A DNA stretch of 64,000 bases from the NCBI GenBank assembly GCA_963715195.1, contig CAVQRT010000003.1, positions 96,001-160,000 of the forward strand. Direction: 5' to 3'. Shown piece by piece: positions 1-64,000 of the stretch. This DNA is from Thermodesulfovibrionales bacterium (GTDB lineage: Bacteria; Nitrospirota; Thermodesulfovibrionia; Thermodesulfovibrionales; SM23-35). The position numbers were made by a program, and so were the translations under genes. Positions within the stretch are counted from its first letter, which is position 1, and each line of letters opens with the position of its first letter. A model generated the notes under the pieces. It had not been told where the DNA came from, made no database searches, and saw nothing but the letters and a program-made list of their open reading frames with translations.

Positions 1-761
1 CCGTGCACTATTGGTATTGCAACTTTGTCACAGACAAGTCTGTCGAGTTTTTCATCTTCAAGCCGGTGAGGGGAATATGCGCCCATCCCGCCGGTATTCA
101 AACCCTCATCATTGTCATACGCCCTTTTATAATCCTGCGCTACAGGCATCGGGACAAGAGCGTCACCGTCAGTAAATGCAAAAAATGATATTTCTGTCCC
201 GAAGAGTCTCTTTTCTATGACAACTTTTTGTCCTGCTTCGCCAAAGACTTTTTGGACCATGAGCTGATCAACGGCCAGGCACGCCTCCTTCGCATCTGAA
301 CAGACGATAGAGCCTTTTCCCTGGGCTAATCCGTCGGCCTTCACAACGACAGGATATTTCACACACTCTATATAATCCTTCGCTTTCCGGTAATCAACAA
401 AAACTTCGAATTCCGGCACCGGGACACCGATTTCACGGCATAACAGTTTTGTGTATGCCTTGCTCCCTTCAAGGACACTTGCCCGCTTATACGGACCAAC
501 AATCGGAATTTTCTCGGATGAGATCAGATCAACGATCCCGTTCGTTAAAGGACTTTCAGGACCAATGAAAACAAGATCGACCTGCTCTCTCCTGGCAAGC
601 TCCAGAATCTCCTCATTCGTCCGTGCATTTTCACACCTGATTTCACGGGCTATTCCGGCATTCCCGGGTGTACAGATAACTTCCTGAACATGGGGATCAT
701 TCCTGAATTGCCATGCTATGGCATGGCCGCGGCCTCCGCTGTCAACAACCAGAACTTTCAT
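1..761 (-). CDS. purD: Phosphoribosylamine--glycine ligase, N-terminal part (runs off window)
   Basis: Manual minus-strand translation from ATG at 761: [17 protein letters not shown]...PGNAG...FIGPESPL...LEGSKAYTK...[12 protein letters not shown]...[23 protein letters not shown]. Missing from the ORF track because no stop lies in the window. Confidence 0.93.
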
Positions 762-1661
762 TTATATATTCAATCCTTTCTGAGCATTATCGAATAGGGA
801 AATTATCACATGAGCATCACGCTTCCCTAATGTACCCTTTTCTTGAGCTATTGCAACGGTATATCTTCCCAATTCCGAGTAGAGGCGGATCATCTCCTTC
901 TGTCTTTTTGCAATGGCCTTTAAATGACCTTCCACAATGCCGGCATCACCCCTTGAAATAGGTCCTGTAAGTGCTGCAGGAATACCCAGTAATTCGACAT
1001 TCCTTACGGTACCTTTTATTAACGGCATAAGCGCCTTGAGAGAATCTTCCTTTCTAATGCCAGCAGCATGAAAAAGAGCGAGTCCAAAACCGATGGTCGC
1101 CACGAGAAAATTCGATGCTACCGATGCACCTGCGTGGTAAAGTGATTTTTTCTTCGGCTGAAGTGTAATTTTTTTTCCTTTCAGATCGGAAATAATATGT
1201 TGTGCAACTGAAAGTGCATTTTCATTTCCTTCAATAGAAAAATACGAACCCTGCAGGTTCTTGACCGCTTCTTTTACGTTAGCAAAGCTCTGAAGCGGGT
1301 GAAGGGAAGCTGTGTATGCGCCTTTCCTTTTTGCTGATTTGAGTATATCCGATGACAATGCACCGCACGTATGGAAGATAATAGTACCCGGTTTAAATCC
1401 TCCTCCATCTGCAATCTTTTCGCAGGTTCCTTTGATGGCGTCATCAGAAGTCGTAATAAAAACGATATCCGCTTCACGGGCGGTTTTGATAAGATCTGCC
1501 GAGGCAGTGCCTTCCCCGATAATCTTTTTGGCCTTTTGAGCTGATTGCAATGTCCTGCTCGCTATCCCTGCAATCCGCCAGCCGGTCTTCCTGAGAAGAT
1601 ACCCGAAAGAAGTCCCGACAACCCCTGCTCCTATGATTGCAATCCTGCGGTTCCTCTCCAT
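762..1661 (-). CDS. Rossmann-like + DUF2520 domain oxidoreductase (PanG-like)
   Basis: IIGAGVVG nucleotide-binding motif, HTCGA, SLHPLQSF, YHAGASVASNF, ALTGPISRGD. Start moved to the ATG at 1661, which follows a GGGGAG RBS. Confidence 0.85.
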   Translation of the reverse strand: MERNRRIAIIGAGVVGTSFGYLLRKTGWRIAGIASRTLQSAQKAKKIIGEGTASADLIKTAREADIVFITTSDDAIKGTCEKIADGGGFKPGTIIFHTCGALSSDILKSAKRKGAYTASLHPLQSFANVKEAVKNLQGSYFSIEGNENALSVAQHIISDLKGKKITLQPKKKSLYHAGASVASNFLVATIGFGLALFHAAGIRKEDSLKALMPLIKGTVRNVELLGIPAALTGPISRGDAGIVEGHLKAIAKRQKEMIRLYSELGRYTVAIAQEKGTLGKRDAHVIISLFDNAQKGLNI

Positions 1662-1738
1662 GTAAAAACTCCCCCTGACATGCAGACTGTAAGACACTTT
1701 GCGGTGTGGTTGTTCTGTAAGCTAATAATGAAAGAGTT

Positions 1739-2413
1739 TCAGGAAACCTTTTCGCTTTCTTCTTCTTTTATCGCATATCTGCCTGGTCTCTGCTTTTTAG
1801 ACCAGTCCTTTGCACCGATTTCCTTTTTCAGTTCATTCAGCTTCCCCAGCTCTTTCATCCGTTCATAAATCCTGACCCATGCGCAGGGGACATCAGGACT
1901 TACTTCACACTTTCCCTTCTTGTTGCCGCCGCAGGGACCATTCAGAATGCCCTTTGGACATGATGTCACAGGGCATATTCCTCCGGTCATCCCGAGAACA
2001 CAATCTCCACAGGCAGCACAAATCTCAACCCATTTCCCCTGACCATCAGAGAGTCCGATGAACCGTGTATTCATTGCCGGTAAGACTACAACCTTCTTCA
2101 TCCACTCTGAAATACCCTGGACTCCCGCTCCACATGCCATCGAAAGCACGGCATCATACTGAGCAAATTCATCCTGTATCTGATGAATGAATTCCGGATC
2201 GCATTGACGGAGTATCGTCTTTTCACCGACGGTAATGTCACTTCCCTCTACGTTCCTTGCCATCCTGAGCGCAGAAGCCAACAGTTCCACTTGTCTTTCA
2301 CCCCCGCTCATGCAAACTGTTACGCAACTACCGCATCCCAGGACCAGTACCTTTTTATAGTCGATAACCATATCTCTGATCTCTTCAAATGGCTTGAGCT
2401 CTGCGACAATCAT
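1739..2413 (-). CDS. metV: Methylene-THF reductase small (Zn/FeS) subunit, MetV / MTHFR_C family
   Basis: GCGSCVTVC, RQCDPEF, MACGAGVQ, CAACGDCVL...GGICPVTSCPKGILNGPCGG...CEV...CAW; next to folD. Confidence 0.85.
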   Translation of the reverse strand: MIVAELKPFEEIRDMVIDYKKVLVLGCGSCVTVCMSGGERQVELLASALRMARNVEGSDITVGEKTILRQCDPEFIHQIQDEFAQYDAVLSMACGAGVQGISEWMKKVVVLPAMNTRFIGLSDGQGKWVEICAACGDCVLGMTGGICPVTSCPKGILNGPCGGNKKGKCEVSPDVPCAWVRIYERMKELGKLNELKKEIGAKDWSKKQRPGRYAIKEEESEKVS

Positions 2414-4431
2414 TCATCCACCTTCTTTCCTTTCCGCAATGGATTTATTCCCATGGTTTCAAGTCTCTCCCTGAAACCTGCAAAATCTTCTTCATGAGAA
2501 ATAACAGAGAGCCGGTCTTCACCCATCCCCGTTTCCTTCAGTATCCTTCTCGCTCTCTTCACATGCTCAGTCACCCAGTAGCTGCCTTTCCTGAAACGGC
2601 AGGCATCATCCGGGCACAGAGAGACGATCACACCGTCAGCACCAACCTCAAAAGGATAGATAATCTCTGACTCTTTCATCCGTCCCGTGCAGCCCCGCGC
2701 TATCCAGTATATCGCATCATCGTCAACAGGCGGGCCAAGGGGATCGTGATATCTGCAGTAATATCCGATAACCGCTATTTCAGGAATCTCCTCCCGCGCT
2801 CTATTCACAACACGCTCCACTTCCTGTCGAAAGTCATCGCGTCCGTCGTCTTTCAAATGGATCGCCGATGCGGGGCACTCTGCTGCACAGATACCGCATG
2901 CCTGACACTGGCTGATATCGATTTCTGCAATCTCCTTACCCGGCACGGGTATCTCGAATGGACAGATTCTCAGACAGTTAAGACAGGCTGCACAATTCGA
3001 ATCGACCGATGCCCCAGCCCCGCAATTCAGACATCTGAGAGCTTCTCTGCAAGCCTGATCACGATTATATCCAATATCCACCTCATCGAAGGTGCTTTTT
3101 CTTTGTTCAACAGGTAAAGCAGGCGCCTTTTGTCGCTCTGTTTTATGAATCATCTGAACAATCTGGTCATCCAATGATCGAAGCGAAACACGGTTATCAA
3201 CCAATTTGTCTTCGATACCGCGAAGGTAGAGATGCATTGCCCCTGATACTCTCCTTCCCGAGGCCATGGCCTCGATGACGCTCATCGGACCGGTTACAAC
3301 ATCGCCCGCAGCAAAAACGCCTTTCCTATCAGTAACGCCGGTATCATCGTTAACAATGATAGTTCCTTTCCTGTTCACCTTCAGCCCATCTTGTTTGAGA
3401 TGCTCGACATCAGGAATATATCCGATGGCCAGGATTACCGCGTCGGTCTCCAAATCAAATTCGGAATCTTTGATCGGGACAGGACGTCTTCTTCCAGATG
3501 AGTCCTGATCGCCAAGATCCATCTTGATAAACCTGCCACGCTGAACTGTACTTTGACCGGCAAACTCAAGCGGGGCAGCACGGTAAATAAATTTTATTCC
3601 TTCCATCTCAGCCTGCTCCACCTCTTCCCGTCCGGCCGGCATTTCTTCGATGGTACGCCGATAGACCACCGTAACATCAGGACACCCGAGACGGATACAG
3701 GTCCGTGCAGCGTCGAGCGCGGTATGCCCTCCTCCAATGACCAGGACTTTCTGACCCGGAGATGATGAATAACCTCTATCGATGAGCTTGAGAAATTCAA
3801 CACCTGACCAAATCCCGGGCAGGTCATCCCCCTTACATTTTGGATACAGACTTTTCTGGCTTCCAACCGCGATAAAGACAGCCTGATAATCCTTCAAGAG
3901 CCCTTCGATGGTAAAGTCTTTGCCCAGGGAAACGCCCGTCCTGACTTCTATCCCCAGAGAAAGAATACCGTCAATATCCTTTTGAACCGCCTCCTTGGGA
4001 AGCCTGTACTTCGGTATTCCCTCACTCAGCAGTCCGCCCAGGACTGGCTGAGCCTCGAAGATTGTTACCGCATAGCCGAGCAGCGCAAGATCGTGGGCTG
4101 CCACAAGACCGGTTGGCCCGCTTCCGATTATCGCAATCTTTTCATTGTATGAATTCAGTGGTTTTCCGGCGGAAATAAGATGATTCGCGTGATCCGACGC
4201 ATAGCGCTTCAAGGCCCTGATTGCAACAGGTGCATCCACCTGTGCCCTTCTGCATGCCGTCTCACAGAGCCTCGTACATATTCTCCCGCAGACTGACGGA
4301 AGCGGATTTACCCGTCGTATAATCCGGATCGCCTCATCCGCATCGCCCCGGGCAAGTGCAGATACATAGCCCCGCACATCGGTATTGATCGGGCACGCGG
4401 CCTGGCAGGGAGGGACGATGACCGTAGTCAT
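2410..4431 (-). CDS. GltD-like FAD/NAD(P)H oxidoreductase fused to a 2x[4Fe-4S] ferredoxin and an MvhD-like [2Fe-2S] domain
   Basis: PPCQAACP...CGRICTRLCETACRR; IIGSGPTG; VIGGG..ALDAAR; VYRR; FAAGDVVTGP; CAACLNCLRICP and CQACGICAAECP; C-terminal YYC...GCTGR...GADGV..SLCPDDACRF. Confidence 0.85.
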   Translation of the reverse strand: MTTVIVPPCQAACPINTDVRGYVSALARGDADEAIRIIRRVNPLPSVCGRICTRLCETACRRAQVDAPVAIRALKRYASDHANHLISAGKPLNSYNEKIAIIGSGPTGLVAAHDLALLGYAVTIFEAQPVLGGLLSEGIPKYRLPKEAVQKDIDGILSLGIEVRTGVSLGKDFTIEGLLKDYQAVFIAVGSQKSLYPKCKGDDLPGIWSGVEFLKLIDRGYSSSPGQKVLVIGGGHTALDAARTCIRLGCPDVTVVYRRTIEEMPAGREEVEQAEMEGIKFIYRAAPLEFAGQSTVQRGRFIKMDLGDQDSSGRRRPVPIKDSEFDLETDAVILAIGYIPDVEHLKQDGLKVNRKGTIIVNDDTGVTDRKGVFAAGDVVTGPMSVIEAMASGRRVSGAMHLYLRGIEDKLVDNRVSLRSLDDQIVQMIHKTERQKAPALPVEQRKSTFDEVDIGYNRDQACREALRCLNCGAGASVDSNCAACLNCLRICPFEIPVPGKEIAEIDISQCQACGICAAECPASAIHLKDDGRDDFRQEVERVVNRAREEIPEIAVIGYYCRYHDPLGPPVDDDAIYWIARGCTGRMKESEIIYPFEVGADGVIVSLCPDDACRFRKGSYWVTEHVKRARRILKETGMGEDRLSVISHEEDFAGFRERLETMGINPLRKGKKVDE

Positions 4432-4432
4432 G

Positions 4433-5305
4433 TCACCCGGTTAAGCCTGCATGCATCTTGGCAGATCTGACGGTATTTTTCATCAGCATAACGATCGTCA
4501 TCGGACCGACGCCCCCCGGTACAGGAGTGATTGCCTTCGCCTTTTCCTTCACCCCGTCGAAGTCAACATCACCGACTAATCCCGTCTCAAGGCGGTTAAC
4601 CCCGACATCGATAACGACAACACCTTCCTTCACCATATCGGCGGTTATTGTCTTTGGCCTGCCTGCTGCCACAATGAGGATATCCGCCCTTTTGGTGTGG
4701 AACAGTAAATCCCTCGTACCGGTGTGGCATATTGTAACAGTAGCGTTTGCACCTTTCCTGTTCTTCTGAATCAGCATGTTCGCAATCGGCTTGCCGACAA
4801 TATTGCTCCTGCCGACAACAACGACTTCTGCCCCGTCCGTCTCGATGCCGGTCCTGAGGAGCAATTCCTGTATGCCGTGTGGAGTGCATGGAAGAAAATC
4901 CGGTACGCCGAGCATAAGCTTTCCAACATTCACCGGATGAAATGCATCAACATCTTTTTGGGGGTCGATAGCATAAAGAACCTTTGTCTCATTGATATGT
5001 CTCGGAAGAGGAAGTTGCACCAGGATACCGTGGATTTTTTCATTCTTGTTTAACTTATCTATCAGGACCAGCAAATCGTTTTCGGTTGTATCTGGAGACA
5101 GGTCAATTCGTTCGGAATAAATCCCGAGCTCCTTGCAGGCCTTTTCCTTGGCCCCGACGTACACTTTTGATGCTTCATCTTCGCCAACGAGAACCGTAGC
5201 AAGTCCAGGAACTAATTTATTATTTATCAGTAAGTTATTTATCTCTTCTTTAAGTTCCTGTTTAATTTGTTTTGCAATTTCAGAACCTTTGATCAAAATA
5301 GCCAT
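4433..5305 (-). CDS. folD: Bifunctional methylene-THF dehydrogenase/cyclohydrolase
   Basis: PGLATVLVG, GILVQLPLP, KDVDAFHP, PCTPHG, VVGRSNIVGKP, ITPVPGGVGPMT. Confidence 0.97.
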   Translation of the reverse strand: MAILIKGSEIAKQIKQELKEEINNLLINNKLVPGLATVLVGEDEASKVYVGAKEKACKELGIYSERIDLSPDTTENDLLVLIDKLNKNEKIHGILVQLPLPRHINETKVLYAIDPQKDVDAFHPVNVGKLMLGVPDFLPCTPHGIQELLLRTGIETDGAEVVVVGRSNIVGKPIANMLIQKNRKGANATVTICHTGTRDLLFHTKRADILIVAAGRPKTITADMVKEGVVVIDVGVNRLETGLVGDVDFDGVKEKAKAITPVPGGVGPMTIVMLMKNTVRSAKMHAGLTG

Positions 5306-5535
5306 ATCTGCTCCTTTCGGAATGGACTGCCATTAATAAATAGCGTAAAACAGAGCTCACGTCTGTCATTCTGGCTTGTCCAGAATCGCTCTTTATTTTT
5401 TAAAAAAAGTCCTGAAAGACAAGATCAAAAACTGCTCAAGAAACCTATAAAATACAATACTCTCTCAAATAAAGATCGTGCAATTTAATAGTAAGTAATA
5501 CTTTAATATTTTATATATAACTTATTATTAAAAAA

Positions 5536-6093
5536 CTATTTTTTTATAAGATCGAGCAACTCGTCTCGCGTTGACTGTTTCGTTCTGAATATTCCGCGGA
5601 CAGCCGAAGTAACCGTTCGTGTGCCCGGTTTTTTCATACCCCTCATGCTGATGCAAAGGTGTTCCGCGTCAATAATGACCATAGCTCCTTTCGGTTTGAG
5701 TCTGACCATGATCATATCAGCAAGCTGAGTTGTCAGCCGTTCCTGAACCTGCAGTCTTTTCGCAAGAACGTCAACCGCTTTTACTAACTCGCTGAGGCCG
5801 ACAATCTTGCCGGCTGACGGGATGTAGGCAACATGGGCTTTTCCTATGAAAGGGATCAGATGATGTTCACAGACGGAATAGAAAGGGATATCCTTGAGCA
5901 AGACCATTTCATCGTGGCTTTCTCCTTCGATTGATTTCAGCAGCTCCTCGGTGGGCGTCTCAATCCCTGAAAATATCTCCTGGTACATGCGGGCAACCCT
6001 CTCAGGGGTCTCCCTTATTCCCGGCCTTTCAGGATTTTCCCCAATCCCTTCGAGAATCAGCCGCACGCCTTTCTCGATTTTCTTCACATTCAT
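5536..6093 (-). CDS. folE: GTP cyclohydrolase I
   Basis: [44 protein letters not shown]. Confidence 0.96.
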
Positions 6094-6246
6094 AGTCTTA
6101 AACGGATTGTATCACGCGGTATTCTTGTCTGTCAAAAAAGACAGGGGATTTCGCCCTGGTCACCTCAGCGCCCCGCCGAAGCAAGCGAATCCGCCCGGTG
6201 CGGAAAGGATTTGGGAATACATGGATTCAAGTGCTACAGATTCGCC

Positions 6247-6813
6247 TCACAAAATGCGTATCACTCTTTTATCCGTCACGATGATGGTAACCCTTATATC
6301 ATGCTCTTCTGAAGGAATTGCATCAACAAGCTGTTCTTCGTATGCGAATGCAACGACGGGCATCTTCTTTGCACTCGTTGACAGAAGAATATCATAATAG
6401 CCTGCACCGTATCCGAGGCGGTTGCCCATCAAGTCGAAGGCTGCACCGGGGACAACCGTGAGATCAGCCTCGTCAATGACTGAACGTCGCACATCCGGCA
6501 GGTGCGGTTCCGGAATGCCCTTGTAACCGGGAGACAGTTCTTTTACGCTTTTAATCTCATACAGGGCGAGAAGAGATTTTTTTGCATCCACTTTTGGAAG
6601 GAGGACCCTTTTCTCCATTGAGAGTGATTCCCGGATCAGACTCAATGTCTCGACTTCAGACCGGAACGATGCATAGAGAAGTACTGTTTTCGCTGAAAGA
6701 AATTCCGGGAGGGAAAACAGCCTCTCCCTGATATTCAGGTCTTTTTTTTCCCTTATATCTAAAGGTATCTTATCCCTGATTGCAAGGACTCTATTTCGAA
6801 TGTCTTTTTTCAC
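6247..6813 (-). CDS. 5-formyltetrahydrofolate cyclo-ligase
   Basis: YASFRSEV, GIPEP, VVPGAAFD..GNRLGYGAGYYD, EEHD. Confidence 0.93.
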   Translation of the reverse strand: MKKDIRNRVLAIRDKIPLDIREKKDLNIRERLFSLPEFLSAKTVLLYASFRSEVETLSLIRESLSMEKRVLLPKVDAKKSLLALYEIKSVKELSPGYKGIPEPHLPDVRRSVIDEADLTVVPGAAFDLMGNRLGYGAGYYDILLSTSAKKMPVVAFAYEEQLVDAIPSEEHDIRVTIIVTDKRVIRIL

Positions 6814-6850
6814 CTGACCCCTGGGCCCCTCGAATCCTCGGATCCTTCCC

Positions 6851-7874
6851 TCAGCTTTTCCCCGCTATCAGTACAATTGCATAGATTAGATACAATCCTC
6901 CGCCGAAGAGCATGGTGAAGGGTGAGATGCGTTTCCTCACCATCAGCTCGAGCAGCACTATGCATGTTGAAAAAAGCGCGATGAAGGCAGAGAAAAATGC
7001 CATGCCGGTCAGCTTCCACTCGGTAAACACTAATCCGATTGAAACCGGGAAAGTAGACTGAAAAACCATCGCACCTGTTATGTTGCCGATTGCCAAAGTA
7101 TCGCGTCCTTTCCACGTCCATGTTACGCTGTTAAATTTCTCCGGTAGTTCCGTGGCGATGGGTGCAAGGATAAGGGCAAAAAGGAGGGGGTTCATGCCGA
7201 ACCGCACCGAAACATGCTCGAGACTTTCCACAAATGTATGAGCCCCGGTTATCATCACCCCCAGGGCCCCAAGAATTTGAAACAGGATGAGTACAACATG
7301 CGGCTTCTCCGACTGTGAGAGTCCTGTCTTCCTGTACAACCTCCACAGATACATATCTTCAGAATGCTCAATTTCTGCACTTTCGCCCCTGAACGTCCGG
7401 TATGCATACATGACGTACCCGATAATGAGCAAAACAGCAATGAAGGGAGACAGTGACCTCCCCGCGACTGCCGGCAAAATGATCGCCGTCGAATACATGG
7501 CTAAAAAAAACAGGATATCCCGTTTCGTTGAATGGGCTTCCACATTGATCTCGAATTTCCTCCGTTTTCGTGCATAGGAGATCAGGACCGTAAGACCAAT
7601 CAGGAAAAAAGCGAGCGTGGACAGCATGAAGGGCGCACCAAGAATCGCGCCGACCCCAATATCATGCGCAGACGAACCGCTGTAGAAGAATATCGCCACG
7701 ATGGGGAGCAGCGTCTCGGGGAGGGCAGTCCCTACGGCAGCCAGGAGACTCCCCACAACCGCCTGCGAGAGATTGAATCTTCTTCCGAACGTTTCGACGC
7801 CGTTCGTAAACGTCTCGGCAGCGAAACAGGATCAGCAGCAGGCCGAGGAGGAGAAAGAATAACTCATAAACCAT
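6851..7874 (-). CDS. Calcium/sodium antiporter (CaCA, YrbG-like), one frameshift near 7820
   Basis: Alpha repeats AAVGTALPE and APIATELPE, GAILGAP, AIGNITG. The hydrophobic N-terminus MVYELFFLLLGLLLILF lies in the 7662..7874 frame and joins AAETFTNGVE in another frame. Confidence 0.8.
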
Positions 7875-8725
7875 CAGTGTATGACAAAAACAGGACAGGG
7901 GGCAGATTTCAAAACCGCATCGGTGACGCTGCCGATAAGCATGCCCTTGATGAATCCAAGGCCACGGGCTCCCATAACAATCAGGTCAATATCCTCTTCT
8001 TTTGCGAACGAGACGATTCGTTTATACGGCTCGCCCTGTTCCATAATACCCCGGGAATCAAAAGATGATGCGGTGAGAACATCCTCCAGTCTGCTTTTTT
8101 CCCGCTCGTATATCTTTCTCATAGCCTCTTTTTTGGCACCACGAACCTTTATTTTTTTCATGGCAGATTCCTGAAGAACATGCATGACCTCAATCTCCGA
8201 TGAAAATGTCCGTGCCAGTTCCCGGGAAATCCCGAGCGCCTGTTTTGAGGAATCCGAAAAATCCACCGGACAGAGAATTCTCCTGATGGAGATATTTCCG
8301 GCAGAGGCGGTCTCCGATTTCTTTCCCCTGACGACGAGCATGGGCATCTGCAAACCCTTGATCAACTTCTCGGAGCTGCTCCTCCGGAATCCGTGAGACG
8401 CAAATCCGAGAACAAGCAGGTCGGCTCCGGTCTTCTGTAGCGCAGTTTCGAATGACGCCTGAAGCCTCCCGACAAGAACCGTTGAATTCACCCCTATGCC
8501 TGAACCAGCCAATTCCCGCTGTATTGTCGCGAGCTTCTCTTCCGCTGAACTTTTTTCCTTTTCTATATACTGGTCAAGATATGCAGGGGGCGTTACGAGA
8601 TAATCGATAACATGGAGAAGATGAAGGGATGCCTGGAAATTTTGCGCAAACAGCGAAGCATATGCAAGGATGCGCCCTGTTTGTTTTTCAAAGTCAATTC
8701 CCGCAAGAATGTGCTGAATTTTCAT
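7874..8725 (-). CDS. Tandem universal stress protein
   Basis: Two USP domains: ILAGIDF...LHLLHV...ADLLVLG and ILCPVDFS...IDLIVMGARG...LIGSVTDAVLKSAPCPVFVI. Confidence 0.92.
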   Translation of the reverse strand: MKIQHILAGIDFEKQTGRILAYASLFAQNFQASLHLLHVIDYLVTPPAYLDQYIEKEKSSAEEKLATIQRELAGSGIGVNSTVLVGRLQASFETALQKTGADLLVLGFASHGFRRSSSEKLIKGLQMPMLVVRGKKSETASAGNISIRRILCPVDFSDSSKQALGISRELARTFSSEIEVMHVLQESAMKKIKVRGAKKEAMRKIYEREKSRLEDVLTASSFDSRGIMEQGEPYKRIVSFAKEEDIDLIVMGARGLGFIKGMLIGSVTDAVLKSAPCPVFVIH

Positions 8726-9507
8726 TATAAGGTATTCAGGCTCATCTCGATTTTCTTCTTGATCTCCCTGACTTCATTGACAGTGTCCCCGGAGTAACTG
8801 CACGGAGCAGCTCCTTTCATATCGGCTTCCATGATGGCATGGCTGTATGCGATTGAACCTATGAGATAGTGCTTTCCGATTTGACTTTCAATAAATTCGA
8901 TATCCCCTTTCCCTCTCACCTTGTTTGCAACAACAAAAACTTTGTTCACACCAAGATTACGGGCCATAGCAAAGACGGTCTTTGCTGTCTGGATGCTCCT
9001 CTGTCCGGGCTCAACGACAACAATGAAAGCGTCAACCGACTCTGCTGTGCCCCTGGTGAGATGCTCAATACCGGCTTCCATGTCAACGATGACTACCTCG
9101 CTTCGTTTCACGATGAGATGTCTCAGCAAACTTCTTAAAAGCACGTTCTCCGGACAATAACAACCTGAGGCCGCATCCTTTACTTTGCCCATGGTAAGCA
9201 AGAGAATCCGGTTCATTCGATAACCGACACCTTCAGGAAGATCGTCAACCTTTGGATTCAACGTAAATGTTCCGCCCATGCTCCCCTTTTTTGCTCCTGT
9301 CCGCGCCTGGATGAGCTCTGCCATTGCTGTAATCGGTTGTATCTTTTCTGCTTCTTCATTCGGGATACCAAGAGCCGAGGCTAAATTCGCATCAGGATCT
9401 GCATCCACTGCTATGACACTCTTGCCCTCCTCCGCATAGAGGTGAGCCAGAATAGACGCAAGAGTGGTCTTGCCTACGCCGCCTTTACCTGTAATTGCGA
9501 TTTTCAT
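8725..9507 (-). CDS. cooC: CO dehydrogenase/ACS nickel-insertion ATPase (CooC/AcsF)
   Basis: MKIAITGKGGVGKTT, DADPDANL, GCYCPEN, DMEAGIEHL.RGT. Confidence 0.92.
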   Translation of the reverse strand: MKIAITGKGGVGKTTLASILAHLYAEEGKSVIAVDADPDANLASALGIPNEEAEKIQPITAMAELIQARTGAKKGSMGGTFTLNPKVDDLPEGVGYRMNRILLLTMGKVKDAASGCYCPENVLLRSLLRHLIVKRSEVVIVDMEAGIEHLTRGTAESVDAFIVVVEPGQRSIQTAKTVFAMARNLGVNKVFVVANKVRGKGDIEFIESQIGKHYLIGSIAYSHAIMEADMKGAAPCSYSGDTVNEVREIKKKIEMSLNTL

Positions 9508-9516
9508 AATAGTAAA

Positions 9517-9608
9517 AAGGGGTCAAGGATCCAAGGGGACAAGGATTCAAGTGGTTGGTTTTTTTGTATCACACTCGGACCCTTGAATCCTGGACTCCTC
9601 GAACCCTT
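9517..9608. repeat. Palindromic element made of inverted arrays of ~8-nt units (GGATTCAA/GGGTCAA type). Related copies or halves at 6813-6850, 14606-14637, 17043-17079 and 60315-60411
   Basis: aaggggtcaaggatccaaggggacaaggattcaagtg...cactcggacccttgaatcctggactcctcgaaccctt read directly. Confidence 0.75.
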
Positions 9609-9610
9609 TC

Positions 9611-10201
9611 TTATCCTAATACTCTTTTTGTCGATGGAATGCCTTTCACCCGCGGGTCAATAGTCACAGCCTGACGCAAAGCCCTTCCTAATGCCTTGAA
9701 TACCGCTTCAATGATGTGGTGCGTATTTCTCCCATACTGGGTTGATACGTGGAGCGTTATCCCGCTGTTGCTCACAAATGCCTGGAGAAAATCCTCAATG
9801 AGATCAGGATCAAAATTCCTCAGTTTGCCTCTCTTCGGGAATTCCACGCGATAGACAAGATAGGGCCTTCCGCTGATATCAAGACTGACAGATGCAAGCG
9901 ATTCGTCCATGGGGACGGATGCCTGACCGTACCGCGATATCCCCTTCATGTCTCTAAGCGCCTGTTTCACTGCCTTGCCCAGTACGATCCCCAGATCCTC
10001 TACGGTGTGATGGTAATCGATTTCGATATCCCCCTTTGCCTGTATCTTCATATCGATCAGTCCGTGCTTGCTCATCAACGAAAGCATATGGTCAAGAAAG
10101 GGGATGGTTGTATTTATTGCATAGGTACCTTTTCCATCGAGATCAATCGAAACCGAAATGTTGGTCTCCTTCGTTTTTCTTTCAATCTTCGCTGTTCTCA
10201 T
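9611..10201 (-). CDS. hisB: Imidazoleglycerol-phosphate dehydratase
   Basis: RKTKET, FLDHML, HHTVED, PMDESL, NTHHIIEAVFKA. Confidence 0.97.
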   Translation of the reverse strand: MRTAKIERKTKETNISVSIDLDGKGTYAINTTIPFLDHMLSLMSKHGLIDMKIQAKGDIEIDYHHTVEDLGIVLGKAVKQALRDMKGISRYGQASVPMDESLASVSLDISGRPYLVYRVEFPKRGKLRNFDPDLIEDFLQAFVSNSGITLHVSTQYGRNTHHIIEAVFKALGRALRQAVTIDPRVKGIPSTKRVLG

Positions 10202-10234
10202 ATAATCCTCAGTTATATTTTATAATTTCAATAC

Positions 10235-10265
10235 TCGAGATTCTTCGCTTCGCTCAGAATGACAG
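10235..10265. repeat. REP-like unit; exact reverse complement of 14677-14707
   Basis: tcgagattcttcgcttcgctcagaatgacag versus ctgtcattctgagcgaagcgaagaatctcga. Confidence 0.85.
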
Positions 10266-10296
10266 CACGTCCTCTATTTTGTCATCTCTGAAGGAG

Positions 10297-11370
10297 TCAC
10301 GGCTTTCGCCGGGGCGACTGAAGAATCTCAATCTTTTCAATTACTTGTTTTAGTGCATTTATGAACATCCTGTTCTCTTCCCGTGTCCCGACCGTTACCC
10401 TGAGACACCCATCGACAACCCCCTTCATGTTCCGGACGAGCACACCGTTTTTCAGAAGGCCTTCATAGACCCTATCCGGGTTTGGTACCCTGAATAAGAT
10501 GAAATTTGCCTCTGAGGGATATGGCGTGATACCGTTCATTTGTGAGAGTTTGTAAAAGAGGGTTTCCCGCTCCGATACGATTATACGAATATTCCGCCTC
10601 ATCACCGCCTTATCCTTCATCGCTTTCAGGGCAACGACCTGAGAAAGGGCATTGAGATTGAACGGAAGCCTGACCTTGTTCACTTCATGAATGATGCTCT
10701 CTTCCGCAATGAGGAAACCCACCCTCAGTCCTGCCAATCCGACCTTGCTCAGTGTCCTTATAATGACAAGGTGCTCATAGTCGCGGAGCATCGGCATGAA
10801 ACCCCGGTTACTTGCAAAAGGCTGATACGCCTCGTCAACCGCAACGATCGCCTTGCCTTTTGCCGATTCGATGATCTTCAGTATGCTTTCTGCTGCAAAA
10901 CAATTTCCTGTCGGGTTATTCGGTGAACTTAGGAAAATCAGTTTCGGCTTATTTCGCCGAATCTCAATGAGCATTCTCTTCAGATCGAGATCGAATGCAT
11001 CATCAAGCCGGACACCGATTCTCTTCTCTCCGAGGGCCTGTGCGATGATGCCGTACATCGAAAAGGTTGGAACCGGGTAAAGCACCGGCCCGCCAAAGGT
11101 CGTTATGAGATAGTAAATGAGTTCATCCGATCCATTACCCTGAAGGATGTTTCCGGGTCTGATTTTCAGATCCTTTGCGATGGTTTTCTTCAGCGATTTT
11201 GCTTCGGGGTCGGGATACCTGTTTGTCTGGACAGACTGTATAATTTCTTTCGCAATAGTGAAGCCGAAAGGGCTTTCATTCGCATCGAGCTTTGCTATGC
11301 ATGGAATTTCTTTGGCCTGATAAGCCGACAAAGATCTGATATTCGGACGAATGAGTTTTTTGATGTTCAT
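10297..11370 (-). CDS. hisC: Histidinol-phosphate aminotransferase
   Basis: KLDANESP, NRYPDP, GNGSDELI, SPNNPTG, DEAY, RTLSKVGLAGLRVG; adjacent to hisB. Confidence 0.96.
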   Translation of the reverse strand: MNIKKLIRPNIRSLSAYQAKEIPCIAKLDANESPFGFTIAKEIIQSVQTNRYPDPEAKSLKKTIAKDLKIRPGNILQGNGSDELIYYLITTFGGPVLYPVPTFSMYGIIAQALGEKRIGVRLDDAFDLDLKRMLIEIRRNKPKLIFLSSPNNPTGNCFAAESILKIIESAKGKAIVAVDEAYQPFASNRGFMPMLRDYEHLVIIRTLSKVGLAGLRVGFLIAEESIIHEVNKVRLPFNLNALSQVVALKAMKDKAVMRRNIRIIVSERETLFYKLSQMNGITPYPSEANFILFRVPNPDRVYEGLLKNGVLVRNMKGVVDGCLRVTVGTREENRMFINALKQVIEKIEILQSPRRKP

Positions 11371-11412
11371 GCATGTGCATTATACCACAATAAATATGGT
11401 ATATTTAGTACC
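11371..11412. promoter_or_regulatory. Back-to-back extended -10 promoters, probably leaderless, for hisC and the hydrogenase
   Basis: Minus strand TGGTATAAT (11387-11379) lies 8 nt before the hisC ATG. Plus strand TGGTATATT (11397-11405) lies 7 nt before ATG 11413. No SD sequence. Confidence 0.55.
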
Positions 11413-13299
11413 ATGACTCAGGGCGAAGACCTTTTCGGCACAAGCTGCGAGAAAGATGAAGTCATCTTCAGAGAAGGTGATCAGGGCGACACCATGTATA
11501 TCATCCAGTCCGGGACTGTTGAGATCAGCCAGGATAAGGATGGCAAAAAACTTGTGCTTGCTCTCCTTGAGAAAGGCGACTTCTTCGGAGAGATGGCCCT
11601 GATTGACAAACACCTGCGTTCTGCCACCGCTGCAGCTGTCAGCAACAGCCGCCTTCTTCCCTTCACCCGCACGTCAATCATGGAGAGAATTCGCCAGGAT
11701 CCCGGGGTAGTCCTTCATCTGCTCACAACGCTCTGTCACCGGATTACGCAGACAAATCAGCGTCTGCATGCCATGGTGCAGAGTAATGAGGCATTACGAT
11801 CATTTGTTGAATCAAAAGGACAAATCCTTCCTGAATCAACAGAAAATGGCAGCAACTTCGAGACCTCGCCTTCTGCTGATATATCACCTAAATTCTCTGC
11901 AGATACCCATACGTCTGTTCTGCAAGAACCTCCAAAACGCACAGTTGATCTCAGCATACCACATGAAGAATGCATCCTTGTTGAAAACGGAAAAGCTGTT
12001 TTTCACCAGGGCGACCACGGGAATTCGCTCTACATCATCGTCGAGGGAGGCGTGGAGATCAGTCAGGGACCCGAAGATGACAGGAATGTCCTGGCATATT
12101 TAGGTCCCGGGGATTTCTTCGGTGAGACAGCGATGATCACTGATCAGCCCCGAACTGCTCATGCCTTTGCATTAGGAAAAACATACCTGTTCCCGATTAC
12201 CAAAGATGATTTTTTGGAGCAGTTCAAGACGAAACCGGAGCTTGCGCTATATATCCTTCAGGGACTAATCATCCGCCTCAGGGGATTGCTGGCAGTTTTA
12301 AATGATCCCACAAAATCCATTTCGACTGTGATACAAGCCTTTCCACCCCCCCTGAAAAAGAAAAGTCTGATTAGGACTGCCCTTGTCTCTCTTTCCACCT
12401 GCGGGGGCTGCGCAGCGGTTCTGCTTGAAGACCAGGATGAGCTTGCCCGTCTTCTGAAGCGCGTGAATATCTCCTACTGTCCCATGCTGATCGATGCGGA
12501 GGAACTTGGGGAGGTTGATGTTGCTGTTGTTGACGGAGTTGTGAGGGTAAAGGAAGACGAGGAAAAGATCAAAGAAGTCAGACACAAGAGCCGTTACCTC
12601 GTAGCGTGGGGTACCTGTGCCGCATCGGGCGGCATCCCCGCATATGCAAACCAGCACGAACTGGAAGAATTGATCGAAGAATCATACGGACATGCAAAGG
12701 ATCCTTTTGCCTATTATCTCTCCGGGAGCCGGGGTATTGACGGCGCAACCTACCAGGAACAGGAAAACGAACTGCAACTTCTCCGCCGTTCCCAAAAGCT
12801 GGATGACTTTGTGAGGGTCGACTACTACATTCCCGGTTGTCCGCCGAACGCCCGCCTCCTGAATCTTCTCGTGGATGAACTCAGGGGAGACGGACAGGCT
12901 GAGAAACCAAAATCGATTGTCTGCGGCGAGTGCAGCAGGAAGCATGTCAAAGCAACCGTCGAACATTTTTATATGTTCCCGCGACCGGACTGGGATGTGA
13001 GGCACTGTTTCACTTCACTGGGTGCTGTCTGCCTCGGCTTCATGACCAAGGGCGGATGCGGTGCTGTCTGCCCTCGCGGTGGTCTTCCCTGCTGGGGTTG
13101 CCGCGGACCATCCGAGACCGTCTTTAAAAAAATGGAAGAAGGGAACAGTTTTGAAGAATATATGGTTGATGCGTTTATCGCACGCCACCGCCATCTCGAG
13201 GATCAGATCAGGCCGGTTTTGAAATTATTTCGCAAGAATGCAAACAGCCCTGTGCCGTTCAGCCGGCATGCTACCAATGACAGATCGAGGATCAGATGA
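11413..13299 (+). CDS. Tandem cyclic-nucleotide-binding domains fused to a group 3 (MvhG-like) [NiFe]-hydrogenase small subunit
   Basis: CNB1: IFREGDQGDTMYIIQSG...FFGEMALIDKHLRSATA. CNB2: VFHQGDHGNSLYIIVEG...FFGETAMITDQPRTAHA. Then STCGGC, WGTCAASGGIP, IPGCPP, VCGEC...CF...CLG..TKGGCGAVCP...PCWGCRGP. Confidence 0.9.
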   Translation: MTQGEDLFGTSCEKDEVIFREGDQGDTMYIIQSGTVEISQDKDGKKLVLALLEKGDFFGEMALIDKHLRSATAAAVSNSRLLPFTRTSIMERIRQDPGVVLHLLTTLCHRITQTNQRLHAMVQSNEALRSFVESKGQILPESTENGSNFETSPSADISPKFSADTHTSVLQEPPKRTVDLSIPHEECILVENGKAVFHQGDHGNSLYIIVEGGVEISQGPEDDRNVLAYLGPGDFFGETAMITDQPRTAHAFALGKTYLFPITKDDFLEQFKTKPELALYILQGLIIRLRGLLAVLNDPTKSISTVIQAFPPPLKKKSLIRTALVSLSTCGGCAAVLLEDQDELARLLKRVNISYCPMLIDAEELGEVDVAVVDGVVRVKEDEEKIKEVRHKSRYLVAWGTCAASGGIPAYANQHELEELIEESYGHAKDPFAYYLSGSRGIDGATYQEQENELQLLRRSQKLDDFVRVDYYIPGCPPNARLLNLLVDELRGDGQAEKPKSIVCGECSRKHVKATVEHFYMFPRPDWDVRHCFTSLGAVCLGFMTKGGCGAVCPRGGLPCWGCRGPSETVFKKMEEGNSFEEYMVDAFIARHRHLEDQIRPVLKLFRKNANSPVPFSRHATNDRSRIR

Positions 13300-14597
13300 G
13301 CAAGAAGATTATCTTTCAGAAAGCCACACGCATCGAGGGCAATGCAAATATTCAGGTTGAGGTCGACAGAGGCAGCGTCAAGACAGCCCGTTTCATGGTC
13401 CAGGAATTCCGTGGCTTTGAAGGGTTCATGCGCGGTACCCGAGTCGAGTATGTCCCCCATATGGTGTCCAGGATCTGCGGCCTTTGTTCATCGGCACATC
13501 AGGTAGCATCCATTAAGGCCGTCGAGGAAGCACTTGGCGTTCAGACACCGCGCTCGGTGAGTGCCCTGCGTGAGATTCAAGTCCTCGGAGAGTGGATCAA
13601 CAGCCATGCCCTGAGTTATTTCTTTCTGACCATGCCGGACTTTGTCGGAGCTTCGTCAGGAATCTTCGAACTCTTGCAGAGCCACCCGGAGATCACCAAA
13701 GAAGCCTTTGCCCTGCGCGATGCGGGATTGAAAATCGTGAGGCTCCTCGGGAAACGCACATCCCATGCGGTTACGACGGGGGTCGGCCGCTTTTTTGCAG
13801 ATCCCGATCACAATGACCTCGAAGAAATTCGTGCTATCGCATCCGACGTAAAAGAACGTTCCCTGCGGCTTATTGGTCAGGTCGGGAACATTCACCTGAC
13901 TTCAAAAAGCATTCCCTTTCCCCCTGACCAGCAGATCAACTTTGTAACATATGACGGCAACCCTGCTAAAGATGTTTTCTGCGTATACAACCAGTCCGGA
14001 GCCCTCGAATTGTGCTTCAGCAGGTCAGAGTTTATGGACAATATATCGGAACTGAGGGCAGACTGGACACTGGCTAAATTTCCGTATCTGACGAAGCTGG
14101 GGTTCCCTGCCGGGATTATGCTGGTCGGCCCGCTTTCGCGCAGTTTTCAGGAAAACGGTTTTTTACACGATAAGGATTTGTCGAACCTCGAACTCGCCGC
14201 CCTGCTGCGCGACCGCACATCGCTGACACTCGAAAGCTACGATGCATGCCGCCTTCTTGAGATATACTCGGCGGCAAAGAAAATCCTCCATCTCCTCGAT
14301 GAGGTCGATCTTTCACAGATGAGCGCAGAGGTTGACCTGAAATCAAGCGGACAGGGTATCGGGGTGCTCGAAGCGCCGCGGGGTATCCTCATGCACAGCT
14401 ATTTAGTAAATCAGGGCAAGATCGAACGTATGCGCCTCATGGTCGCCACGCAGTTTAATAATGCGTATATCAATCTCCTCCTCAGGGATCTTGCCGAAAA
14501 ACATCTCGACGGAGACAGCATTTCAGCGGAAGGTGAAAGACTCATCGGCCGCTGTGTGAGGATATTCGACCCCTGCCTCAGTTGCGCCACACATTGA
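13296..14597 (+). CDS. [NiFe]-hydrogenase large subunit, group 3 (MvhA-like)
   Basis: TRIEG, RGFE, L1 motif SRICGLCSSAH, EAPRG.L.H, L2 motif RIFDPCLSCATH followed directly by stop; ATGA overlap with the small subunit gene. Confidence 0.92.
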   Translation: MSKKIIFQKATRIEGNANIQVEVDRGSVKTARFMVQEFRGFEGFMRGTRVEYVPHMVSRICGLCSSAHQVASIKAVEEALGVQTPRSVSALREIQVLGEWINSHALSYFFLTMPDFVGASSGIFELLQSHPEITKEAFALRDAGLKIVRLLGKRTSHAVTTGVGRFFADPDHNDLEEIRAIASDVKERSLRLIGQVGNIHLTSKSIPFPPDQQINFVTYDGNPAKDVFCVYNQSGALELCFSRSEFMDNISELRADWTLAKFPYLTKLGFPAGIMLVGPLSRSFQENGFLHDKDLSNLELAALLRDRTSLTLESYDACRLLEIYSAAKKILHLLDEVDLSQMSAEVDLKSSGQGIGVLEAPRGILMHSYLVNQGKIERMRLMVATQFNNAYINLLLRDLAEKHLDGDSISAEGERLIGRCVRIFDPCLSCATH

Positions 14598-14605
14598 AAA
14601 AGACA

Positions 14606-15076
14606 GGATTCGAGGATTCCAGGGGTCAAGGGTTCAGATTGCAGACTTGACCCTACTGGGGCAACTCCTTTGCCCTCTGTCATTCTGAGCGAAGCGAAGA
14701 ATCTCGAATTTTCTGCAGTGCATTTTATCCTTCATCGTTGCCGTTCCGACTTCACCGGAATCCACAGCTAAGAACCCTGCGCCAAGAGCGCAGGGCGTAA
14801 AAATCAAACTCAATACTGTCATTCTCCGGCTTGACCGGAGAATCCAGTTCCTTCTCTCTGGATTGCCCGATCAAGCCTGCCCCAGACTTCGATCGGGGGT
14901 CGGGCAATGACACAAATGAGGAAGCAATTCATCCCTGCGGCAAGACCACAGGGAGTTCTTGCTGATTATTGAATCGGATAGTGAGCGCATTCCTCGCAGC
15001 TTGCTGCGGGGTTAGCGAGCGAATATGGAAATAATAACTCCTTGCGATAAGATACCTCGCAGCTCTGCTGCGGGGT
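14606..15076. repeat. Cluster of REP/REPIN-like palindromes
   Basis: 14677-14707 unit; 14817-14912 gtcattctccggcttgaccggagaatccag...ctggattgcccgatcaag...tcgggcaatgac; short hairpins ccctgcgccaagagcgcaggg, cctcgcagcttgctgcgggg, cctcgcagctctgctgcgggg. Confidence 0.8.
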
Positions 15077-15141
15077 TCTTCATTGTCTCTCCACAAACTA
15101 ACTTCTTTACCGGCTGAATTGGCCTGTGCTATAGTTTACCC

Positions 15142-15594
15142 ATGAAACTTGATGACATAAGAGCTTTAGCCGAAAGACATCATATACTCCTTATCTATGT
15201 CTTTGGCTCACAGGCAGAAGCGGGGAAAAGATACCTTGAAGGCGAAAATATGATGCCCGAAGATGCTTCCGACCTTGATGTGGCAGTTCTCCTTGACGCA
15301 CCTCCTCCACAGGCCATTGAGATCTATGGGATTCTTTACAGGGAATTCTCAATAATATTTGATCCTTTTGCCATTGACCTCATATTGCTGCATGAAGCAA
15401 ATCCCCTCTTTCAATACGAAATAATTAAGGGGTTCCGGATCTATGAACGAGATGAAGTCTCTGCTGATGACTATGAGGAAAACGTAATGAAGAGGGCTGA
15501 AGACCTCTCCTATAATAAAAGGATTCTCGATAACGAAATCATGGAGTCAATAGAGAATGGTTATTTCGAATTTGAATACAGCCCGAATCCTTGA
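15142..15594 (+). CDS. Minimal nucleotidyltransferase (MNT/MntA-type antitoxin)
   Basis: YVFGSQA...SDLDVAV, IDLILL; overlaps a downstream HEPN gene. Confidence 0.85.
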   Translation: MKLDDIRALAERHHILLIYVFGSQAEAGKRYLEGENMMPEDASDLDVAVLLDAPPPQAIEIYGILYREFSIIFDPFAIDLILLHEANPLFQYEIIKGFRIYERDEVSADDYEENVMKRAEDLSYNKRILDNEIMESIENGYFEFEYSPNP

Positions 15595-16012
15595 ACTCCT
15601 GAGATTTATCGAGAACTGTGTTCAGGAGCTGAAGCCTTTTTCAACTCTTTCAAAAGAAGATTTTCTTGCAGACAGGAAGAATCCCCCCTTCGTGGAAAGC
15701 TACCTCAGGAGAGGTCTTGAGGCTGTATTTGATATCGGAAGACATATCCTTGCGAAGACATCTGGTTTTAAAGAAATAGAATACAAAGCCATTGCGAGAG
15801 AACTTGGAGAAAAGGAAGTTATTACAAAAGAACTCTCTGAAGTATTGTACATAATGGCAGGATACAGAAATCGCATGGTTCATTTTTACAGAGAAATCAC
15901 TTCTGAGGAGCTTTATCATATTACTGCGAATAATCTGAAAGATTTCGAAAGCTTTATCAGAGAAATTGTCTCATTTATAAGAGCATACGAAGGGAAAACC
16001 AAGACAGGTTAG
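15557..16012 (+). CDS. HEPN/DUF86 RNase toxin (HepT-type)
   Basis: Rx4H motif GYRNRMVHFY; EAVFDIGRHI. Confidence 0.88.
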   Translation: MVISNLNTARILELLRFIENCVQELKPFSTLSKEDFLADRKNPPFVESYLRRGLEAVFDIGRHILAKTSGFKEIEYKAIARELGEKEVITKELSEVLYIMAGYRNRMVHFYREITSEELYHITANNLKDFESFIREIVSFIRAYEGKTKTG

Positions 16013-16023
16013 AACCACTTTTA

Positions 16024-16443
16024 TTACACGTCGTTAATATGTCTTTTCAAAAACTTCTCTATCGCCTTCACAGCTTCATCTTTAAACTGTGCGGGACTTT
16101 GAGCTATCCAGACAGTAAAGTTGTAGAGCTCCTTGATATCGGCCACTAACCATTTCTTGTTTGCGAAAAGAAACGTAAAGAGCGTTGTTATAGCAATCCT
16201 TTTATTCCCGTTTTCAAATGGATGGTTTTTGATCATGAGATAAAACAGCGTGCCCGCCCTTGTAAGGAACCCGGGGTAAAGGAATTTTCCTTCAAACGTT
16301 TGGAAAGGCGCTGCCAAACAGCTTTCCAGAATATTTGGCGCACGTGTCGAGAAGTCTGGAATGGGTTCGTTGAATGCCAAGAGTGCCTGGGCCATCTTAT
16401 GCGTTATATGTTCGACATCTTTCACGGTAACTCTCTTGACCAT
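16024..16443 (-). CDS. Doc/Fic family toxin
   Basis: LESCLAAPFQTF, Fic motif HPFENGNKR. Confidence 0.88.
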   Translation of the reverse strand: MVKRVTVKDVEHITHKMAQALLAFNEPIPDFSTRAPNILESCLAAPFQTFEGKFLYPGFLTRAGTLFYLMIKNHPFENGNKRIAITTLFTFLFANKKWLVADIKELYNFTVWIAQSPAQFKDEAVKAIEKFLKRHINDV

Positions 16444-16446
16444 CTG

Positions 16447-16713
16447 CTATTCTCTGCCAAGGAGTTTCAGTAATTCCCCGTATTCCTGAAATGTTTTCTT
16501 CACGGCTCGATCGATAAGTTCCTTGTCCTCCTCACTCAACGTTTTGCCTGTAATGTCGGTTACATACTTTCTGGGGATTGCATAACTTCTTCCTATTCTG
16601 ATGGCTTTTATTTGTCCTCTTTTAATTTTTTGGTAGATAGCGATTCTGCTCACTCCCAGAATTTTCGCGAACTCCGCAATTGAAATATATTCGCCTTTTC
16701 CCATAGACCCCAT
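16447..16713 (-). CDS. Excisionase-type HTH protein, probable antitoxin/regulator of Doc
   Basis: YISIAEFAKILGVSRIAIYQKIKRGQIKAIRIGRSYAIP; C-terminus EYGELLKLLG resembles Doc-antitoxin tails; directly upstream of doc. Confidence 0.7.
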   Translation of the reverse strand: MGSMGKGEYISIAEFAKILGVSRIAIYQKIKRGQIKAIRIGRSYAIPRKYVTDITGKTLSEEDKELIDRAVKKTFQEYGELLKLLGRE

Positions 16714-16929
16714 CTTATAAATAAATCAATATCATCAAGGTATTATGTTGTTAACTAATCATTTAATACTTAACAATTGTTAATTTTATGGTTCAGATTA
16801 ACATAATATCCTCATATAATCAATGGGCGGACTTTTCAAAATACCGTCGCTACAAAAACCGGAAATGCATATACATAATGACGCGTGTAGCCGGGAATCG
16901 GTTTCTTTTTGAAGGGAACGCTTTTTGTA

Positions 16930-17001
16930 ATGCGTGGTCCATCCAGGCACAATGAAATCGATGAGAATCTGGCGAGACACATTATAAAAGAATTAGCGTA
17001 A
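16930..17001 (+). pseudogene. HicA toxin C-terminal remnant
   Basis: Manual translation gives MRGPSRHNEIDENLARHIIKELA*, which resembles the PRH.EI.E.LAR.I.K.L end of HicA toxins. Confidence 0.55.
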
Positions 17002-17081
17002 TGGCTGTAGAAAGAGGTTTAGCCGAGGATTTGTATGCACTGCACTTGAATCCTCGGCCTCTTGAATCCTTGAACCCTTTC

Positions 17082-17192
17082 TTATATCCGTATCGTATCC
17101 CCGTCTTTCAGTATCCTGAGATTCTTGATCCTGAGGGCCTTCAGCTCACCTTTTATCATCTTGAAATACTGCGGCTTTAAGTGGGTAATACA
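17082..17192 (-). pseudogene. 3' remnant of a class II cNMP phosphodiesterase (paralog of 38627-39395)
   Basis: Translates to CITHLKPQYFKMIKGELKALRIKNLRILKDGDTIRI*, versus CITHLKPQYQGIIKNELKKLSLMHMRILKDGDTIRV* at the 38627 gene end. Confidence 0.85.
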
Positions 17193-17200
17193 GAAATTGC

Positions 17201-17305
17201 GAGGAGCTCTATGACATTATTTCGAATAATCTGAAAGATTTCGCCAACTTCATCAGGGAAATCGTGGCCTTTATCAGAGCATACGAATAGAACAAGACAC
17301 GTTAG
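17201..17305 (+). pseudogene. 3' remnant of a HEPN toxin paralog
   Basis: gaggagctctatgacattatttcgaataatctgaaagatttcg...agagcatacgaa aligns by eye with 15905-16012. Confidence 0.8.
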
Positions 17306-17309
17306 AAGC

Positions 17310-17531
17310 CTAAGCAAATCTTCCCGAGCAGCCGAACAGATAACCGGAAAGGGCTGCCTGCACAGGCCTGCTGTGCCGCAGTGCATAAAAAAATGGCGCG
17401 AGGCAGAACCAGGCAAAAGCACTCGCATCGAATGGTGGGAAAGAAGCAATGAGGAAGATGGCGGAGGCAACAGTCAGAAAGAAAAGAAACGTCATGCTCA
17501 TTTCTTTCAGCCTATATTGGTTAACCTCCAC
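17310..17531 (-). pseudogene. N-terminal fragment of an apolipoprotein N-acyltransferase (Lnt) paralog
   Basis: SAIFLIASFPPFDASAFAWFCLAPFFYAL...AALSGYLFG is the Lnt first-TM pattern, comparable to SATFLILIFPGFEMHYLAWIALVPLLIVI at 45161; truncated. Confidence 0.75.
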
Positions 17532-17599
17532 CCGTTGCTGGTTCGTTGTCTGTTCCCTTTCTCCATTAACCTTTCTTTACAGACATCCTCCTTTCGATA

Positions 17600-18106
17600 C
17601 TATTCTACTATAGCGAGTATAATGTCAACAGTCGTAAACAGCGTGTCACAACCGGGCTCGTTATTGCCATCGATTCCAAATCCGCAATCCGCGATTGTGC
17701 TGTAACCTTTCACCGCCCACGATTGATAAGAACTAAACACGCCCGGAATAACAGTATTATTGAGCCAGTTATACACAAAAGCGCTTTGCTCACTGGGGTC
17801 CAAGTAACACACAGGGGCTGATTCTCCCGAAGAGAATTTGTAGACACTAGAGCCTTTGGTCAACCGCAGGGAAACAACCATACTGACTTCATAATCATCA
17901 GGGCATTCGATACTTTCGCCGGGCTCTGCTAAGATCTCATAATGAGCGGTCATAGGACCAAAGACCTTTGTGCCGGCAGCACTCTTGTCCACGTAAGGGT
18001 CGAGAATAGTTCCCGCCGGTGTTTCAGAAGTCCGGCCTGCAAAGGTTAACTGTGCTACACCACATACTATGATTACAGCTAATACCACAACAAAAAGCCG
18101 TTTCAT
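17600..18106 (-). CDS. Secreted hypothetical protein (paralog of 45259-45749)
   Basis: Signal peptide MKRLFVVVLAVIIVCGVAQLTFA; shared motifs AAGTK..G and LRL.KGS; GGAGG RBS. Confidence 0.75.
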   Translation of the reverse strand: MKRLFVVVLAVIIVCGVAQLTFAGRTSETPAGTILDPYVDKSAAGTKVFGPMTAHYEILAEPGESIECPDDYEVSMVVSLRLTKGSSVYKFSSGESAPVCYLDPSEQSAFVYNWLNNTVIPGVFSSYQSWAVKGYSTIADCGFGIDGNNEPGCDTLFTTVDIILAIVE

Positions 18107-18201
18107 GTTCTTATACCTCCTTAAATAAGTTAATGGTTACTCCAGAACAATCGTTGTCTTACATCACCTCCTCCCATGATCTCTCTTTGTGCTGTATACA
18201 T

Positions 18202-19042
18202 TTATTGCAGTTGCAACACTGCCTGGTCAGCAGGGGTGAACGCACTTCCGATATACCACGTCACCTTATCGTTTTTATTGGTGTAATACACTGACTGATC
18301 CAGAACCGTCGCTGATCCCGTCTTGTAATGGTACCCTCCAAAGCGTTTGTTGTATGTATCCGTGAGTACCATGTTATGGCCAACCTCATGCGCAATCGTA
18401 TGCTTGATGTATTTGTTGATTACAGCTGCACGTCCTATTGTAACTCCATCTGCATCCTTGCAATCTCCATCCGATACCGCCGGGCTACATACCGAATTCA
18501 CATGCCCTATTATCCGCGCCGTATACACAGTGGCAGAGAGTCCAGACCATTCGGTGTCCCATAGTTGGCAAAGCCAAGGACATCCGGTATAGGTCATATC
18601 CAGATCCTCGGTGATTTTTACGCCTTCTGTGGTGATGCCAGGCTGACCTTCTGTCAGGATATGCTTGCTCCGGGTAAGTCTCATGGGCAATGCCAGACCC
18701 ACCGTCTGCCTCCGGCGCGGTGATGTATGCCAGGGGCTCTGCGGTCATGTTGCTTGGCGCCTCTGGAACAAAAATCACAAACAGGTCCTTCGATTCGGGT
18801 CCAGACGATTTTCTCTCGGAACGGCCTCTGATGCACCAGCTACGATATCACCGCTCATAAGTGTTATTCCCTCACACTCCAGCTGGTCTGTAAACCCGTC
18901 TGCATCAAAATCATCTGCACCCGCTGTGGCACAGTCAACTGCGTACGCAGGCATGTGACCGAGGAGAATGGCCAATCCTAATGCCAACAACGTCATCAGA
19001 ATGTGGCTCTCTTTCTGATCTTATAATGTCTCCTTTGTCCAT
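18202..19042 (-). CDS. Secreted HExxH (zincin-like) protein, frameshifted (paralog of 45890-46768)
   Basis: ORF pieces 18775-18996, 18485-18778 and 18202-18702 join colinearly with the intact paralog; YIKHTIAHEVGH; ATG 19042 follows AGGAGG. Confidence 0.75.
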
Positions 19043-19178
19043 TTTTACACCTCCTCTGTAATACTCGTGTTCACATTAGCCGAAAAAGCCGCCTATCATT
19101 TCTTTTTCATCCTTCCCTCCTTTCCGACAATTTAATGCATAGATCACACTTCCATTTTCTCATCCGTATTTTCTTCAC

Positions 19179-22100
19179 CTATTTCTTATGAATAATAATT
19201 GAACCACCTCCGATAATCGTTGCAGGGTCATCTGTATCAGGAGCACCCATCTTATTGTCATAGACAATCTGGTCAGTATCCTTGTCCCAAATCTTGATCC
19301 TGAACTTATCGTACCGTCCGCCGCCTTTATTTGACCGTCAATCGCGGTCAGCATGAAGCCGTAGTTTCCTGTGCCGTTGATTGTTCCGGTCACCTTTGTA
19401 CTGTGCTCTCGGTCCTGCAACTACAAGCCATTCATAAGAATCTGAATGGAATTTCAGATCTGCAACTTTGAACTGGAATTGAGTTTCGCCGGTCGGAATC
19501 GTCGCACCTTTCTTGTACTTGGATACGAATCCAAAGGTTGCTTTGCCAGTGAGGTCTGTATCGGCCGCGTAGGCTCCATCAGGTGAATCAATCCATCCCC
19601 CGCCGGTCACAAAACCGCCATCCGGATCATACACAACGATATATTCAAAACGCCCCGTGTCAGTTTCATCATGATTGTCTGTAACCGTGAGTGTTACAAC
19701 ATAGACACCGGGTGTACTATATTCATGTGAACCGGTCACTGTTCCGGAACCATTTGATTCATCGACAGTCCCAACCGTTGTCGAGTCGTCGCCCCAATCC
19801 CAAACAGCAGTGTGGACATCTTCGTATTAGCGTCTGTAAACTGTGCACTCGTTGATATGGTTGTATCTACTTGAACAGGATCAATTGGTGCTGTAATCAC
19901 ATCAACAACGGGTGGTACATTAGCTGAGATAACTCCAAAGCTTGCGCCTATTGTGTGATCGGTTGTCACATTGTGGAAGGTGTAGCTCGCGACCACACCC
20001 ACTGAAGTACCGTCGACAAGAACATCTACTATGTAACAGCCCTCTGCAGGCGAAATTGTAAATTCCTGACTTTCCCCCTCAGGAACCGCTGCATACACTG
20101 TCGGACTGATACTTCCATTAACGCATTCTGTCACTGTTATCACATAGGTATCCGCTGCGATCACGGTTACCGGGCTCTCCCCTGAGTGGATCGCCCCCAC
20201 CCACAGGTCTACACACGGTTCCGGCCCGCGATGTGCACACACCTGCGCCGGACAAGGTCAGGATCCGTAATGTAGTTCGAGTAGGTCGCCTCTACCGTGT
20301 AAGCCCCTACCCCCAGCACCGACGGATCGTACATATCCCTTAGGTCGCAGCTCACCGAGAACGACGCCCCCGCTGCCAGCGTCATTACGTCGTCCGGTAT
20401 CCCGTAGGCATGCCACACCCGGTCCCGCGGCGGCAGGACATCGCCCAGGCCGTCCCTCACCGTGAAGGTCGTGTTGTAGCAGTCAGGCGTGATGATCTCT
20501 ATCGCACTGCCGCTCTGGTTCCAGAAGATGGCCTCCACCATCAACGCCTCCCCTTCCCGCGTCGGTACAGCCGGCACCTCCAGTTCCTCGGTGTTTGCGT
20601 CACACGCATCGCCCAGCCCGTCGCCGTCACTGTCTGTCTGCGATGCATTGGCCACCAGTGGACAGTTATCATCAGGTCCGGTACCCCGTCCCTGTCTGTG
20701 TCGATGAGGTCTAATCCGCACAGTCCTGGTCTATCCCGTCATTTGGTATCTCGGCGACCGGGTTCAGGAGTACAGGTATAGGTGTGTACTCCTCCCGTGC
20801 GGTCTGCACCCCGGCTGCTGCCATGCTCCCACTCCACAATGTGCATCCCCATCCCAGCTCTCTCGAGCCGTGCTCCGTTAATGCATCCGGTCATGTCTTC
20901 GTGTCGCAGACCTCCGTCGCACCCGGGTGATCGAGCTGTACCGTCGTACAGTCATCCCCGCCGTAGGCAACCGAGATATATCCGTGTCGATCCCCGTCGA
21001 GCTCGCAAAGCTCGCCTCTATCGCATGATCAGCCGTGACGTTTATAAATTCATAGGTCGTTACTGCTCCTACTGATACCCCATCAACCAAGACATCCTCC
21101 ACGTGGTAGCCCGTATCAGGGGTTATGGTAAAGGTCTGGTTATTGCCCGAGGTTACCAGCACGTACCCTGACGGATCAGTCGGCGTAATGCTCCCGTTAG
21201 CACCCGCTGTCACTGTTATCACATAGGTATCCGCTGCGATCACGGTTACCGGGCTCTCCCCTGAGTGGATCGCCCCCACCCACAGGTCTACACACGGTTC
21301 CGGCAGCGAGTGCACACACCGCCCGGACAAGGTCAGGATCCGTAATGTAGTTCGAGTAGGTCGCCTCTACCGTGTAAGCCCCTACCCCCAGCACCGACGG
21401 ATCGTACATATCCCTTAGGTCACAGCTCACCGAGAACGACGCCCCCGCTGCCAGCGTCATTACGTCGTCCGGTATCCCGTAGGCATGCCACACCCGGTCC
21501 CGCGGCGGCAGGATGCTGCCCAGTCCGTCCCTCACCGTGAAGGTCGTGTTGTAGCAGTCAGGCGTGATGATCTCTATCGCACTGCCGCTCTGGTTCCAGA
21601 AGATCGCCTCCACCATCAACGCCTCCCCTTCCCGCCTCGGCACTGCCGGCACCTCCAGTTCCTCGGTGTTTGCATCACACGCATCGCCCAGCCCGTCGCC
21701 GTCTGTATCATCCTGCGATGCATTGGCCACCAGTGGGCAGTTGTCCTCTGTGTCCGGTACCCCATCATTGTCTGTGTCGATGAGGTCTAATCCGTCACAG
21801 TCCTGGTCTATCCCGTCATTTGGTATCTCGGCTACCGGTGTGCCAGGCGTACACGTGTCATCCTGTGCTCCGGCTGTACAGGTAAGTACTCCGGCTGCTG
21901 CACATGCTCCCACACCGCATGATGTCGCATCCCCATACCAGCTCTCTCCTGAGCCGTCCTCCGTTAATGCATCACAATCATTGTCTATCGTGTCGCAGAC
22001 CTCCGTCGCACCCGGGTTGATCGAGGCATCTGTGTCATCGCAGTCTGTATCGTCCGCCACATATCCGCCAGGTACAGTACACGCCTCGGTGCTCGCTGTA

Positions 22101-25100
22101 GGATCACCATAGGTGTCTCCATCGCTGTCCAGATAGAAGGTTGTCAAAACTCCGTTATCTACAACACCGTCACAGTCGTTGTCCAATCCGTCGCAGATCT
22201 CTGCCACCGATGTGCCGGGTGCGCAGGGAGTCTCAACTCCTGCCACGCAACTGCTCGGGGTATTATTGGTCAGGCACTCGCCAACTCCGCAGGTGTCATC
22301 TACAACGTAATCCTCATCAGCTGCACCATCGCAATCATCATCCACACCGTCACACGTGGCATCGTCTGCTGCCGGTGTGCCAGGAGTACAGGTATCAACT
22401 TGTACTCCTCCCGTGCAGGTCTGCACCCCGGCTGCTGCACATGCTCCCACTCCGCATGATGTCGCATCCCCATACCAGCTCTCTCCTGAGCCGTCCTCCG
22501 TTAATGCATCACAATCATTGTCTATCGTGTCGCAGACCTCCGTCGCACCCGGGTTGATTGAGCTGTCACCGTCGTCACAGTCATCCCCGCCGTAGGCAAC
22601 CGAGATATATCCGTCTCCATCCCCATCAGAGCTTGCAAAGCTCGCCTCTATCGCATGATCAGCCGTGACGTTTATAAATTCATAGGTCGTCACTGCTCCT
22701 ACTGATACCCCATCAACCAAGACATCCTCCACGTGGTAGCCCGTATCAGGGGTTATGGTAAAGGTCTGGTTATTGCCCGAGGTTACCAGCACGTACCCTG
22801 ACGGATCAGTCGGCGTAATGCTCCCGTTAGCACCCGCTGTCACTGTTATCACATAGGTATCCGCTGCGATCACGGTTACCGGGCTCTCCCCTGAGTGGAT
22901 CGCCCCCACCCACAGGTCTACACACGGTTCCGGCAGCGATGTGCACACACCGCCCACAAGGTCAGGATCCGTAATGTAGTTCGAGTAGGTCGCCTCTACC
23001 GTGTAAGCCCCTACCCCCAGCACCGACGGATCGTACATATCCCTTAGGTCACAGCGTCACCGAGAACGACGCCCCCGCTGCCAGCGTCATTACGTCGTCC
23101 GGTATCCCGTAGGCATGCCACACCCGGTCCCGCGGCGGCAGGATGCTGCCCAGTCCGTCCCTCACCGTGAAGGTCGTGTTGTAGCAGTCAGGCGTGATGA
23201 TCTCTATCGCACTGCCGCTCTGGTTCCAGAAGATGGCCTCCACCATCAACGCCTCCCCTTCCCGCCTCGGCACTGCCGGCACCTCTAGTTCCTCGGTGTT
23301 TGCATCACACGCATCGCCCAGCCCGTCGCCGTCTGTATCATCCTGCGATGCATTGGCCACCAGTGGGCAGTTGTCCTCTGTGTCCGGTACCCCATCATTG
23401 TCTGTGTCGATGAGGTCTAATCCGTCACAGTCCTGGTCTATCCCGTCATTTGGTATCTCGGCTACTGGTGTGCCAGGTGTACACGTGTCATCCTGTGCTC
23501 CGGCTGTACAGGTAAGTACTCCGGCTGCTGCACATGCCCCCACTCCGCATGATGTCGCATCCCCATACCAGCTCTCTCCTGAGCCGTCCTCCGTTAATGC
23601 ATCACAATCATTGTCTATCGTGTCGCAGACCTCCGTCGCACCCGGGTTGATCGAGGCATCTGTGTCATCGCAGTCTGTATCGTCCGCCACATATCCGCCA
23701 GGTACAGTACACGCCTCGGTGCTCGCTGTAGGATCACCATAGGTGTCTCCATCGCTGTCCAGATAGAAGGTTGTCAAAACTCCGTTATCTACAACACCGT
23801 CACAGTCGTTGTCCAATCCGTCGCAAATCTCTGCCACCGATGTGCCGGGTGCGCAGGGAGTCTCAACTCCTGCCACGCAACTGCTCGGGGTATTATTGGT
23901 CAGGCACTCGCCAACTCCGCAGGTGTCATCTACAACGTAATCCTCATCAGCTGCACCATCGCAATCATCATCCACACCGTCACACGTGGCATCATCTGCC
24001 GCCGGTGTGCCAGGAGTACAGGTGTCATCACCCCATACTCCAGCCGTACAAGTCTCTTCCCCAGTAGAAGCACAGGCGCCTATTCCACAAGTTGATGGAC
24101 GAGTAAGTTCTTCATCAGTACTTCCATCGCAGTCGTTATCTATGTTGTCGCAGCCCTCTGCAGTAGCACCTGCCAATGGATCACACGTGTCATCGCCCCA
24201 TACTCCAGCCGTACAAGTCTCGATTCCCGTGTTGCCTGCGCACTGGCCGACACCACAGGAAGTAATTTGGGTGATCCCGTCTATCGTTCCATCACAATCA
24301 TTATCTATGTTGTCACATACCTCGGTTGCACCCGGGTTGATTGATGAATCGCCATCATTGCAATCTTCTTCTGTAGCAGAGCCTGTACATCCAATTATTA
24401 CGCCTACTCCATAGGTGTCACCATCTACATCCAGACATGTATCCACAGGATCGCATATGCCATCTCCATCATCGTCAGGGCCCTGAGATGCATCTCCATA
24501 AACATTAGGAACATGACTAACAGGATCAAAATCAGAAATGCAGTTATCTGCAAGATAGAGGGTTTGTAAATTTATTAGACTACTTAGTGCTGCTATGTCA
24601 GATATTTGATTGCTGGATAGAACCAGAACAGTCAGACTGCTCAGATTTGACAATGCAGAGATGTCAGATATCTGATTGCTGCCAAGATTTAGATCAGTCA
24701 GACTGGTCACATTTGATAATGCTGCTATAGCAGCTATCTGATTACTGGATAGAACCAGCTCAGTCAAACTGGTCAAATTTGACAATAAAGAGATGTCAGA
24801 TATCAGATTGTTGTTCAGATAAAGATGAGTCAGACCGGTCACATTTGTTAATGCTGCTATATCAGCTATCTGATTGCTGGATAGAACCAGAACAGTCAGA
24901 CTGCTCAGATTTGACAATGCAGAGATATCAGATATCTGATTGCTGCCAAGATTTAGATGAGTTAGACTGGTCAGATTTGATAATAAGGAGATGTCAGATA
25001 TCAGATTAGCGGTTAGAACCAGAGTAGTCAGACTGCTCAGGTTTGACAATGGAGTGATGTCAGATATCTGATTGCTGTCTAGATAGAGAGTAGTCAGACT

Positions 25101-28100
25101 GCTCAGATTTGATAATGAAGAGATATCGGATATCTGATTGCGTGATAGAAGCAGAACAGTCAGACTGCTCAGATTTGATAATGAAGAGATATCAGATATC
25201 TGATTGGTGTCCAGATAGAGCTCAGTCAGACTGGTCACATTTGATAATGCTGATAAACCAGATATCTGATTGTTGTTCAGATTTAGATAAACCAGACTGC
25301 TCAGATTTGATAATGAAGAGATATCGGATATCTGATTGCTACTCAGATTCAGATGGGTCAGATTAATGGCATATTCGAGGCCTGTAAGATCAACGACTCC
25401 TTTATTAGTGGCACCAAGGGTAATTAAATTAAGCATGTCAGCAACAGTCGGATCAGAAACACCCAGTTCCGTCTCTATCGCTGCCTTGAGGTTTGCATCG
25501 GGGATATTAACCGGACAGGGATTATCAATAATGTCGTCGCAGTCATTATCCAACCCGTCGCACGTTGTCTCGGTAGCTTCGTAAGTTGCGATACCGCTGT
25601 AGTCATTAACCCAGCCGCCTGCCCCGCTACAGGTCTTAGTTGAGCCTGAGCAGACGCCGTCCTGCAGGTCATTGAGCGGAGCAGTAAGGCCGTTGTCAGT
25701 AGTTCCATCACAGTCATTGTCTAATCCATCACATATTTCAGCTCCAGGTGTTCCAGGTGTACACGAATCTTGTACAACTCCTGCAACGCAACTCGTTACG
25801 CCTGTTGATGCACAAGCACCTACTCCGCAGCTGGTGGCCGTCGATACATAGTCTTCATCAGCTACACCATCGCAATCATCGTCTGTACCGTCACACGTGG
25901 CATCATCTGCTGCCGGTGTGCCTTCAGTACAGGTATCAACTTGTACTCCTCCCGAACACGTAAGTTGACCAGCTGCTGCACATGCCCCCACTCCGCATGA
26001 TGTCGGATCTCCGTACCAGCTCTCATCAGAGCCATCAAGAGTACCTGCATCACAATCATTGTCTATCGTGTCGCATACCTCCGTTGCGCCCGGGTTGATT
26101 GAGGAATCGGTATCATCGCAGTCATCCCCCATAGGCCCTCATACCCATCACCGTCTGCATCGATATCACAGGCATCGCCTATACCATCCGTATCTGAATC
26201 TTCCTGGCCTGGATTGCTATCATCAGGACAGTTGTCACAGACATCGCCTATGCCATCACCATCCGTATCGCCCTGAGCAGGATTAATATCATCAGGGCAA
26301 TTGTCGCACAGATCGCCTATGCCATCAGTATCTGAGTCTGCCTGATCGGGGTTATAATCATCTGGACAGTTGTCAGAAGTATCACCAACGCCATCGCCCT
26401 GATATCGATAGATGTCCCAGGAACTGCCATTATATTTCTGCCAAACAATTCTATTTGAAAAGACAGTCGGGTAATAGTTAGCCGAGGAATCCGTTGTTAC
26501 TCGGTGAGGTGGTATTGCAGGCGTAGATAAATCATATTCGTAGATATCATAGTTACCGTGAGTGGAATCCTGCCAAACAATAATGTTCCCAGAGATAGAA
26601 GGTGCTTTTTGATCATAAATACTGTCGGTAATCTGGGTTTCAATCCCCGTCGAAATCTCATACATATAAATGTCCCATCGGCCATCCCTAAAATCTTGCC
26701 AGACGATTCGGTTTCCTGAGATTGTCGGTGCTTCTTGATTTCCTGGCTCATCGGTTATCCGGGTTTCAACCCCTGTCGAAATGTCATACAAAAAAATGTC
26801 ATAATTGCCATATCTGTCGTCCTGCCAGACGATTTGGTCTCCTGAGATAGCCGGTTGTGATGAAGTCGAAATGTCGGTAGTAGTATTGACCTTGGTCTCT
26901 ATCCCAGTAGATATATCATACAGGAACACGTCCCATCTGCTCGCGCCGTTATCATAATTGTAGACAATGCGATTTCCTGATATCCGCGGATAAGATTGTG
27001 TTTGTGCATCGGAAGTTATCCGAGTTTCAGCTCCGTCGAACATGTAAATGTCCGTATTGCCATGCCTGTTATCGTGCCAGACGATACGGTCACCTGAAAT
27101 AGATGGTCTCTCCTGACTTCCCGGGTCACTGGTTATCCGGCTTTCAGACCCGTCATATGAATAAATTTCAAAGTCGCCAACTCTGTAATCTTGCCAGACA
27201 ACCCTATCCCCCCAAATTGAACTTAAGACGAAAAAGCCGGTGTTGGTATCAGCAACATCTTCCCTAATCCGGGTCTCACTTCTGTCAGAGTCTCGGCTCT
27301 CATTGTCATCCAAAGGAAATGCATCATTGAGGTCATCTACTCCATCACCGTCTGAGTCTGAATTCAATGAGTTAGTCCCGAAGACTGATTCTTCATAATC
27401 CGTGAGTCCATCGCCATCATCATCTGCGTCTAAGCAATCATCTATCCCATCAGAATCAGTATCACCCTCGTCAACTTCACTATCACAGTCGTTGTCTATT
27501 CCATCGCATATCTCCGTAGCATCCGGATTTATGGATGAATCACCGTCATTGCAATCCCCCTCACATATCCTAAAGCCATCGGTGTCAGCATCCGCTTCAT
27601 CAATAGGCACTTCCGTGTCACAATCATTGTCTATCCCATCACAGAGCTCTGTTGCACCCGGATATGTATTGCCGTCATTGTCATCACAGTCAGTTTCAAG
27701 ACCGGTTAGCTCTGTTGAAACTTTATAACCCGCTGGTCTTTCACATGACGTGTTATCAACGGTTTGATCCGAGTATCCATCATCATCCGCATCTTTCCAC
27801 CAAGTCTGCCCAGGATGCTCGTTCGGATCAGCGTCATCACAATCAGTATTGTCAGCAACATATCCTCCTGGTGCAGAACATGCCTGAGTAGTTACCGAAG
27901 GATTGCCATAGGTGTCGCCATCGCTGTCCTGATAGAAAGTCATCAGAACTCCATTATCAACACTGCCGTCACAGTCATTGTCCAACCCATCACACGTTGT
28001 CTCGGTAACTTCATAAGTTGCAATACCGCTGTAATCATTAACCCAGCCGCCTGCGCCACTACAGGTCTTAGTTGAGCCCGAGCAGACGCCAGCCTGTAGG

Positions 28101-31100
28101 TCATTGAGCGGTGCTGTAAGGTCGTTATCAATAACACCGTCACAGTCGTTGTCTAATCCATCACAGACTTCTGAAGATGATTCTTCTGGTACGCAGGTGT
28201 CAGCTTGTGCTCCACCAGAACAAATAAACATACCGTTTGATGCACATTCTCCGACTCCGCAGTTGGTCGTTTGTTCATACCACGTTTCCCCGGAACCATC
28301 AGCAGTGCCTCCATTACAATCATTGTCTTTCGTGTCGCAGATCTCCGTTGCACCTGGATTAATTGAGGAATCGGTATCATCGCAGTCATAATTAGTAGTT
28401 GAACCCGCACATTCACTTATATCCAATCCGCTTCTTCCGTAATTATCACCATCAGCATCTGTGCACGTATCACATGCATCACCTATACCATCGGTATCTG
28501 AATCTTCCTGGCCAGAATTCCATACGGTAGGACAGTTATCTGTGACATCAGGCACTCCATCCCCATCTGTGTCAGTTACGGTGTCTGTTGTGAAACTCCA
28601 ATGTAATCTGACGCCATGTTGTTGCCTGCGCTATCTTTCACTCTGTAGTAATAGTTGCAGTGTATGTCGTGTTACTATTAAGGTTCGCATCTGGATTGAA
28701 CGTCGCGGTTCTGGTGCCGGGATCGTATGACACGGCTCCCGTTACCCCGCCATTTAAATAAAATGTCGTCTCGTTAATGGTTGTTTCATCCATGTTTTCG
28801 CTGAATGTTGCGGTGATATTGCTATCAACCGATACATCAGTTGCAGCATCGAGCGGATAAGTGCTGGTTACTGCCGGGGCTGATGTGTCGACATATCTGG
28901 AATAGAGATAGTATTCCACTGAACCCCTCTCACCGTGACTGAGCGTAGGGTTATAAATGATGAGCTCGGAAATATCTCCATTAAAATATTTGTCATCACT
29001 CGCATCTCTTCCGATCTCATTCGCATATCCAGTCCCCGCCGATAAATGTGGTAGCGATAAGGGCCTTTTCATCGTCGTCTTTAACGAATGTAAAATGTGC
29101 AGGCTGATCTTTATCCAACCCGTTATGCTGCAAGGTAACAATTGATATTGGTACAAAGTCTGAAGAGTAATTAGACGGCGAGGTCGTAATCCCATCAAAT
29201 CCCCTGTATCCGAAGTACGGTGAGTCTCCAATAAAGCCCAGATTTCCGGGTGCCCCAAAACCAAAGAGCACTTCCTCATCAGTGGTTGTTGTTCTCACCC
29301 TGAGCGGAACCACAGAGTCCTTTGAGTCATCTGTCAATCTCAATGCAGCAAAGATGGAGAATCCATTCCCAATGAGGTTGCTTTAACCGTAATCCAGGTA
29401 ATCGTTCAAACCGTCAAAACGCAGGGTCGGCAACCCGCCCGGTCCATATTCGATCCATAGCGGTCGCCTGGACAGGTCTGCTTGTGTGGCATCGTTCAAA
29501 AAGCCGCTTTGGTCTGCCCATGCGCTTACATAATCTGTCACATCTTTCGTAATTCCAGCATCTGCCTTCAGCCAGAGCTGCATGCCAAGTGGCAGATAAA
29601 AGGACGAAATATAGGCAGAAGCGTCAACATAATCGCTCACCATGTTTGTCCCGGATAATGGCGGCCCCGATGCGCTTCCCCAGTAGTTAAACTGGGCATT
29701 GACTGTTATGGCACTACTCGTGTTCTGTACCGAGTACGTTGTGTTGTCAGCAATGTTGTTGCTGGCGACTTCCGATCCTCCGATCACCGGATCGGCATTA
29801 GACATACAATAGATACCGATGTCGTTTGAATGAATGGTGTTGTTGTAGATATCCGCATTGGCAGTCGTCAGATAGATGCCTTCGTTTGTATTGGAAGATA
29901 TGGAGTTCCACTGTATTGTTGGATTAGAGCTAAGGACGTAAATCCCCTGGTCATTGTTCTTGATGATATTTCCATCTATCATTATGGTGCTGCCTGTGTT
30001 ATTCGCGAGATTTATGCCTCTTCCAACGTTATCCCTGATGATATTATTGCCGATAAAGTGGTTCCCCGATGAGCTGGTTATAACGACTCCGTGAAGGTGC
30101 GTGTTTCTGATTACGGAGTTGGTCAGTGTGAGATTTCCAGTCCCGCTTTTGTACACTGCGCAGTTACCCGAAGTATAGCCAGCGTAACTGATTTCGCAAT
30201 AATCCAATGTTGCAGAACTGTTGGTGTCTATCCAAATTGGTCCCCACCAGTTTGGTGCCGGAGTAGTAGCGCGCCCGTCACCATTGCTATCACCGCCAAC
30301 GGTATCATCACTGTCAGCGGTGAAGTAAATCTTGTTTGCCGGATCTCCCACTGCATTGAGTGTCCCATTATTGATACTCAGATATTTGGACTGCGCAAAC
30401 TTGATGATTCTTCCCGGTGCTATCGTAAGGGTAATGCCGCTGTTGACCGTCACATTATCATTTATATAATAGACTCGTGTGCTCGACCAGGTGGTATTGC
30501 TGCTGATATAGCCGGTTTCAACATATACGGGGTCTGTGATCACTGAGTCATAGTTAGAGGCAACACCGGAAGCACTTGCAGAAAACCCCATGGCGCCAAG
30601 GGTGTTGAAGGTAGATGGAGGGCCTGCATCACCAAAATTATTACCGCTGATAGTTGGTACCGATGTGCCGTCAAGATATATCCCGTATCCCCCATTGTCC
30701 TCTATGTAACAGTTACTTATATCAGGACTGCTGTTCCACAGGCTTATTCCATGGTCGGCGTTGTTTCTGATTGTGCTGTTGTTTATCGAAATTACGCCGC
30801 TCGCACCGTAAAGGTCTATTCCGCTATAAGTGCTATCCTCTATGGTGCTTCCGCTGATGGTTACATTCGCTGATCCAATGTTTACCTGGACGCCATAGCC
30901 TTTTGTATGGGTTACTTTTGAATTGATTAACGGAGAGGCTTCCTGCTCCTGACTTATAAATTGCATAATTAGTGTCGCCCGCATACCTGACTTCACAGTG
31001 AGTCAGCGTCGCATGGGCGTTGTTCACTATATAGATTAATCTCCAGTGGCCTGCTGTACCCGTGCTAACACCGTCACCATTCGTATCCCCTCCAACGTAT

Positions 31101-32278
31101 CATCACTGTCAGCGGTAAAGTAAATAGTGTTTCCTTCACCCGAGTGTCCCGTTTGCATTCAGTGTCCCACTGATATAAAAACGCACCTTGGATGCAAACT
31201 TGATGACGACACCTGGATCTATCGTAAGGGTAACACCGCTGTTGACCGCAACTTCGCCTTTCAGATAGTAAACCCTGCTGCTCTGCCACGCGGCGTTGGA
31301 GTAAACAGTTCCAGCCACTACATATACCGGCTCTGTCGGGAGGATACCGTCATAGATTTGAGCTGCATTTGCACCGTCCGGAGAAAACCCCATGGACCCT
31401 GAGGTATTGCCGCTTGCGTTAGCAGCAGTAAAGCTATCTATAGTCGGGGCAGATGTGCCATCAACATAAATACCAAAGCCTCCGTTATCCTGAATGGTGC
31501 AATTCTGCAAGGTTGGATTGCTGTTCAAAAGGGTTATCCCGTTTGCGTTGATGAAGTTGCTTATGGTGACGTCTGACAATGCAACTCCGCTACCTGCATC
31601 TATGAGATATATTCCACTGTAATAGTCTAGTGCCACTGACATTAGTCGTTATAGTTGTGCCACTGACAGTATGAGTACCTGCTGAGCTATATATCTCGAC
31701 TCCATATCCAGTTGTGTCGGTTGACTGTAGAGTTGGTATGGTGAGGCTACCTGCACCCACTTTAAAATTGCTCTCTTATAACTCGCTCCACCGGTATACC
31801 TCACTTCAGTGTAATTCAGTGTCGCCGATCCGTTCCGTATACACAGAGATACCTGCCCACCAGCCTGCTACTCCGGAGCTCGGAACCATCACCATTAGAT
31901 GTCTCCAGTGGCCAAGGCAGTGTATCATCACGGTAGTCGGTGAAGTAGATCTTGTTTCCGAGGGTCCCGTTTGCGTTCAGCGTTCCATATACTCGCAAGG
32001 TATTTGTTTTGCGCGAACTTGACAACAACACCCGCTTCTATATCGAGGGAAACACCCGCTGTTGACAGTAACATTGTCGACGACATAGTAAGGACTGTTT
32101 GCGAGTGTCCACGTTGTATTCGTGGATATAGATCCGGAGACAGTTGTGGTTGCATTCAGAACAGAAGGCACTATGATTCCCGAGACAAGAAAGGCGAAAA
32201 TAAAAACGATAAAGCTTCTGCATATTACGTTTCTATTTCTTATCGATGCCTTTCAAAGAGTTCCTTGCCCTTTTTCAT
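19179..32278 (-). CDS. Giant mosaic surface/adhesin protein (~13.1 kb, many frameshifts): beta-helix, LamG-like, SbsA-type Ig, TSP3/MopE Ca-binding repeats, beta-propeller, internalin-like LRR, InlB B-repeat-like, repeated unknown domain, PKD and C-terminal domain
   Basis: Contiguous same-strand ORF fragments from 31977 down to 19175 with no intergenic gaps; signal-like RSFIVFIFAFLVSGIIVPSVLNA; C-terminus GGGSIIIHKK* at 19179. That this is a single gene is an inference. Confidence 0.7.
20130..24023. repeat. Long near-identical intragenic tandem duplication (period 1630 bp, plus a partial third copy at ~1080 bp offset)
   Basis: Antisense ORFs 21564..22112 and 23194..23742 are nearly identical; 21001 matches 22631; 20161 matches 21240. 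Confidence 0.9.
24540..25430 (-). repeat. About 13-14 internalin-type 22-aa leucine-rich repeats (66-bp units)
   Basis: Repeated LTxLxLxxNQISDISxLSNLSS, preceded by the cap VNIPDANLKAAI. Confidence 0.9.
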
Positions 32279-32400
32279 TTTCTTGCCCCCCTGTAAATGA
32301 AAGCCTTCTGTTCTGTGTATATGCTTTTAATCCCCATAATTACCCGCAACGTATTTCTTCCAGCTGAATGCCTCGTTCTTTTCATTCCTTAACTACCCAT

Positions 32401-32444
32401 AAAAAAACAAAAGGCTGGCACCAACACACACGCCAGCCTCTTTT
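32401..32444 (-). terminator. Intrinsic terminator in the leader of the giant gene
   Basis: Minus strand aggctggcgtgtgtgttggtgccagcct followed by tttgttttttt. Confidence 0.7.
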
Positions 32445-32658
32445 GTATGAAAATTTGTATTACAAAAAGAATTTACTGAATCAGCATTCTCACGACGTAT
32501 TTGAAACAAACTTCATGACCATCCTGGCAGCCTCCCCCAAAGATTTTCTCGTATGAAGAGATTTCCCTTGGTGATTCCCTTCATACTGTGCCCGGAGATT
32601 CAGTCCCCCACTTTCCACTGAAAAAAATTGCCTCGTTATCTCCCCTTCTTTACAAAAC

Positions 32659-32693
32659 ATTAAACCCCATGAGAGGTTACAGATAGGTTACAG
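32659..32693 (-). promoter_or_regulatory. Direct-repeat operator/promoter box, copy 1 (GGTTACAG-ata-GGTTACAG)
   Basis: 33 of 35 nt identical to 34711-34745; internal 8-bp direct repeat with an 11-nt period. Confidence 0.6.
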
Positions 32694-32821
32694 AAAAAGC
32701 GCTAAAGGCCGAAGTGCTGAAGCTCTGAAAGCTTTTTTCATATATTTATCAAGGTAATAGCACTTTTTATAAAAGTAATTTGCTATCATATGTGTTTTCA
32801 GGAAAATGTATAGATATTCAA

Positions 32822-34225
32822 TCAAATATCATCGACATTCACTACTCTCAGGATGGCTCCTATTTGGTTAACATCATTATTCAGTTTGTCCATCAGCCGG
32901 TTTAGATCTAAGCGATGCTCATCCTTATAAAAAAGGAACAGCCCCATCATCTTCTCTCTCTTTCTGTCGCGAGGCTGATTTGATAGTCCCATTTTTTGCA
33001 TCAACGGCATAAGTGTATCGGTTATCTCAGAAACACTGTTAAATCTTTCTGCCGGGTCTTTCCGTATGCTCTTTACGATAACGCTCTGGAGTTCCTCCGG
33101 AAGATCGGGAATCAGAATACGAGGGTCCGGAGTATTTTCGTTTAAATGCAATTGCAGCAATTCCCCAAGATCGTCTTCAGGAAACGGCCTTTTCCCGGTG
33201 AGCAATTCGTAGACCATGATCCCAAGAGAATAGATGTCTGTACGTTCATCAACCGGTTCACCCTGTATCTGTTCGGGAGACATATAAAAAAGAGTGCCGG
33301 GCATATTGAAATCCATGCTGCCTTGCGGACATGCAAGGCCGAAATCGACAATCTTTGCCTGCCCGTCCGGTTGTATATAAATATTGGAAGGCTTGATATC
33401 CTGATGGATGATATCTTGTTTGTGGGCGTATTCCAATCCGGAACACACCTGTAAAATAATATCCAAAAGCACGGAAAGTGATGGCCTCGGCATATTTGCG
33501 AGTAGATATTCAAGAGAAGATCCCTCGAGGAATTCCATGATAATAAAGACCGTCCGGAAACGTTCTTCTATGTCGTACACTTTCACAATATTCGGATTGT
33601 TCAGACGGGCTATGGTCTTTGCTTCGTACTCGAACTTTTCCAAGAACTCCGGATCCATGGCAATATTATGTTTCAGCATCTTTACGGCAACCGGCAATTT
33701 CAGAACAGTATGTACACCCTTATAGACGATGCTCCAGGCCCCCTGGTCAAGGACTTCATGTATGGTATATTTTCCAATGGTTCTGTCGGCGGTAATTTTT
33801 GAGGAAGAGAACCGTTGCGCAACTATTTCGGTCAAAATATTTCTGAGATCGGCAAATTCATGGCAGAGGTTATCGAACTGTTCCCTCGTCAGACTCCATA
33901 AATCCATATCCGTTTCGGCATCAACATGAGTGCTCCTGCGGTTCACCTGTTAAACCGCCATCTCTCCCACCACGTCTCCGGCTTTGAGGCGAGCGACTGC
34001 ATTTAGAGTATTGTCCTTTTCCACATTAACGATGCACGATCCACTTTGGATAATATAAAGACTGTCTCCCTCATCTCCTTGTGTGATAAATCTCTCTCCT
34101 GCTTTAACCTGTTTGAATTCCAAATTGTCCAACAATGGAGCGATTGAATCATGGGGTATAGAAGTCAAGAGTTTTGTACTCAGAAGGAACTCAACAGTGG
34201 ATACCTCGTGATCTCCCCTTCTCAA
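32822..34225 (-). CDS. Cyclic-nucleotide-binding domain + Hanks-type Ser/Thr kinase, frameshift near 33950
   Basis: FITQGDEGDSLYIIQSG...GDVVGEMAV continues into RSTHVDAE; kinase motifs VAVKML, HQDIKPSNI, DFGLA, GTLFYMSPEQ, DIYSLG. Confidence 0.85.
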
Positions 34226-34262
34226 TGTAAGTCACCTTCCACGATCTTGAAACCCGCCATAG

Positions 34263-34544
34263 TCAGGGGTGGGTGAATTTTACGTCTGTCCACATGACGT
34301 GGGCTTTTACCTTTGAATCCCCCGCCTTGATATTCATCCTCTTCCCAATTGGCAAGGCTATTTTCTTATTCAACTCGATCCCAATTCCATGGTGAGAAGC
34401 ATTCGTGAGAGTTGCATTGACTCTCTTTTTATGAAGTAAAAATGAAAGTGGAATCTGTTTTTCAGTTCGAGGTTCATTCCTGCGCTCAACTCCATGTGAT
34501 GCGACAGACGATATGTCGTGCACTTTTGAATTTTTTCTGCCCAT
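34263..34544 (-). CDS. PilZ domain protein (C-terminus probably frameshifted)
   Basis: RRNEPR (RxxxR) and NASHHG ([D/N]xSxxG) c-di-GMP-binding motifs. Confidence 0.7.
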   Translation of the reverse strand: MGRKNSKVHDISSVASHGVERRNEPRTEKQIPLSFLLHKKRVNATLTNASHHGIGIELNKKIALPIGKRMNIKAGDSKVKAHVMWTDVKFTHP

Positions 34545-34722
34545 TCTTACCAGATTTCAGGATGCTCCAGAGTTCATCATAGGTGATAAATATTTTTTTC
34601 CCCTTAACTCCAACTTTTTCTGCCACGCCGAGGATACTCCGGGGTTTATTTTTCTCTTTTCGAAAGATCCGGACGACATAGGTTTCCAAAATATCCCCCT
34701 TTTGGAGATTATTAAAACCCAT
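34486..34722 (-). CDS. Small hypothetical protein (true start possibly TTG near 34689)
   Basis: ETYVVRIFR...ILGVAEKVG...F...DELWSIL looks protein-like and is in operon order with pilZ. Confidence 0.5.
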   Translation of the reverse strand: MGFNNLQKGDILETYVVRIFRKEKNKPRSILGVAEKVGVKGKKIFITYDELWSILKSGKNGQKKFKSARHIVCRITWS

Positions 34723-34745
34723 GGGAGGTTACAGATAGGTTACAG
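34711..34745 (-). promoter_or_regulatory. Direct-repeat operator/promoter box, copy 2
   Basis: attaaaacccatgggaggttacagataggttacag. Confidence 0.6.
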
Positions 34746-34754
34746 GAAAATAAA

Positions 34755-34970
34755 GTGCTGAAGGATGAAGGCTGAAGGGTAGAAAAAAGAGAGAACTGGA
34801 GAGCTAAAGACTGAAGTTCTAAAAGCTAAAAAACTCAAGAATGGGGAGCTGAAGGCGAAATAGACTGAAGGATGAAGAAAGTAGAACTGAAGTGCTGAAG
34901 GATGAAGGCTGAAGCTTTAAGTCTAAAGACTAAAGATCTTAAGGCTGAAGTAGAAACAAACAGAGTCTAA
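34755..34970. repeat. Degenerate tandem array of 7-8-nt units (GCTGAAG/ACTGAAG/GATGAAG), with inverted units at 35322-35366
   Basis: gtgctgaaggatgaaggctgaag occurs twice; cttcagccttcatccttcagtgc lies downstream of the four-helix-bundle gene. Confidence 0.8.
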
Positions 34971-35010
34971 GTTGTTGAATTTAAGATCTTATCGTGCTAT
35001 CCTGTTGGCT

Positions 35011-35373
35011 ATGTCGAATTACAGAAAACTGATCGCATGGCAAAAATCCGACGAGCTTGCTTTAATGGTATACAATGTTACGAAGAATTTCCCTAAGCAG
35101 GAGTTATTTGGTCTTACCTCGCAACTGAGGAGAGCAGCTCTTTCTGTACCCACAAATATTGTTGAAGGATATAATAGAAAAAGCAAAAAGGAATTACATA
35201 GATTTATTGATATCGCATTAGGTTCGCTTGCTGAAACTGAGTATTTAATAGAGTTTTCCCAAAAACTTGGCTATATAAAAGGTGATATTTCTCATATCGA
35301 AACCGCTATCGTTGAAATTGGCTTCAGCCTTCATCCTTCAGTGCTTTTTGCTCTTCAGCGCTTCAGGATTTGA
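35011..35373 (+). CDS. Four helix bundle protein (23S rRNA IVP / TIGR02436-like), C-terminus replaced by repeat-derived sequence
   Basis: YRKLIAWQKS, FPKQELFGLTSQLRRAALSVPTNIVEG, FIDIALGSLAETEY, LGYI. Confidence 0.85.
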   Translation: MSNYRKLIAWQKSDELALMVYNVTKNFPKQELFGLTSQLRRAALSVPTNIVEGYNRKSKKELHRFIDIALGSLAETEYLIEFSQKLGYIKGDISHIETAIVEIGFSLHPSVLFALQRFRI

Positions 35374-38300
35374 GCCCTGAGTGCTTCTGTTTCAGGTGAA
35401 GGCTCTAGTCCCAGCGCGGCAGAAGTTTTACGACGACGATTGTAAACCGCACGGGCTTCTGCTCTTCTTCCCATACGCTGATAGCGGCCATGAGTCGCTG
35501 GTAAAAGTTTTGGGCGAGGTCATCCACTTCAATGCCCTTGCGAAAAAGGGATTTTGCGCTTTGCACTTCTCCCCTCTTTTCGAAAAAAGGCCAGCCATCT
35601 CAATATTTGAAGAAATCTATTCTAGATGTTCACGAAAAGGATGCTACCCAGGGCTCACCTTCATCAGCCAAAAAATGCCCCGCATTAATTTCAAAGCTCT
35701 TGCGAAAGCGACATGATATTCAATTTGATTTCCCCTGTCATTCCTCCCGTCCAAACAGATCTTCCAAACGATTCAGAATTCTCTGCAGAAACCACGCATC
35801 AACCCAACAGCAACGGTCGATTGTTATTTTTCCATCACTGACGATCAGGGCTTTTTCACTGTGTCTCGGAGTTCACGGAGACGAGATAAGTAGGTTTGAA
35901 AGTGATATGACCGACCATCACCATATGCATCTAGCAGGAACATAAATGAGACGATCTTCTGAAACACCTTTTCCCTCCGCAAGCAATCACTGCTTTCAGA
36001 GCAGAAGCAGTTTCAATAGCACCTCCCCGGAGCCTCACGGGCTGCCCTGCTTTCCTAACCCAAACCGACCCAAGGTATTCAGTGTTTCCAACGGCCAGGG
36101 CCATCGTTCATCAACTGCAAGAAGTATCTGGAGAAGGTGGTCTTGTTTCTTTCGAATAGGAGTCTTTATATATTTTTCTTCAATTCCATGCTCAGTGCTT
36201 TCGTGAGGACAGTTTCCAGAGACACAAGGTTCAAGAGGCATCAATAGATTCATCGATCCTTTTTCTCGTCCTTTCTTCATCCCCTTGCGTATTGCCCTGA
36301 GAGCAGGCACTTCTTTTCCCTTCCTCAGGTAGAAGTATGCCTCAGTAAACAACAGGATGAAGGGCACAAATTCATTGTTGCTTTGCAATCCCAATGGTGT
36401 GAGCTCGTGAAAGACTTTTGAATGCCTGATTATTCTCCCCAAAGGCATTTGCAAGATAGGCTTTCCAGTACATAGGCGACAGAAGGGGTCCATGGATTAC
36501 CGATATCTTCACACAGCCTCAGACATTCTTCAGCATGAGTTGATGTTTGAGAGAGACTACCCTGATACAAGGCTACCCAGGCAGCACAGTAATGGTTGAA
36601 ACTCTTCTCCCAAGGCTTCATCAGGCTTGATGCAGAGATCATTTTTTGAAGACCGCTTTGCCTGAGGACTATTTCCACTTTTTAATGAGCTGATTAACCG
36701 TGTCCCAACAGCATATGTTCCATAACTCTGATTTTAAGGGATCGTGCCAGTTCAAGACCTTTCGACAACCACGTTCCCGCATTGTTTTTACATCGACATC
36801 ACATTAAAAAAAGCGGCCCCGAACCAGATCACAGTTAATATAATCAATGGAGGTGCATCATACCGTTCAATCATGCCCTGCAACGTTTCGAGGGCAATCT
36901 GCAATGCGCCGATTCGCCTAAACTATACAGGTAACTGGCCTCAGCAGTTGACATCATTATTTTCTGATATTCTTCCGAGGTCCTGTCAGTGATGGTGCGG
37001 ATGCAGTTTACCCATTTCTCCGCATCAATAGTTTGAGGTTTCCTCAGGTGAGTATCTTAAAGACGCTTAACACGACTTCGACCTCGGTATCTTCAGAAGG
37101 AATCCCCCATACTGTTGTATCATCCGTTCGCCTTCTTTTACCGAATTGGTCAAGCGATTTCAGACTTCTGGCCGAGTATGATCGATTCCACAGCCCGGCC
37201 CATGCCAGAAAAGACGCTGCCGCTTCATGAGATTCCCGAAAATCATAAAGTGCCTTCTCGAATACCTGCTGGCTCTATCTGGAAAACGGCATTCTGGATA
37301 CGCCTGACCAGGTAGAGCGACCAAGGATCAGCAGGTACAGCTTCTTCAGGAACAATGACCAGCCAGTTTTGGAGCGTCCCGTCTTTCCTGTCTTGTTGAG
37401 GACGGTGCCCATTTTAGAAGATAATGGATATCAGACTTTTTACGTCTCCAGATTCATGAATCAAACGAACGGCATCTTCTGCATGTTCTCATTCTTCAAG
37501 GAGCATTGCGGAATCATGTTTGATCATCGATGACTTGGCTGGGTCCAATGCACTTTTTGCCATGGAAAGTAAAAACTGCCCGGAAAAGCTGGTGATACCG
37601 GTAAGAAGTGCTTCCCTTCAATATTTTTTCGTGTGAGTATTCCTCTATAAAAAAACATCCCCTGATCAGGTCGTCCAGGATGGTATCGACATGTTTCATA
37701 CGAGTAAGTTTAGCGGCCATGTCACTACTCATTACAGGTAAGAAGCATGTCCTGAGCAAGAAGTCCTGCGTATTCTTGTCTGTCTTGAAAAAAACCTCTT
37801 GACCAAAATAGTCAAAGATATTCTGTGACGAAACCGGGACAGGTAGTCTCTCGTTATGAGACTCTGCATCGCTGCTCTTAAGAAAAAGCATGAGCCCGGC
37901 AGCCCAGCCGTTTGTCTTATCAAAAAGAGCACGAAAAACATTTTCCGGAAACCCACCCGGCATCTCCTTCTCAATGAGGTCCCTTGTCTCTTCCACAGTA
38001 AACTTCAGTGCATCCCAACCAATAATATGAGCCGACCCATGAACGATAAGACGTGCGAATGCAGGCGGTGGGTCCTTTCTGCTCAAAATGAAAAAGGTAA
38101 AACCTTCGGGAACCCCTCGTAATACATTGGCGATAATTGCATGAAACCTTGAACTGGCAGGCATTTCATGATAGTTGTCAATAACAAACATAAAAGGTTT
38201 ATTGATTCTGCTAAAGATTGCCTCGAAATAGCGATGGGAAAAAATAAGATCTCCACGTGCATGTTCAGCCGTATAGCGGGGCAATAGATGCCTTTTCTTA

Positions 38301-38605
38301 GGAAATAATTTCCGAAGGGCAATTTCCGTATAATAAAAAAGGTCCCAATGTCTTTATCTCCTTCATCGACCGAATACCATAAACAGGGAATATTGCGGTC
38401 AGATGCATAACTTGAGACAAGCGAAGTCTTGCCTGATCCGGGCCGGGCTCACGACAAAAGTTACCGGTGATTTTCTGCTGTTGTCGAGAATTGTGAAAAG
38501 TCGCCGTCGTGGCAGTATTCCAGCCACAGCAGGGCGGGCTATTTTCGGGAATAAAAGGAATCGTTTTTTGGTACGATTATTTTTTATCCCATCTATTCCC
38601 TCCAT
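35355..38605 (-). pseudogene. MalT-like ATPase/TPR + BTAD (SARP-type) transcriptional activator, heavily disrupted
   Basis: KIARP...LPRRRLF...SPA (Walker A region), FVIDNYHE, ILSRKDPP, TNGWAAGL, IFDYF, YRYHQLFR, WPWPL...LGRF; C-terminal GIEVDDLAQNFYQRLM...GRRAEA...LGLEPSPETEAL. Whether the decay is real or sequencing error is unresolved. Confidence 0.75.
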
Positions 38606-38626
38606 TCAACTAATTCCAGAAAATAT

Positions 38627-39395
38627 TTACACCCTTATCGTATCCCCATCCTTCAATATCCTCATGTGCATGAGGCTGAGTTTCTTCAGTTCATTTTTGA
38701 TAATTCCTTGATACTGTGGTTTTAAATGCGTAATACAGAGCTGCTCCGGTTTCTGTTGTATTTTCGCCAGTTCTTTTACCAGCAATTCCGGCGTCAGGTG
38801 TCCGCTTCGTAACGCCATTGCGCTCAAGGCATTGGGGAATGAAACGTCGATGATGAGGCAATTCAGTTTCTTATTCCCGAGTTTTTCCCACGTTCTTGCA
38901 GACGGCCCCGTATCCCCGGTATAAAAAAATATTCTACTCTTTCCATCTTCGACAAGATATCCAACTGCTGATACAGTGTGATTCACCTCGTATGGAGTAA
39001 TGGTGTAACTGTTCACACGGATTGATTTCCCGGTCGAGAGCTTCACAAGGTTCAGTATCGCATCGTCAGGCTTGGGGAGGATCGTAAATCGGGCCACATG
39101 GCGCTGTTGAACAAGTGCTCCTTTATCATTCTTAAAACCGGGGGGATACGATAGAGCGAGACTTTATTCTGTTTTTTTGAAACGATAATATTATCGGCAA
39201 GAAATGGAATGCTTGCGATGTGATCAAGGTGCGCATGAGTGATGAAGATATGTTTTATTTTCATCTGAGCCTTTTCATCCAGCGCCCCGGTAAAGCTTCC
39301 TGCATCGAATATGATTTCTTCATTCAGAAAGAAAACTCGGGGGTCTTATGCCCCGGCAATTCCGCACCCGAACAGCCTATGACCTTGATTTTCAT
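38627..39395 (-). CDS. Class II (metallo-beta-lactamase fold) 3',5'-cyclic-nucleotide phosphodiesterase, frameshifted
   Basis: MKIKVIGCSGAE, FITHAHLDH, HLFNSAMWPD, VNHTV, YTGDTGP, SFPN, GHLTP, ITHLKP. Confidence 0.85.
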
Positions 39396-39468
39396 GGTAT
39401 GCTCCTGATTACTTCCGCCAGTCCCACATTTATTGAATTTCGTCCATAAAGTTCCTACCTATATAGTC

Positions 39469-39543
39469 CGTCATTCCCCGACTTGGCCGGGAATCCATTT
39501 CTCGAGACAGCTCCTGATTGTCCGGTCATGCGGGACAATGACA
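39469..39543. repeat. REPIN-like palindrome (GTCATT...AATGAC family); related copies at 14817-14912, 42049-42134, 51621-51708 and 53148-53220
   Basis: Each copy starts GTCAT, ends ATGAC and contains two internal hairpins such as cccgacttgatcggg and ccggtcaagccgg. Confidence 0.8.
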
Positions 39544-39563
39544 AAACATTAATTTATGTTGCT

Positions 39564-42021
39564 TTACGAAGAGACCTTGTATATCCTTACCCCCTGCTCT
39601 TTCCCTTTCACTTTAACCTTTGCGAGATCAATAAATTTCACCCCGCTCATACTACCAGATTCGATGCTCTTTCTGATATGCTCATAGGTAGGTTCTGTAA
39701 TCAGTATCCTCGGTTCATACTGCCGGGTGATCTTTTCCACCCGCGATGCGAGATTGACTGTGTCACCGATGACCGTGTAATCCATCTTCATGCCCTCCAC
39801 ACCGATGTTGCCGACCAGTACTTCACCGGTGTTGATGCCTATGCCGCAGTTGAGAACCGGCTTGCCCTCCTTCTCCCATTTCTTCTGGAGTTCATCGAGC
39901 GTCTTCGAAACCTCGAGTGCGCACTGAACCGCAAGTTCGGCATGGTTCGGCTGCGGAAAGGGAGCCCCCCAGAATGCCATTATCTGGTCGCCTGCAAACT
40001 CGTCTAGCGTGCCCTGCCACTTAAATATCCCGGTGCTCATTTCTGTAAAGTATTCATTCAGGATCGAGACTACTTCCTCCGGCTGCAGTTTCTCTGAGAG
40101 TGATGTGAACCCAATAAGGTCCATGAATAAGATCGTGACAGTCTTCCTGTCACCGCCGAGATTGACTTCTACGTCTTTGTGGATGATATCTTCGACAACC
40201 TGGGGTGAAAGATAACGGGAGAGATTCGTCCGTATGATCTCTTCCTTTTTGATCTGGTCAACGAGCTTGGCGTTTTCGATAGCCACTGCACCGCTGTTCG
40301 CTAAGGTATTCAAAAGATTGATATCCTCACGGGTGTAAAAATGACCCGACTTCTTGTAGCCAGGGCAAGGGCTCCCTTGACCGTATCCTGATGAAGGAGA
40401 GGCAGCACCATGCTTACCCCCATTCTCGAAAACCGGTCAGTGCAGGTATCCCTGATATCTTTGTAGCGAGGGTCTTCGTTTATGTCGTAGATGGTAATCA
40501 GCTTCTTGTTTTGTGAAATGAGATTGACAAACGGGTCATCGTACTGTATGCATTCGTTTTCATTGGTCTGGACTGATCAGTCTCATCGCCGATAAACATA
40601 GTTTGACATTCTTTCTTCTTGTCATCGAGAATAAGCACGCCGGCCTTATCAATAAACATTTCAAGCCTTGCTGTATTGATGAGCTTCCGAATGATTTCGT
40701 TCAGGTCTAGCATCGAGGTCAACGCATTGCTGACTTTCGTGACGGTCTCCTTGTAATCAAACTTCTTCCGGTAAAAGAGCTTGTCAACGGCGGTCTGAAC
40801 CGTCCTGTTGAGTGGATTGAAAAAGAAAACGACAATAATCGCAAAAAGTACCGGGTAGATTTTTTCTGAGTGTTCGCCGAATACCGGCTCGAACGTCGTC
40901 TGACTCCCACCTGCAGCGAGAAATACGTCAGGCCGACGACAGCGGTCATAATAGCATACCCAACTGCCCTTTTGACGTAGACGTCGACATCGAAGAGGTT
41001 GTGCTTTGCTATTGCATACGCGATAGATGCAGGAAATATGATGATGGGAATCGAGGTAAAATTTGTTATGACTTCAAATCCCACCAACGTTTCCCCCAAG
41101 AATGCGGCAAGGGACCAACTGCCGGTATGGGTAGCGCAAGCAAGGCTCCAAAAAGGACCACCTTCGCACGCTGCCTTGCAAGCACTGATGATTTCTTTGC
41201 AAAAGCATGAAGATTGAAACAATTAATGCGAGTGCACTATGAGCGCATAGAAAAGGACAATGGTAGAAGAATGGTAAACGCAGGTTGGGGATAGGAGATT
41301 TGTATAGGCACAACCAGTACTGTCGATATTATATAGGGAATAAGCTGAAAACGCGGACGTTTGTCGACCAACCTCGATCTTTCGGGGAACAACAGGCTGA
41401 GATGGAGAACGACAGCAGGCAGAAAGGCATCGTCGAAAAGATAAGCCTTACAAATCCAAAGTGTGTTGTTTCCAAATCGAAGGACACGAATGATGAAACA
41501 CCTTGAAGGAGACAAGCGCAGAAAAAACCCAGCTGATCATCGCATCGGGCTTGAGATGAAATACGATAATTCCGAGCAAAAGATAGAAGATGCCCAGGAA
41601 AAAAATGATGCCGAAGGTCAACTAGGTCTATGCCTGTAAAACGCATCGTTGGAACAGTTACCGAAATGACTTCGGCTTCTCTCTTAACCTGGTATTGAAT
41701 CGGGGTACCTACCTTAGTATTCAGGACTATTTCCTCGAGGACCTTTGCGGAAGAGACTTCTTTCCCATTGGCCCTAAGAATCTTGTCAGGATATTTCAAA
41801 CCGGCCTGCGTTCCGGTCCAGTGGTACTGACCAATATATCCGACAACCATCCGCTGATTGACGAGAAACCCCGGGAAAGGCTTATCTAACCATTGCACGG
41901 CGTTCCAGATGCATACTGCACCAATAGTCAAGGCAGCAATAATAAGTGCGATAAAAACAACCCTGCCGATGGATTGTCCGCCTGGTAAGTTTTTAGAAAA
42001 AGAGGATATCATGCTATTCAT
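39564..42021 (-). CDS. Membrane sensor class III nucleotide cyclase (PDZ - multi-TM - GAF - cyclase), several frameshifts
   Basis: WLDKPFPGFLV, AGLKYPDKILRANG (PDZ); TM fragments with SIAYAIAKHNLFDVD; GAF tail LANSGAVAIENAKL; cyclase ILFMDLIGFT, TLDEFAGDQIMAFWGAP, GIGINTG, DYTVIGDTVNLASRVE, KVKGK. Confidence 0.85.
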
Positions 42022-42260
42022 ATCTAAAATTCGGATAAGATCTTTCTCCGTCATTGCCCGACTTGATCGGGCAATCCAGTATCGAATAAAAAGCTCTAAA
42101 GAACTGGATTATCCGGTCAAGCCGGATAATGACACCCACTGGAACGGAGTTCGCCATGAATCTACTCAAGAATAAGCTAATCTCACAAGACAAAAGAATG
42201 CAATAAGTCCTGCCCATTTTTTGGAGAGGAAATTTTCTACGTATGTAAAAATCTTATATC

Positions 42261-43514
42261 TTAAAAATAGACCTGCAGCCCTAATCCTATGTATTGAGAC
42301 TTAAAGATATTATTTGAACCGGCAAATCTGTTTCGATATGAAATGGAGCCAGTGAGGGGAACCGGGAATTTTTTTGCCATATAGAGCGGCAATGTCGAAT
42401 AGGATAATGTGCCGATAAAAACGTGTTCTGTATAATCAGTTTCATCTTCCAGTGATTTGTATGCATATCCTTTATTACCTGAAACATCATCTTTCAAGGC
42501 AAATCCGTATTTATAATTTAAAGTCGCATCAAATCCAGGTGTTATGGTGTATTTCCCTGACACATCAATTTCAATAACATCACCGATGTCCCTATCAACT
42601 TTCTCCTTGTTAGCAGTAATTGGCAGGTCTACATCATCGGGGATTCTTAATTTTTCATGATCAGGCAATATCAAATCATATCTGAATGTTGCGTTGAGCA
42701 CCAAATTCTTTATGCCGGTGTAATCATTGTTTAAACGGAAAAGCAGTGCATAGGCACCAGTTCCTATTGGATAGGCAGTTAAATCATCAGGATCGTCTAT
42801 CTCACCGCTTGGAAACCTCACCCCTCCGGTAAAAGCAAGCCTCCAGTTGTCCGTCTTCAAATATTGATATCTGGCTCCCAATTCAATATCACCTATACCG
42901 TTATTCTTAAAAGTTCCGAACTCCTTATATCCGAAACCGGGAACGTCAATAGTCCCATCCCCATTGATATCAAGGCCCTTAGCTAAAAGAGCTATGACAT
43001 CCTTTTTCGTCAGGGGAACTGTTCCCGGACAGCGAGGGGGACAAGGTTATTTAAAGCAGCATTTTTACCGAACGGTTGCAGCAGAGGTATCCAGACTCGA
43101 TTTCACCTCATTCTTCACCCACCAATACGGCAGTAAAATTCCCACCGAGAGCTTGTCAGTTACACCGTACATGAAGGTCATTTCCGTTATTGTGAAGTAA
43201 TAATCAAACGAAACATCAGTTCTCCCAAGATTTGCGGATCCCGGCGGCATGCCGAAAAAATCTTCTATAAGGCTTAAATCAGTAAAGACGGTGCTATCCA
43301 AAGTGGTATTGTAATCTGTTGCTACGTCCTCGGTATCGCCATCAGGGTCATAACGCTCATTGATCTTGAAATAAAACTTGCCGTCGAGGCTGATATTTGC
43401 CACCCCCTTAGGCAACACTTCAGCGCTGTCGGCATAACAAATAGCAGCGATTGCCAAAAAGATGAGACAGATTAAGAAGCTACTTCCATACATCATGCGT
43501 CCTCGCCTTTTCAT
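42261..43514 (-). CDS. Outer-membrane beta-barrel (putative transporter), frameshifted
   Basis: Signal peptide; YGVTDKLSVGILLPY; GIGDIELGARYQY; GGVRFPSG; amphipathic C-terminus GLGLQVYF ending in Phe. Confidence 0.7.
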
Positions 43515-43565
43515 GGTTTTCCCCCTTTTTTGAATTCTCATTGACCATTATATAACATCATGTGC

Positions 43566-45161
43566 CTATTTCAAGAAATATTTACGAACAAGTTCATTCC
43601 ACACAATCATACCGATCACCAGTAAAGAAATAATATAAATAAACCAATCGCCGTATCTGTTGTAAAAGGACCTTTCCGAAGTCAACGGAATTTGCCCCAC
43701 CAGGTATCCCTCGACATCGACGTCTCTTCCCGCTTCGTCCTTGACCCTGCCCACAATCCGCCCGTTCGGTTCGATAATACATGAGACACCGGTCGAAGCA
43801 GTCCTCGCAATAGCCACATGATTTTCGACAGCCCGAAGAACGCTCATCGCTGTCATTTGATAATGTGCTGCCGGAACACGTGTAAAACCTTCATTCGTCA
43901 TGTTGACCATAAAGTCAACCCCTTTTGAAGACATCTCCCGGAATTGATCAGGAAACATATATTCCCAGCAGATGAGGACCCCGAATGTTGTTCCGTTCAT
44001 GTTGAAAATGGTTAATTCATTGCCCGGTTCATGGTCCGTAATATCCGAGATAATCCATGAGGGCCACTTTAGATACTCTCGCATAGGCAGGTATTCATCA
44101 AAGGGAAGGAGGCGTATTTTATCATACCTTCCTATATTTCTCCCTTCCGGTGAGAAAAGAAAGGCAGAATTCGCAACTCTTTTTTTCTTTCTCTTATCCC
44201 TGCTGAACTTATCAAAGCCGCTCGACCCGATTAGAAGGAAATTGCCTGTTTGTTGCGCCAATTCAGAAAGCATTTTGAATCGTTGCCAGTCGTAGGGAAT
44301 CCTTCCGGGCACCGACGAAGAAGGCCACAAGATAAGGTCGGGTTTCGACTCCGCCGCACGCAGCGTTTGATCGGAGTATTTCTGAAAAATCCCCTCCCTG
44401 TACGTAGCATCAAACTTATATTTATCAGTCCAGTACCGGTCGTCCCAGTAAACGTTCCCCTGTACCAGAGCACCTTTCAGAGAAGGAAAACGTTTAGCGT
44501 CCCGCCAAGACAAAGACCCGGAGAAGACAGATAATGCGAATACGGCCAAAACAGCAGCAGCAAGCAGGAATAAGGATCTTCTCAAACTTATTGTCCCAAG
44601 TATTCCCTGAGGAATACTCAAACGAGAAGAAAGAATCGATTCGGTAATTTCTGCGATAACAGTATTCACCGCAACGATCAGAAACGAAACACCGTAAACC
44701 CCCGTGAAAGCGGCAACCTGGATAACAGGAATGACAGAATACTGCGAATATCCCAAAATCCCCCAGGGCCATGATAAAAAACCCACGTGGCTTCGTAAAA
44801 ACTCAAGAGCAACCCATACTGATGGAAAAGTAAGGACATTCCACTTTGGATACTTGTTGTGAAAATAGTGCGCTAAATATCCGAACAAGCCAAAGTATAA
44901 TGCAACACCCACTAATGTAATGCTGAAATGGAGCAGATTGAAAGACTCTATTTTCAGCACCCACCACTGGAGACCGAAATTGAACACGAGACTTGCAGCC
45001 ATTGATGACAGGCATGCCCCGAGAGGGCCTGCTTGCCTGATAACAATAAGAAGGGGCACAAGGGCTATCCAGGCTAAATAGTGCATCTCGAAACCCGGGA
45101 AGATCAATATGAGAAAAGTTGCAGAGAGGAATACTGAACTTATAATGAAAAGGACTCTCAC
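43566..45161 (-). CDS. lnt: Apolipoprotein N-acyltransferase-like protein with altered active site
   Basis: AWIALVPL, WVALEFLRS, PWGILGYSQ, GVYGVSF, LVQGNV, YDKIRLLPFDEY, LICWE, RAVENH, TGVSCII; WPSS where Lnt has WPES. Confidence 0.85.
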   Translation of the reverse strand: MRVLFIISSVFLSATFLILIFPGFEMHYLAWIALVPLLIVIRQAGPLGACLSSMAASLVFNFGLQWWVLKIESFNLLHFSITLVGVALYFGLFGYLAHYFHNKYPKWNVLTFPSVWVALEFLRSHVGFLSWPWGILGYSQYSVIPVIQVAAFTGVYGVSFLIVAVNTVIAEITESILSSRLSIPQGILGTISLRRSLFLLAAAVLAVFALSVFSGSLSWRDAKRFPSLKGALVQGNVYWDDRYWTDKYKFDATYREGIFQKYSDQTLRAAESKPDLILWPSSSVPGRIPYDWQRFKMLSELAQQTGNFLLIGSSGFDKFSRDKRKKKRVANSAFLFSPEGRNIGRYDKIRLLPFDEYLPMREYLKWPSWIISDITDHEPGNELTIFNMNGTTFGVLICWEYMFPDQFREMSSKGVDFMVNMTNEGFTRVPAAHYQMTAMSVLRAVENHVAIARTASTGVSCIIEPNGRIVGRVKDEAGRDVDVEGYLVGQIPLTSERSFYNRYGDWFIYIISLLVIGMIVWNELVRKYFLK

Positions 45162-45192
45162 GATATGATCATACTTTATTAATCTGTATCAT

Positions 45193-45222
45193 GTAAAATG
45201 CCCCGTAAACGGGGCATTTTAC
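45193..45222. terminator. Perfect hairpin, probable bidirectional terminator
   Basis: gtaaaatgccccg-taaa-cggggcattttac. Confidence 0.75.
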
Positions 45223-45258
45223 CATAACCATATTCGGATTTAGTCAGACCGAATGTAT

Positions 45259-45749
45259 CTATTTCACAGCAAGCTCAACATCAAATACAGCGTAAAAGGC
45301 AGGAGGGAAGTGACAACATCTACCTGAGCAAATTGCTTTGCAGATTTCAAGGAAACTGTCAGATCGGTATCACCTCCAAAAAATGCATCTATAACCTGTG
45401 GTGCCATTGCTTCAGTAATTTCCGCCTGGTTCAACGCAATATCGTTAATAAGAACTCCTTCTGCCGTGCCATAGAGAAGTACTGGGTCACCGCTTCCCTT
45501 CTGTAATCTCAACACGATCTTTGCATCAGCAATGCTATTAAGAGGATTACCTCCAGGTATCTCGACGTTGTAATATTCTATACAGATAACCCCGTTCAGT
45601 TTTGTCCCGGCTGCATCGGACTGATATGCCATCCCGTGTGGGGGATCACCAGTGTCTGCCTGCTGAGGTGCCCCTGAGCCTCCATATGCCAGTGAGCACG
45701 TAAAGGCTATTACCAAAAGGACCATTCCTATGTTCTTTAGCTGTTTCAT
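45259..45749 (-). CDS. Secreted hypothetical protein (paralog of 17600-18106); likely frameshift near the 3' end
   Basis: Signal MKQLKNIGMVLLVIAFTCSLAYG; AAGTKLNG, LRLQKGS; an alternative frame ends AVFDVELAVK*, like the paralog's TVDIILAIVE*. Confidence 0.72.
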
Positions 45750-45889
45750 TTCCTTACTCCTTTCTTCTTGTATTTTTCCTCGATTGAGGGAAGATCTTCT
45801 CTCCCTCAATCACTGTCTCTAAATTCTTTACATGAATGATCCTGTAACCACCTCCTCTTTGCTGTATTCATACCCCATCTCTTTCTCTG

Positions 45890-46768
45890 CTACTGCAGCG
45901 TCACATCTGCCCGGTCAGCCGATGTATAACCCGTCCCGATATACCATGTGACCTTTCCGCCCTTGTTTGTGTATTTGATTGATTGATCAAGGATGACCCC
46001 TGTGCCGCTCTTGTAGTGATAGCCTCCGAACCGGCTGTTATAAGACGAGGTCAGCTGCATCAAATGCCCCGCCTCGTGTGCTATCGTGTGATTGATGTAT
46101 TTGGCATAAAGTTCAGGACGCTCAACTCCTGTGCTGTCCTGACACTGGCTTGCGCCAGTACACACGTCGTCAATGAAATTTATGATCCGCTGCGTGTAAA
46201 TGGTTGAGTAGTCCAAACCGTTCGGTGTCCCATAGTTGGCAAAGCCAAGGACATCCAAATTCGAAACATCCAGACTCTCCGTAATCATGATCGCCTTCTG
46301 CTGCGATGCCGATGTGACTCTCCTGTCAGCATCTGCTTGACCCGGATCAAGTTGGTGAGCAGCAATTCCAAGACCCCCGTCTGCCGCGGTCTTGGTGATG
46401 TATGCCAGGGGATCTGCGGTCATGTTGCTTGGCGCCTCTGGAACAAAAACCACAAACAGGTCCTTCGAATCTGGATCCATACGGTCTGGTCTATTCAATC
46501 CACTATTGGCCCCAGGGAAATGACTCATGTCAGAAAATCCCTCACACTCCAGTTGGTCCGAAAACCCGTCTCCATCAGCATCCTCTAACGGACTAGGACC
46601 TGCAGTGCAGTCCACCAGTGCGTAGGCAGGCACGCTGGAAAGACACAAAGCCAAAGCAAGGACGAGTATAATCATCAGCCAGGAATACTTCCATAAACTG
46701 AAAAAATTTCTCATACCTAAGCTATAGACAACTCGCTTTTCTGTTCTGTAACCATTCTTCTTAAACAT
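45890..46768 (-). CDS. Secreted HExxH (zincin-like) protein with a DxDGDG Ca-binding motif
   Basis: Signal ending PAYA; DADGDGFSDQLE; DPDSKDLFV; YINHTIAHEAGH. Confidence 0.8.
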   Translation of the reverse strand: MFKKNGYRTEKRVVYSLGMRNFFSLWKYSWLMIILVLALALCLSSVPAYALVDCTAGPSPLEDADGDGFSDQLECEGFSDMSHFPGANSGLNRPDRMDPDSKDLFVVFVPEAPSNMTADPLAYITKTAADGGLGIAAHQLDPGQADADRRVTSASQQKAIMITESLDVSNLDVLGFANYGTPNGLDYSTIYTQRIINFIDDVCTGASQCQDSTGVERPELYAKYINHTIAHEAGHLMQLTSSYNSRFGGYHYKSGTGVILDQSIKYTNKGGKVTWYIGTGYTSADRADVTLQ

Positions 46769-46842
46769 TTTTCCTCTCCTTATCTATATGATTACTGTTC
46801 AATCAAGTCTCTCCTTGGAATTTCTCCATTCTTCCTTTTTCC

Positions 46843-48916
46843 TTATTTCTTATGAATTACGATCGACCCACCGCCGAGAGCAGTAGTGGGTTCAGCCGAT
46901 TCATCAGCGCCGATCATATTGTCGTAAACGATCGTGTCAGCATTATTTTTATCCCAAATCTTGATTCTGAACTTATCAGTCCTCCGCCTCCGTTGATCTG
47001 GCCGTCAATCGCCGTAATCATAAACCCGTAGTTGCCTGAGCCATTAATCGTTCCAGTGCCTTTATACTTTGCCCTTGCGCCGGCAATCACAAGCCAATCA
47101 TAAGAAGAAGAGTGGAAAGTCAGATCCGCAACCTTGAACTGGAACTGAGTTTCGCCAGTTGGAGCGGTAGCACCTTTCTTATATTTGGATACGAATCCAA
47201 AGGTCGCTTTGCCAGTAAGACTTGGATCGGCTGCATAAGCTCCGAGAGGTGAATCGATCCAGCCCCCGCCAGTCACAAAACCACTACTGGCATCATACGT
47301 CACCACGTATTGATAAGTGGCCTCACCGCTTCCTCCCCGGTTATCCTGAACTTTCAGCTTAAGCGTATATACTCCAGGGACACTATATGTATGAGTGCCT
47401 CTGGCCACGCCAGTGCCAGCTCCCTCATTAACTATCCCCTCGCTGTCTGAACTATCTCCCCAGTCCCATGTCGCGATGTGCGTATCAGCAGTATCACCGT
47501 CGGTAAAGTTCGCGCTGACCGATACGGCTAAATTCGACGCAACCGGTTCCGACGGAGCAGTGATATCACCAACTACCGGATTATTGTTTTCGGTAGGAAT
47601 TATTGTGATAATAGTTTCTGGAGAACTGATTGCCCCCACCCACAGGTACGCACATGGATCCTGCAGTGGTGTGCACATTCCGCCCACAATGTCAGGATCC
47701 GTAATATAGTTCGAGTAGGTTGCCGTAATACCATATTGACCCCCGATGAGCACCTGCGAATCGTACATTTCATCAAGATAACAGCCAGTCACCTTGTAAC
47801 ATTGTTCCGCGTCTAGGGTCATAACGTCTGTCGGTATTCCATAGGCTCGCCATACCCTGTCCTTTGGAGGTAGGATATAACGTAAACCATTCAATATATA
47901 CTCAGCTGAGAAAGTCGTATTGTAGCATTCAGGCGTAATAATATCGATTGCTAAGCCACTATCATTGCAGAACTGCGCTTCAACCAATATCTGACTTCCT
48001 TCATTTATGGGTCCCGTCGGCACCGCAATAGTCTCTGTCTTACCATCACAAGCATCTCCAAGGCCATCTCTATCCTGATCTCCTTGATCTGGATTAGGGG
48101 CAGTCGGGCAATTGTCGCAGGCATCTCCTATTCCATCTAAATCTTCGTCTTTTTGATCAGGATTGTAAATTGATACACAGTTATCAACATCATTACAGAC
48201 TCCATCGACATCCGCATCAGGACAGATTCCTGCAATTTTGGATGAAAGGACCGACCCTATTGCACTTCTCTGAGGTGTTTTCGTCAGGAGGACCAAAACC
48301 TCCGCAGGTTGCATCCCGAGAGGGGTATCCGCCGCAAACTCTATAGCAAAAGACGGCAAGGCAGAATATGGACTTTCAATACCTACAAGAGCACCCGGCG
48401 AGAAATAAAAAGTATCCATTTGCGATATCCAGTTCCATTGCACATATGCCTGAGTACCGTCATCAACATAGACTATTTCCCATGCACTATTACTGCAATA
48501 ATAGGTACCGGGTCCATTAATGCCCTTCGTGTAAGCAGTCCCTCCCGTTGGAACATAAAAAGGTGGCACTGCAGATGTATTAAAAAACCCGACCGGTTCG
48601 TATATCCCGATAACTTGACTGCCAGGCTCAATACAATTCTAAAAGACTTTATCCCATAAGCTGAAGTATTCCACATGTCATACTGAATACGTTTAACTCG
48701 GTATAGGCGATTGTGGACAAAAAGAGAGCAATTTTCATCGAGGTATCCCGTCAAATTAGGAGAGTCACTCACATAACCAACTTCAACAGTACCTAAGTCC
48801 CCTTTGAAAGTTGTTTCCGTGCCTCTCAGCGCACTAGCAGTATTTGCCAACAGTAAAAGAGAGATCACACTACAAAAAACAAAAACGAAATTTTTCAACT
48901 TCATGCATCTGTTCAT
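46843..48916 (-). CDS. Secreted protein: TSP3 repeats + unknown domain + PKD + C-terminal domain (short paralog of the giant protein's C-terminus), frameshifted
   Basis: [29 protein letters not shown]...[21 protein letters not shown]...[15 protein letters not shown]; ends [10 protein letters not shown] at 46843. Confidence 0.78.
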
Positions 48917-49514
48917 TTTTACTCATACCTCCTTTTCGTGGTGTTATGTCAATTGATTAAAGTTTCCAACTAAGAATCGATTTTCATATTAACGCCCTCC
49001 TGACAGCCTCCCCCTTAAATTTTTTCGTACAAAAAAATATCACTTCCCGACTCTATATATTCCAGACCAACAAACTCCCCCCTATTTTTTATAAACCTGC
49101 TACTGTCAGTTCTCTCTTTTACTTTCGGGGATTAATGGTAGAAATAAGTTTATCTATAAATAATACGGAAATACCACAATATTTCAATTATCTAATAGGC
49201 TTAATTATAAATATCTTTAGTTCTAATTAATCCTAAAACTTTAGTTTTATATCGTTTCTTTAGTTCACAATAACAATTGGTTGCTGACAGAGAAAAGTCT
49301 CTTTGCCTTTTGAATGATGCTCACCGTTTTAAGATTATCGTCCGCAGAAAAAACAAATTTATAAAATATTTTGTATTTTATCATAAATAATTCATCACCG
49401 CAATGGAAATATTGCTTTTTTTCTTGGTAATATTGCTCTTTAGAAAAAAAACTTTGAAGGTGGCAGGGAACAAAATGAACTACCCACCAGCAAGCAAGCT
49501 ACGATGTGTGAAAA

Positions 49515-49669
49515 ATGTCATTCCGGCTTGTTTGCCCGCCGTCTTTTTGGAGGGGCCGGAATCTTTCCTCAAACACACACCCCTTTATCCCCTCTTGATA
49601 GAGGGGACCCCGGAAGGATTCTCGCCTCAGGCGAGTCGCCGAGGAGACACGCCAAGCGGGAATGACAGA
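49515..49669. repeat. ~155-bp palindromic element, direct repeat of 50449-50602
   Basis: atgtcattccggcttg...gccaagcgggaatgacaga, nearly identical in both copies. Confidence 0.9.
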
Positions 49670-49716
49670 CAAGCGGGGATATTTACTCCGATGAAGGGCA
49701 TCGAGGAATTCTATTC

Positions 49717-50130
49717 TTAAACCGGCCATATTTTAAATGATGTCTTGCCGTGAATACGATATGCACCAAAACCTTTCCGATCAAGAGTGCATATTTCACT
49801 GATGTCCATTTCCTCAGCAAGGGTCACGAGGGTAGCATCAGCAAAATCCATTGGAATATCTGCATACTTTTCCATGAGGGCAGATGCCCGGGATAAGCTC
49901 TCCACTGATTGAGGGATGAGAGTTGCACCACCCCTCACGATAAAGTCAATGCATGATATCTGAGCTTTCACCGAAGAACCAAGCAGATAAATGGTCTCTG
50001 TAAGTACCGGTTCAGTGGTGAAGAGATTACCCTTGAACTCTTTGAAAAATCCTATGCACCGCTCATGGTTTCTCTCGCTTTTGTCCAGCAAAGCCACAAA
50101 TACGCCGGTATCAAGCAGCACGCTACGCAC
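49717..50130 (-). CDS. PIN-domain toxin (VapC-like)
   Basis: VLLDTG, TTEPVLTE, MDFADA, TLDR. Confidence 0.88.
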   Translation of the reverse strand: MRSVLLDTGVFVALLDKSERNHERCIGFFKEFKGNLFTTEPVLTETIYLLGSSVKAQISCIDFIVRGGATLIPQSVESLSRASALMEKYADIPMDFADATLVTLAEEMDISEICTLDRKGFGAYRIHGKTSFKIWPV

Positions 50131-50380
50131 GACGTTTAAATCTTTTCAAAAGGTGCTCCCTGTGTGACTCACCGAGGTCAGGGATGCCGCTCGTAACACT
50201 TCCAAGAAGGCTCTTCACTTTTTCATAGGGACTGCTCTCTTCTTTCTCCCCGGCTTGTTTGACGAAACTTTCCAATGCCATTCGTACAATATCCGCCCGC
50301 TTCAGGTGAAGCTTTTTGGCAAGCAATAATATATCTTTTTCAAGACTATCAGGTAATCTGACCGTCAGTTGAGAGTTCAT
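50123..50380 (-). CDS. Ribbon-helix-helix antitoxin (VapB/CopG-like)
   Basis: QLTVRLPDSL...RADIVRMAL; overlaps the PIN gene start. Confidence 0.8.
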   Translation of the reverse strand: MNSQLTVRLPDSLEKDILLLAKKLHLKRADIVRMALESFVKQAGEKEESSPYEKVKSLLGSVTSGIPDLGESHREHLLKRFKRRA

Positions 50381-50448
50381 TGCATTACCTCCTCATTAAT
50401 ATACTTCATTGTAATGCATTGCAGTGCGTTAGTCAACTCTTCTTAAAT

Positions 50449-50602
50449 ATGTCATTCCGGCTTGCTTGCCCGCCGTCTTTTTGGAGGGGCCGGAATCTTT
50501 TCTCAAAGACACACCCCTTTATCCCCTCTTGATAGAGGGGACCCGGAAGGATTCTCGCTTCAGACGAGTCGCCGAGGAGACACGCCAAGCGGGAATGACA
50601 GA
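50449..50602. repeat. ~154-bp palindromic element, direct repeat of 49515-49669
   Basis: Direct sequence comparison. Confidence 0.9.
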
Positions 50603-50713
50603 ATACGCTGGTAGGAGGTCAAGTGTTTTTCTTGGAGACGGAGATCGATGATCTTTTCCCTACGGCCTTCATCCTGAAATCATATCGTATATCAATCGTA
50701 TTCATACCCCACC

Positions 50714-51574
50714 CTACTGCAAATCCAGAAGGGATACATGCATGAAAACTCCTTCAGTCGCGTGCATGAGATCGGAACAGCTCCTCGCATTTTCTATAGC
50801 GATAGAGGCATAAATGGAAAGGGAACGCAGCATCTTTAGGTCTTCCAGGGTAAATAACTTCTGTGAGCTGTAGCTCATATTGATCACGCCAAAAACCGAA
50901 CTTTTCCACCTGAGCGGGACACACAGCAGAGAGGTAATGCCCGCATGCCCTTTCTTAAAGCGCGGGTCAGAAAGGACATTGTTCACCAGTTCAGCCTTGC
51001 CGGTATTGATCACATCTCCTGCGATGCCTACACCGATAGGTAAATCCTCCTTGGGATCCCATACGGTACCGAAAGCAGCCTTGATCAGCAGGGATTTTTT
51101 ATCCTCATCAACAAGCATTATAGAGCCGTTTTCAGCAGTGATAATATTCCGGGCCTCTTCGATGACAAAATTGCAGGTTTCCTCAACATCGATGCACAAT
51201 CCCAGGCGCTTTCTCTTTACCTGCGCAAATTCCTCATCAAGCCTCCGTATTCTCGAGCTCATCGATTCGATAAGCCGCAATACCAGCGTCGGGTCGCGAT
51301 CGATTGTCTGAAAAAGTTTTTGCTTGTCAATGCCCAGTATCCTTGTATCACCGACTGCAGTGGCGGTTGCAGACCGGGGCAGCCGGTCAAAAAGAGCCAT
51401 CTCTCCAAAAATCTCCCCTTGTTCGATGATCGCAATCGGAACTTCTCCTGCGGGCGACTTTTTCGTTATGCTTACGCTGCCGGATTGGACAACATACATG
51501 CGGTCACCCTCTTCTCCCTCCTGAAATATTACGTCTCCGTCTGAATAAACCCTGCCGAGTTCACTTTCTTTCAT
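50714..51574 (-). CDS. Cyclic-nucleotide-binding domain + GAF domain protein
   Basis: IFQEGEEGDRMYVVQSG...FGEMALFDRLPRSATA; GAF GSIMLVD, GVGIAG.V..TG, SLLCVPL, FTLEDL, IAIENAR. Start set at the ATG after GGAGG. Confidence 0.87.
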   Translation of the reverse strand: MKESELGRVYSDGDVIFQEGEEGDRMYVVQSGSVSITKKSPAGEVPIAIIEQGEIFGEMALFDRLPRSATATAVGDTRILGIDKQKLFQTIDRDPTLVLRLIESMSSRIRRLDEEFAQVKRKRLGLCIDVEETCNFVIEEARNIITAENGSIMLVDEDKKSLLIKAAFGTVWDPKEDLPIGVGIAGDVINTGKAELVNNVLSDPRFKKGHAGITSLLCVPLRWKSSVFGVINMSYSSQKLFTLEDLKMLRSLSIYASIAIENARSCSDLMHATEGVFMHVSLLDLQ

Positions 51575-51786
51575 AAGACCTCCACCGCTAGGATATCTGT
51601 CTCTACATCTAAAATCATCCGTCATTGTCCGGCTTGACCGGCCAATCCAGAACCTATGAATCCCGAAAGAATCCGAAAATGGATTCCCCGATCAAGTCGG
51701 GGAATGACTGACTATTGTAACTTCAATGTATATATGGACTCAAACTATTCCCAGCTTGCGTTATTCATGCATAAAATCTGATATGG

Positions 51787-53097
51787 CTACTTTCTGAAAT
51801 ACTCACTCACCAGATCATAAACCATGGGTGCACTCAAGGACCTGAAAAAAATATTCCGGTACCGCTCATTTCCGGTAAACATGTCCCACAACATTGAACT
51901 GAGCCGTTTGGGATATGCTGGATCTGCCTGTTCTTTCCGCACAACCCTGAGCATCCCCTTCGTCAAAGCCTCATATTTCTTATGCAGATCGGTCACTGCA
52001 AAAAGAACTTTTCCATAGCGATTATCGATCATGATGTTCTTATAGACAGGATGGTAATTCTCTTCAAAATTTCTTCTGCTCACTCCATAAAGAATGGCGG
52101 TTTTTGCAGCCGCCTTCCCCATGATATACGCAGCCCCCAGCCCGTCCTTAAACAACCTTGTTGAACCGGCATCTCCACAGAGAACAACCCTGTCGGCAAA
52201 TGCAACCTCGGGAGCCCTGATATTCATCTTCGGAAGGCAACGGCATGCTATCTCGTATGCCCCCTTGCCCGGTAGAACAGACTGCACGACAGGATGATCA
52301 ATAAATGCATTAACCGTATTGTGATCGATATTCTCACCAAGAATACATACGGTCACATAGGTCCCTTTCGGAATGATTGCTGCGAACTTCATGTCCCTCA
52401 CAGGCAGGAGAAAAAGATTAACGGAGGTTCCGAAATATTCGGAGAGGACATTCTTGTCCATATAGATTTCTGAAATCGCGGCAGAAACTGTCTCAGGCTT
52501 CCGGTAACCGAATCCCATCTCTTCGAATATGGCAAAGGTCTGACTTTTTACGCCGACCGCCCCTACCACCAGATCCGGCTCCTGAATCTTTGTCTGCCCT
52601 GAAAATAACACAGGCCTGTTGTTTGCATAGGCAATGCGGTCGATCTTTTCATGATTATGAACCGCTCCTTCACGAATTGCCAGATCAAGGAGAAACCTGT
52701 CGAAGCTCTCTTTCTCGCTTCCGATAATCCCCCTTGGCCCTCCCCCGCGGTATACCGTAGCAATGGTCTTTTCTTTGGCAGGAGTTTCGATATATACATT
52801 CCCGTATTGCGTGTGAAGTTTATAGGAATTGATGCCGCGTTGAACAAGTGAATCCGGCAGGTTGATACCTTCGACAGCCAGATTCTGGACCAGCAGTTCG
52901 GAGATGATACCGCCGCATTTGTTGCAGCCGATTGGCCCGTCCCTGGTGAAATCCTTGGGTTCGTAGATCGTAACATTGACTGACTTTTCCATCATTTTTG
53001 CCATCTTGAGAGCGAAAATGCTGAAAAAGGAGCCTGTGGGCCCTCCACCAACTACGGCAATCTGGGCATCATTACGGAGTATCAATGAATCATCCAC
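51787..53097 (-). CDS. FAD-dependent oxidoreductase, geranylgeranyl-reductase-like
   Basis: VVGGGPTGS, GCNKCGG, SFDRFLL, IIPKG, LCGDAG...KDGLGAA. Confidence 0.78.
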   Translation of the reverse strand: MDDSLILRNDAQIAVVGGGPTGSFFSIFALKMAKMMEKSVNVTIYEPKDFTRDGPIGCNKCGGIISELLVQNLAVEGINLPDSLVQRGINSYKLHTQYGNVYIETPAKEKTIATVYRGGGPRGIIGSEKESFDRFLLDLAIREGAVHNHEKIDRIAYANNRPVLFSGQTKIQEPDLVVGAVGVKSQTFAIFEEMGFGYRKPETVSAAISEIYMDKNVLSEYFGTSVNLFLLPVRDMKFAAIIPKGTYVTVCILGENIDHNTVNAFIDHPVVQSVLPGKGAYEIACRCLPKMNIRAPEVAFADRVVLCGDAGSTRLFKDGLGAAYIMGKAAAKTAILYGVSRRNFEENYHPVYKNIMIDNRYGKVLFAVTDLHKKYEALTKGMLRVVRKEQADPAYPKRLSSMLWDMFTGNERYRNIFFRSLSAPMVYDLVSEYFRK

Positions 53098-53732
53098 AAC
53101 TATTCACCTGCTATCCGATTTCTGAAGAATTCCCAATGAAAGTACATTGTCATGCTGAACTCGGTTCAGCATCTCATACAATCAATTGGATAGAGATCCC
53201 GAAACAAGTTCGGGATGACAATCAACAGTTTCCCGCGGCCGGAAATTCAATCAGTTTTGTCTATTAACTTATATTTTCCGCACTTTGTCAAGCGCTTCAT
53301 GCAAGAAATGTCTTTATTTTCATAAGGTTAATTTGTTCATGTTGACCCAAAAACCGCAGTTTACTGAGAAGATAAGCCTATAAAACCAAGCCAGTCAAGG
53401 CATTTCGATAAGATGTTGCACATTATCGTTTTTTCCCGTATGATGTGCTTTATTGCCGTTAAGGAATCGGTTAGCTCTTTCCATGGGTAAAGGGACTTGA
53501 CGAAACAAGACCCGGCTTTTTTGATACTGAAAATCAGGCAGATCGGATCTGTTACGGGCAGATTCGGTTTGGTCGCTTCTCTTGCTCTCGGGGTCTCGCT
53601 TTATATCGTAACTGCCTTTCTTATCATCGGCATGAAAAAATGTTGAGAAAGGCTGATAAGATTAATTGCTCAGGATAGAGAGGGGAATGATGATAACAGC
53701 TACAATAGGGATTCAAAAAAAAGGGAGAACGG

Positions 53733-54779
53733 ATGAAAGATAAGAAGATTCGCCGTTTCATCATAGGTCTTTTTATCGCGGTCGTGGCAATTACCGGCAT
53801 CTGGCTGTGGCAGTCCTTAAATCACAGGACCTCGGACAAAGGCCTTGTCCTCTATGGCAATGTGGACATCCGTCAGGTTGATCTGGCATTTAATGCAAAT
53901 GAGAGGATATTACAGGTGCTCGCGGAGGAGGGAGACAGAGTGGAAAAGGGGAAGCTCCTCGCAACACTCGAAACAAACCGGCTGCTTCATGAAGTCGCAC
54001 GTGCCAGGGCGCAGGTAAGTTCTCAGAGAGAAATTGTTGCACGGTTGGAAGCCGGCAGCCGGCCGGAGGAAATCCGCAAAGCACGCGCAGACATGAAAGC
54101 GGCTGAAGCAGAGGCAAAGAACGCTGAAACCAACTATCAACGTATGAGATCACTGGCGGAAGAAAGATCGGTAACGATTAAGCAAAGAGATGATGCTGAA
54201 GCAGCTGCAGCATTCGCAGCTGCACGGGTACAGGCAGCCAGAGAGGTGCTGGAACTTGCGCTTAAAGGCCCGCGCAAAGAGGATATAGCCTCGGCAAAAG
54301 CCTCTCTGAAAGCGTATGAAGAAGAGCTTGCGGTATCGGAGCAGAGACTGGAGTATGCTTCTCTGTATGCGCCGTCTGACGGAGTAATTCAAAACCGCAT
54401 CATGGAACCGGGAGATATGGCTTCCCCGCTGAAACCTGTCTTTACCCTTGCGCTTACCGACCCGGTATGGGTGCGGGCATATGTATCCGGACCTGATCTT
54501 GGGAAAGTGAAATTAGGGATGAACGCAGATGTCCGTACAGACAGTTTTCCGGGCAAAACGTATAAAGGCTGGATCGGCTTTTTATCTCCAACAGCCGAGT
54601 TCACGCCAAAATCTGTTGAAACGACAGAATTGAGAACCAAGCTTGTCTATCAGATAAGGATTTTTGTCTGCAATCCGCAGAACGAGCTTCGTCTGGGTAT
54701 GCCTGCCACGGTAACCATTCCCCTGGATCAGGTTCCCGGAGAAGCCTCTCCTGAACAGAATCGCTGCAAAAACCCCTGA
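53733..54779 (+). CDS. HlyD-family membrane fusion protein (YbhG-like)
   Basis: LYGNVDIRQVDLAF, EEGDRV, GSRPEEI, APSDG, WVRAYV, AEFTPKSVET.ELRT.LVY, LRLGMP. Confidence 0.92.
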   Translation: MKDKKIRRFIIGLFIAVVAITGIWLWQSLNHRTSDKGLVLYGNVDIRQVDLAFNANERILQVLAEEGDRVEKGKLLATLETNRLLHEVARARAQVSSQREIVARLEAGSRPEEIRKARADMKAAEAEAKNAETNYQRMRSLAEERSVTIKQRDDAEAAAAFAAARVQAAREVLELALKGPRKEDIASAKASLKAYEEELAVSEQRLEYASLYAPSDGVIQNRIMEPGDMASPLKPVFTLALTDPVWVRAYVSGPDLGKVKLGMNADVRTDSFPGKTYKGWIGFLSPTAEFTPKSVETTELRTKLVYQIRIFVCNPQNELRLGMPATVTIPLDQVPGEASPEQNRCKNP

Positions 54780-56572
54780 TGGTGGACCAACATCCACAAG
54801 TCATCTCCAAAGCCGAAAACAGTGATGCAGTCATCACGCTTACTGATATCAGCAAGTCCTTTGTTTCAGGGAAAAGAACAGTTCAGGCGCTGAATAATGT
54901 AAATGCACTTGTCCAGGGAAGTAGGATAACCGGTCTTGTCGGACCTGACGGTTCAGGCAAGACAACCGTTATGAGACTGATCGTCGGACTTTTGTCGCCG
55001 GATAAAGGCACAGTAACCGTCCTCGGAAGAGATGCAACAGTTGAATCATTGCTGGTACAGGCTTCTGTCGGATATATGCCTCAGAGATTCGGCCTGTATG
55101 AAGACCTTACCGTTTCAGAGAATCTCAACCTTTATGCGGATCTTCAGGGCGTGCCAAGGGATGCACGGAATGAACGCTTCGGGGAGCTCATGCATATGAC
55201 AGGACTGGGGCCTTTTGTTTCCCGCCTGGCAGGACGCCTGTCCGGAGGAATGAAGCAGAAGCTCGGCCTGGCGTGTACCCTCGTGAAGTCCCCGCAACTC
55301 CTGATTCTGGATGAACCAACAGTGGGTGTTGACCCTGTGTCGCGCCGGGAACTCTGGTCAATAGTCTACCGCTTAGTGCGCGAGGAGGGAATGAGTGTTC
55401 TCCTGAGCACATCGTACCTCGACGAAGCAGAACGCTGCAATGAAGTGATCATGATGTTTGAGGGACAGATCCTCGGTCAGGATCTGCCTGCAAAGTTCAG
55501 CAGCGCAATGGAAGGCCGAACATACACTGTCACCGTGCCGGGAATGAAAAGCCGTGTTCTTCAGAAGAAACTTCTTGCACTCTCAGAGGTAACAGATGCG
55601 ATTGTCCAGGGTGACCATGTGCGCCTCGTCATGGCAACGGAGGAAGGTATCGAAGCTGCCGGGCTCCTGCCGGGAAGAGAAATTGTTTCACTCAAGCCCG
55701 TGAAGCCGCGCTTCGAAGATGGGTTCGTTGCAATACTCAGACAACAGCGTTCATCAAGATTTTCCGATAGAGAGAAAAACATGCAATCCGTTCCGTCTCC
55801 CGAAGGAAACGGAACAGACGTTATTGAAGTAAAAGGCCTGAAGCGCAGGTTCGGAGATTTCTATGCGGTGAAAGGGATAACTTTCTCGGTAAAAAGAGGA
55901 GAAGTCTTCGGTCTTCTGGGTCCGAACGGTGCGGGCAAATCAACGACGTTCAGGATGATGTGCGGGTTGTTGCCGCCGACCGACGGCATGTTAAGTGTTG
56001 CAGGACATGATCTGAGACGCGCTCCTGCCGCAGCCCGCGCGCATATCGGATACATGTCTCAGAAGTTTTCCTTATACGGCAACCTGAGTGTCAGAGAGAA
56101 CCTTCATTTTTTCAGCAGTGTCTACGGCATGGCGGGAGCAGCCGGTCATGAAAGAATTCAGTGGGCGCTGGATCAGTTCGAGCTCGGAGATTATGCAGAA
56201 TCTTCGAGCAGCGATCTTTCGCTGGGGCACAAACAGAGGCTTGCCATGGCCTGTTCCCTCATGCACGAACCGGAAATACTCTTTCTCGACGAACCCACCT
56301 CGGGTGTCGATCCGCTGGCGCGGAGGGAATTCTGGCAGCGCATTAACTCACTGGCGGAACAAGGCGTAACAGTAATGGTGACCACACATTTCATGGAAGA
56401 AGCGGATTACTGCGACAGGCTGGCTATTATCGCTTCAGGCAATATCCTCGCGCTTGGAACACCTTCAGAGATCAAGTCAGAAACCAAATCTGCCGAGATC
56501 CCTGAGCCGACCATGGAAGACGCCTTTATCAGCCTCATAAAGAAAAGCGAACAGGAACACCATAAATCATGA
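54779..56572 (+). CDS. ABC transporter, duplicated ATP-binding protein (YbhF-like)
   Basis: Two NBDs: GPDGSGKTT/LSGGMKQ/LDEPT and GPNGAGKST/LSLGHKQR/LDEPT. Confidence 0.93.
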   Translation: MVDQHPQVISKAENSDAVITLTDISKSFVSGKRTVQALNNVNALVQGSRITGLVGPDGSGKTTVMRLIVGLLSPDKGTVTVLGRDATVESLLVQASVGYMPQRFGLYEDLTVSENLNLYADLQGVPRDARNERFGELMHMTGLGPFVSRLAGRLSGGMKQKLGLACTLVKSPQLLILDEPTVGVDPVSRRELWSIVYRLVREEGMSVLLSTSYLDEAERCNEVIMMFEGQILGQDLPAKFSSAMEGRTYTVTVPGMKSRVLQKKLLALSEVTDAIVQGDHVRLVMATEEGIEAAGLLPGREIVSLKPVKPRFEDGFVAILRQQRSSRFSDREKNMQSVPSPEGNGTDVIEVKGLKRRFGDFYAVKGITFSVKRGEVFGLLGPNGAGKSTTFRMMCGLLPPTDGMLSVAGHDLRRAPAAARAHIGYMSQKFSLYGNLSVRENLHFFSSVYGMAGAAGHERIQWALDQFELGDYAESSSSDLSLGHKQRLAMACSLMHEPEILFLDEPTSGVDPLARREFWQRINSLAEQGVTVMVTTHFMEEADYCDRLAIIASGNILALGTPSEIKSETKSAEIPEPTMEDAFISLIKKSEQEHHKS

Positions 56573-57732
56573 AAGATAAGACCGGAGAATTCAGTCCTGT
56601 CGAAGTCCGGAGAGCAGCCGGCAGGATGCGTCTCCGGGGTCTTGTGCGAAAAGAATTTCTTCAGATCCTGCGGGACCCCAGCAGCATCGCGATCGCTTTT
56701 CTTATGCCGGTCCTGCTCCTGTTCCTGTTCGGTTACGGCGTATCACTCGATGCAGAACATGTGCCGGTCGGAATTGTGGTCGAAAAGCCTGATCAGGACA
56801 CTTCACGGTTTATCGGTTCTTTCATGCAGTCACGTTACTTCGAGCCTGTTCTCATGTTCAGCATGGCTGAAGCAGTTCACGCTCTGGAGTCAGGCACTGT
56901 GGATGCTGTCATTCACCTGAGGCAGGATTTTTCAAAAACCCTGAAGGCTTCCCGGGATGCGCCTGTCCAGGTGATCGTCAACGGAGTGGATGCGAATACC
57001 GCCCGCATCATTTCCGGATACATAGAAGGTGCATGGATCAGGTGGCTTGGTCACGAAGCGAAAGCAACCGGCACCGATCTCAGAATACCAGTGCAGATTG
57101 AGCAACGGGTATGGTTCAACAGCGAACTCAGAAGCCGCAATTACCTCATCCCCGGATTGATAGCCATCATCATGACGCTGATCGGCGCCCTGCTGACCGC
57201 CATGGTTATGGCCCGTGAGTGGGAACGCGGCACAATGGAAGCGCTTATGGTTACCCCTGTTGCGCAAAGAGAAATACTGATTGGTAAGCTCATTCCCTAC
57301 TTTGCTCTGGGCATAGGGGGTATGGCGCTGTCTGTGCTTCTGGCGATCTTTTTGTTTGACGTGCCGTTGAGAGGTTCAGTCTTCGTTCTCTTTGCAGCCT
57401 CATCGCTTTTCCTGCTCACTGCACTGGGGATGGGTCTTCTTATCTCGATTCTTGCGAAGAACCAGTTTGTCGCCGGTCAGGCAGCAATAATCGTGACATT
57501 CCTCCCCGCTTTTATTCTCTCCGGGTTCATCTTCGATATCAACAGTATGCCCGCGCCAATACAGGTGATCACACATATTATTGCGGCACGCTACTTCGTA
57601 GCGATTCTCCAGACAATATTCCTCGCGGGCACTATCTGGTCTGTGATCGCATGGAATTCACTGGCCCTTGTCATCATGTCAACGTTTTTTCTCGGGATCA
57701 CCCGGCGGAAGTTTCGCAAACGTCTTGAATAG
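56569..57732 (+). CDS. ABC-2 permease (YbhS-like)
   Basis: KEFLQILRDPSS, LFGYGVSLD, WFN, AREWERGTMEAL, LSGFIF. Confidence 0.92.
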   Translation: MKDKTGEFSPVEVRRAAGRMRLRGLVRKEFLQILRDPSSIAIAFLMPVLLLFLFGYGVSLDAEHVPVGIVVEKPDQDTSRFIGSFMQSRYFEPVLMFSMAEAVHALESGTVDAVIHLRQDFSKTLKASRDAPVQVIVNGVDANTARIISGYIEGAWIRWLGHEAKATGTDLRIPVQIEQRVWFNSELRSRNYLIPGLIAIIMTLIGALLTAMVMAREWERGTMEALMVTPVAQREILIGKLIPYFALGIGGMALSVLLAIFLFDVPLRGSVFVLFAASSLFLLTALGMGLLISILAKNQFVAGQAAIIVTFLPAFILSGFIFDINSMPAPIQVITHIIAARYFVAILQTIFLAGTIWSVIAWNSLALVIMSTFFLGITRRKFRKRLE

Positions 57733-57741
57733 AGAATAGAC

Positions 57742-58851
57742 ATGTGGAAACGAGTTTTTGCTCTTACCATAAAAGAATTTCTTGCCCTGCTGAAAGACAA
57801 GAAAAGCAGACTGGTGGTGTTCATCCCTCCCCTGGTGCAGTTGCTCGTCTTCGGCTATGCGGCAACCTTCGACCTGAAGAATGTTCCGTTTGCCGTATAC
57901 AATGAGGACAGTGGAATTGCATCACGGGAACTTCTTGCCCGCTTCAGGGGTTCTCAGAATTTCACCGAAGTCGCTACAATCTATAGTGAAGGGGAACTCT
58001 CCCGCATCATTAACCGGCAAGAAGCGCTCCTTGTGGTTCATATCGGCCCTGAATTCAGCCGCAATCTCTTAAAAGGCCGGCCAGGCTCTGTGCAAATCAT
58101 TATAGACGGCAGGAACTCGAATACGGCCATGCTCGCGCTGAATTATCTAAGGACCATAGTGAACGAGTTTAACAGAACGTGGATCGAACGTTCAGGAGGA
58201 ACGGGATTTCCAGCCCGCCTTGTGATCCGGGCCTGGTTCAATTCCAATCTGGAGAGCCGATGGTTCATTGTCCCTGGCATTATAGGACTTCTCACCCTTG
58301 TGGTTACTACAGTGGTCACCGCCCTCTCGGTCGCCCGGGAACGTGAACAGGGGACATTCGACCAATTGCTGGTAACTCCAATTCGACCGGTTGAAATCAT
58401 CATAGGGAAGAGCCTCCCCGGATTCTTTATCGGACTTGCAGAAGCAACAGTGATCATCCTTGCGACTGTATTCTGGTTCGATATCCCTCTGCGTGGAAAT
58501 GTGCTGACACTCTATACAGGGGTAATCCTCTTCATCCTGTCCGCCATTGGGATAGGACTTATGATATCCTCCCTTGCGGTCACCCAGCAGCAGGGATTAT
58601 TGGGCGCTTTCCTGTTTCTTGTCCCTGCTGTAATTCTGTCAGGCTTCACGACGCCAATTGCCAATATGCCACCGTTACTGCAGGACCTTACACTCCTCAA
58701 CCCCCTGAGATATTTCATGGTGATTTTGCGTGGAGTTTTTCTGGAAGGAAAGCCCTTTCATATGCTGATCAATCAATTCTGGCCAATGGCCATGATCGGC
58801 ATGGCGAATCTTTCTATTGCAGGATGGCTCTTCCGCCATCGCCTCTATTAA
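57742..58851 (+). CDS. ABC-2 permease (YbhR-like)
   Basis: KEFLALLKD, FGYAAT, DGRNSNTA, AREREQGTFDQLLVTP, LSGFTTPIANMP. Confidence 0.92.
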   Translation: MWKRVFALTIKEFLALLKDKKSRLVVFIPPLVQLLVFGYAATFDLKNVPFAVYNEDSGIASRELLARFRGSQNFTEVATIYSEGELSRIINRQEALLVVHIGPEFSRNLLKGRPGSVQIIIDGRNSNTAMLALNYLRTIVNEFNRTWIERSGGTGFPARLVIRAWFNSNLESRWFIVPGIIGLLTLVVTTVVTALSVAREREQGTFDQLLVTPIRPVEIIIGKSLPGFFIGLAEATVIILATVFWFDIPLRGNVLTLYTGVILFILSAIGIGLMISSLAVTQQQGLLGAFLFLVPAVILSGFTTPIANMPPLLQDLTLLNPLRYFMVILRGVFLEGKPFHMLINQFWPMAMIGMANLSIAGWLFRHRLY

Positions 58852-59005
58852 TCCAATAACCCATAAATGTAGATAGGATGAATAAAATTATTTTTGATAC
58901 CTTAAGGAGAATCTTTGTTGATTATTATTTGGGGTAAATACAGTTTTCATGTTGACAATGGTTACAAGGCTCTTTAAACTTTACTCTGAAACGAGGCCAT
59001 AGAGA

Positions 59006-60307
59006 ATGAAATATCTTTGTTTTGCTTCTCTCCGTAGAGTCCTGATATTTTTGCTTGTTCTTCTTCCTGGTCTTCCTGCAGTGTATGCAGAGACTCTTGA
59101 GGATGCATGGAACATCGCGCTCGCATCCGATCACCGTTTGCAGGCAAGCCGTATGAATGTCGAATCAAGCAAACAAACTTTGTCGGCAGCGAAGGCAGCG
59201 CGCTACCCTGCCCTCTCCTTAGAAAGTGGATATACCCTTCTGAACAATGCCCCGGCAGCAGTCCTTGATGAACCCATGGCAGCAATTGATCGTATACCTA
59301 CAGGTGAGGACAAGAGCCTCTCTTATAAGACCACCATGACCCTTCCCCTTTTCACAAGCGGGCGTTTAAGTAAAGGAATTGATACAGCGATCTCAACCCT
59401 TAACAGTGTCATTCAGGATGAAGTGAAAACGCTTCTCGATCTGAAATTGAATGTTGCCGAGGCTTATATCTCGGTCCTGCGGGCACAACGCCTTGTTGGG
59501 GTCGCGGAGACAAATGTGTCGAGCCTCGTATCATATGCAACTGATGTGAAAAACTTTTATGAACAGGGTATGGTCACGAAAAATGACATGCTTGCGGCAG
59601 AGGTCTCGCTCGCTGACGCACGCCAGCGGCTGACTCAGGCTTCGAACGCTTTGAACATCGCCAGGGCCTCTTACAACAGACTGTTGGGACGCCCTCTTGA
59701 TCAACAGTTGAATATCGATGATTTTTCAACCGAACCGGTTAGACCGGATTTTGAGAATCTGAAATCGAAGGCTTTGGAGAAACGGCCTGAACTCATCTCC
59801 CTGTCTGAGCAGGCGCGGGCACTCCAGTATCAGGCCTCCGGCATTCGATCATCCACATTGCCTCAGCTCTTGCTCTCCGGTGGATACAGTTTTACCCAAA
59901 ACAAGTATCAGGTTTACGAGGATGTCTGGTCGGCCACTTTAGGACTCAGATGGGATATTTTTGACGGCGGGATATCGCGGCACAATGCGAGTGCGCTCAT
60001 GCAAAAAGCAGAAGCCCTGAATGAAGTCCGCAAAGACACTGCCTCACTCATATCCCTGCAGGTCCGTCAGGCATGTCTTGATATTGATGAATCTTACAAA
60101 CGCATCGAGGTAACACGCGAGGCTGTTTCCCAGTCAGAGGAGAATCTCAAGGTTGCAAAAGACCGCTACCGGGAGGGAGTCGGCACAAATACGGAAGTCC
60201 TTGATGCAGAAACCCTCAGGACAAGGAGTTACAGCAACCATTACAATGCTTTGTATGATGCTGCGCTGTCAAACATACGGTTAAAATATGTAACGGGAGA
60301 ATTGTGA
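59006..60307 (+). CDS. TolC-family outer-membrane efflux protein
   Basis: Signal peptide, YPALSL, PLFTSG, RPEL, WDIFDGG, RYREGVGTNTEVLDAE; follows the ABC exporter. Confidence 0.9.
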   Translation: MKYLCFASLRRVLIFLLVLLPGLPAVYAETLEDAWNIALASDHRLQASRMNVESSKQTLSAAKAARYPALSLESGYTLLNNAPAAVLDEPMAAIDRIPTGEDKSLSYKTTMTLPLFTSGRLSKGIDTAISTLNSVIQDEVKTLLDLKLNVAEAYISVLRAQRLVGVAETNVSSLVSYATDVKNFYEQGMVTKNDMLAAEVSLADARQRLTQASNALNIARASYNRLLGRPLDQQLNIDDFSTEPVRPDFENLKSKALEKRPELISLSEQARALQYQASGIRSSTLPQLLLSGGYSFTQNKYQVYEDVWSATLGLRWDIFDGGISRHNASALMQKAEALNEVRKDTASLISLQVRQACLDIDESYKRIEVTREAVSQSEENLKVAKDRYREGVGTNTEVLDAETLRTRSYSNHYNALYDAALSNIRLKYVTGEL

Positions 60308-60413
60308 GAAAAGCAGGGTTCGAGGATTCGAGGGTTCAAGGATTCAGGTGACAAAGCAAAGACGATTCTTTTCCACTTGACCCCTGGAATCCTGGACCCC
60401 TTGGACCCTGTTG

Positions 60414-60977
60414 TTAAAATATTAGTCCTATCTGTCCGCCGAATCTTTGATTGCTGTAGTTCTTATTCGTGTCACTTCCCTTATCGGTAAATTGTATCTT
60501 TGCGTTGATGCCTAGAAATACCTTACCGATCGTTAGATTTATGTCGCCAAAAAACTGACCGCCGAACAGCCATTCATCCGTCGAATCTGACCCTGAGAAC
60601 TCTTCTTTGGCATAATTGAAAGAACCGCCGGCACCGAAATCCATGATGAGATGATTGATGATTCTGACCGCGTATTTCAGATTTAATTCAATAGGGATGA
60701 AAATAACATCAGAATTTGTTGTGGCTCCGAAAATTGTTACCTTCCCATCATTACTCGTATACCCGACCTCAGCCCCGAGATACAGGTTTTTCTCTATCTC
60801 TTTGTACCCTTCAGCACCGACATACACCCCGTCATCAGTAGCACCATCAAAATGAATCGAATCAATTTTTACCGCGAAATTGTTTCTTCCCAGCGTCATC
60901 TTTTCGGCTGCAAAAGCATCTGCGGATAAAAGTGCAAAAGATGCTGCTACTAAAACCGCTATGACTATTTTTTTCAT
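60414..60977 (-). CDS. Small outer-membrane beta-barrel protein
   Basis: Signal MKKIVIAVLVAASFALLSADAFA, alternating aromatic strands, C-terminal Phe; GGAGG RBS before ATG 60977. Confidence 0.75.
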   Translation of the reverse strand: MKKIVIAVLVAASFALLSADAFAAEKMTLGRNNFAVKIDSIHFDGATDDGVYVGAEGYKEIEKNLYLGAEVGYTSNDGKVTIFGATTNSDVIFIPIELNLKYAVRIINHLIMDFGAGGSFNYAKEEFSGSDSTDEWLFGGQFFGDINLTIGKVFLGINAKIQFTDKGSDTNKNYSNQRFGGQIGLIF

Positions 60978-61134
60978 CCAACCCTCCTGTGAGATATAAA
61001 TTACTGTGGATACACTGTACAATTTTCCTGGCACACTGTCAATAAACCCTCTCGCTAAAATTGTATAATAACAACCACATGGTGAAAAGTTGTCGATTTC
61101 ACCCTAACGCATCACTTTCCAAAAGGAGGAACCC

Positions 61135-61797
61135 ATGGATGCAATAGAGTGCATTAAGACAAGAATGAGCATCAGAAAATTCAAACCAGACCCGGTACCT
61201 GCCGATCTTCTCCTGAAAATCATCGATGAAGCCAAGTGGAGCCCGTCATACAAAAACAGCCAACCCTGGGAAGTTGTCATCATATCGGGTGCGAAAAAAG
61301 AGGCCCTCTCCAGTATGCTCGTCGAACTGCTCGAAAAGGGCATTGAACCGCAGCCGGATCTTCCAGCGCCGCTCTCATGGCCACCTGTGATAAGCGCAAG
61401 GATTGATGCGCTCATGAAAAAGCGAAGCCAGGAAACTGGCAAAGACCTGAACGATCCCGAGGTGAGAACAAAATCCAAAAAGGCAAACTTCAGATTCTAT
61501 GGGGCCCCGCACGGGATGCTTCTTTTTCAGGATGCACAGCTGACAGGCTGGTCGATATTCGATATGGGTCTGTTCGCCCAGAGTCTGATGCTCGCGGCCC
61601 ATGCTCATGGACTCGGTACCGTACCCCAGGCATTCCTTACCGATTACGCCAATGAGGTAAAGAAGTTTCTGGATATTGCCGAAACAAAAAGAATGGTGCT
61701 CGGCATATCAATCGGGTATCCTGACCTGGAGTCGCCGGTAAACTCCTTCAGGACCGACAGAGTAGAGACATCCGAGATTGTAAAATTGTTATCATGA
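61135..61797 (+). CDS. Nitroreductase family protein
   Basis: IKTRMSIRKF, SPSYKNSQPW, FYGAP, QSLMLAAHAHGLGT, IGYPD. Confidence 0.92.
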   Translation: MDAIECIKTRMSIRKFKPDPVPADLLLKIIDEAKWSPSYKNSQPWEVVIISGAKKEALSSMLVELLEKGIEPQPDLPAPLSWPPVISARIDALMKKRSQETGKDLNDPEVRTKSKKANFRFYGAPHGMLLFQDAQLTGWSIFDMGLFAQSLMLAAHAHGLGTVPQAFLTDYANEVKKFLDIAETKRMVLGISIGYPDLESPVNSFRTDRVETSEIVKLLS

Positions 61798-62640
61798 CGG
61801 TTTTTTCCCCGTTTGGAAAGCATGCACAACGCTTGCTGCCACTTCTTCGATAGCCCTGTTTGAAACATCCACAATCCTCCAGCGAGGATACTGTTTGAAG
61901 AACGTCTGGCACCATTCGATCTCATCGAAGACCTTTACAGGATCTGCATATCGTGCCTCGGGCTCCAGTCCAAGCTGCTTCAGCCTTGCCTCTCTGAGTT
62001 TGACAAGACTTTCAACGCTGATAATCAAACCGAAGATTTTCCGCTGGTTGATCTGATTCAGCTCCCGGGGTGTCTCCATATCGGGATGCACAGGAATATT
62101 CGCAACTTTCCAACCCTGGTTAGCCATATAGGTCGATAACGGCGTTTTTCCCGTCCGCGAGAGGCCGATCAGGACAATATCAGCGAGATGAAGACCTTGC
62201 GGCAGCTTGCCGTCATCATGCTTGACAGCGAAATTGATTGCCTCGATCCTCCGGAAATATTCTTCGTCCAGGATATACTGCCTGCCGGGTATCTCCAGCG
62301 GCTTTTCCTTCAGGAATATGGATAATTGGATGATGAAGTTTCCGATGACATCGATTGCCTTTATTCCCCTGCGGTCCGCTTCTTTGATGAGAAAATCCCT
62401 TAAGCTTGGCTGCACAATGCTGAAGGCTATAAGTGCATCGTCGTCTGCAGCATGTTTGATAATTCTCGAAAGGTACGGTTCACCCGTTGCCAGAAAAAAC
62501 GGTTTGACCTCGATGTGTTCACGGTTGAACTGGGCAAGAGATGCCCGTGCAATCCTACTGATCGTCTCGCCGGTTCCCTCACCGACGAGATAAATAACTT
62601 TCTTGCCGTGAGCTTTTTTTGTTGGTGATGATTTTTTCAT
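61792..62640 (-). CDS. ppsR: PEP synthase/PPDK regulatory kinase-pyrophosphorylase
   Basis: GTGET, YFRRIEAINFAVKHDDG, GLSRTGKTPLS.YMA, KVANIP, AIEEVA. Confidence 0.9.
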   Translation of the reverse strand: MKKSSPTKKAHGKKVIYLVGEGTGETISRIARASLAQFNREHIEVKPFFLATGEPYLSRIIKHAADDDALIAFSIVQPSLRDFLIKEADRRGIKAIDVIGNFIIQLSIFLKEKPLEIPGRQYILDEEYFRRIEAINFAVKHDDGKLPQGLHLADIVLIGLSRTGKTPLSTYMANQGWKVANIPVHPDMETPRELNQINQRKIFGLIISVESLVKLREARLKQLGLEPEARYADPVKVFDEIEWCQTFFKQYPRWRIVDVSNRAIEEVAASVVHAFQTGKKPS

Positions 62641-62649
62641 TGTGTAATC

Positions 62650-62745
62650 TCCCCCCGCCCCTCTTTCTGAAAGAGGGGGTTCATTACATTTTCCCCTTTT
62701 GATTTGAAAGCTCCCCCTTTTTTAAAGGGGGAAATAGGGGGATTA
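62650..62745. repeat. Pair of CCCCT..AAAGGGGG-type palindromes
   Basis: cccctctttctgaaagagggg and ccccctttttttaaaggggg-like hairpins; a similar core lies inside the 49515/50449 elements. Confidence 0.6.
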
Positions 62746-62801
62746 CTGATCCAACCCATGATCCCCATTATTTTTCACATCAACTCTTTAATGAATCGAT
62801 C

Positions 62802-63191
62802 TCAATACTTCCTCATGAAAAATATCGAATTCCCATTTTTCATCAATGTCAACCCTTCCGGATACTCCGAAGACAGTGGTTTCACGATCGCGTCAGCTGA
62901 AATGGTTTTTGCCAGTACCGTCATATAAGGAACAAGCTCCGCAGGGGTCCTCATTGAATAGAGGACATCAATCCCGTCATAGAGAGACAGATCAGGCCCG
63001 GTAATGTCATCAAGAAAAACGTCAAGCCCATTATGCACATATGGCCTGATATCGGTTGCAAAAACCTTCACCCCCCTCTTCTGCAAAGCGAGTGCAACAT
63101 CAGGAAAAAGGCCGATACCGATTTCTGCAGCGTTCGTGTACCGTTCTGCGATGAAGTCTATGAGACCTTCTACTCTTCTACGTGTCTCCAA
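62802..63191 (-). CDS. UPF0146 family protein
   Basis: EIGIG...VA..L, ATDI, DDITGPDLSLY.G.D.LYSMRTPAEL. Confidence 0.7.
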   Translation of the reverse strand: METRRRVEGLIDFIAERYTNAAEIGIGLFPDVALALQKRGVKVFATDIRPYVHNGLDVFLDDITGPDLSLYDGIDVLYSMRTPAELVPYMTVLAKTISADAIVKPLSSEYPEGLTLMKNGNSIFFMRKY

Positions 63192-64000
63192 AAGAACACC
63201 TCATCAAGAGGGATTTTTGCTATCTTCGCTTTCGTCTTTAGGCCCAAGGCCTTTTCCATCAGTATCTTTTGCTCCATAACAGCCACGTTTTTCCTCGAGG
63301 AGATTACCGTATCAGGATTTACCGATATCGAGGTGGCACCGCAGCGTATCATGAATTCAAGGTAGTCGGGATAAACGCTCGGAGCCTGACCGCAGATGGA
63401 TGTTGTAACGCCGTACTTCCTGCATACGGTCATGGTATAGGCAATAGCTCTCAAAACACCAAGATTCCGCTCATCATATAACTCCTGCACAGATGTGTCG
63501 TTCCTGTCAACGCCAAGTACGAGCATGGTCAGATCATTCGTACCAAAACTCACTCCATCTATTCCCTCCTTGCAGAACTCCTCAATCATAAAAACTGCAC
63601 TGGGAACTTCCACCATAATCCAGAGCTGGAAGCTGTTATCATTCTCATGGTCGAGTCCTTCCTCCTGCATAATACTCACCGTCTTCTTGAATACATCCAG
63701 TGTTCTGACAAAAGGAACCATGACCCAGATGTTGGTGAATCCCATCTTCTCCCGTGCCTGCCTGATAGCCTTTAATTCGAGCCTGAAAATGTCATCCTCT
63801 TTTGTATATCTGTATTCTCCACGATAACCGATCATAGGGTTGGGTCCAACGTTTTTTCGTTCATACTTTTCTCCACCGGGCATTTCAAGAAACTCATCAG
63901 GCTTGAAATCCAGAAACCGATATACCACAGGGCGCGGGAAGAAAGCTTCAGCCACCTGCCCTACACCGTTGGCAAATTTATCGATCATTACCTTGTCTCC
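63170..64000 (-). CDS. ppsA: Phosphoenolpyruvate synthase, C-terminal part (starts beyond window)
   Basis: AFFPRPV.YR..DFK, NPMIGYRG, VMVPFVRT, MVEVPS, DGVSFGTNDLT..LGVDR, ICGQAPS.YP, SISVNPD. Confidence 0.93.
   Translation of the reverse strand, partial: GDKVMIDKFANGVGQVAEAFFPRPVVYRFLDFKPDEFLEMPGGEKYERKNVGPNPMIGYRGEYRYTKEDDIFRLELKAIRQAREKMGFTNIWVMVPFVRTLDVFKKTVSIMQEEGLDHENDNSFQLWIMVEVPSAVFMIEEFCKEGIDGVSFGTNDLTMLVLGVDRNDTSVQELYDERNLGVLRAIAYTMTVCRKYGVTTSICGQAPSVYPDYLEFMIRCGATSISVNPDTVISSRKNVAVMEQKILMEKALGLKTKAKIAKIPLDEVFFWRHVEE

Follow-up and report, generated by a model that had tools for sequence, protein, structure and literature searches.

What do two cyclic-nucleotide-binding (CNB) domains do on a [NiFe]-hydrogenase? 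The question is raised by two adjacent genes in a stretch of 64,000 nucleotides from a Thermodesulfovibrionales bacterium (the window). A preliminary description offered two readings: an H2 enzyme gated allosterically by a cyclic nucleotide, or an H2 sensor wired into a cyclic-nucleotide network. Here we describe the two proteins, the family to which they belong and the genes found around them, and weigh these readings against others.

Domain architecture of the fused small subunit

The first gene (11413..13299, forward strand) encodes a protein of 628 amino acids, comprising CNB-A, a variable linker, CNB-B and a three-cluster hydrogenase small subunit. This architecture had been proposed from the open reading frame and is supported by the homologue alignment and by Pfam, which finds cNMP_binding in two stretches (E 4e-47) and Oxidored_q6 (E 3e-25).

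CNB-A covers amino acids 8–133 (11434..11811, forward strand). Its phosphate-binding cassette, GEMALIDKHLRSA (amino acids 59–71), contains G59, E60, R69 and S70, and the Gly, Glu and Arg are kept in 110 of 110 aligned homologues. The long C-helix carries R110, kept in 113 of 114 homologues. At the positions where CRP- or Bd1971-type domains have a Thr-Ser/Asn pair to read the adenine, T114 is found in 74 of 114 and N115 in 69 of 114. CNB-B covers amino acids 181–298 (11953..12306, forward strand). Its cassette, GETAMITDQPRTA (amino acids 237–249), contains G237, E238, R247 and T248, and its C-helix, with R288, L289 and R290, runs into the hydrogenase domain. The Gly and the Glu are each found in 119 of 119 homologues, R247 in 117 of 119 and R288 in 120 of 120; in the homologue alignment hydrophobic residues occupy the positions where the Thr/Asn base-recognition pair would sit. 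Both cassettes are as first described. The roles of the cassette and C-helix residues are those given in the available portions of papers on cNMP-binding proteins.

The linker, amino acids 134–180 (11812..11952, forward strand), is unconserved and predicted to be disordered, with a column conservation of 0.24 in the homologue alignment and low pLDDT. In two comparisons dN/dS is 0.64–0.83 in the linker and 0.08–0.16 in the CNB domains (0.08 in CNB-B). Judged from these alignments, the cNMP-binding residues of both CNB domains are near-invariant and under purifying selection.

The remainder of the protein is an MvhG-like small-subunit core, amino acids 320–628 (12370..13296, forward strand). The FeS cysteine motifs are complete, as claimed, with 12 cluster cysteines: C330, C333, C402, C476 and eight more spaced 3,25,8,9,4,7,3. 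The same genome's own MvhG has these eight at 3,28,8,9,4,7,3, and the spacing from GGIP to PGCPP is 68 in the fused protein and 67 in that MvhG. Each core cysteine (the 12 and C356) is missing from no more than one of 120 homologues. The top PDB match of the core is 5odc_E over amino acids 320–572 (E 1e-47). Alignment to MvhG breaks off before the last 56 residues, a family-specific C-terminus that ends in an invariant Arg. Neither a Tat motif nor a transmembrane stretch was found in the family proteins.

The large subunit

The second gene (13296..14597, forward strand) overlaps the first by ATGA, in agreement with the translational coupling proposed earlier. It encodes a [NiFe] large subunit of 433 amino acids (Pfam NiFeSe_Hases) with all active-site motifs and no C-terminal extension. 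The residues of the NiFe site are E14, C61, C64, R362, C427 and C430, and the protein ends at H433; we take these to be the N-terminal Glu, the four metal-binding cysteines that the preliminary description had noted, the canopy Arg and the terminal His. The six active-site motifs are present in all 77 full-length family frames, and the cleaved C-terminal tail is absent from all 89 family large subunits whose C-terminus is visible. The dN/dS of the large subunit is 0.08. Leu63 is invariant in the L1 motif of the family, at a position that narrows the gas channel in other hydrogenases. The best PDB matches are 7t2r, 5odc and 5xf9, with E 7e-54 to the group 3c MvhA-type protein (5odc). The preliminary description was silent on the absent tail and on absent partner genes.

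Reality of the fusion and extent of the family

The junction between the CNB domains and the hydrogenase domain is bridged in other samples. Contigs from runs X1 (11200–13527) and X5 (12034–12852) cross positions 12250–12400 without gaps, and a contig from X3 extends to 12400; these are contigs of other samples rather than raw reads, and they carry at least 90 single-letter differences. A second assembly encodes a 98% identical protein of 628 amino acids (P0001), and 119 of the 120 best homologues have the same fusion. The checks proposed earlier on continuity and on homologues favour the fusion, and an assembly chimera is ruled out.

Single-CNB variants, which L006 and L019 seemed to be, are rejected. 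CNB-A lies upstream in another frame at L019 (as also at L124 and L174) and is severed by an IS110 transposase at L006. Most of 77 short matches resemble fragments from short contigs, but genuine unfused proteins may be represented by P0308 (313 amino acids, 43%) and by P0294.

The family was surveyed at 102 loci, 22 from genomes (L001–L022) and 80 from metagenomes, and spans sediment anaerobes of at least four phyla. Twelve of the 102 loci are in pieces. The family is patchy, being present in 5 of 60 relatives and absent from 250 further Anaerolineae genomes. This distribution, together with the loci in pieces, indicates that it is dispensable. The RNA run X20 yielded only short contigs, on 15 of 30 bins, and says nothing on transcription.

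Relationship to the hydrogenase groups

Trees with references from groups 3b, 3c and 3d (no rows from 3a, group 1 or group 2) gather the large subunits into a single clade on a long stem (SH-aLRT 100), beside groups 3c and 3d. This clade falls outside the group that holds the sampled 3c and 3d sequences (SH-aLRT 94–98). An AU test against nesting in 3c gives p 0.003; because 3c did not come out monophyletic there, this result is not specific. By motifs, best matches and tree placement the family is a [NiFe]-hydrogenase of group 3. The NCBIfam models are matched with 167 and 187 bits, far short of their respective cut-offs of 450 and 800 bits, and nearest-neighbour labelling in the style of HydDB would probably give 3c.

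The earlier comparison with group 3c MvhG stands for the small subunit, which is MvhG-like, and does not extend to membership of 3c. The three-cluster cysteine pattern of MvhG also occurs in a second, unrelated orphan clade and so is not diagnostic. At 101 of the 102 family loci mvhD and hdrA are missing; the one locus with an electron-partner gene nearby, L182, comes after a co-oriented hdrA-mvhD-hdrC-hdrB-flx-like run. No HycI maturation protease gene was found at any of the 102 loci. Searched with the same profiles, 63 control loci included 13 with MvhD and 28 with HycI. The separate clade, the missing mvhD/hdrA and the absent tail argue that the family does not belong to group 3c.

Group 3d and 3b enzymes have diaphorase genes. 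HoxU was found at none of the 102 loci and a HydG-like gene at one, no profile being used for HoxF or HydB. The eight further cysteines of the fused small subunit, none of which is in HoxY, depart from the proximal-cluster-only pattern of 3d. As in group 2b there is no C-terminal extension, but the best matches are to group 3 and no dedicated histidine kinase accompanies the genome loci: a scan of the neighbours of L001–L022 shows one PAS histidine kinase (L018).

The name 'group 3e' has been used twice. In the available text of one preprint (bioRxiv 10.1101/2021.08.23.457424) it denotes a two-gene orphan of Anaerolineae near 3c/3d, described there without accessory genes; the main text never uses the words 'cyclic' or 'cAMP'. 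The CNB-fused family is also an orphan near 3c/3d but is not unique to Anaerolineae. The second orphan clade, which has an unfused small subunit, is the prevalent one in Anaerolineae, and two of the neighbour types named in the 3e figure legend occur beside it. Judged by its published description, 3e is probably this second clade rather than our family. PMC9723726, in the part available, applies the name to a 'periplasmic' lineage of sulfate reducers, unlike our proteins, which lack a Tat motif and a transmembrane stretch.

Comparison with known systems

The closest structural and sequence match of the small-subunit core is group 3c MvhAG(D)/VhuAG (PDB 5odc), with near-identical cysteine spacing. 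The family differs in its tandem CNB fusion, in lacking the tail and a protease gene, and in its C-terminus.

HoxI belongs to the soluble NAD+-reducing hydrogenase (3d) of Cupriavidus necator. It has a CNB fold and, in the accounts available in part, forms a separate homodimer on the diaphorase and is tied to NADPH activation. It is 27% identical to CNB-A and 23% to CNB-B, and like them is a CNB-fold module on a group 3 hydrogenase. In HoxI, however, His replaces the cassette Arg, whereas the family CNB domains keep the Arg, are fused to the FeS subunit and have no diaphorase. The statement that no characterised hydrogenase is known to have CNB domains must be corrected in the light of HoxI, although that subunit is separate and without the Arg. 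Stand-alone CNB genes in group 3b clusters also place a CNB module with a group 3 hydrogenase.

Bd1971 is a cAMP/cGMP-activated c-di-GMP phosphodiesterase of Bdellovibrio (PDB 6hq2–6hq7) and is the best PDB match of the cassette and C-helix of CNB-A. Its M59, D63, S68 and R108, which contact the ligand in the published excerpts, map to M61, D65, S70 and R110 of CNB-A. The conserved cassette Gly, Glu and Arg and the C-helix Arg of the family likewise coincide with residues through which Bd1971 contacts its ligand, and Bd1971 serves here as the template for a possible mechanism. The same excerpts describe a CRP-like C-helix dimer in which the CNB serves as input domain. In Bd1971 and CRP/GlxR the dimer is formed by two chains and the controlled domain is an EAL or a DNA-binding domain, whereas the family has two unequal CNB domains in one chain, followed by a hydrogenase.

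Among sensory hydrogenases, group 2b HoxBC-HoxJ resembles the family in having no tail (PMC7294309, available in part) and in its link to signalling genes. Group C [FeFe] enzymes likewise have a sensor domain fused to the hydrogenase, PAS in place of CNB. Group 2c had been cited as a characterised sensory group; HydDB lists it as putative. Unlike all three, the family is a group 3 lineage with no fixed kinase or cyclase partner. No CNB-hydrogenase fusion, nor any hydrogenase directly controlled by a cyclic nucleotide, was found in the literature outside subscription journals and preprint supplements.

Predicted structure

Predicted alone, the CNB tandem reaches pTM 0.78 despite a disordered stretch of 36 residues; the model has a helix at 98–123 in CNB-A and pLDDT below 50 at 140–175. 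From this pTM and the motifs, the two CNB domains may form a pseudo-dimer. The full-length small subunit reaches pTM 0.55, so the model does not support a docked position of the CNB pair against the hydrogenase domain. The tandem does not superpose on PKA/PKG tandems (TM at most 0.34).

Gene neighbourhood

Within the fetched flanks, 7 of the 22 genome loci have a class III cyclase; the number of cyclases in each genome would predict 0.33. Of the 56 loci with 2 kb of flank or more, 31 have a cyclase, a phosphodiesterase or another CNB gene nearby, as do 21 of 36 after clustering at 80%; with 70% clustering only 9 of 20 clusters retain one. The Nitrospirota loci are related to each other. No cyclases or phosphodiesterases were found at 12 loci of the second orphan clade (106 kb) or at 63 other group 3 loci (300 kb). 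On these samples the linkage to cyclases and phosphodiesterases is specific to the family clade. Phosphodiesterase co-occurrence at the genome level is uninformative, the gene being present in 46 of 61 relatives.

The neighbouring cyclases mostly have Lys at the specificity position, which indicates ATP as the substrate. They differ in architecture (CHASE2, REC, FHA, GAF, AAA-TPR). PP2C phosphatases occur at 8 of the 56 loci. This signal places the family in cAMP gene islands without indicating which way signalling runs.

The cyclic-nucleotide network described as nearby is less compact in the window itself. Its kinase, phosphodiesterase and cyclase lie 18–27 kb from the hydrogenase genes and are in pieces; the link itself holds far beyond the window. 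All are on the reverse strand and are given as context, outside the hydrogenase cassette. A CNB-Ser/Thr kinase gene (32822..34225) has one in-frame stop, with an intact copy of 467 amino acids on contig C5. A class II cAMP phosphodiesterase-like gene (38627..39378) is in two frames; contig C4 carries an intact copy of 255 amino acids together with a second large-subunit gene, whose 3' end is about 580 bases away. A class III nucleotidyl cyclase gene (39564..42054) is in six pieces; its intact copy of 833 amino acids, also on C4, has Lys at the specificity position. A CNB-GAF protein (50714..51625) contains the nearest sampled outside relative of CNB-A (SH-aLRT 94).

Maturation

HypD is present in 19 of the 22 carrier genomes. 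In this assembly HypC alone of the hyp set was found; hypB, hypD, hypE, hypF and HycI were not. The genes that flank hyp in relatives, which from their sequences we take to be ribD-, pdxJ- and gltB-like, are missing here too. The absence of these housekeeping genes as well makes an assembly gap likelier than true loss of the maturation genes, which we reject. The assembly contains strain-like duplicates and 6.6% contamination. Natural tail-less [NiFe] enzymes matured by Hyp are described in the available part of PMC7294309.

Function of the CNB pair

We lean, by a little over even chances, towards the reading that the two subunits make up a cytoplasmic [NiFe]-hydrogenase, a separate lineage next to 3c/3d, which a cyclic nucleotide, most probably cAMP, would gate by means of a CRP-like pseudo-dimer. 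In its favour are the conserved cassette and C-helix residues and their match to Bd1971, the constraint on the CNB domains, the fold predicted for the tandem, the linkage to cyclases and phosphodiesterases, and HypD in most carriers. Host Hyp proteins would insert the NiFe site without a protease. CNB-A and CNB-B would pair within one chain via their C-helices, like the halves of a CRP or Bd1971 dimer, and ligand binding would swing the CNB domains against the C-helix pair. Some 30 residues separate the end of the CNB-B C-helix from the proximal-cluster CxxC, and this helix would relay the change. What is gated would be electron flow, the assembly of the subunits or the docking of a redox partner in trans; candidate partners are ferredoxin, Hdr-Flx and an MvhD-type protein. 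Several observations sit awkwardly with gating: a metabolic enzyme without a partner gene at nearly all loci is odd, CNB-B lacks the Thr/Asn pair that CNB-A mostly has, and there are the broken loci, the patchy family and the hyp genes absent from the assembly.

Sensing of H2 or redox state, the main alternative, appears distinctly less probable. Turnover would be slow, and the redox state of the clusters would alter the shape of the CNB pair or its affinity for cAMP, acting on a neighbouring cyclase, phosphodiesterase, kinase or phosphatase. The lack of an electron-partner gene, the absent tail shared with the group 2b regulatory hydrogenase, the signalling neighbours, PP2C phosphatases included, and the invariant Leu63 are consistent with this. 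The orphan, tail-less layout is nevertheless rejected as a mark of a sensor: the second orphan clade has both features without signalling neighbours, and tail-less 3b-type enzymes also exist. Moreover, the cyclases vary so that no output partner is fixed, no longer fusion with an added output domain occurs among 2273 candidates (weak evidence), and the CNB of Bd1971, the closest solved relative, is an input domain. Of the two original proposals, allosteric gating seems to fit better than H2 sensing.

Two further roles for the CNB pair seem unlikely: binding of a ligand other than a 3',5'-cyclic nucleotide, be it a nucleoside or the NAD(P)H put forward for HoxI, and service as a docking module that needs no ligand. 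HoxI, the sole CNB-fold hydrogenase subunit studied, points to NADPH in the partial accounts noted above, nucleoside-binding CNB domains exist (PMC10959531, available in part) and CNB-B has lost the Thr/Asn pair; but the cassette Arg absent from HoxI is kept in both family domains, the diaphorase to which HoxI binds is lacking, and the cyclase and phosphodiesterase linkage is particular to this clade. We also doubt that this is an ordinary 3c-like enzyme that cAMP allows to take the place of MvhAG on the host's MvhD/HdrA or Hdr-Flx, with a CNB pair that does no more than time its assembly. The MvhG-like cluster set and the order at L182 would suit such a substitute, as would HdrA-MvhD-MvhG-MvhA on contig C14 of the same genome and an MvhD-fused oxidoreductase at 2410–4431 of the window, whereas the rarity of partner genes relative to the control loci and the unalignable last 56 residues argue against it. 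A metal-free or decaying relic, or a chimera, is very improbable: broken loci, strain-like duplicates, contamination and missing hyp genes could be read that way, but the active-site motifs are universal in full frames, the large subunit is under strong constraint, the fusion recurs across a bridged junction and most carriers have HypD.

The known controls on hydrogenases act at transcription, at maturation and through redox inactivation. The recurrent adjacency to genes that make or destroy cAMP suggests that here a second messenger switches the hydrogenase directly. There is a small chance that the junction works both ways, as a group 3 [NiFe] sensor coupling cluster redox state to cAMP occupancy via a single-chain CRP-like dimer and feeding back on the neighbouring cyclase, phosphodiesterase or CNB-kinase; if true, this would be a third H2-sensing route, beside the histidine-kinase-linked 2b enzymes and the PAS-fused [FeFe] group C. 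If instead cAMP gates the enzyme, as we prefer, the family would be an unnamed subgroup of group 3 and would bring a new level of regulation to the H2 cycling of sediment anaerobes from four phyla or more. It would also offer a ready-made template for a two-gene hydrogenase that a ligand can switch and that needs no protease.

Architecture and distribution of the hydrogenase

The hydrogenase is encoded by two forward-strand genes whose preliminary positions are confirmed, a 628-aa ORF (11413–13299, +) and a 433-aa ORF (13296–14597, +; Pfam NiFeSe_Hases), which share four bases. The single 628-aa frame contains two cNMP_binding stretches and Oxidored_q6 (Pfam), bearing out the proposed joining of two cyclic nucleotide-binding (CNB) domains, here CNB-A and CNB-B, to a small subunit. 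The proposed likeness to MvhG also holds: residues 320–572, the small-subunit core, match MvhG of PDB 5odc, and the cysteine spacing is that of the genome's own MvhG. The large subunit has E14, C61, C64, R362, C427 and C430, including the four metal-binding cysteines reported earlier, and ends at H433. No Tat motif or transmembrane stretch is present in either protein. The junction between the CNB and hydrogenase parts is crossed without gaps by contigs of two other samples, and a third contig extends to 12400. GC3 of both genes is at most about 1.5 SD from the genome mean.

A homologue search gave 968 matches passing E 0.001. The same fusion is present in 119 of the best 120 listed (both Pfam domains, identity 46–98%), the exception being a 368-aa fragment. 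The ESM Atlas includes an automatically named 53-member cluster with both domains. Two proteins, P0308 and P0294, are possible unfused small subunits of the family. By record label the carriers are Nitrospirota, Desulfobacterota-type deltaproteobacteria, Chloroflexota and Acidobacteriota; the closest members (68–88%) are Thermodesulfovibrionales (Nitrospirota). We compared 102 loci, 22 from genomes and 80 from metagenomes (the best 80 of 123). The order CNB-A, CNB-B, small subunit occurs in one frame in 51 of the 55 loci with a visible small-subunit 5' end; in the other four CNB-A lies upstream, and a frame change or IS110 element intervenes. Twelve of the 102 loci are in pieces, in which sequencing error and decay are not separable. 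The family is patchy, being present in 5 of 60 relatives of the host and in none of 250 further Anaerolineae genomes. The window stretch occurs in runs mainly from estuary and marine sediment metagenomes.

The CNB pair

Conservation was counted over 120 homologues, per position covered. The CNB-A cassette residues G59, E60 and R69 are invariant (110/110); in CNB-B, G237 and E238 are found in 119/119 and R247 in 117/119. The C-helix arginines are similarly conserved (R110 in 113/114, R288 in 120/120). Of PDB entries, Bd1971 best matches the cassette and helix of CNB-A; it is described as a cAMP- and cGMP-activated enzyme with a CRP-like C-helix dimer (PMC6717892). CRP is reported to contact cAMP via R82, S83, E72, T127 and S128, with Asn replacing S128 in GlxR (PMC10187061). 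At the places matching T127/S128, a mapping inferred by spacing from the Arg, most CNB-A domains show Thr-Asn, unlike CNB-B. Measured against two close loci, dN/dS came to 0.16 (CNB-A), 0.08 (CNB-B), 0.08 (each of the hydrogenase parts) and 0.64–0.83 (linker).

Among 18 sampled proteins CNB-A and CNB-B cluster as separate groups, and the pair is therefore old. The predicted fold of residues 1–300 alone (pLDDT 83, pTM 0.78) suggests fixed packing of the two domains despite a disordered linker. Superposition of this model on PKA/PKG tandems fails (TM ≤ 0.34), and we infer that the pair forms a CRP-like pseudo-dimer within one chain. Confidence is lower for the full-length model (pTM 0.55), and the placement of the pair on the hydrogenase is not visible in it.

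Relationship to known hydrogenases

A tree built from 161 large subunits unites the 18 family rows and two unlabelled representatives in a single clade (SH-aLRT 100, stem 0.52), which belongs to the 3c/3d part of group 3 (96) but lies outside the group with the sampled MvhD-linked and HoxH sequences (94). A 30-row tree rooted on 3b-like rows gives the same placement (100 and 98), both trees being quick LG+G4 reconstructions without bootstrap or rows from 3a, 3f, 3g, group 1 or group 2. Frameshifted L007, L009, L011, L015 and L022 were lost at the motif filter beforehand. Two tailed large subunits, P0125 and P0126, are perhaps the sister group of the family, a position seen in the 161-row tree (98) and not in the 30-row tree.

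The C-terminal His is the last residue in all 89 loci showing the last motif, which 13 loci do not show. No maturation protease gene was found at family loci by profile search; in 63 control loci the same profiles detected MvhD (13), HoxU (19), HydG (9) and HycI (28). HydDB describes group 3c as heterodisulfide reductase-linked (PMC5037454). The resemblance to 3c noted earlier is therefore real as regards the small subunit and does not extend to membership, since the family forms its own clade, lacks a tail and almost lacks partner genes. The host also has an ordinary, separate HdrA-MvhD-MvhG-MvhA operon with a tailed large subunit. In its MvhA (G000:C14:4427-5908) the L1 motif begins with Lys in place of Arg. 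This genome alone shows the change directly; the ordinary MvhA of several relatives (L032–L044) apparently shares it.

The preliminary description knew of no characterised hydrogenase with CNB domains. However, HoxI, from the soluble hydrogenase of Cupriavidus necator, is annotated as a CNB protein and is reported as a dimer seated on the diaphorase that serves NADPH activation (PMC3702609, PMC12319191). HoxI has His at the cassette Arg position, whereas CNB-A and CNB-B keep Arg. CNB genes are also reported in 3b clusters (PMC13332983). Group 2c, previously cited as a characterised sensory hydrogenase, is called putative in HydDB (PMC5037454). Groups 3f and 3g are described as archaeal hybrids; in one of them an [FeFe] domain is joined to the small subunit of group 3 type (PMC11216029).

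A second clade of two-gene orphans in group 3 (L222–L231, L030, L031) also lacks the tail and has an unfused three-cluster small subunit; it is common in Anaerolineae and also occurs in two relatives of the host. No signalling or partner neighbours were found at its loci. The name 3e is given in a preprint to an orphan clade of Anaerolineae, and the preprint's main text makes no mention of cyclic nucleotides (bioRxiv 10.1101/2021.08.23.457424). This 3e is probably the unfused clade, which is the commoner in Anaerolineae and has among its neighbours a UbiB-type kinase and an NAD-dependent epimerase, both named in the preprint's figure legend.

Maturation genes

HypD was found in 19 of the 22 carrier genomes. 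In the host assembly the sole hyp product found is HypC, and the hyp-region genes of four related loci, flanking housekeeping genes included, are absent or weakly matched. As the flanking genes are missing as well, the gap points to an unassembled piece, and loss of maturation genes is disfavoured. The assembly is scored 97.8% complete, a warning against absence claims resting on such scores. The Hyp machinery is reported to serve naturally tail-less hydrogenases (PMC7294309).

Gene neighbourhood

Flanks of 2 kb or more are available for 56 loci. A class III cyclase is present in 13 of these, a class II phosphodiesterase-like gene in 10, another CNB gene in 18 and a PP2C phosphatase in 8. A cyclase, phosphodiesterase or CNB neighbour occurs in 31/56, and after clustering in 25/49 (95% identity), 21/36 (80%) and 9/20 (70%). 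A cyclase lies within the fetched flank at seven of the 22 genome loci, one of them a remnant (L022), whereas genome-wide counts predict 0.33; in the complete chromosome of another carrier (G065) the sole cyclase is about 10 kb from the large subunit. Because the architecture of these cyclases varies between phyla, repeated association is favoured over inheritance of a single block, with the reservation that the Nitrospirota loci are related to one another. No cyclase or phosphodiesterase was found in 12 loci of the second orphan clade or in 63 other group 3 loci, most of these control loci being just ~4 kb long; two of the 63 have CNB genes.

The network thought to be encoded nearby is, in the window, 18–36 kb downstream, with kinase, phosphodiesterase and cyclase broken; the idea stands for the strain-like copy on contig C4, where an intact phosphodiesterase and cyclase lie ~580 bases from the large-subunit 3' end, and for the cyclase-flanked genome loci. 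Window positions 14600–50600 and contigs C4 and C5 hold three strain-like copies (87–97% identical) of a signalling and surface-protein island. The window copy has many frameshifts, and its hydrogenase–phosphodiesterase gap of ~21 kb is not seen on C4. Its broken cyclase (39564–40313, −) carries Glu at the specificity position instead of the Lys of the intact C4 copy, a difference due to decay, to error or to a change towards GTP. Further CNB fusions adjoin the cassette elsewhere: a CNB-GNAT acetyltransferase (L009:9557-11215), and two SulP-STAS-CNB transporters and a CNB-rhodanese (L159:9303-13941, L132-L133).

Immediately 3' of the hydrogenase (15142–16713) is a nucleotidyltransferase-HepT pair, followed on the opposite strand by Fic/Doc and a small HTH gene. 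Large repeat-rich surface proteins (19700–31650, −) have MopE-like metal motifs, thrombospondin-3, LRR, beta-propeller and beta-helix repeats, with a 1.6-kb tandem duplication at 20765–24027. Positions 2410–4431 and 1739–2413 (both −) resemble a methylene-THF reductase module of the Wood-Ljungdahl pathway: an FAD/NAD oxidoreductase (2410–4431) that combines a 4Fe-4S domain and a fused MvhD (FlpD) domain adjoins a MetV-like gene and FolD, and a CooC-like ATPase lies further up.

Possible function

We lean towards an enzyme that receives cAMP, the simplest reading using all findings. The signal would enter at the CNB pair; the C-helix of CNB-B continues into the segment with the proximal-cluster cysteines. 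In the closest solved case, where CNB and catalytic domains are likewise fused, the CNB domain is an input; no fixed output partner was found in the cassette, nor did a search for longer fusions find one. Conversely, the hydrogenase could be a sensor, a reading kept in play by its missing electron partner but unlikely, its other supports being weak: the second clade, whose small subunit is unfused, is an orphan without a tail too, yet has no signalling neighbours.

It is improbable that the CNB pair binds a different ligand, and slightly less probable again that the hydrogenase is a cAMP-timed spare part for Hdr complexes. At a single locus (L182:1-9305) it lies 3' of an hdrA-mvhD-X-hdrC-hdrB-flx-like run, on the same strand after a 130-base gap, making Hdr-Flx a candidate partner there. 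A relic is very improbable; six active-site motifs are present in all 77 full large-subunit frames, and dN/dS is 0.08 for the large subunit. Ligand binding, activity, signalling direction and electron partner are predicted.

No description of the fusion was found in the literature searched. The CNB hydrogenase, whose anatomy and gene context are observed directly, is a real, conserved and apparently undescribed group 3 [NiFe]-hydrogenase lineage with a predicted built-in cyclic-nucleotide receptor.

Follow-up and report, generated by a model that had tools for sequence, protein, structure and literature searches.

A recurrent gene cassette joins a dedicated Lnt paralogue to a PDZ-membrane receptor and a small secreted protein that may be N-acylated

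The stretch of DNA analysed here (64,000 nucleotides, the window) carries two copies of a gene cassette on its minus strand. In copy B a surface protein gene comes first, followed by genes for a metzincin-like protease, a small secreted protein, Lnt, an outer-membrane barrel, a cyclase receptor and a phosphodiesterase (PDE). A sequence-only reading of this DNA had given the same order, and coordinates can now be set to it:

50714..53097, minus strand: FAD oxidoreductase and cNMP-binding/GAF protein, upstream of copy B; candidate effectors
46843..48916, minus strand: copy B surface protein; signal peptide, TSP3 repeats, cassette-specific ~125-aa domain, PKD, post-COAP-1 C-terminus; frameshifted
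45890..46768, minus strand: copy B secreted metzincin-like protein; DxDxDG motif, HExxH, third His ~16 residues on, Leu at the Met-turn position
45259..45749, minus strand: copy B small secreted protein, AYG/GSGAP (slash, cleavage site); candidate N-acylation substrate; a single frameshift close to the 3' end
43566..45161, minus strand: dedicated Lnt paralogue (LntB), intact; WPSSS; S281 at the E267 position, K348, D355, E356, C398
42261..43514, minus strand: COG4313/FapF-like outer-membrane barrel; P[TS]G motif, C-terminal Phe; frameshifted, intact on C4 and C5
39564..42054, minus strand: receptor; TM1, RseP/HtrA-like PDZ, multi-pass membrane region, GAF, class III adenylyl cyclase; frameshifted
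38627..39395, minus strand: class II-like cNMP phosphodiesterase, metallo-beta-lactamase fold; frameshifted, intact (255 aa) on C4
35340..38535 (approximate limits), minus strand: MalT-like/BTAD transcriptional regulator between the copies; accessory; heavily frameshifted, intact (1060 aa) on C5
32822..34722, minus strand: PilZ-domain protein and cNMP-binding Ser/Thr kinase, upstream of copy A; accessory, candidate effectors
19179..32278, minus strand: copy A giant surface protein, ~4,300 codons; beta-helix, LamG, Big_5, MopE/TSP3 repeats, beta-propeller, LRR
18202..19042, minus strand: copy A zincin paralogue; HEVGH; frameshifted
17600..18106, minus strand: copy A small secreted protein, TFA/GRTSE; intact
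17310..17501, minus strand: 5' fragment of a diverged lnt paralogue (copy A)
17201..17307, plus strand: inverted 107-bp hepT-like gene piece at the junction of the copy A deletion; shares 81% identity with 15905-16014
17082..17213, minus strand: 3' fragment of a PDE paralogue (copy A), last ~43 codons

Copy A is a diverged paralogue of copy B that has lost most of lnt, the barrel and the cyclase, and its order agrees with what had been read before. The two zincins share 39% identity (tblastn), the lnt piece is 37% identical to LntB over 52 aa, and the giant protein also carries three cassette-specific domains and PKD, and ends in the same post-COAP-1 domain as the copy B surface protein. The junction between the lnt and PDE fragments is complex, since the hepT-like piece sits between both. 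Frameshifts occur in nearly every gene of the window, the exceptions being lntB, the copy B zincin and the copy A small gene. Two contigs of the same assembly, C4 (86% identical) and C5 (92-96%), are haplotigs with intact gene versions. Substitutions in cyclase, PDE and barrel point to purifying selection (dN/dS 0.03-0.09), and each gene has 0-1 nonsense changes against 2-21 frameshifting indels. On these three grounds the breaks are most likely long-read errors. The MalT-like gene is an exception, with a dN/dS of 0.60 and 56 frameshifts. As for the earlier worry that one copy might be misassembled, the B-to-A tandem junction is present on C5 too, and thus the duplication is no simple misassembly. 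The deletion in copy A is seen only in the window's haplotype.

The gene order recurs in metagenomes and in genomes of Nitrospirota, Desulfobacterota, Myxococcota and Planctomycetota, from uncultured bacteria, and is kept across phyla at 25-50% identity. Whether Lnt, barrel, zincin or receptor served as the seed, independent searches return co-located genes; because the order recurs so widely, the scattered homologues that the sequence-only reading had named as its counter-case are not what we find. A search with the Lnt motif gave 38 loci, 22 with a WPS/PFD Lnt (~17 distinct). The small gene lies directly upstream of lnt in 15/15 WPS loci with at least 500 nt upstream, and the barrel comes next after lnt in all 17 with at least 300 nt downstream. 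The barrel as seed found five loci in 4 of 400 other genomes, and all five carry Lnt, a small secreted ORF and a cyclase receptor. With the receptor as seed, 14 of 401 genomes gave 21 matches, of which 12 are immediate neighbours of an Lnt and 8 have no Lnt within the flank fetched. At four loci (L013, L021, L139, L171) the lnt and receptor ORFs overlap or abut. The deepest link of the cassette is Lnt adjoining the receptor. Among 80 control lnt loci, 71 have no small, zincin, barrel or receptor gene. The barrel, through which the sequence-only reading had the signal pass, is missing from the cassettes L021, L110, L118 and L148, and the zincin is patchy (0/40 relatives, 1/400 phylum genomes). 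No ABC/TolC export gene lies inside copy A or copy B; the window has RbbA-type HlyD/ABC/TolC genes at 53733-60307, of which the HlyD/ABC queries match 1/40 cassette loci and the TolC and permease queries 0/40. A C39 peptidase was not matched by Pfam among the cassette proteins. We found no description of the system in print, in keeping with the earlier failure to recognise it.

Cassette Lnts form a clade separate from the housekeeping Lnt. They occupy one side of a branch with a support of 98, opposite 76 others that include the housekeeping Lnt of the same genome (contig C30). The cassette enzyme matches PF20154 and PF00795, lies above the TIGR00546 cut-off and has the full topology of E. coli Lnt (TM-score 0.72-0.78, Foldseek structure comparison). 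K335, E343 and C387 are invariant in 120/120 close Lnts, whereas the first catalytic Glu (E267, the general base) is Ser or Ala in 97 of them. The window's Lnt has Ser, which leaves the E-K-E-C catalytic set incomplete, and Asp at the G342 position; basal cassette Lnts keep the Glu. Both positions are essential in E. coli Lnt (PMC5500890), and replacing the Glu by Ala (E267A, or the matching change in AatD) abolishes the activity of the known enzymes. An Asp appears to compensate for the lost Glu (88/97 vs 1/23). Tested on the tree, with 5 independent pairs, the association lacks significance (p 0.25-1), and L013, L014 and L021 are counter-examples. The WPS motif, which had been proposed as a marker of these Lnts, holds for a derived subclade only, while the basal cassette Lnts keep WPE. 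At six loci the Lnt beside the receptor belongs to a second clade, and no small gene is seen there.

In the small secreted protein, Gly stands at +1 after the signal-peptidase-I (SPase I) site in 26 of 36 aligned homologues, the others having Ala (4), Lys (2), Arg (2), Ser (1) or Val (1); these cleavage sites come from an alignment and a home-made rule rather than from SignalP. Applied blind, the rule places Gly at +1 in 11/20 small-protein clusters against 4/105 zincin clusters, and barrels have Asp or Glu there in 10/10. A lipobox was absent from the 37 small-protein rows checked. In the structure model of a close homologue, the residues up to 48 form a low-confidence coil, followed by a five-stranded sheet with one helix (best Z 5.6, no clear fold match, I38 barrels not among the top matches). 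The small protein is thus modelled as a disordered tether after the Gly, followed by a folded beta-sheet domain. Between the window and C4 it is 28% identical and the membrane half of Lnt 46%, the two diverging together, while the barrel (99%) and the PDZ domain (81%) do not diverge with them. With the PDZ at 81% where the small protein is at 28%, the receptor is not tightly matched to the small-protein fold. Correlations of small-protein identity are alike and modest with all partners (0.35-0.47).

The intact receptor on C4 has 833 aa with PDZ, GAF and cyclase domains and no CHASE2; the PDZ is RseP/HtrA-like. Class III adenylyl cyclases have two metal-binding Asp, a Lys and a Thr that specify adenine, and an Asn and an Arg. 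All of these are present in the C4 allele and in most cassette receptors. In the window one base turns the Lys of the substrate motif into Glu, through error or as a true variant. Elsewhere the PDZ-membrane-GAF part of this receptor is followed by SpoIIE (L013, L015, L018, L021 and L030) or by a histidine kinase (L057). The sequence-only reading had proposed a dedicated envelope-to-cNMP system; a dedicated, conserved multi-gene system it is, but because of these other outputs not one dedicated to cNMP. The membrane-plus-GAF region is distantly related to PrsK (TIGR02916, E 7e-16, residues 157-605), below the cut-off of 300 bits in both the cyclase form (58) and the kinase form (129). Exosortase and PEP-CTERM matches were absent among the proteins scanned. 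The barrel scores 28.2 bits with PF13557 (intact C4 allele, cut-off 22). The P and G of its PTG-type lateral motif are invariant in 10/10 barrels, and barrels end in Phe; sequence searches of the PDB with the barrel found no relative.

Metzincins are defined by HExxH, a third His and a Met-turn. HExxH is present in 147 of 150 zincin homologues, with the next His mostly 15-17 residues on, not 6, and the turn position holds Met in 84 and Leu in 25 of the 150. No family passes in a Pfam scan of the zincin; its Atlas neighbours have Reprolysin_3 in up to 52% of members, and the best PDB matches around the motif are serralysins, though weak (E 0.2-0.7). Three relatives keep a homologue without HExxH (QEKGH, MEIGH, MEIAH), and other cassettes carry unrelated zincins or subtilases (the latter in L015 and L030). 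For these reasons the zincin processing step of the sequence-only reading cannot be obligatory. Surface proteins of zincin-bearing cassettes share the cassette-specific domain, in up to four repeats.

Several known systems resemble the cassette in part. In Aat/Cex (AatD/CexD, CexE/Aap; PMC7943197, PMC8689077, PMC13622617), as in the cassette, the neighbour of an Lnt homologue is a small Sec substrate that lacks a lipobox and whose SPase I site is followed by Gly at +1 and a Gly/Ser-rich stretch, and AatD acylates the Gly that SPase I exposes in such an N-terminus (PMC7943197). The cassette differs in having a COG4313-like barrel in place of a conserved AatPABC (ABC/TolC), a membrane receptor with second-messenger enzymes, and an enzyme of full Lnt topology. 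Moreover, the +1 Gly is invariant in CexE/Aap but not here, and the first Glu is often Ser/Ala here. With E. coli Lnt (PMC5500890) the cassette enzyme shares the fold, the TIGR00546 pass and K335, E343 and C387; it differs by its separate clade alongside the housekeeping Lnt of its genome, by Ser at E267 and Asp at G342, and in that the window's cassette has no Cys lipoprotein. The Fap operon (FapF barrel, FapD protease; PMC5557850) likewise combines a COG4313-related PTG-type barrel, a secreted protease and secreted substrates. In the cassette the protease is metzincin-like and not C39, the small protein is predicted to be globular, and Lnt and receptor are added. NsrA-CyaK of Sinorhizobium meliloti (PMC7529298) also pairs an outer-membrane barrel with an inner-membrane adenylyl cyclase to transduce a protein signal, whereas the cassette has a PDZ plus multi-pass sensor instead of CHASE2, would make its own ligand, brings an acyltransferase with it and has exchangeable outputs. 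Both PrsK, the PEP-CTERM histidine kinase, and the cassette receptor adjoin surface-protein genes, but the latter adds a PDZ and a cyclase, SpoIIE or kinase output. In logic only, an acyltransferase-made acylated polypeptide read by a membrane receptor is also found in the eukaryotic ghrelin-GOAT-GHSR. RcsF-IgaA follows the same logic, again only in that an acylated polypeptide is read by a membrane receptor.

We tentatively favour, at slightly less than an even chance, that the small protein is N-acylated by the dedicated Lnt and sensed by the PDZ-membrane receptor with its exchangeable output. The Lnt would acylate the N-terminus exposed by SPase I, usually Gly, with an acyl group from phospholipid as in AatD, and Cys, Lys and the second Glu would be active where the first Glu is Ser. 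By its lipid tag the small protein would come to lie on the inner membrane's outer face, beside the receptor, which would sense the acylated protein or a fragment and switch its output (cAMP, phosphatase or kinase), here an adenylyl cyclase. The barrel might move the amphipathic product across the outer membrane via its P[TS]G lateral gate and so set the amount of ligand at the receptor, and the PDE would reset cAMP. Neighbouring cNMP-binding, MalT-like and PilZ proteins may feed back on the giant surface protein and the protease, so that the system as a whole would watch over and control how a surface adhesin/protease module is deployed. Against N-acylation stand the Gly that is not invariant, the mostly lost first Glu and the six Lnt-receptor loci without a small gene. 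Possible, though doubtful, is a bacterial acyl-protein hormone, in which the rewired Lnt (Glu to Ser, Gly to Asp) makes an N-acyl-glycyl protein or lipopeptide that is exported by the barrel and read by the receptor family. If so, the hypervariable small proteins would be strain-specific signals controlling giant adhesins, and PDZ-multi-pass receptors would be a widespread family with plug-in cyclase, phosphatase and kinase outputs.

It might be that the acylated small protein is instead a lipid anchor or adaptor that displays protease and giant protein via the barrel, in an Aat/Fap-like way, while the receptor senses something else, for example unassembled barrel C-termini or the lyso-phospholipid by-product of Lnt. 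The Phe-ended barrels and the RseP/HtrA-like PDZ would fit, as would the retained motif-dead zincins and the domain that recurs in surface proteins of zincin-bearing cassettes; in structure, COG4313 is closest to FapF, a protein exporter that depends on a periplasmic protease (PMC5557850). Since several cassettes have no barrel, an ABC or TolC partner is not conserved, and the receptor is tied more constantly to Lnt than to barrel or surface genes, we regard this combination as unlikely. The six Lnt-receptor pairs without a visible small gene, and the first Glu gone from most close homologues, also agree with a Lnt that serves as the receptor's binding or processing subunit for an amphipathic amine or amide that the barrel takes in, the small protein not being its substrate; Ser-bearing Lnts may then be pseudo-enzymes. 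SphA, which imports sphingosine, would be a parallel, and one Lnt-less receptor (L187) adjoins an ORF that by eye reads like an acyltransferase of what we take to be the MBOAT family. Import of amphipathic molecules has been proposed for COG4313 channels (PMC4493636). This scheme leaves the Gly enrichment unexplained and sits badly with the invariant Cys, Lys and second Glu and with a small gene that is always directly upstream of lnt in the WPS loci and exchanges with the Lnt membrane half; it appears rather improbable.

The small gene follows the zincin gene, whose product finds serralysins, if weakly, in the PDB. The small protein could accordingly be an inhibitor of the Inh/AprI kind that blocks the metzincin-like protease encoded next to it with its free N-terminal Gly/Ser tail; any acylation would turn inhibition off, and the receptor would sense protease-released peptides. 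I38 inhibitors occlude serralysin active sites with N-terminal residues 1-5 on a beta scaffold (PMC9486555). The predicted sheet and helix gave no clear fold match, I38 barrels not being among the top ones. The tether has ~25 residues vs ~10 in I38, and small genes persist beside motif-dead zincins and subtilases. We consider this joint proposal quite improbable. That LntB is just a second canonical Lnt in a variable island, grouped by shared transfer and not by function, could draw on the patchy island, its flanking toxin-antitoxin genes and the TIGR00546 pass. The order kept across four phyla, the separate Lnt clade, the small proteins without lipobox and the control lnt loci free of cassette genes speak against it so strongly that we consider it very improbable and largely ruled out already. 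A fused homologue of the FAD oxidoreductase and cNMP-binding/GAF protein, which lie upstream of copy B in the window, is found downstream of the PDE in L101/L107/L113.

The Lnt paralogue of the cassette would, in the reading that we consider most likely and hold tentatively, N-acylate the small secreted protein. The PDZ-membrane-GAF receptor would sense the acylated product, the barrel would set its level and the phosphodiesterase (PDE) would reset cAMP. The acylation step taken singly, predicted from genomic evidence, is probable, because it belongs both to this reading and to the anchoring alternative discussed below. The sequence-only reading did not recognise the cassette as a described system, and full-text searches of largely open-access literature likewise returned no description. 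By the defining tests of each, the cassette falls outside Aat/Cex, Fap, NsrA-CyaK and PrsK.

The window lies on contig C3. The assembly comprises 2.8 Mb in 36 contigs, with a completeness of 97.8% and a contamination of 6.6%, and represents the island also on two small contigs, C4 and C5, which are alternative haplotypes. C5 aligns to window positions 25843-47456, mostly at 92-96% and at about 81% at the zincin/surface-gene end, while C4 aligns to 38627-44477 at 86% and terminates in a hydrogenase flank common to copy A. Copies A and B are both present with the layout first read from the sequence. Duplication by misassembly is rejected, since the paralogues are diverged and the B-to-A junction is also found in C5. 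In copy A the diverged lnt ends after about 60 codons and is followed by an inverted hepT-like piece and then by the last 43 codons of a PDE gene. Short indels disrupt most window genes. C4 carries the receptor (833 aa), the PDE (255 aa) and the barrel (417 aa) unbroken; C5 does so for a MalT/BTAD regulator and for 1,253 aa at the start of the giant protein. Both contigs are also disrupted, at sites other than those of the window. Compared with the intact alleles, each gene shows 0-1 nonsense substitutions and 2-21 frameshifting indels. The dN/dS values of cyclase, PDE and barrel (0.03-0.09) disfavour pseudogenisation of copy B; the value of 0.60 for the MalT-like gene may be noise or decay. 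Several window indels are absent from short-read contigs of relatives (four examined), which is insufficient as proof of error, habitat or expression. We infer that the frameshifts in the window genes are long-read errors. Sequencing runs searched for window words contained at most 9% of them in any run, and a promoter and terminator scan stayed at chance level (25 vs 21.3; 12 vs 10.7).

A metagenome search with a DNA pattern of the Lnt loop motif returned 38 loci: 22 with a WPS/PFD Lnt, 2 with a WPE/PFD Lnt in a barrel-less cassette, 10 with an Lnt outside a cassette and 4 without Lnt. The WPS/PFD loci include near-duplicates, about 17 being distinct; the small gene is present in all 15 that have enough upstream DNA, and the barrel follows next in all 17 that have enough downstream DNA. 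An Lnt-seeded scan of GTDB contigs found the receptor at 9 among the 80 loci listed, including Desulfobacteraceae, Desulfobulbales, Desulfobacterales, Deltaproteobacteria, Myxococcota and Scalinduaceae; the remaining 71 listed are ordinary lnt loci, mostly housekeeping, which served as controls and give no measure of the range of the system. Three further searches were seeded without Lnt and bear on the co-location with lnt, cyclase or PDE genes that the sequence-only reading relied on. The barrel profile hit 4 of another 400 genomes in the phylum of the window, with Lnt, a small secreted ORF and a cyclase receptor at five of five loci. In a different phylum, the zincin profile hit 2 of 401 genomes, each with a full cassette. 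With the receptor profile, 14 of 401 genomes gave 21 matches, of which 12 adjoin an Lnt, 1 more lies within 6 kb of one, and 8 have no Lnt in the flank fetched. The system is rare and patchy, yet diverse, as the zincin occurs in 0 of 40 relatives and forms 411 clusters at 50% identity. In the cassette of one relative (L140), insertion sequences at 8391-9725 and 12360-13486 split the barrel and receptor genes.

The predicted structure of the cassette Lnt has the Lnt fold (overall pLDDT 84.8), with the loop that bears Asp355 at pLDDT 59-64. In an unrooted tree 37 cassette Lnts and one Lnt from a short contig separate from 76 others on a branch with support 98, and an IQ-TREE subset, equally unrooted, places 21 and 26 sequences across the same split with support 98. 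The housekeeping Lnt of the genome clusters with Nitrospirota records. A second, deeper clade with WPEN/WPEY motifs (n=6; L173, L175, L177, L181, L183, L184) adjoins the same receptor family; at these six loci no small gene was seen, and several adjoin response-regulator or kinase genes. Among the 120 closest proteins, in an alignment whose register was verified against P. aeruginosa Lnt, K335, E343 and C387 (E. coli numbering) are invariant, and the E267 column holds Ser in 88, Ala in 9, Asp in 1 and Glu in 22. Where the E267 column holds Ser/Ala, the G342 position is acidic in 88 of 97 cases; where it holds Glu/Asp, in 1 of 23. On the tree this covariation comes down to five independent pairs with none opposite, which is not significant, and the Lnts of L013, L014 and L021 are counter-examples with Ser/Ala and no acid. 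The Glu-to-Ser/Gly-to-Asp covariation, strong in raw counts and underpowered on the tree, may serve as a lead only. According to PMC5500890, E. coli Lnt is inactive as E267A and as G342A; the Ser/Ala-bearing cassette enzyme would therefore be either rewired or altered in function. It offers a natural test of whether the general base of the nitrilase fold is dispensable or replaceable.

The small protein matched no Pfam or NCBIfam family, and the fold and family search (best Atlas score 0.77, nothing in Foldseek at E 0.001, best Z 5.6) is no proof of a new fold. A-x-A-type sites close its signal peptides, and of 36 aligned homologues 26 have Gly directly after the site, both window paralogues among them; the C4 paralogue has Gly at the same position. 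By a blind rule, Gly follows in 11 of 20 small-protein clusters and, among the zincin clusters, in 4 of 105 (p 9e-8 by Fisher's test, in which related sequences are not independent), and no lipobox was seen in 37 rows of small proteins. For a homologue that shares 83% identity, the model (pLDDT 87.8) predicts a coil tether up to residue 48, five long strands and a helix. A coil tether before a folded domain is the usual layout of lipoproteins. To our knowledge, bacterial glycine N-acylation is known from one enteric secretion system. AatD is described as acylating CexE at a Gly exposed by SPase I in a Gly/Ser-rich start (PMC7943197).

When copy B is compared with C4, three parts have been swapped as a set, namely the small protein (28%), the zincin and the membrane half of Lnt (46%), whereas barrel (99%, C5 allele) and PDZ (81%) stay common. 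The joint swap of small protein and Lnt membrane half fits an enzyme-substrate pair, and the conserved PDZ beside it speaks against a receptor closely tuned to the variable small-protein fold. Acylation might provide structural anchoring, the receptor binding something different, which we regard as unlikely, if worth keeping in mind. The receptor consists of a TM segment, an RseP/HtrA-like PDZ whose carboxylate-loop position holds an invariant Gly, a multi-pass region that is a distant relative of PrsK, a GAF domain and an output domain, which is a class III cyclase, SpoIIE or a histidine kinase. Cyclase outputs carry adenine-specifying residues, SpoIIE-type receptors are neighboured by STAS and an anti-sigma kinase, and cNMP-binding proteins recur near cassettes. 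A single base at window 40001 replaces the adenine-specifying Lys of the cyclase by Glu, while C4 and C5 have Lys; this is either an error or a specificity variant.

A co-receptor role of Lnt, for an amphiphile that is imported, is rather improbable. The barrel gives a match to PF13557 and retains the P[TS]G motif; relatives import amphipathic molecules (PMC4493636) and the relative FapF exports protein (PMC5557850), so transport could run either way. Still less probable is that the small protein is an Inh-like inhibitor. A secreted protease lies upstream in nearly all cassettes, in some of them another zincin, a subtilase or a homologue whose motif is dead. An ordinary island is very improbable. 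The individual parts are members of known families, and we can name no kind of bacterial system in which an acyltransferase is wired firmly to a receptor whose outputs are interchangeable, as the genomic evidence suggests here. Under the acylation-signalling reading, the cassette points to Lnt chemistry having been put to use a second time, independently, in several phyla, tied to signalling besides export. It also supplies putative ligands for a receptor family that is so far uncharacterised and has interchangeable outputs. Annotation pipelines call the enzyme an ordinary Lnt, and the system is therefore invisible in current annotations.

The surface protein varies freely, with a cassette-specific domain of about 125 aa usually present; its identification as a BsuPI inhibitor domain found no Pfam support. 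In the giant gene (window 20100-24089) a tandem 1.63-kb unit, with two copies at 96% and a partial third at about 90%, multiplies this domain. Many cassette surface proteins carry, in place of post-COAP-1, an unnamed second C-terminal domain, which has no Pfam match:

L008 (contig C4) 8774-9253, C-terminal domain ending in K-x-G-I-S-I-Y-G; also in L013, L094, L097, L104, L114, L115 and L142

In two cassettes (L008:12135-14145 and L115:1216-3210) the surface gene is preceded by a membrane protein with many TPRs, which we take to be TMTC-like by its architecture; glycosylation of the surface protein by it is possible. Window 15142-16713 holds MNT-HepT and Fic/HTH toxin-antitoxin cargo, and C4 has at the same site (260-630) a different short pair, HicAB-like by eye, adjoining a repeated element present elsewhere in the genome. 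Inserted between the MalT-like and PilZ genes is a four-helix 23S rRNA-IVP/bAvd-like gene (window 34972-35373, plus strand); C5 carries its 457-bp stretch without a difference (100%), with flanks that agree at about 93%. A [NiFe] hydrogenase (window 11413-14597, plus strand) is the immediate neighbour of the island in the window and in C4. Its small subunit (628 aa) carries two fused cNMP-binding domains, and control of the hydrogenase by cAMP is possible.
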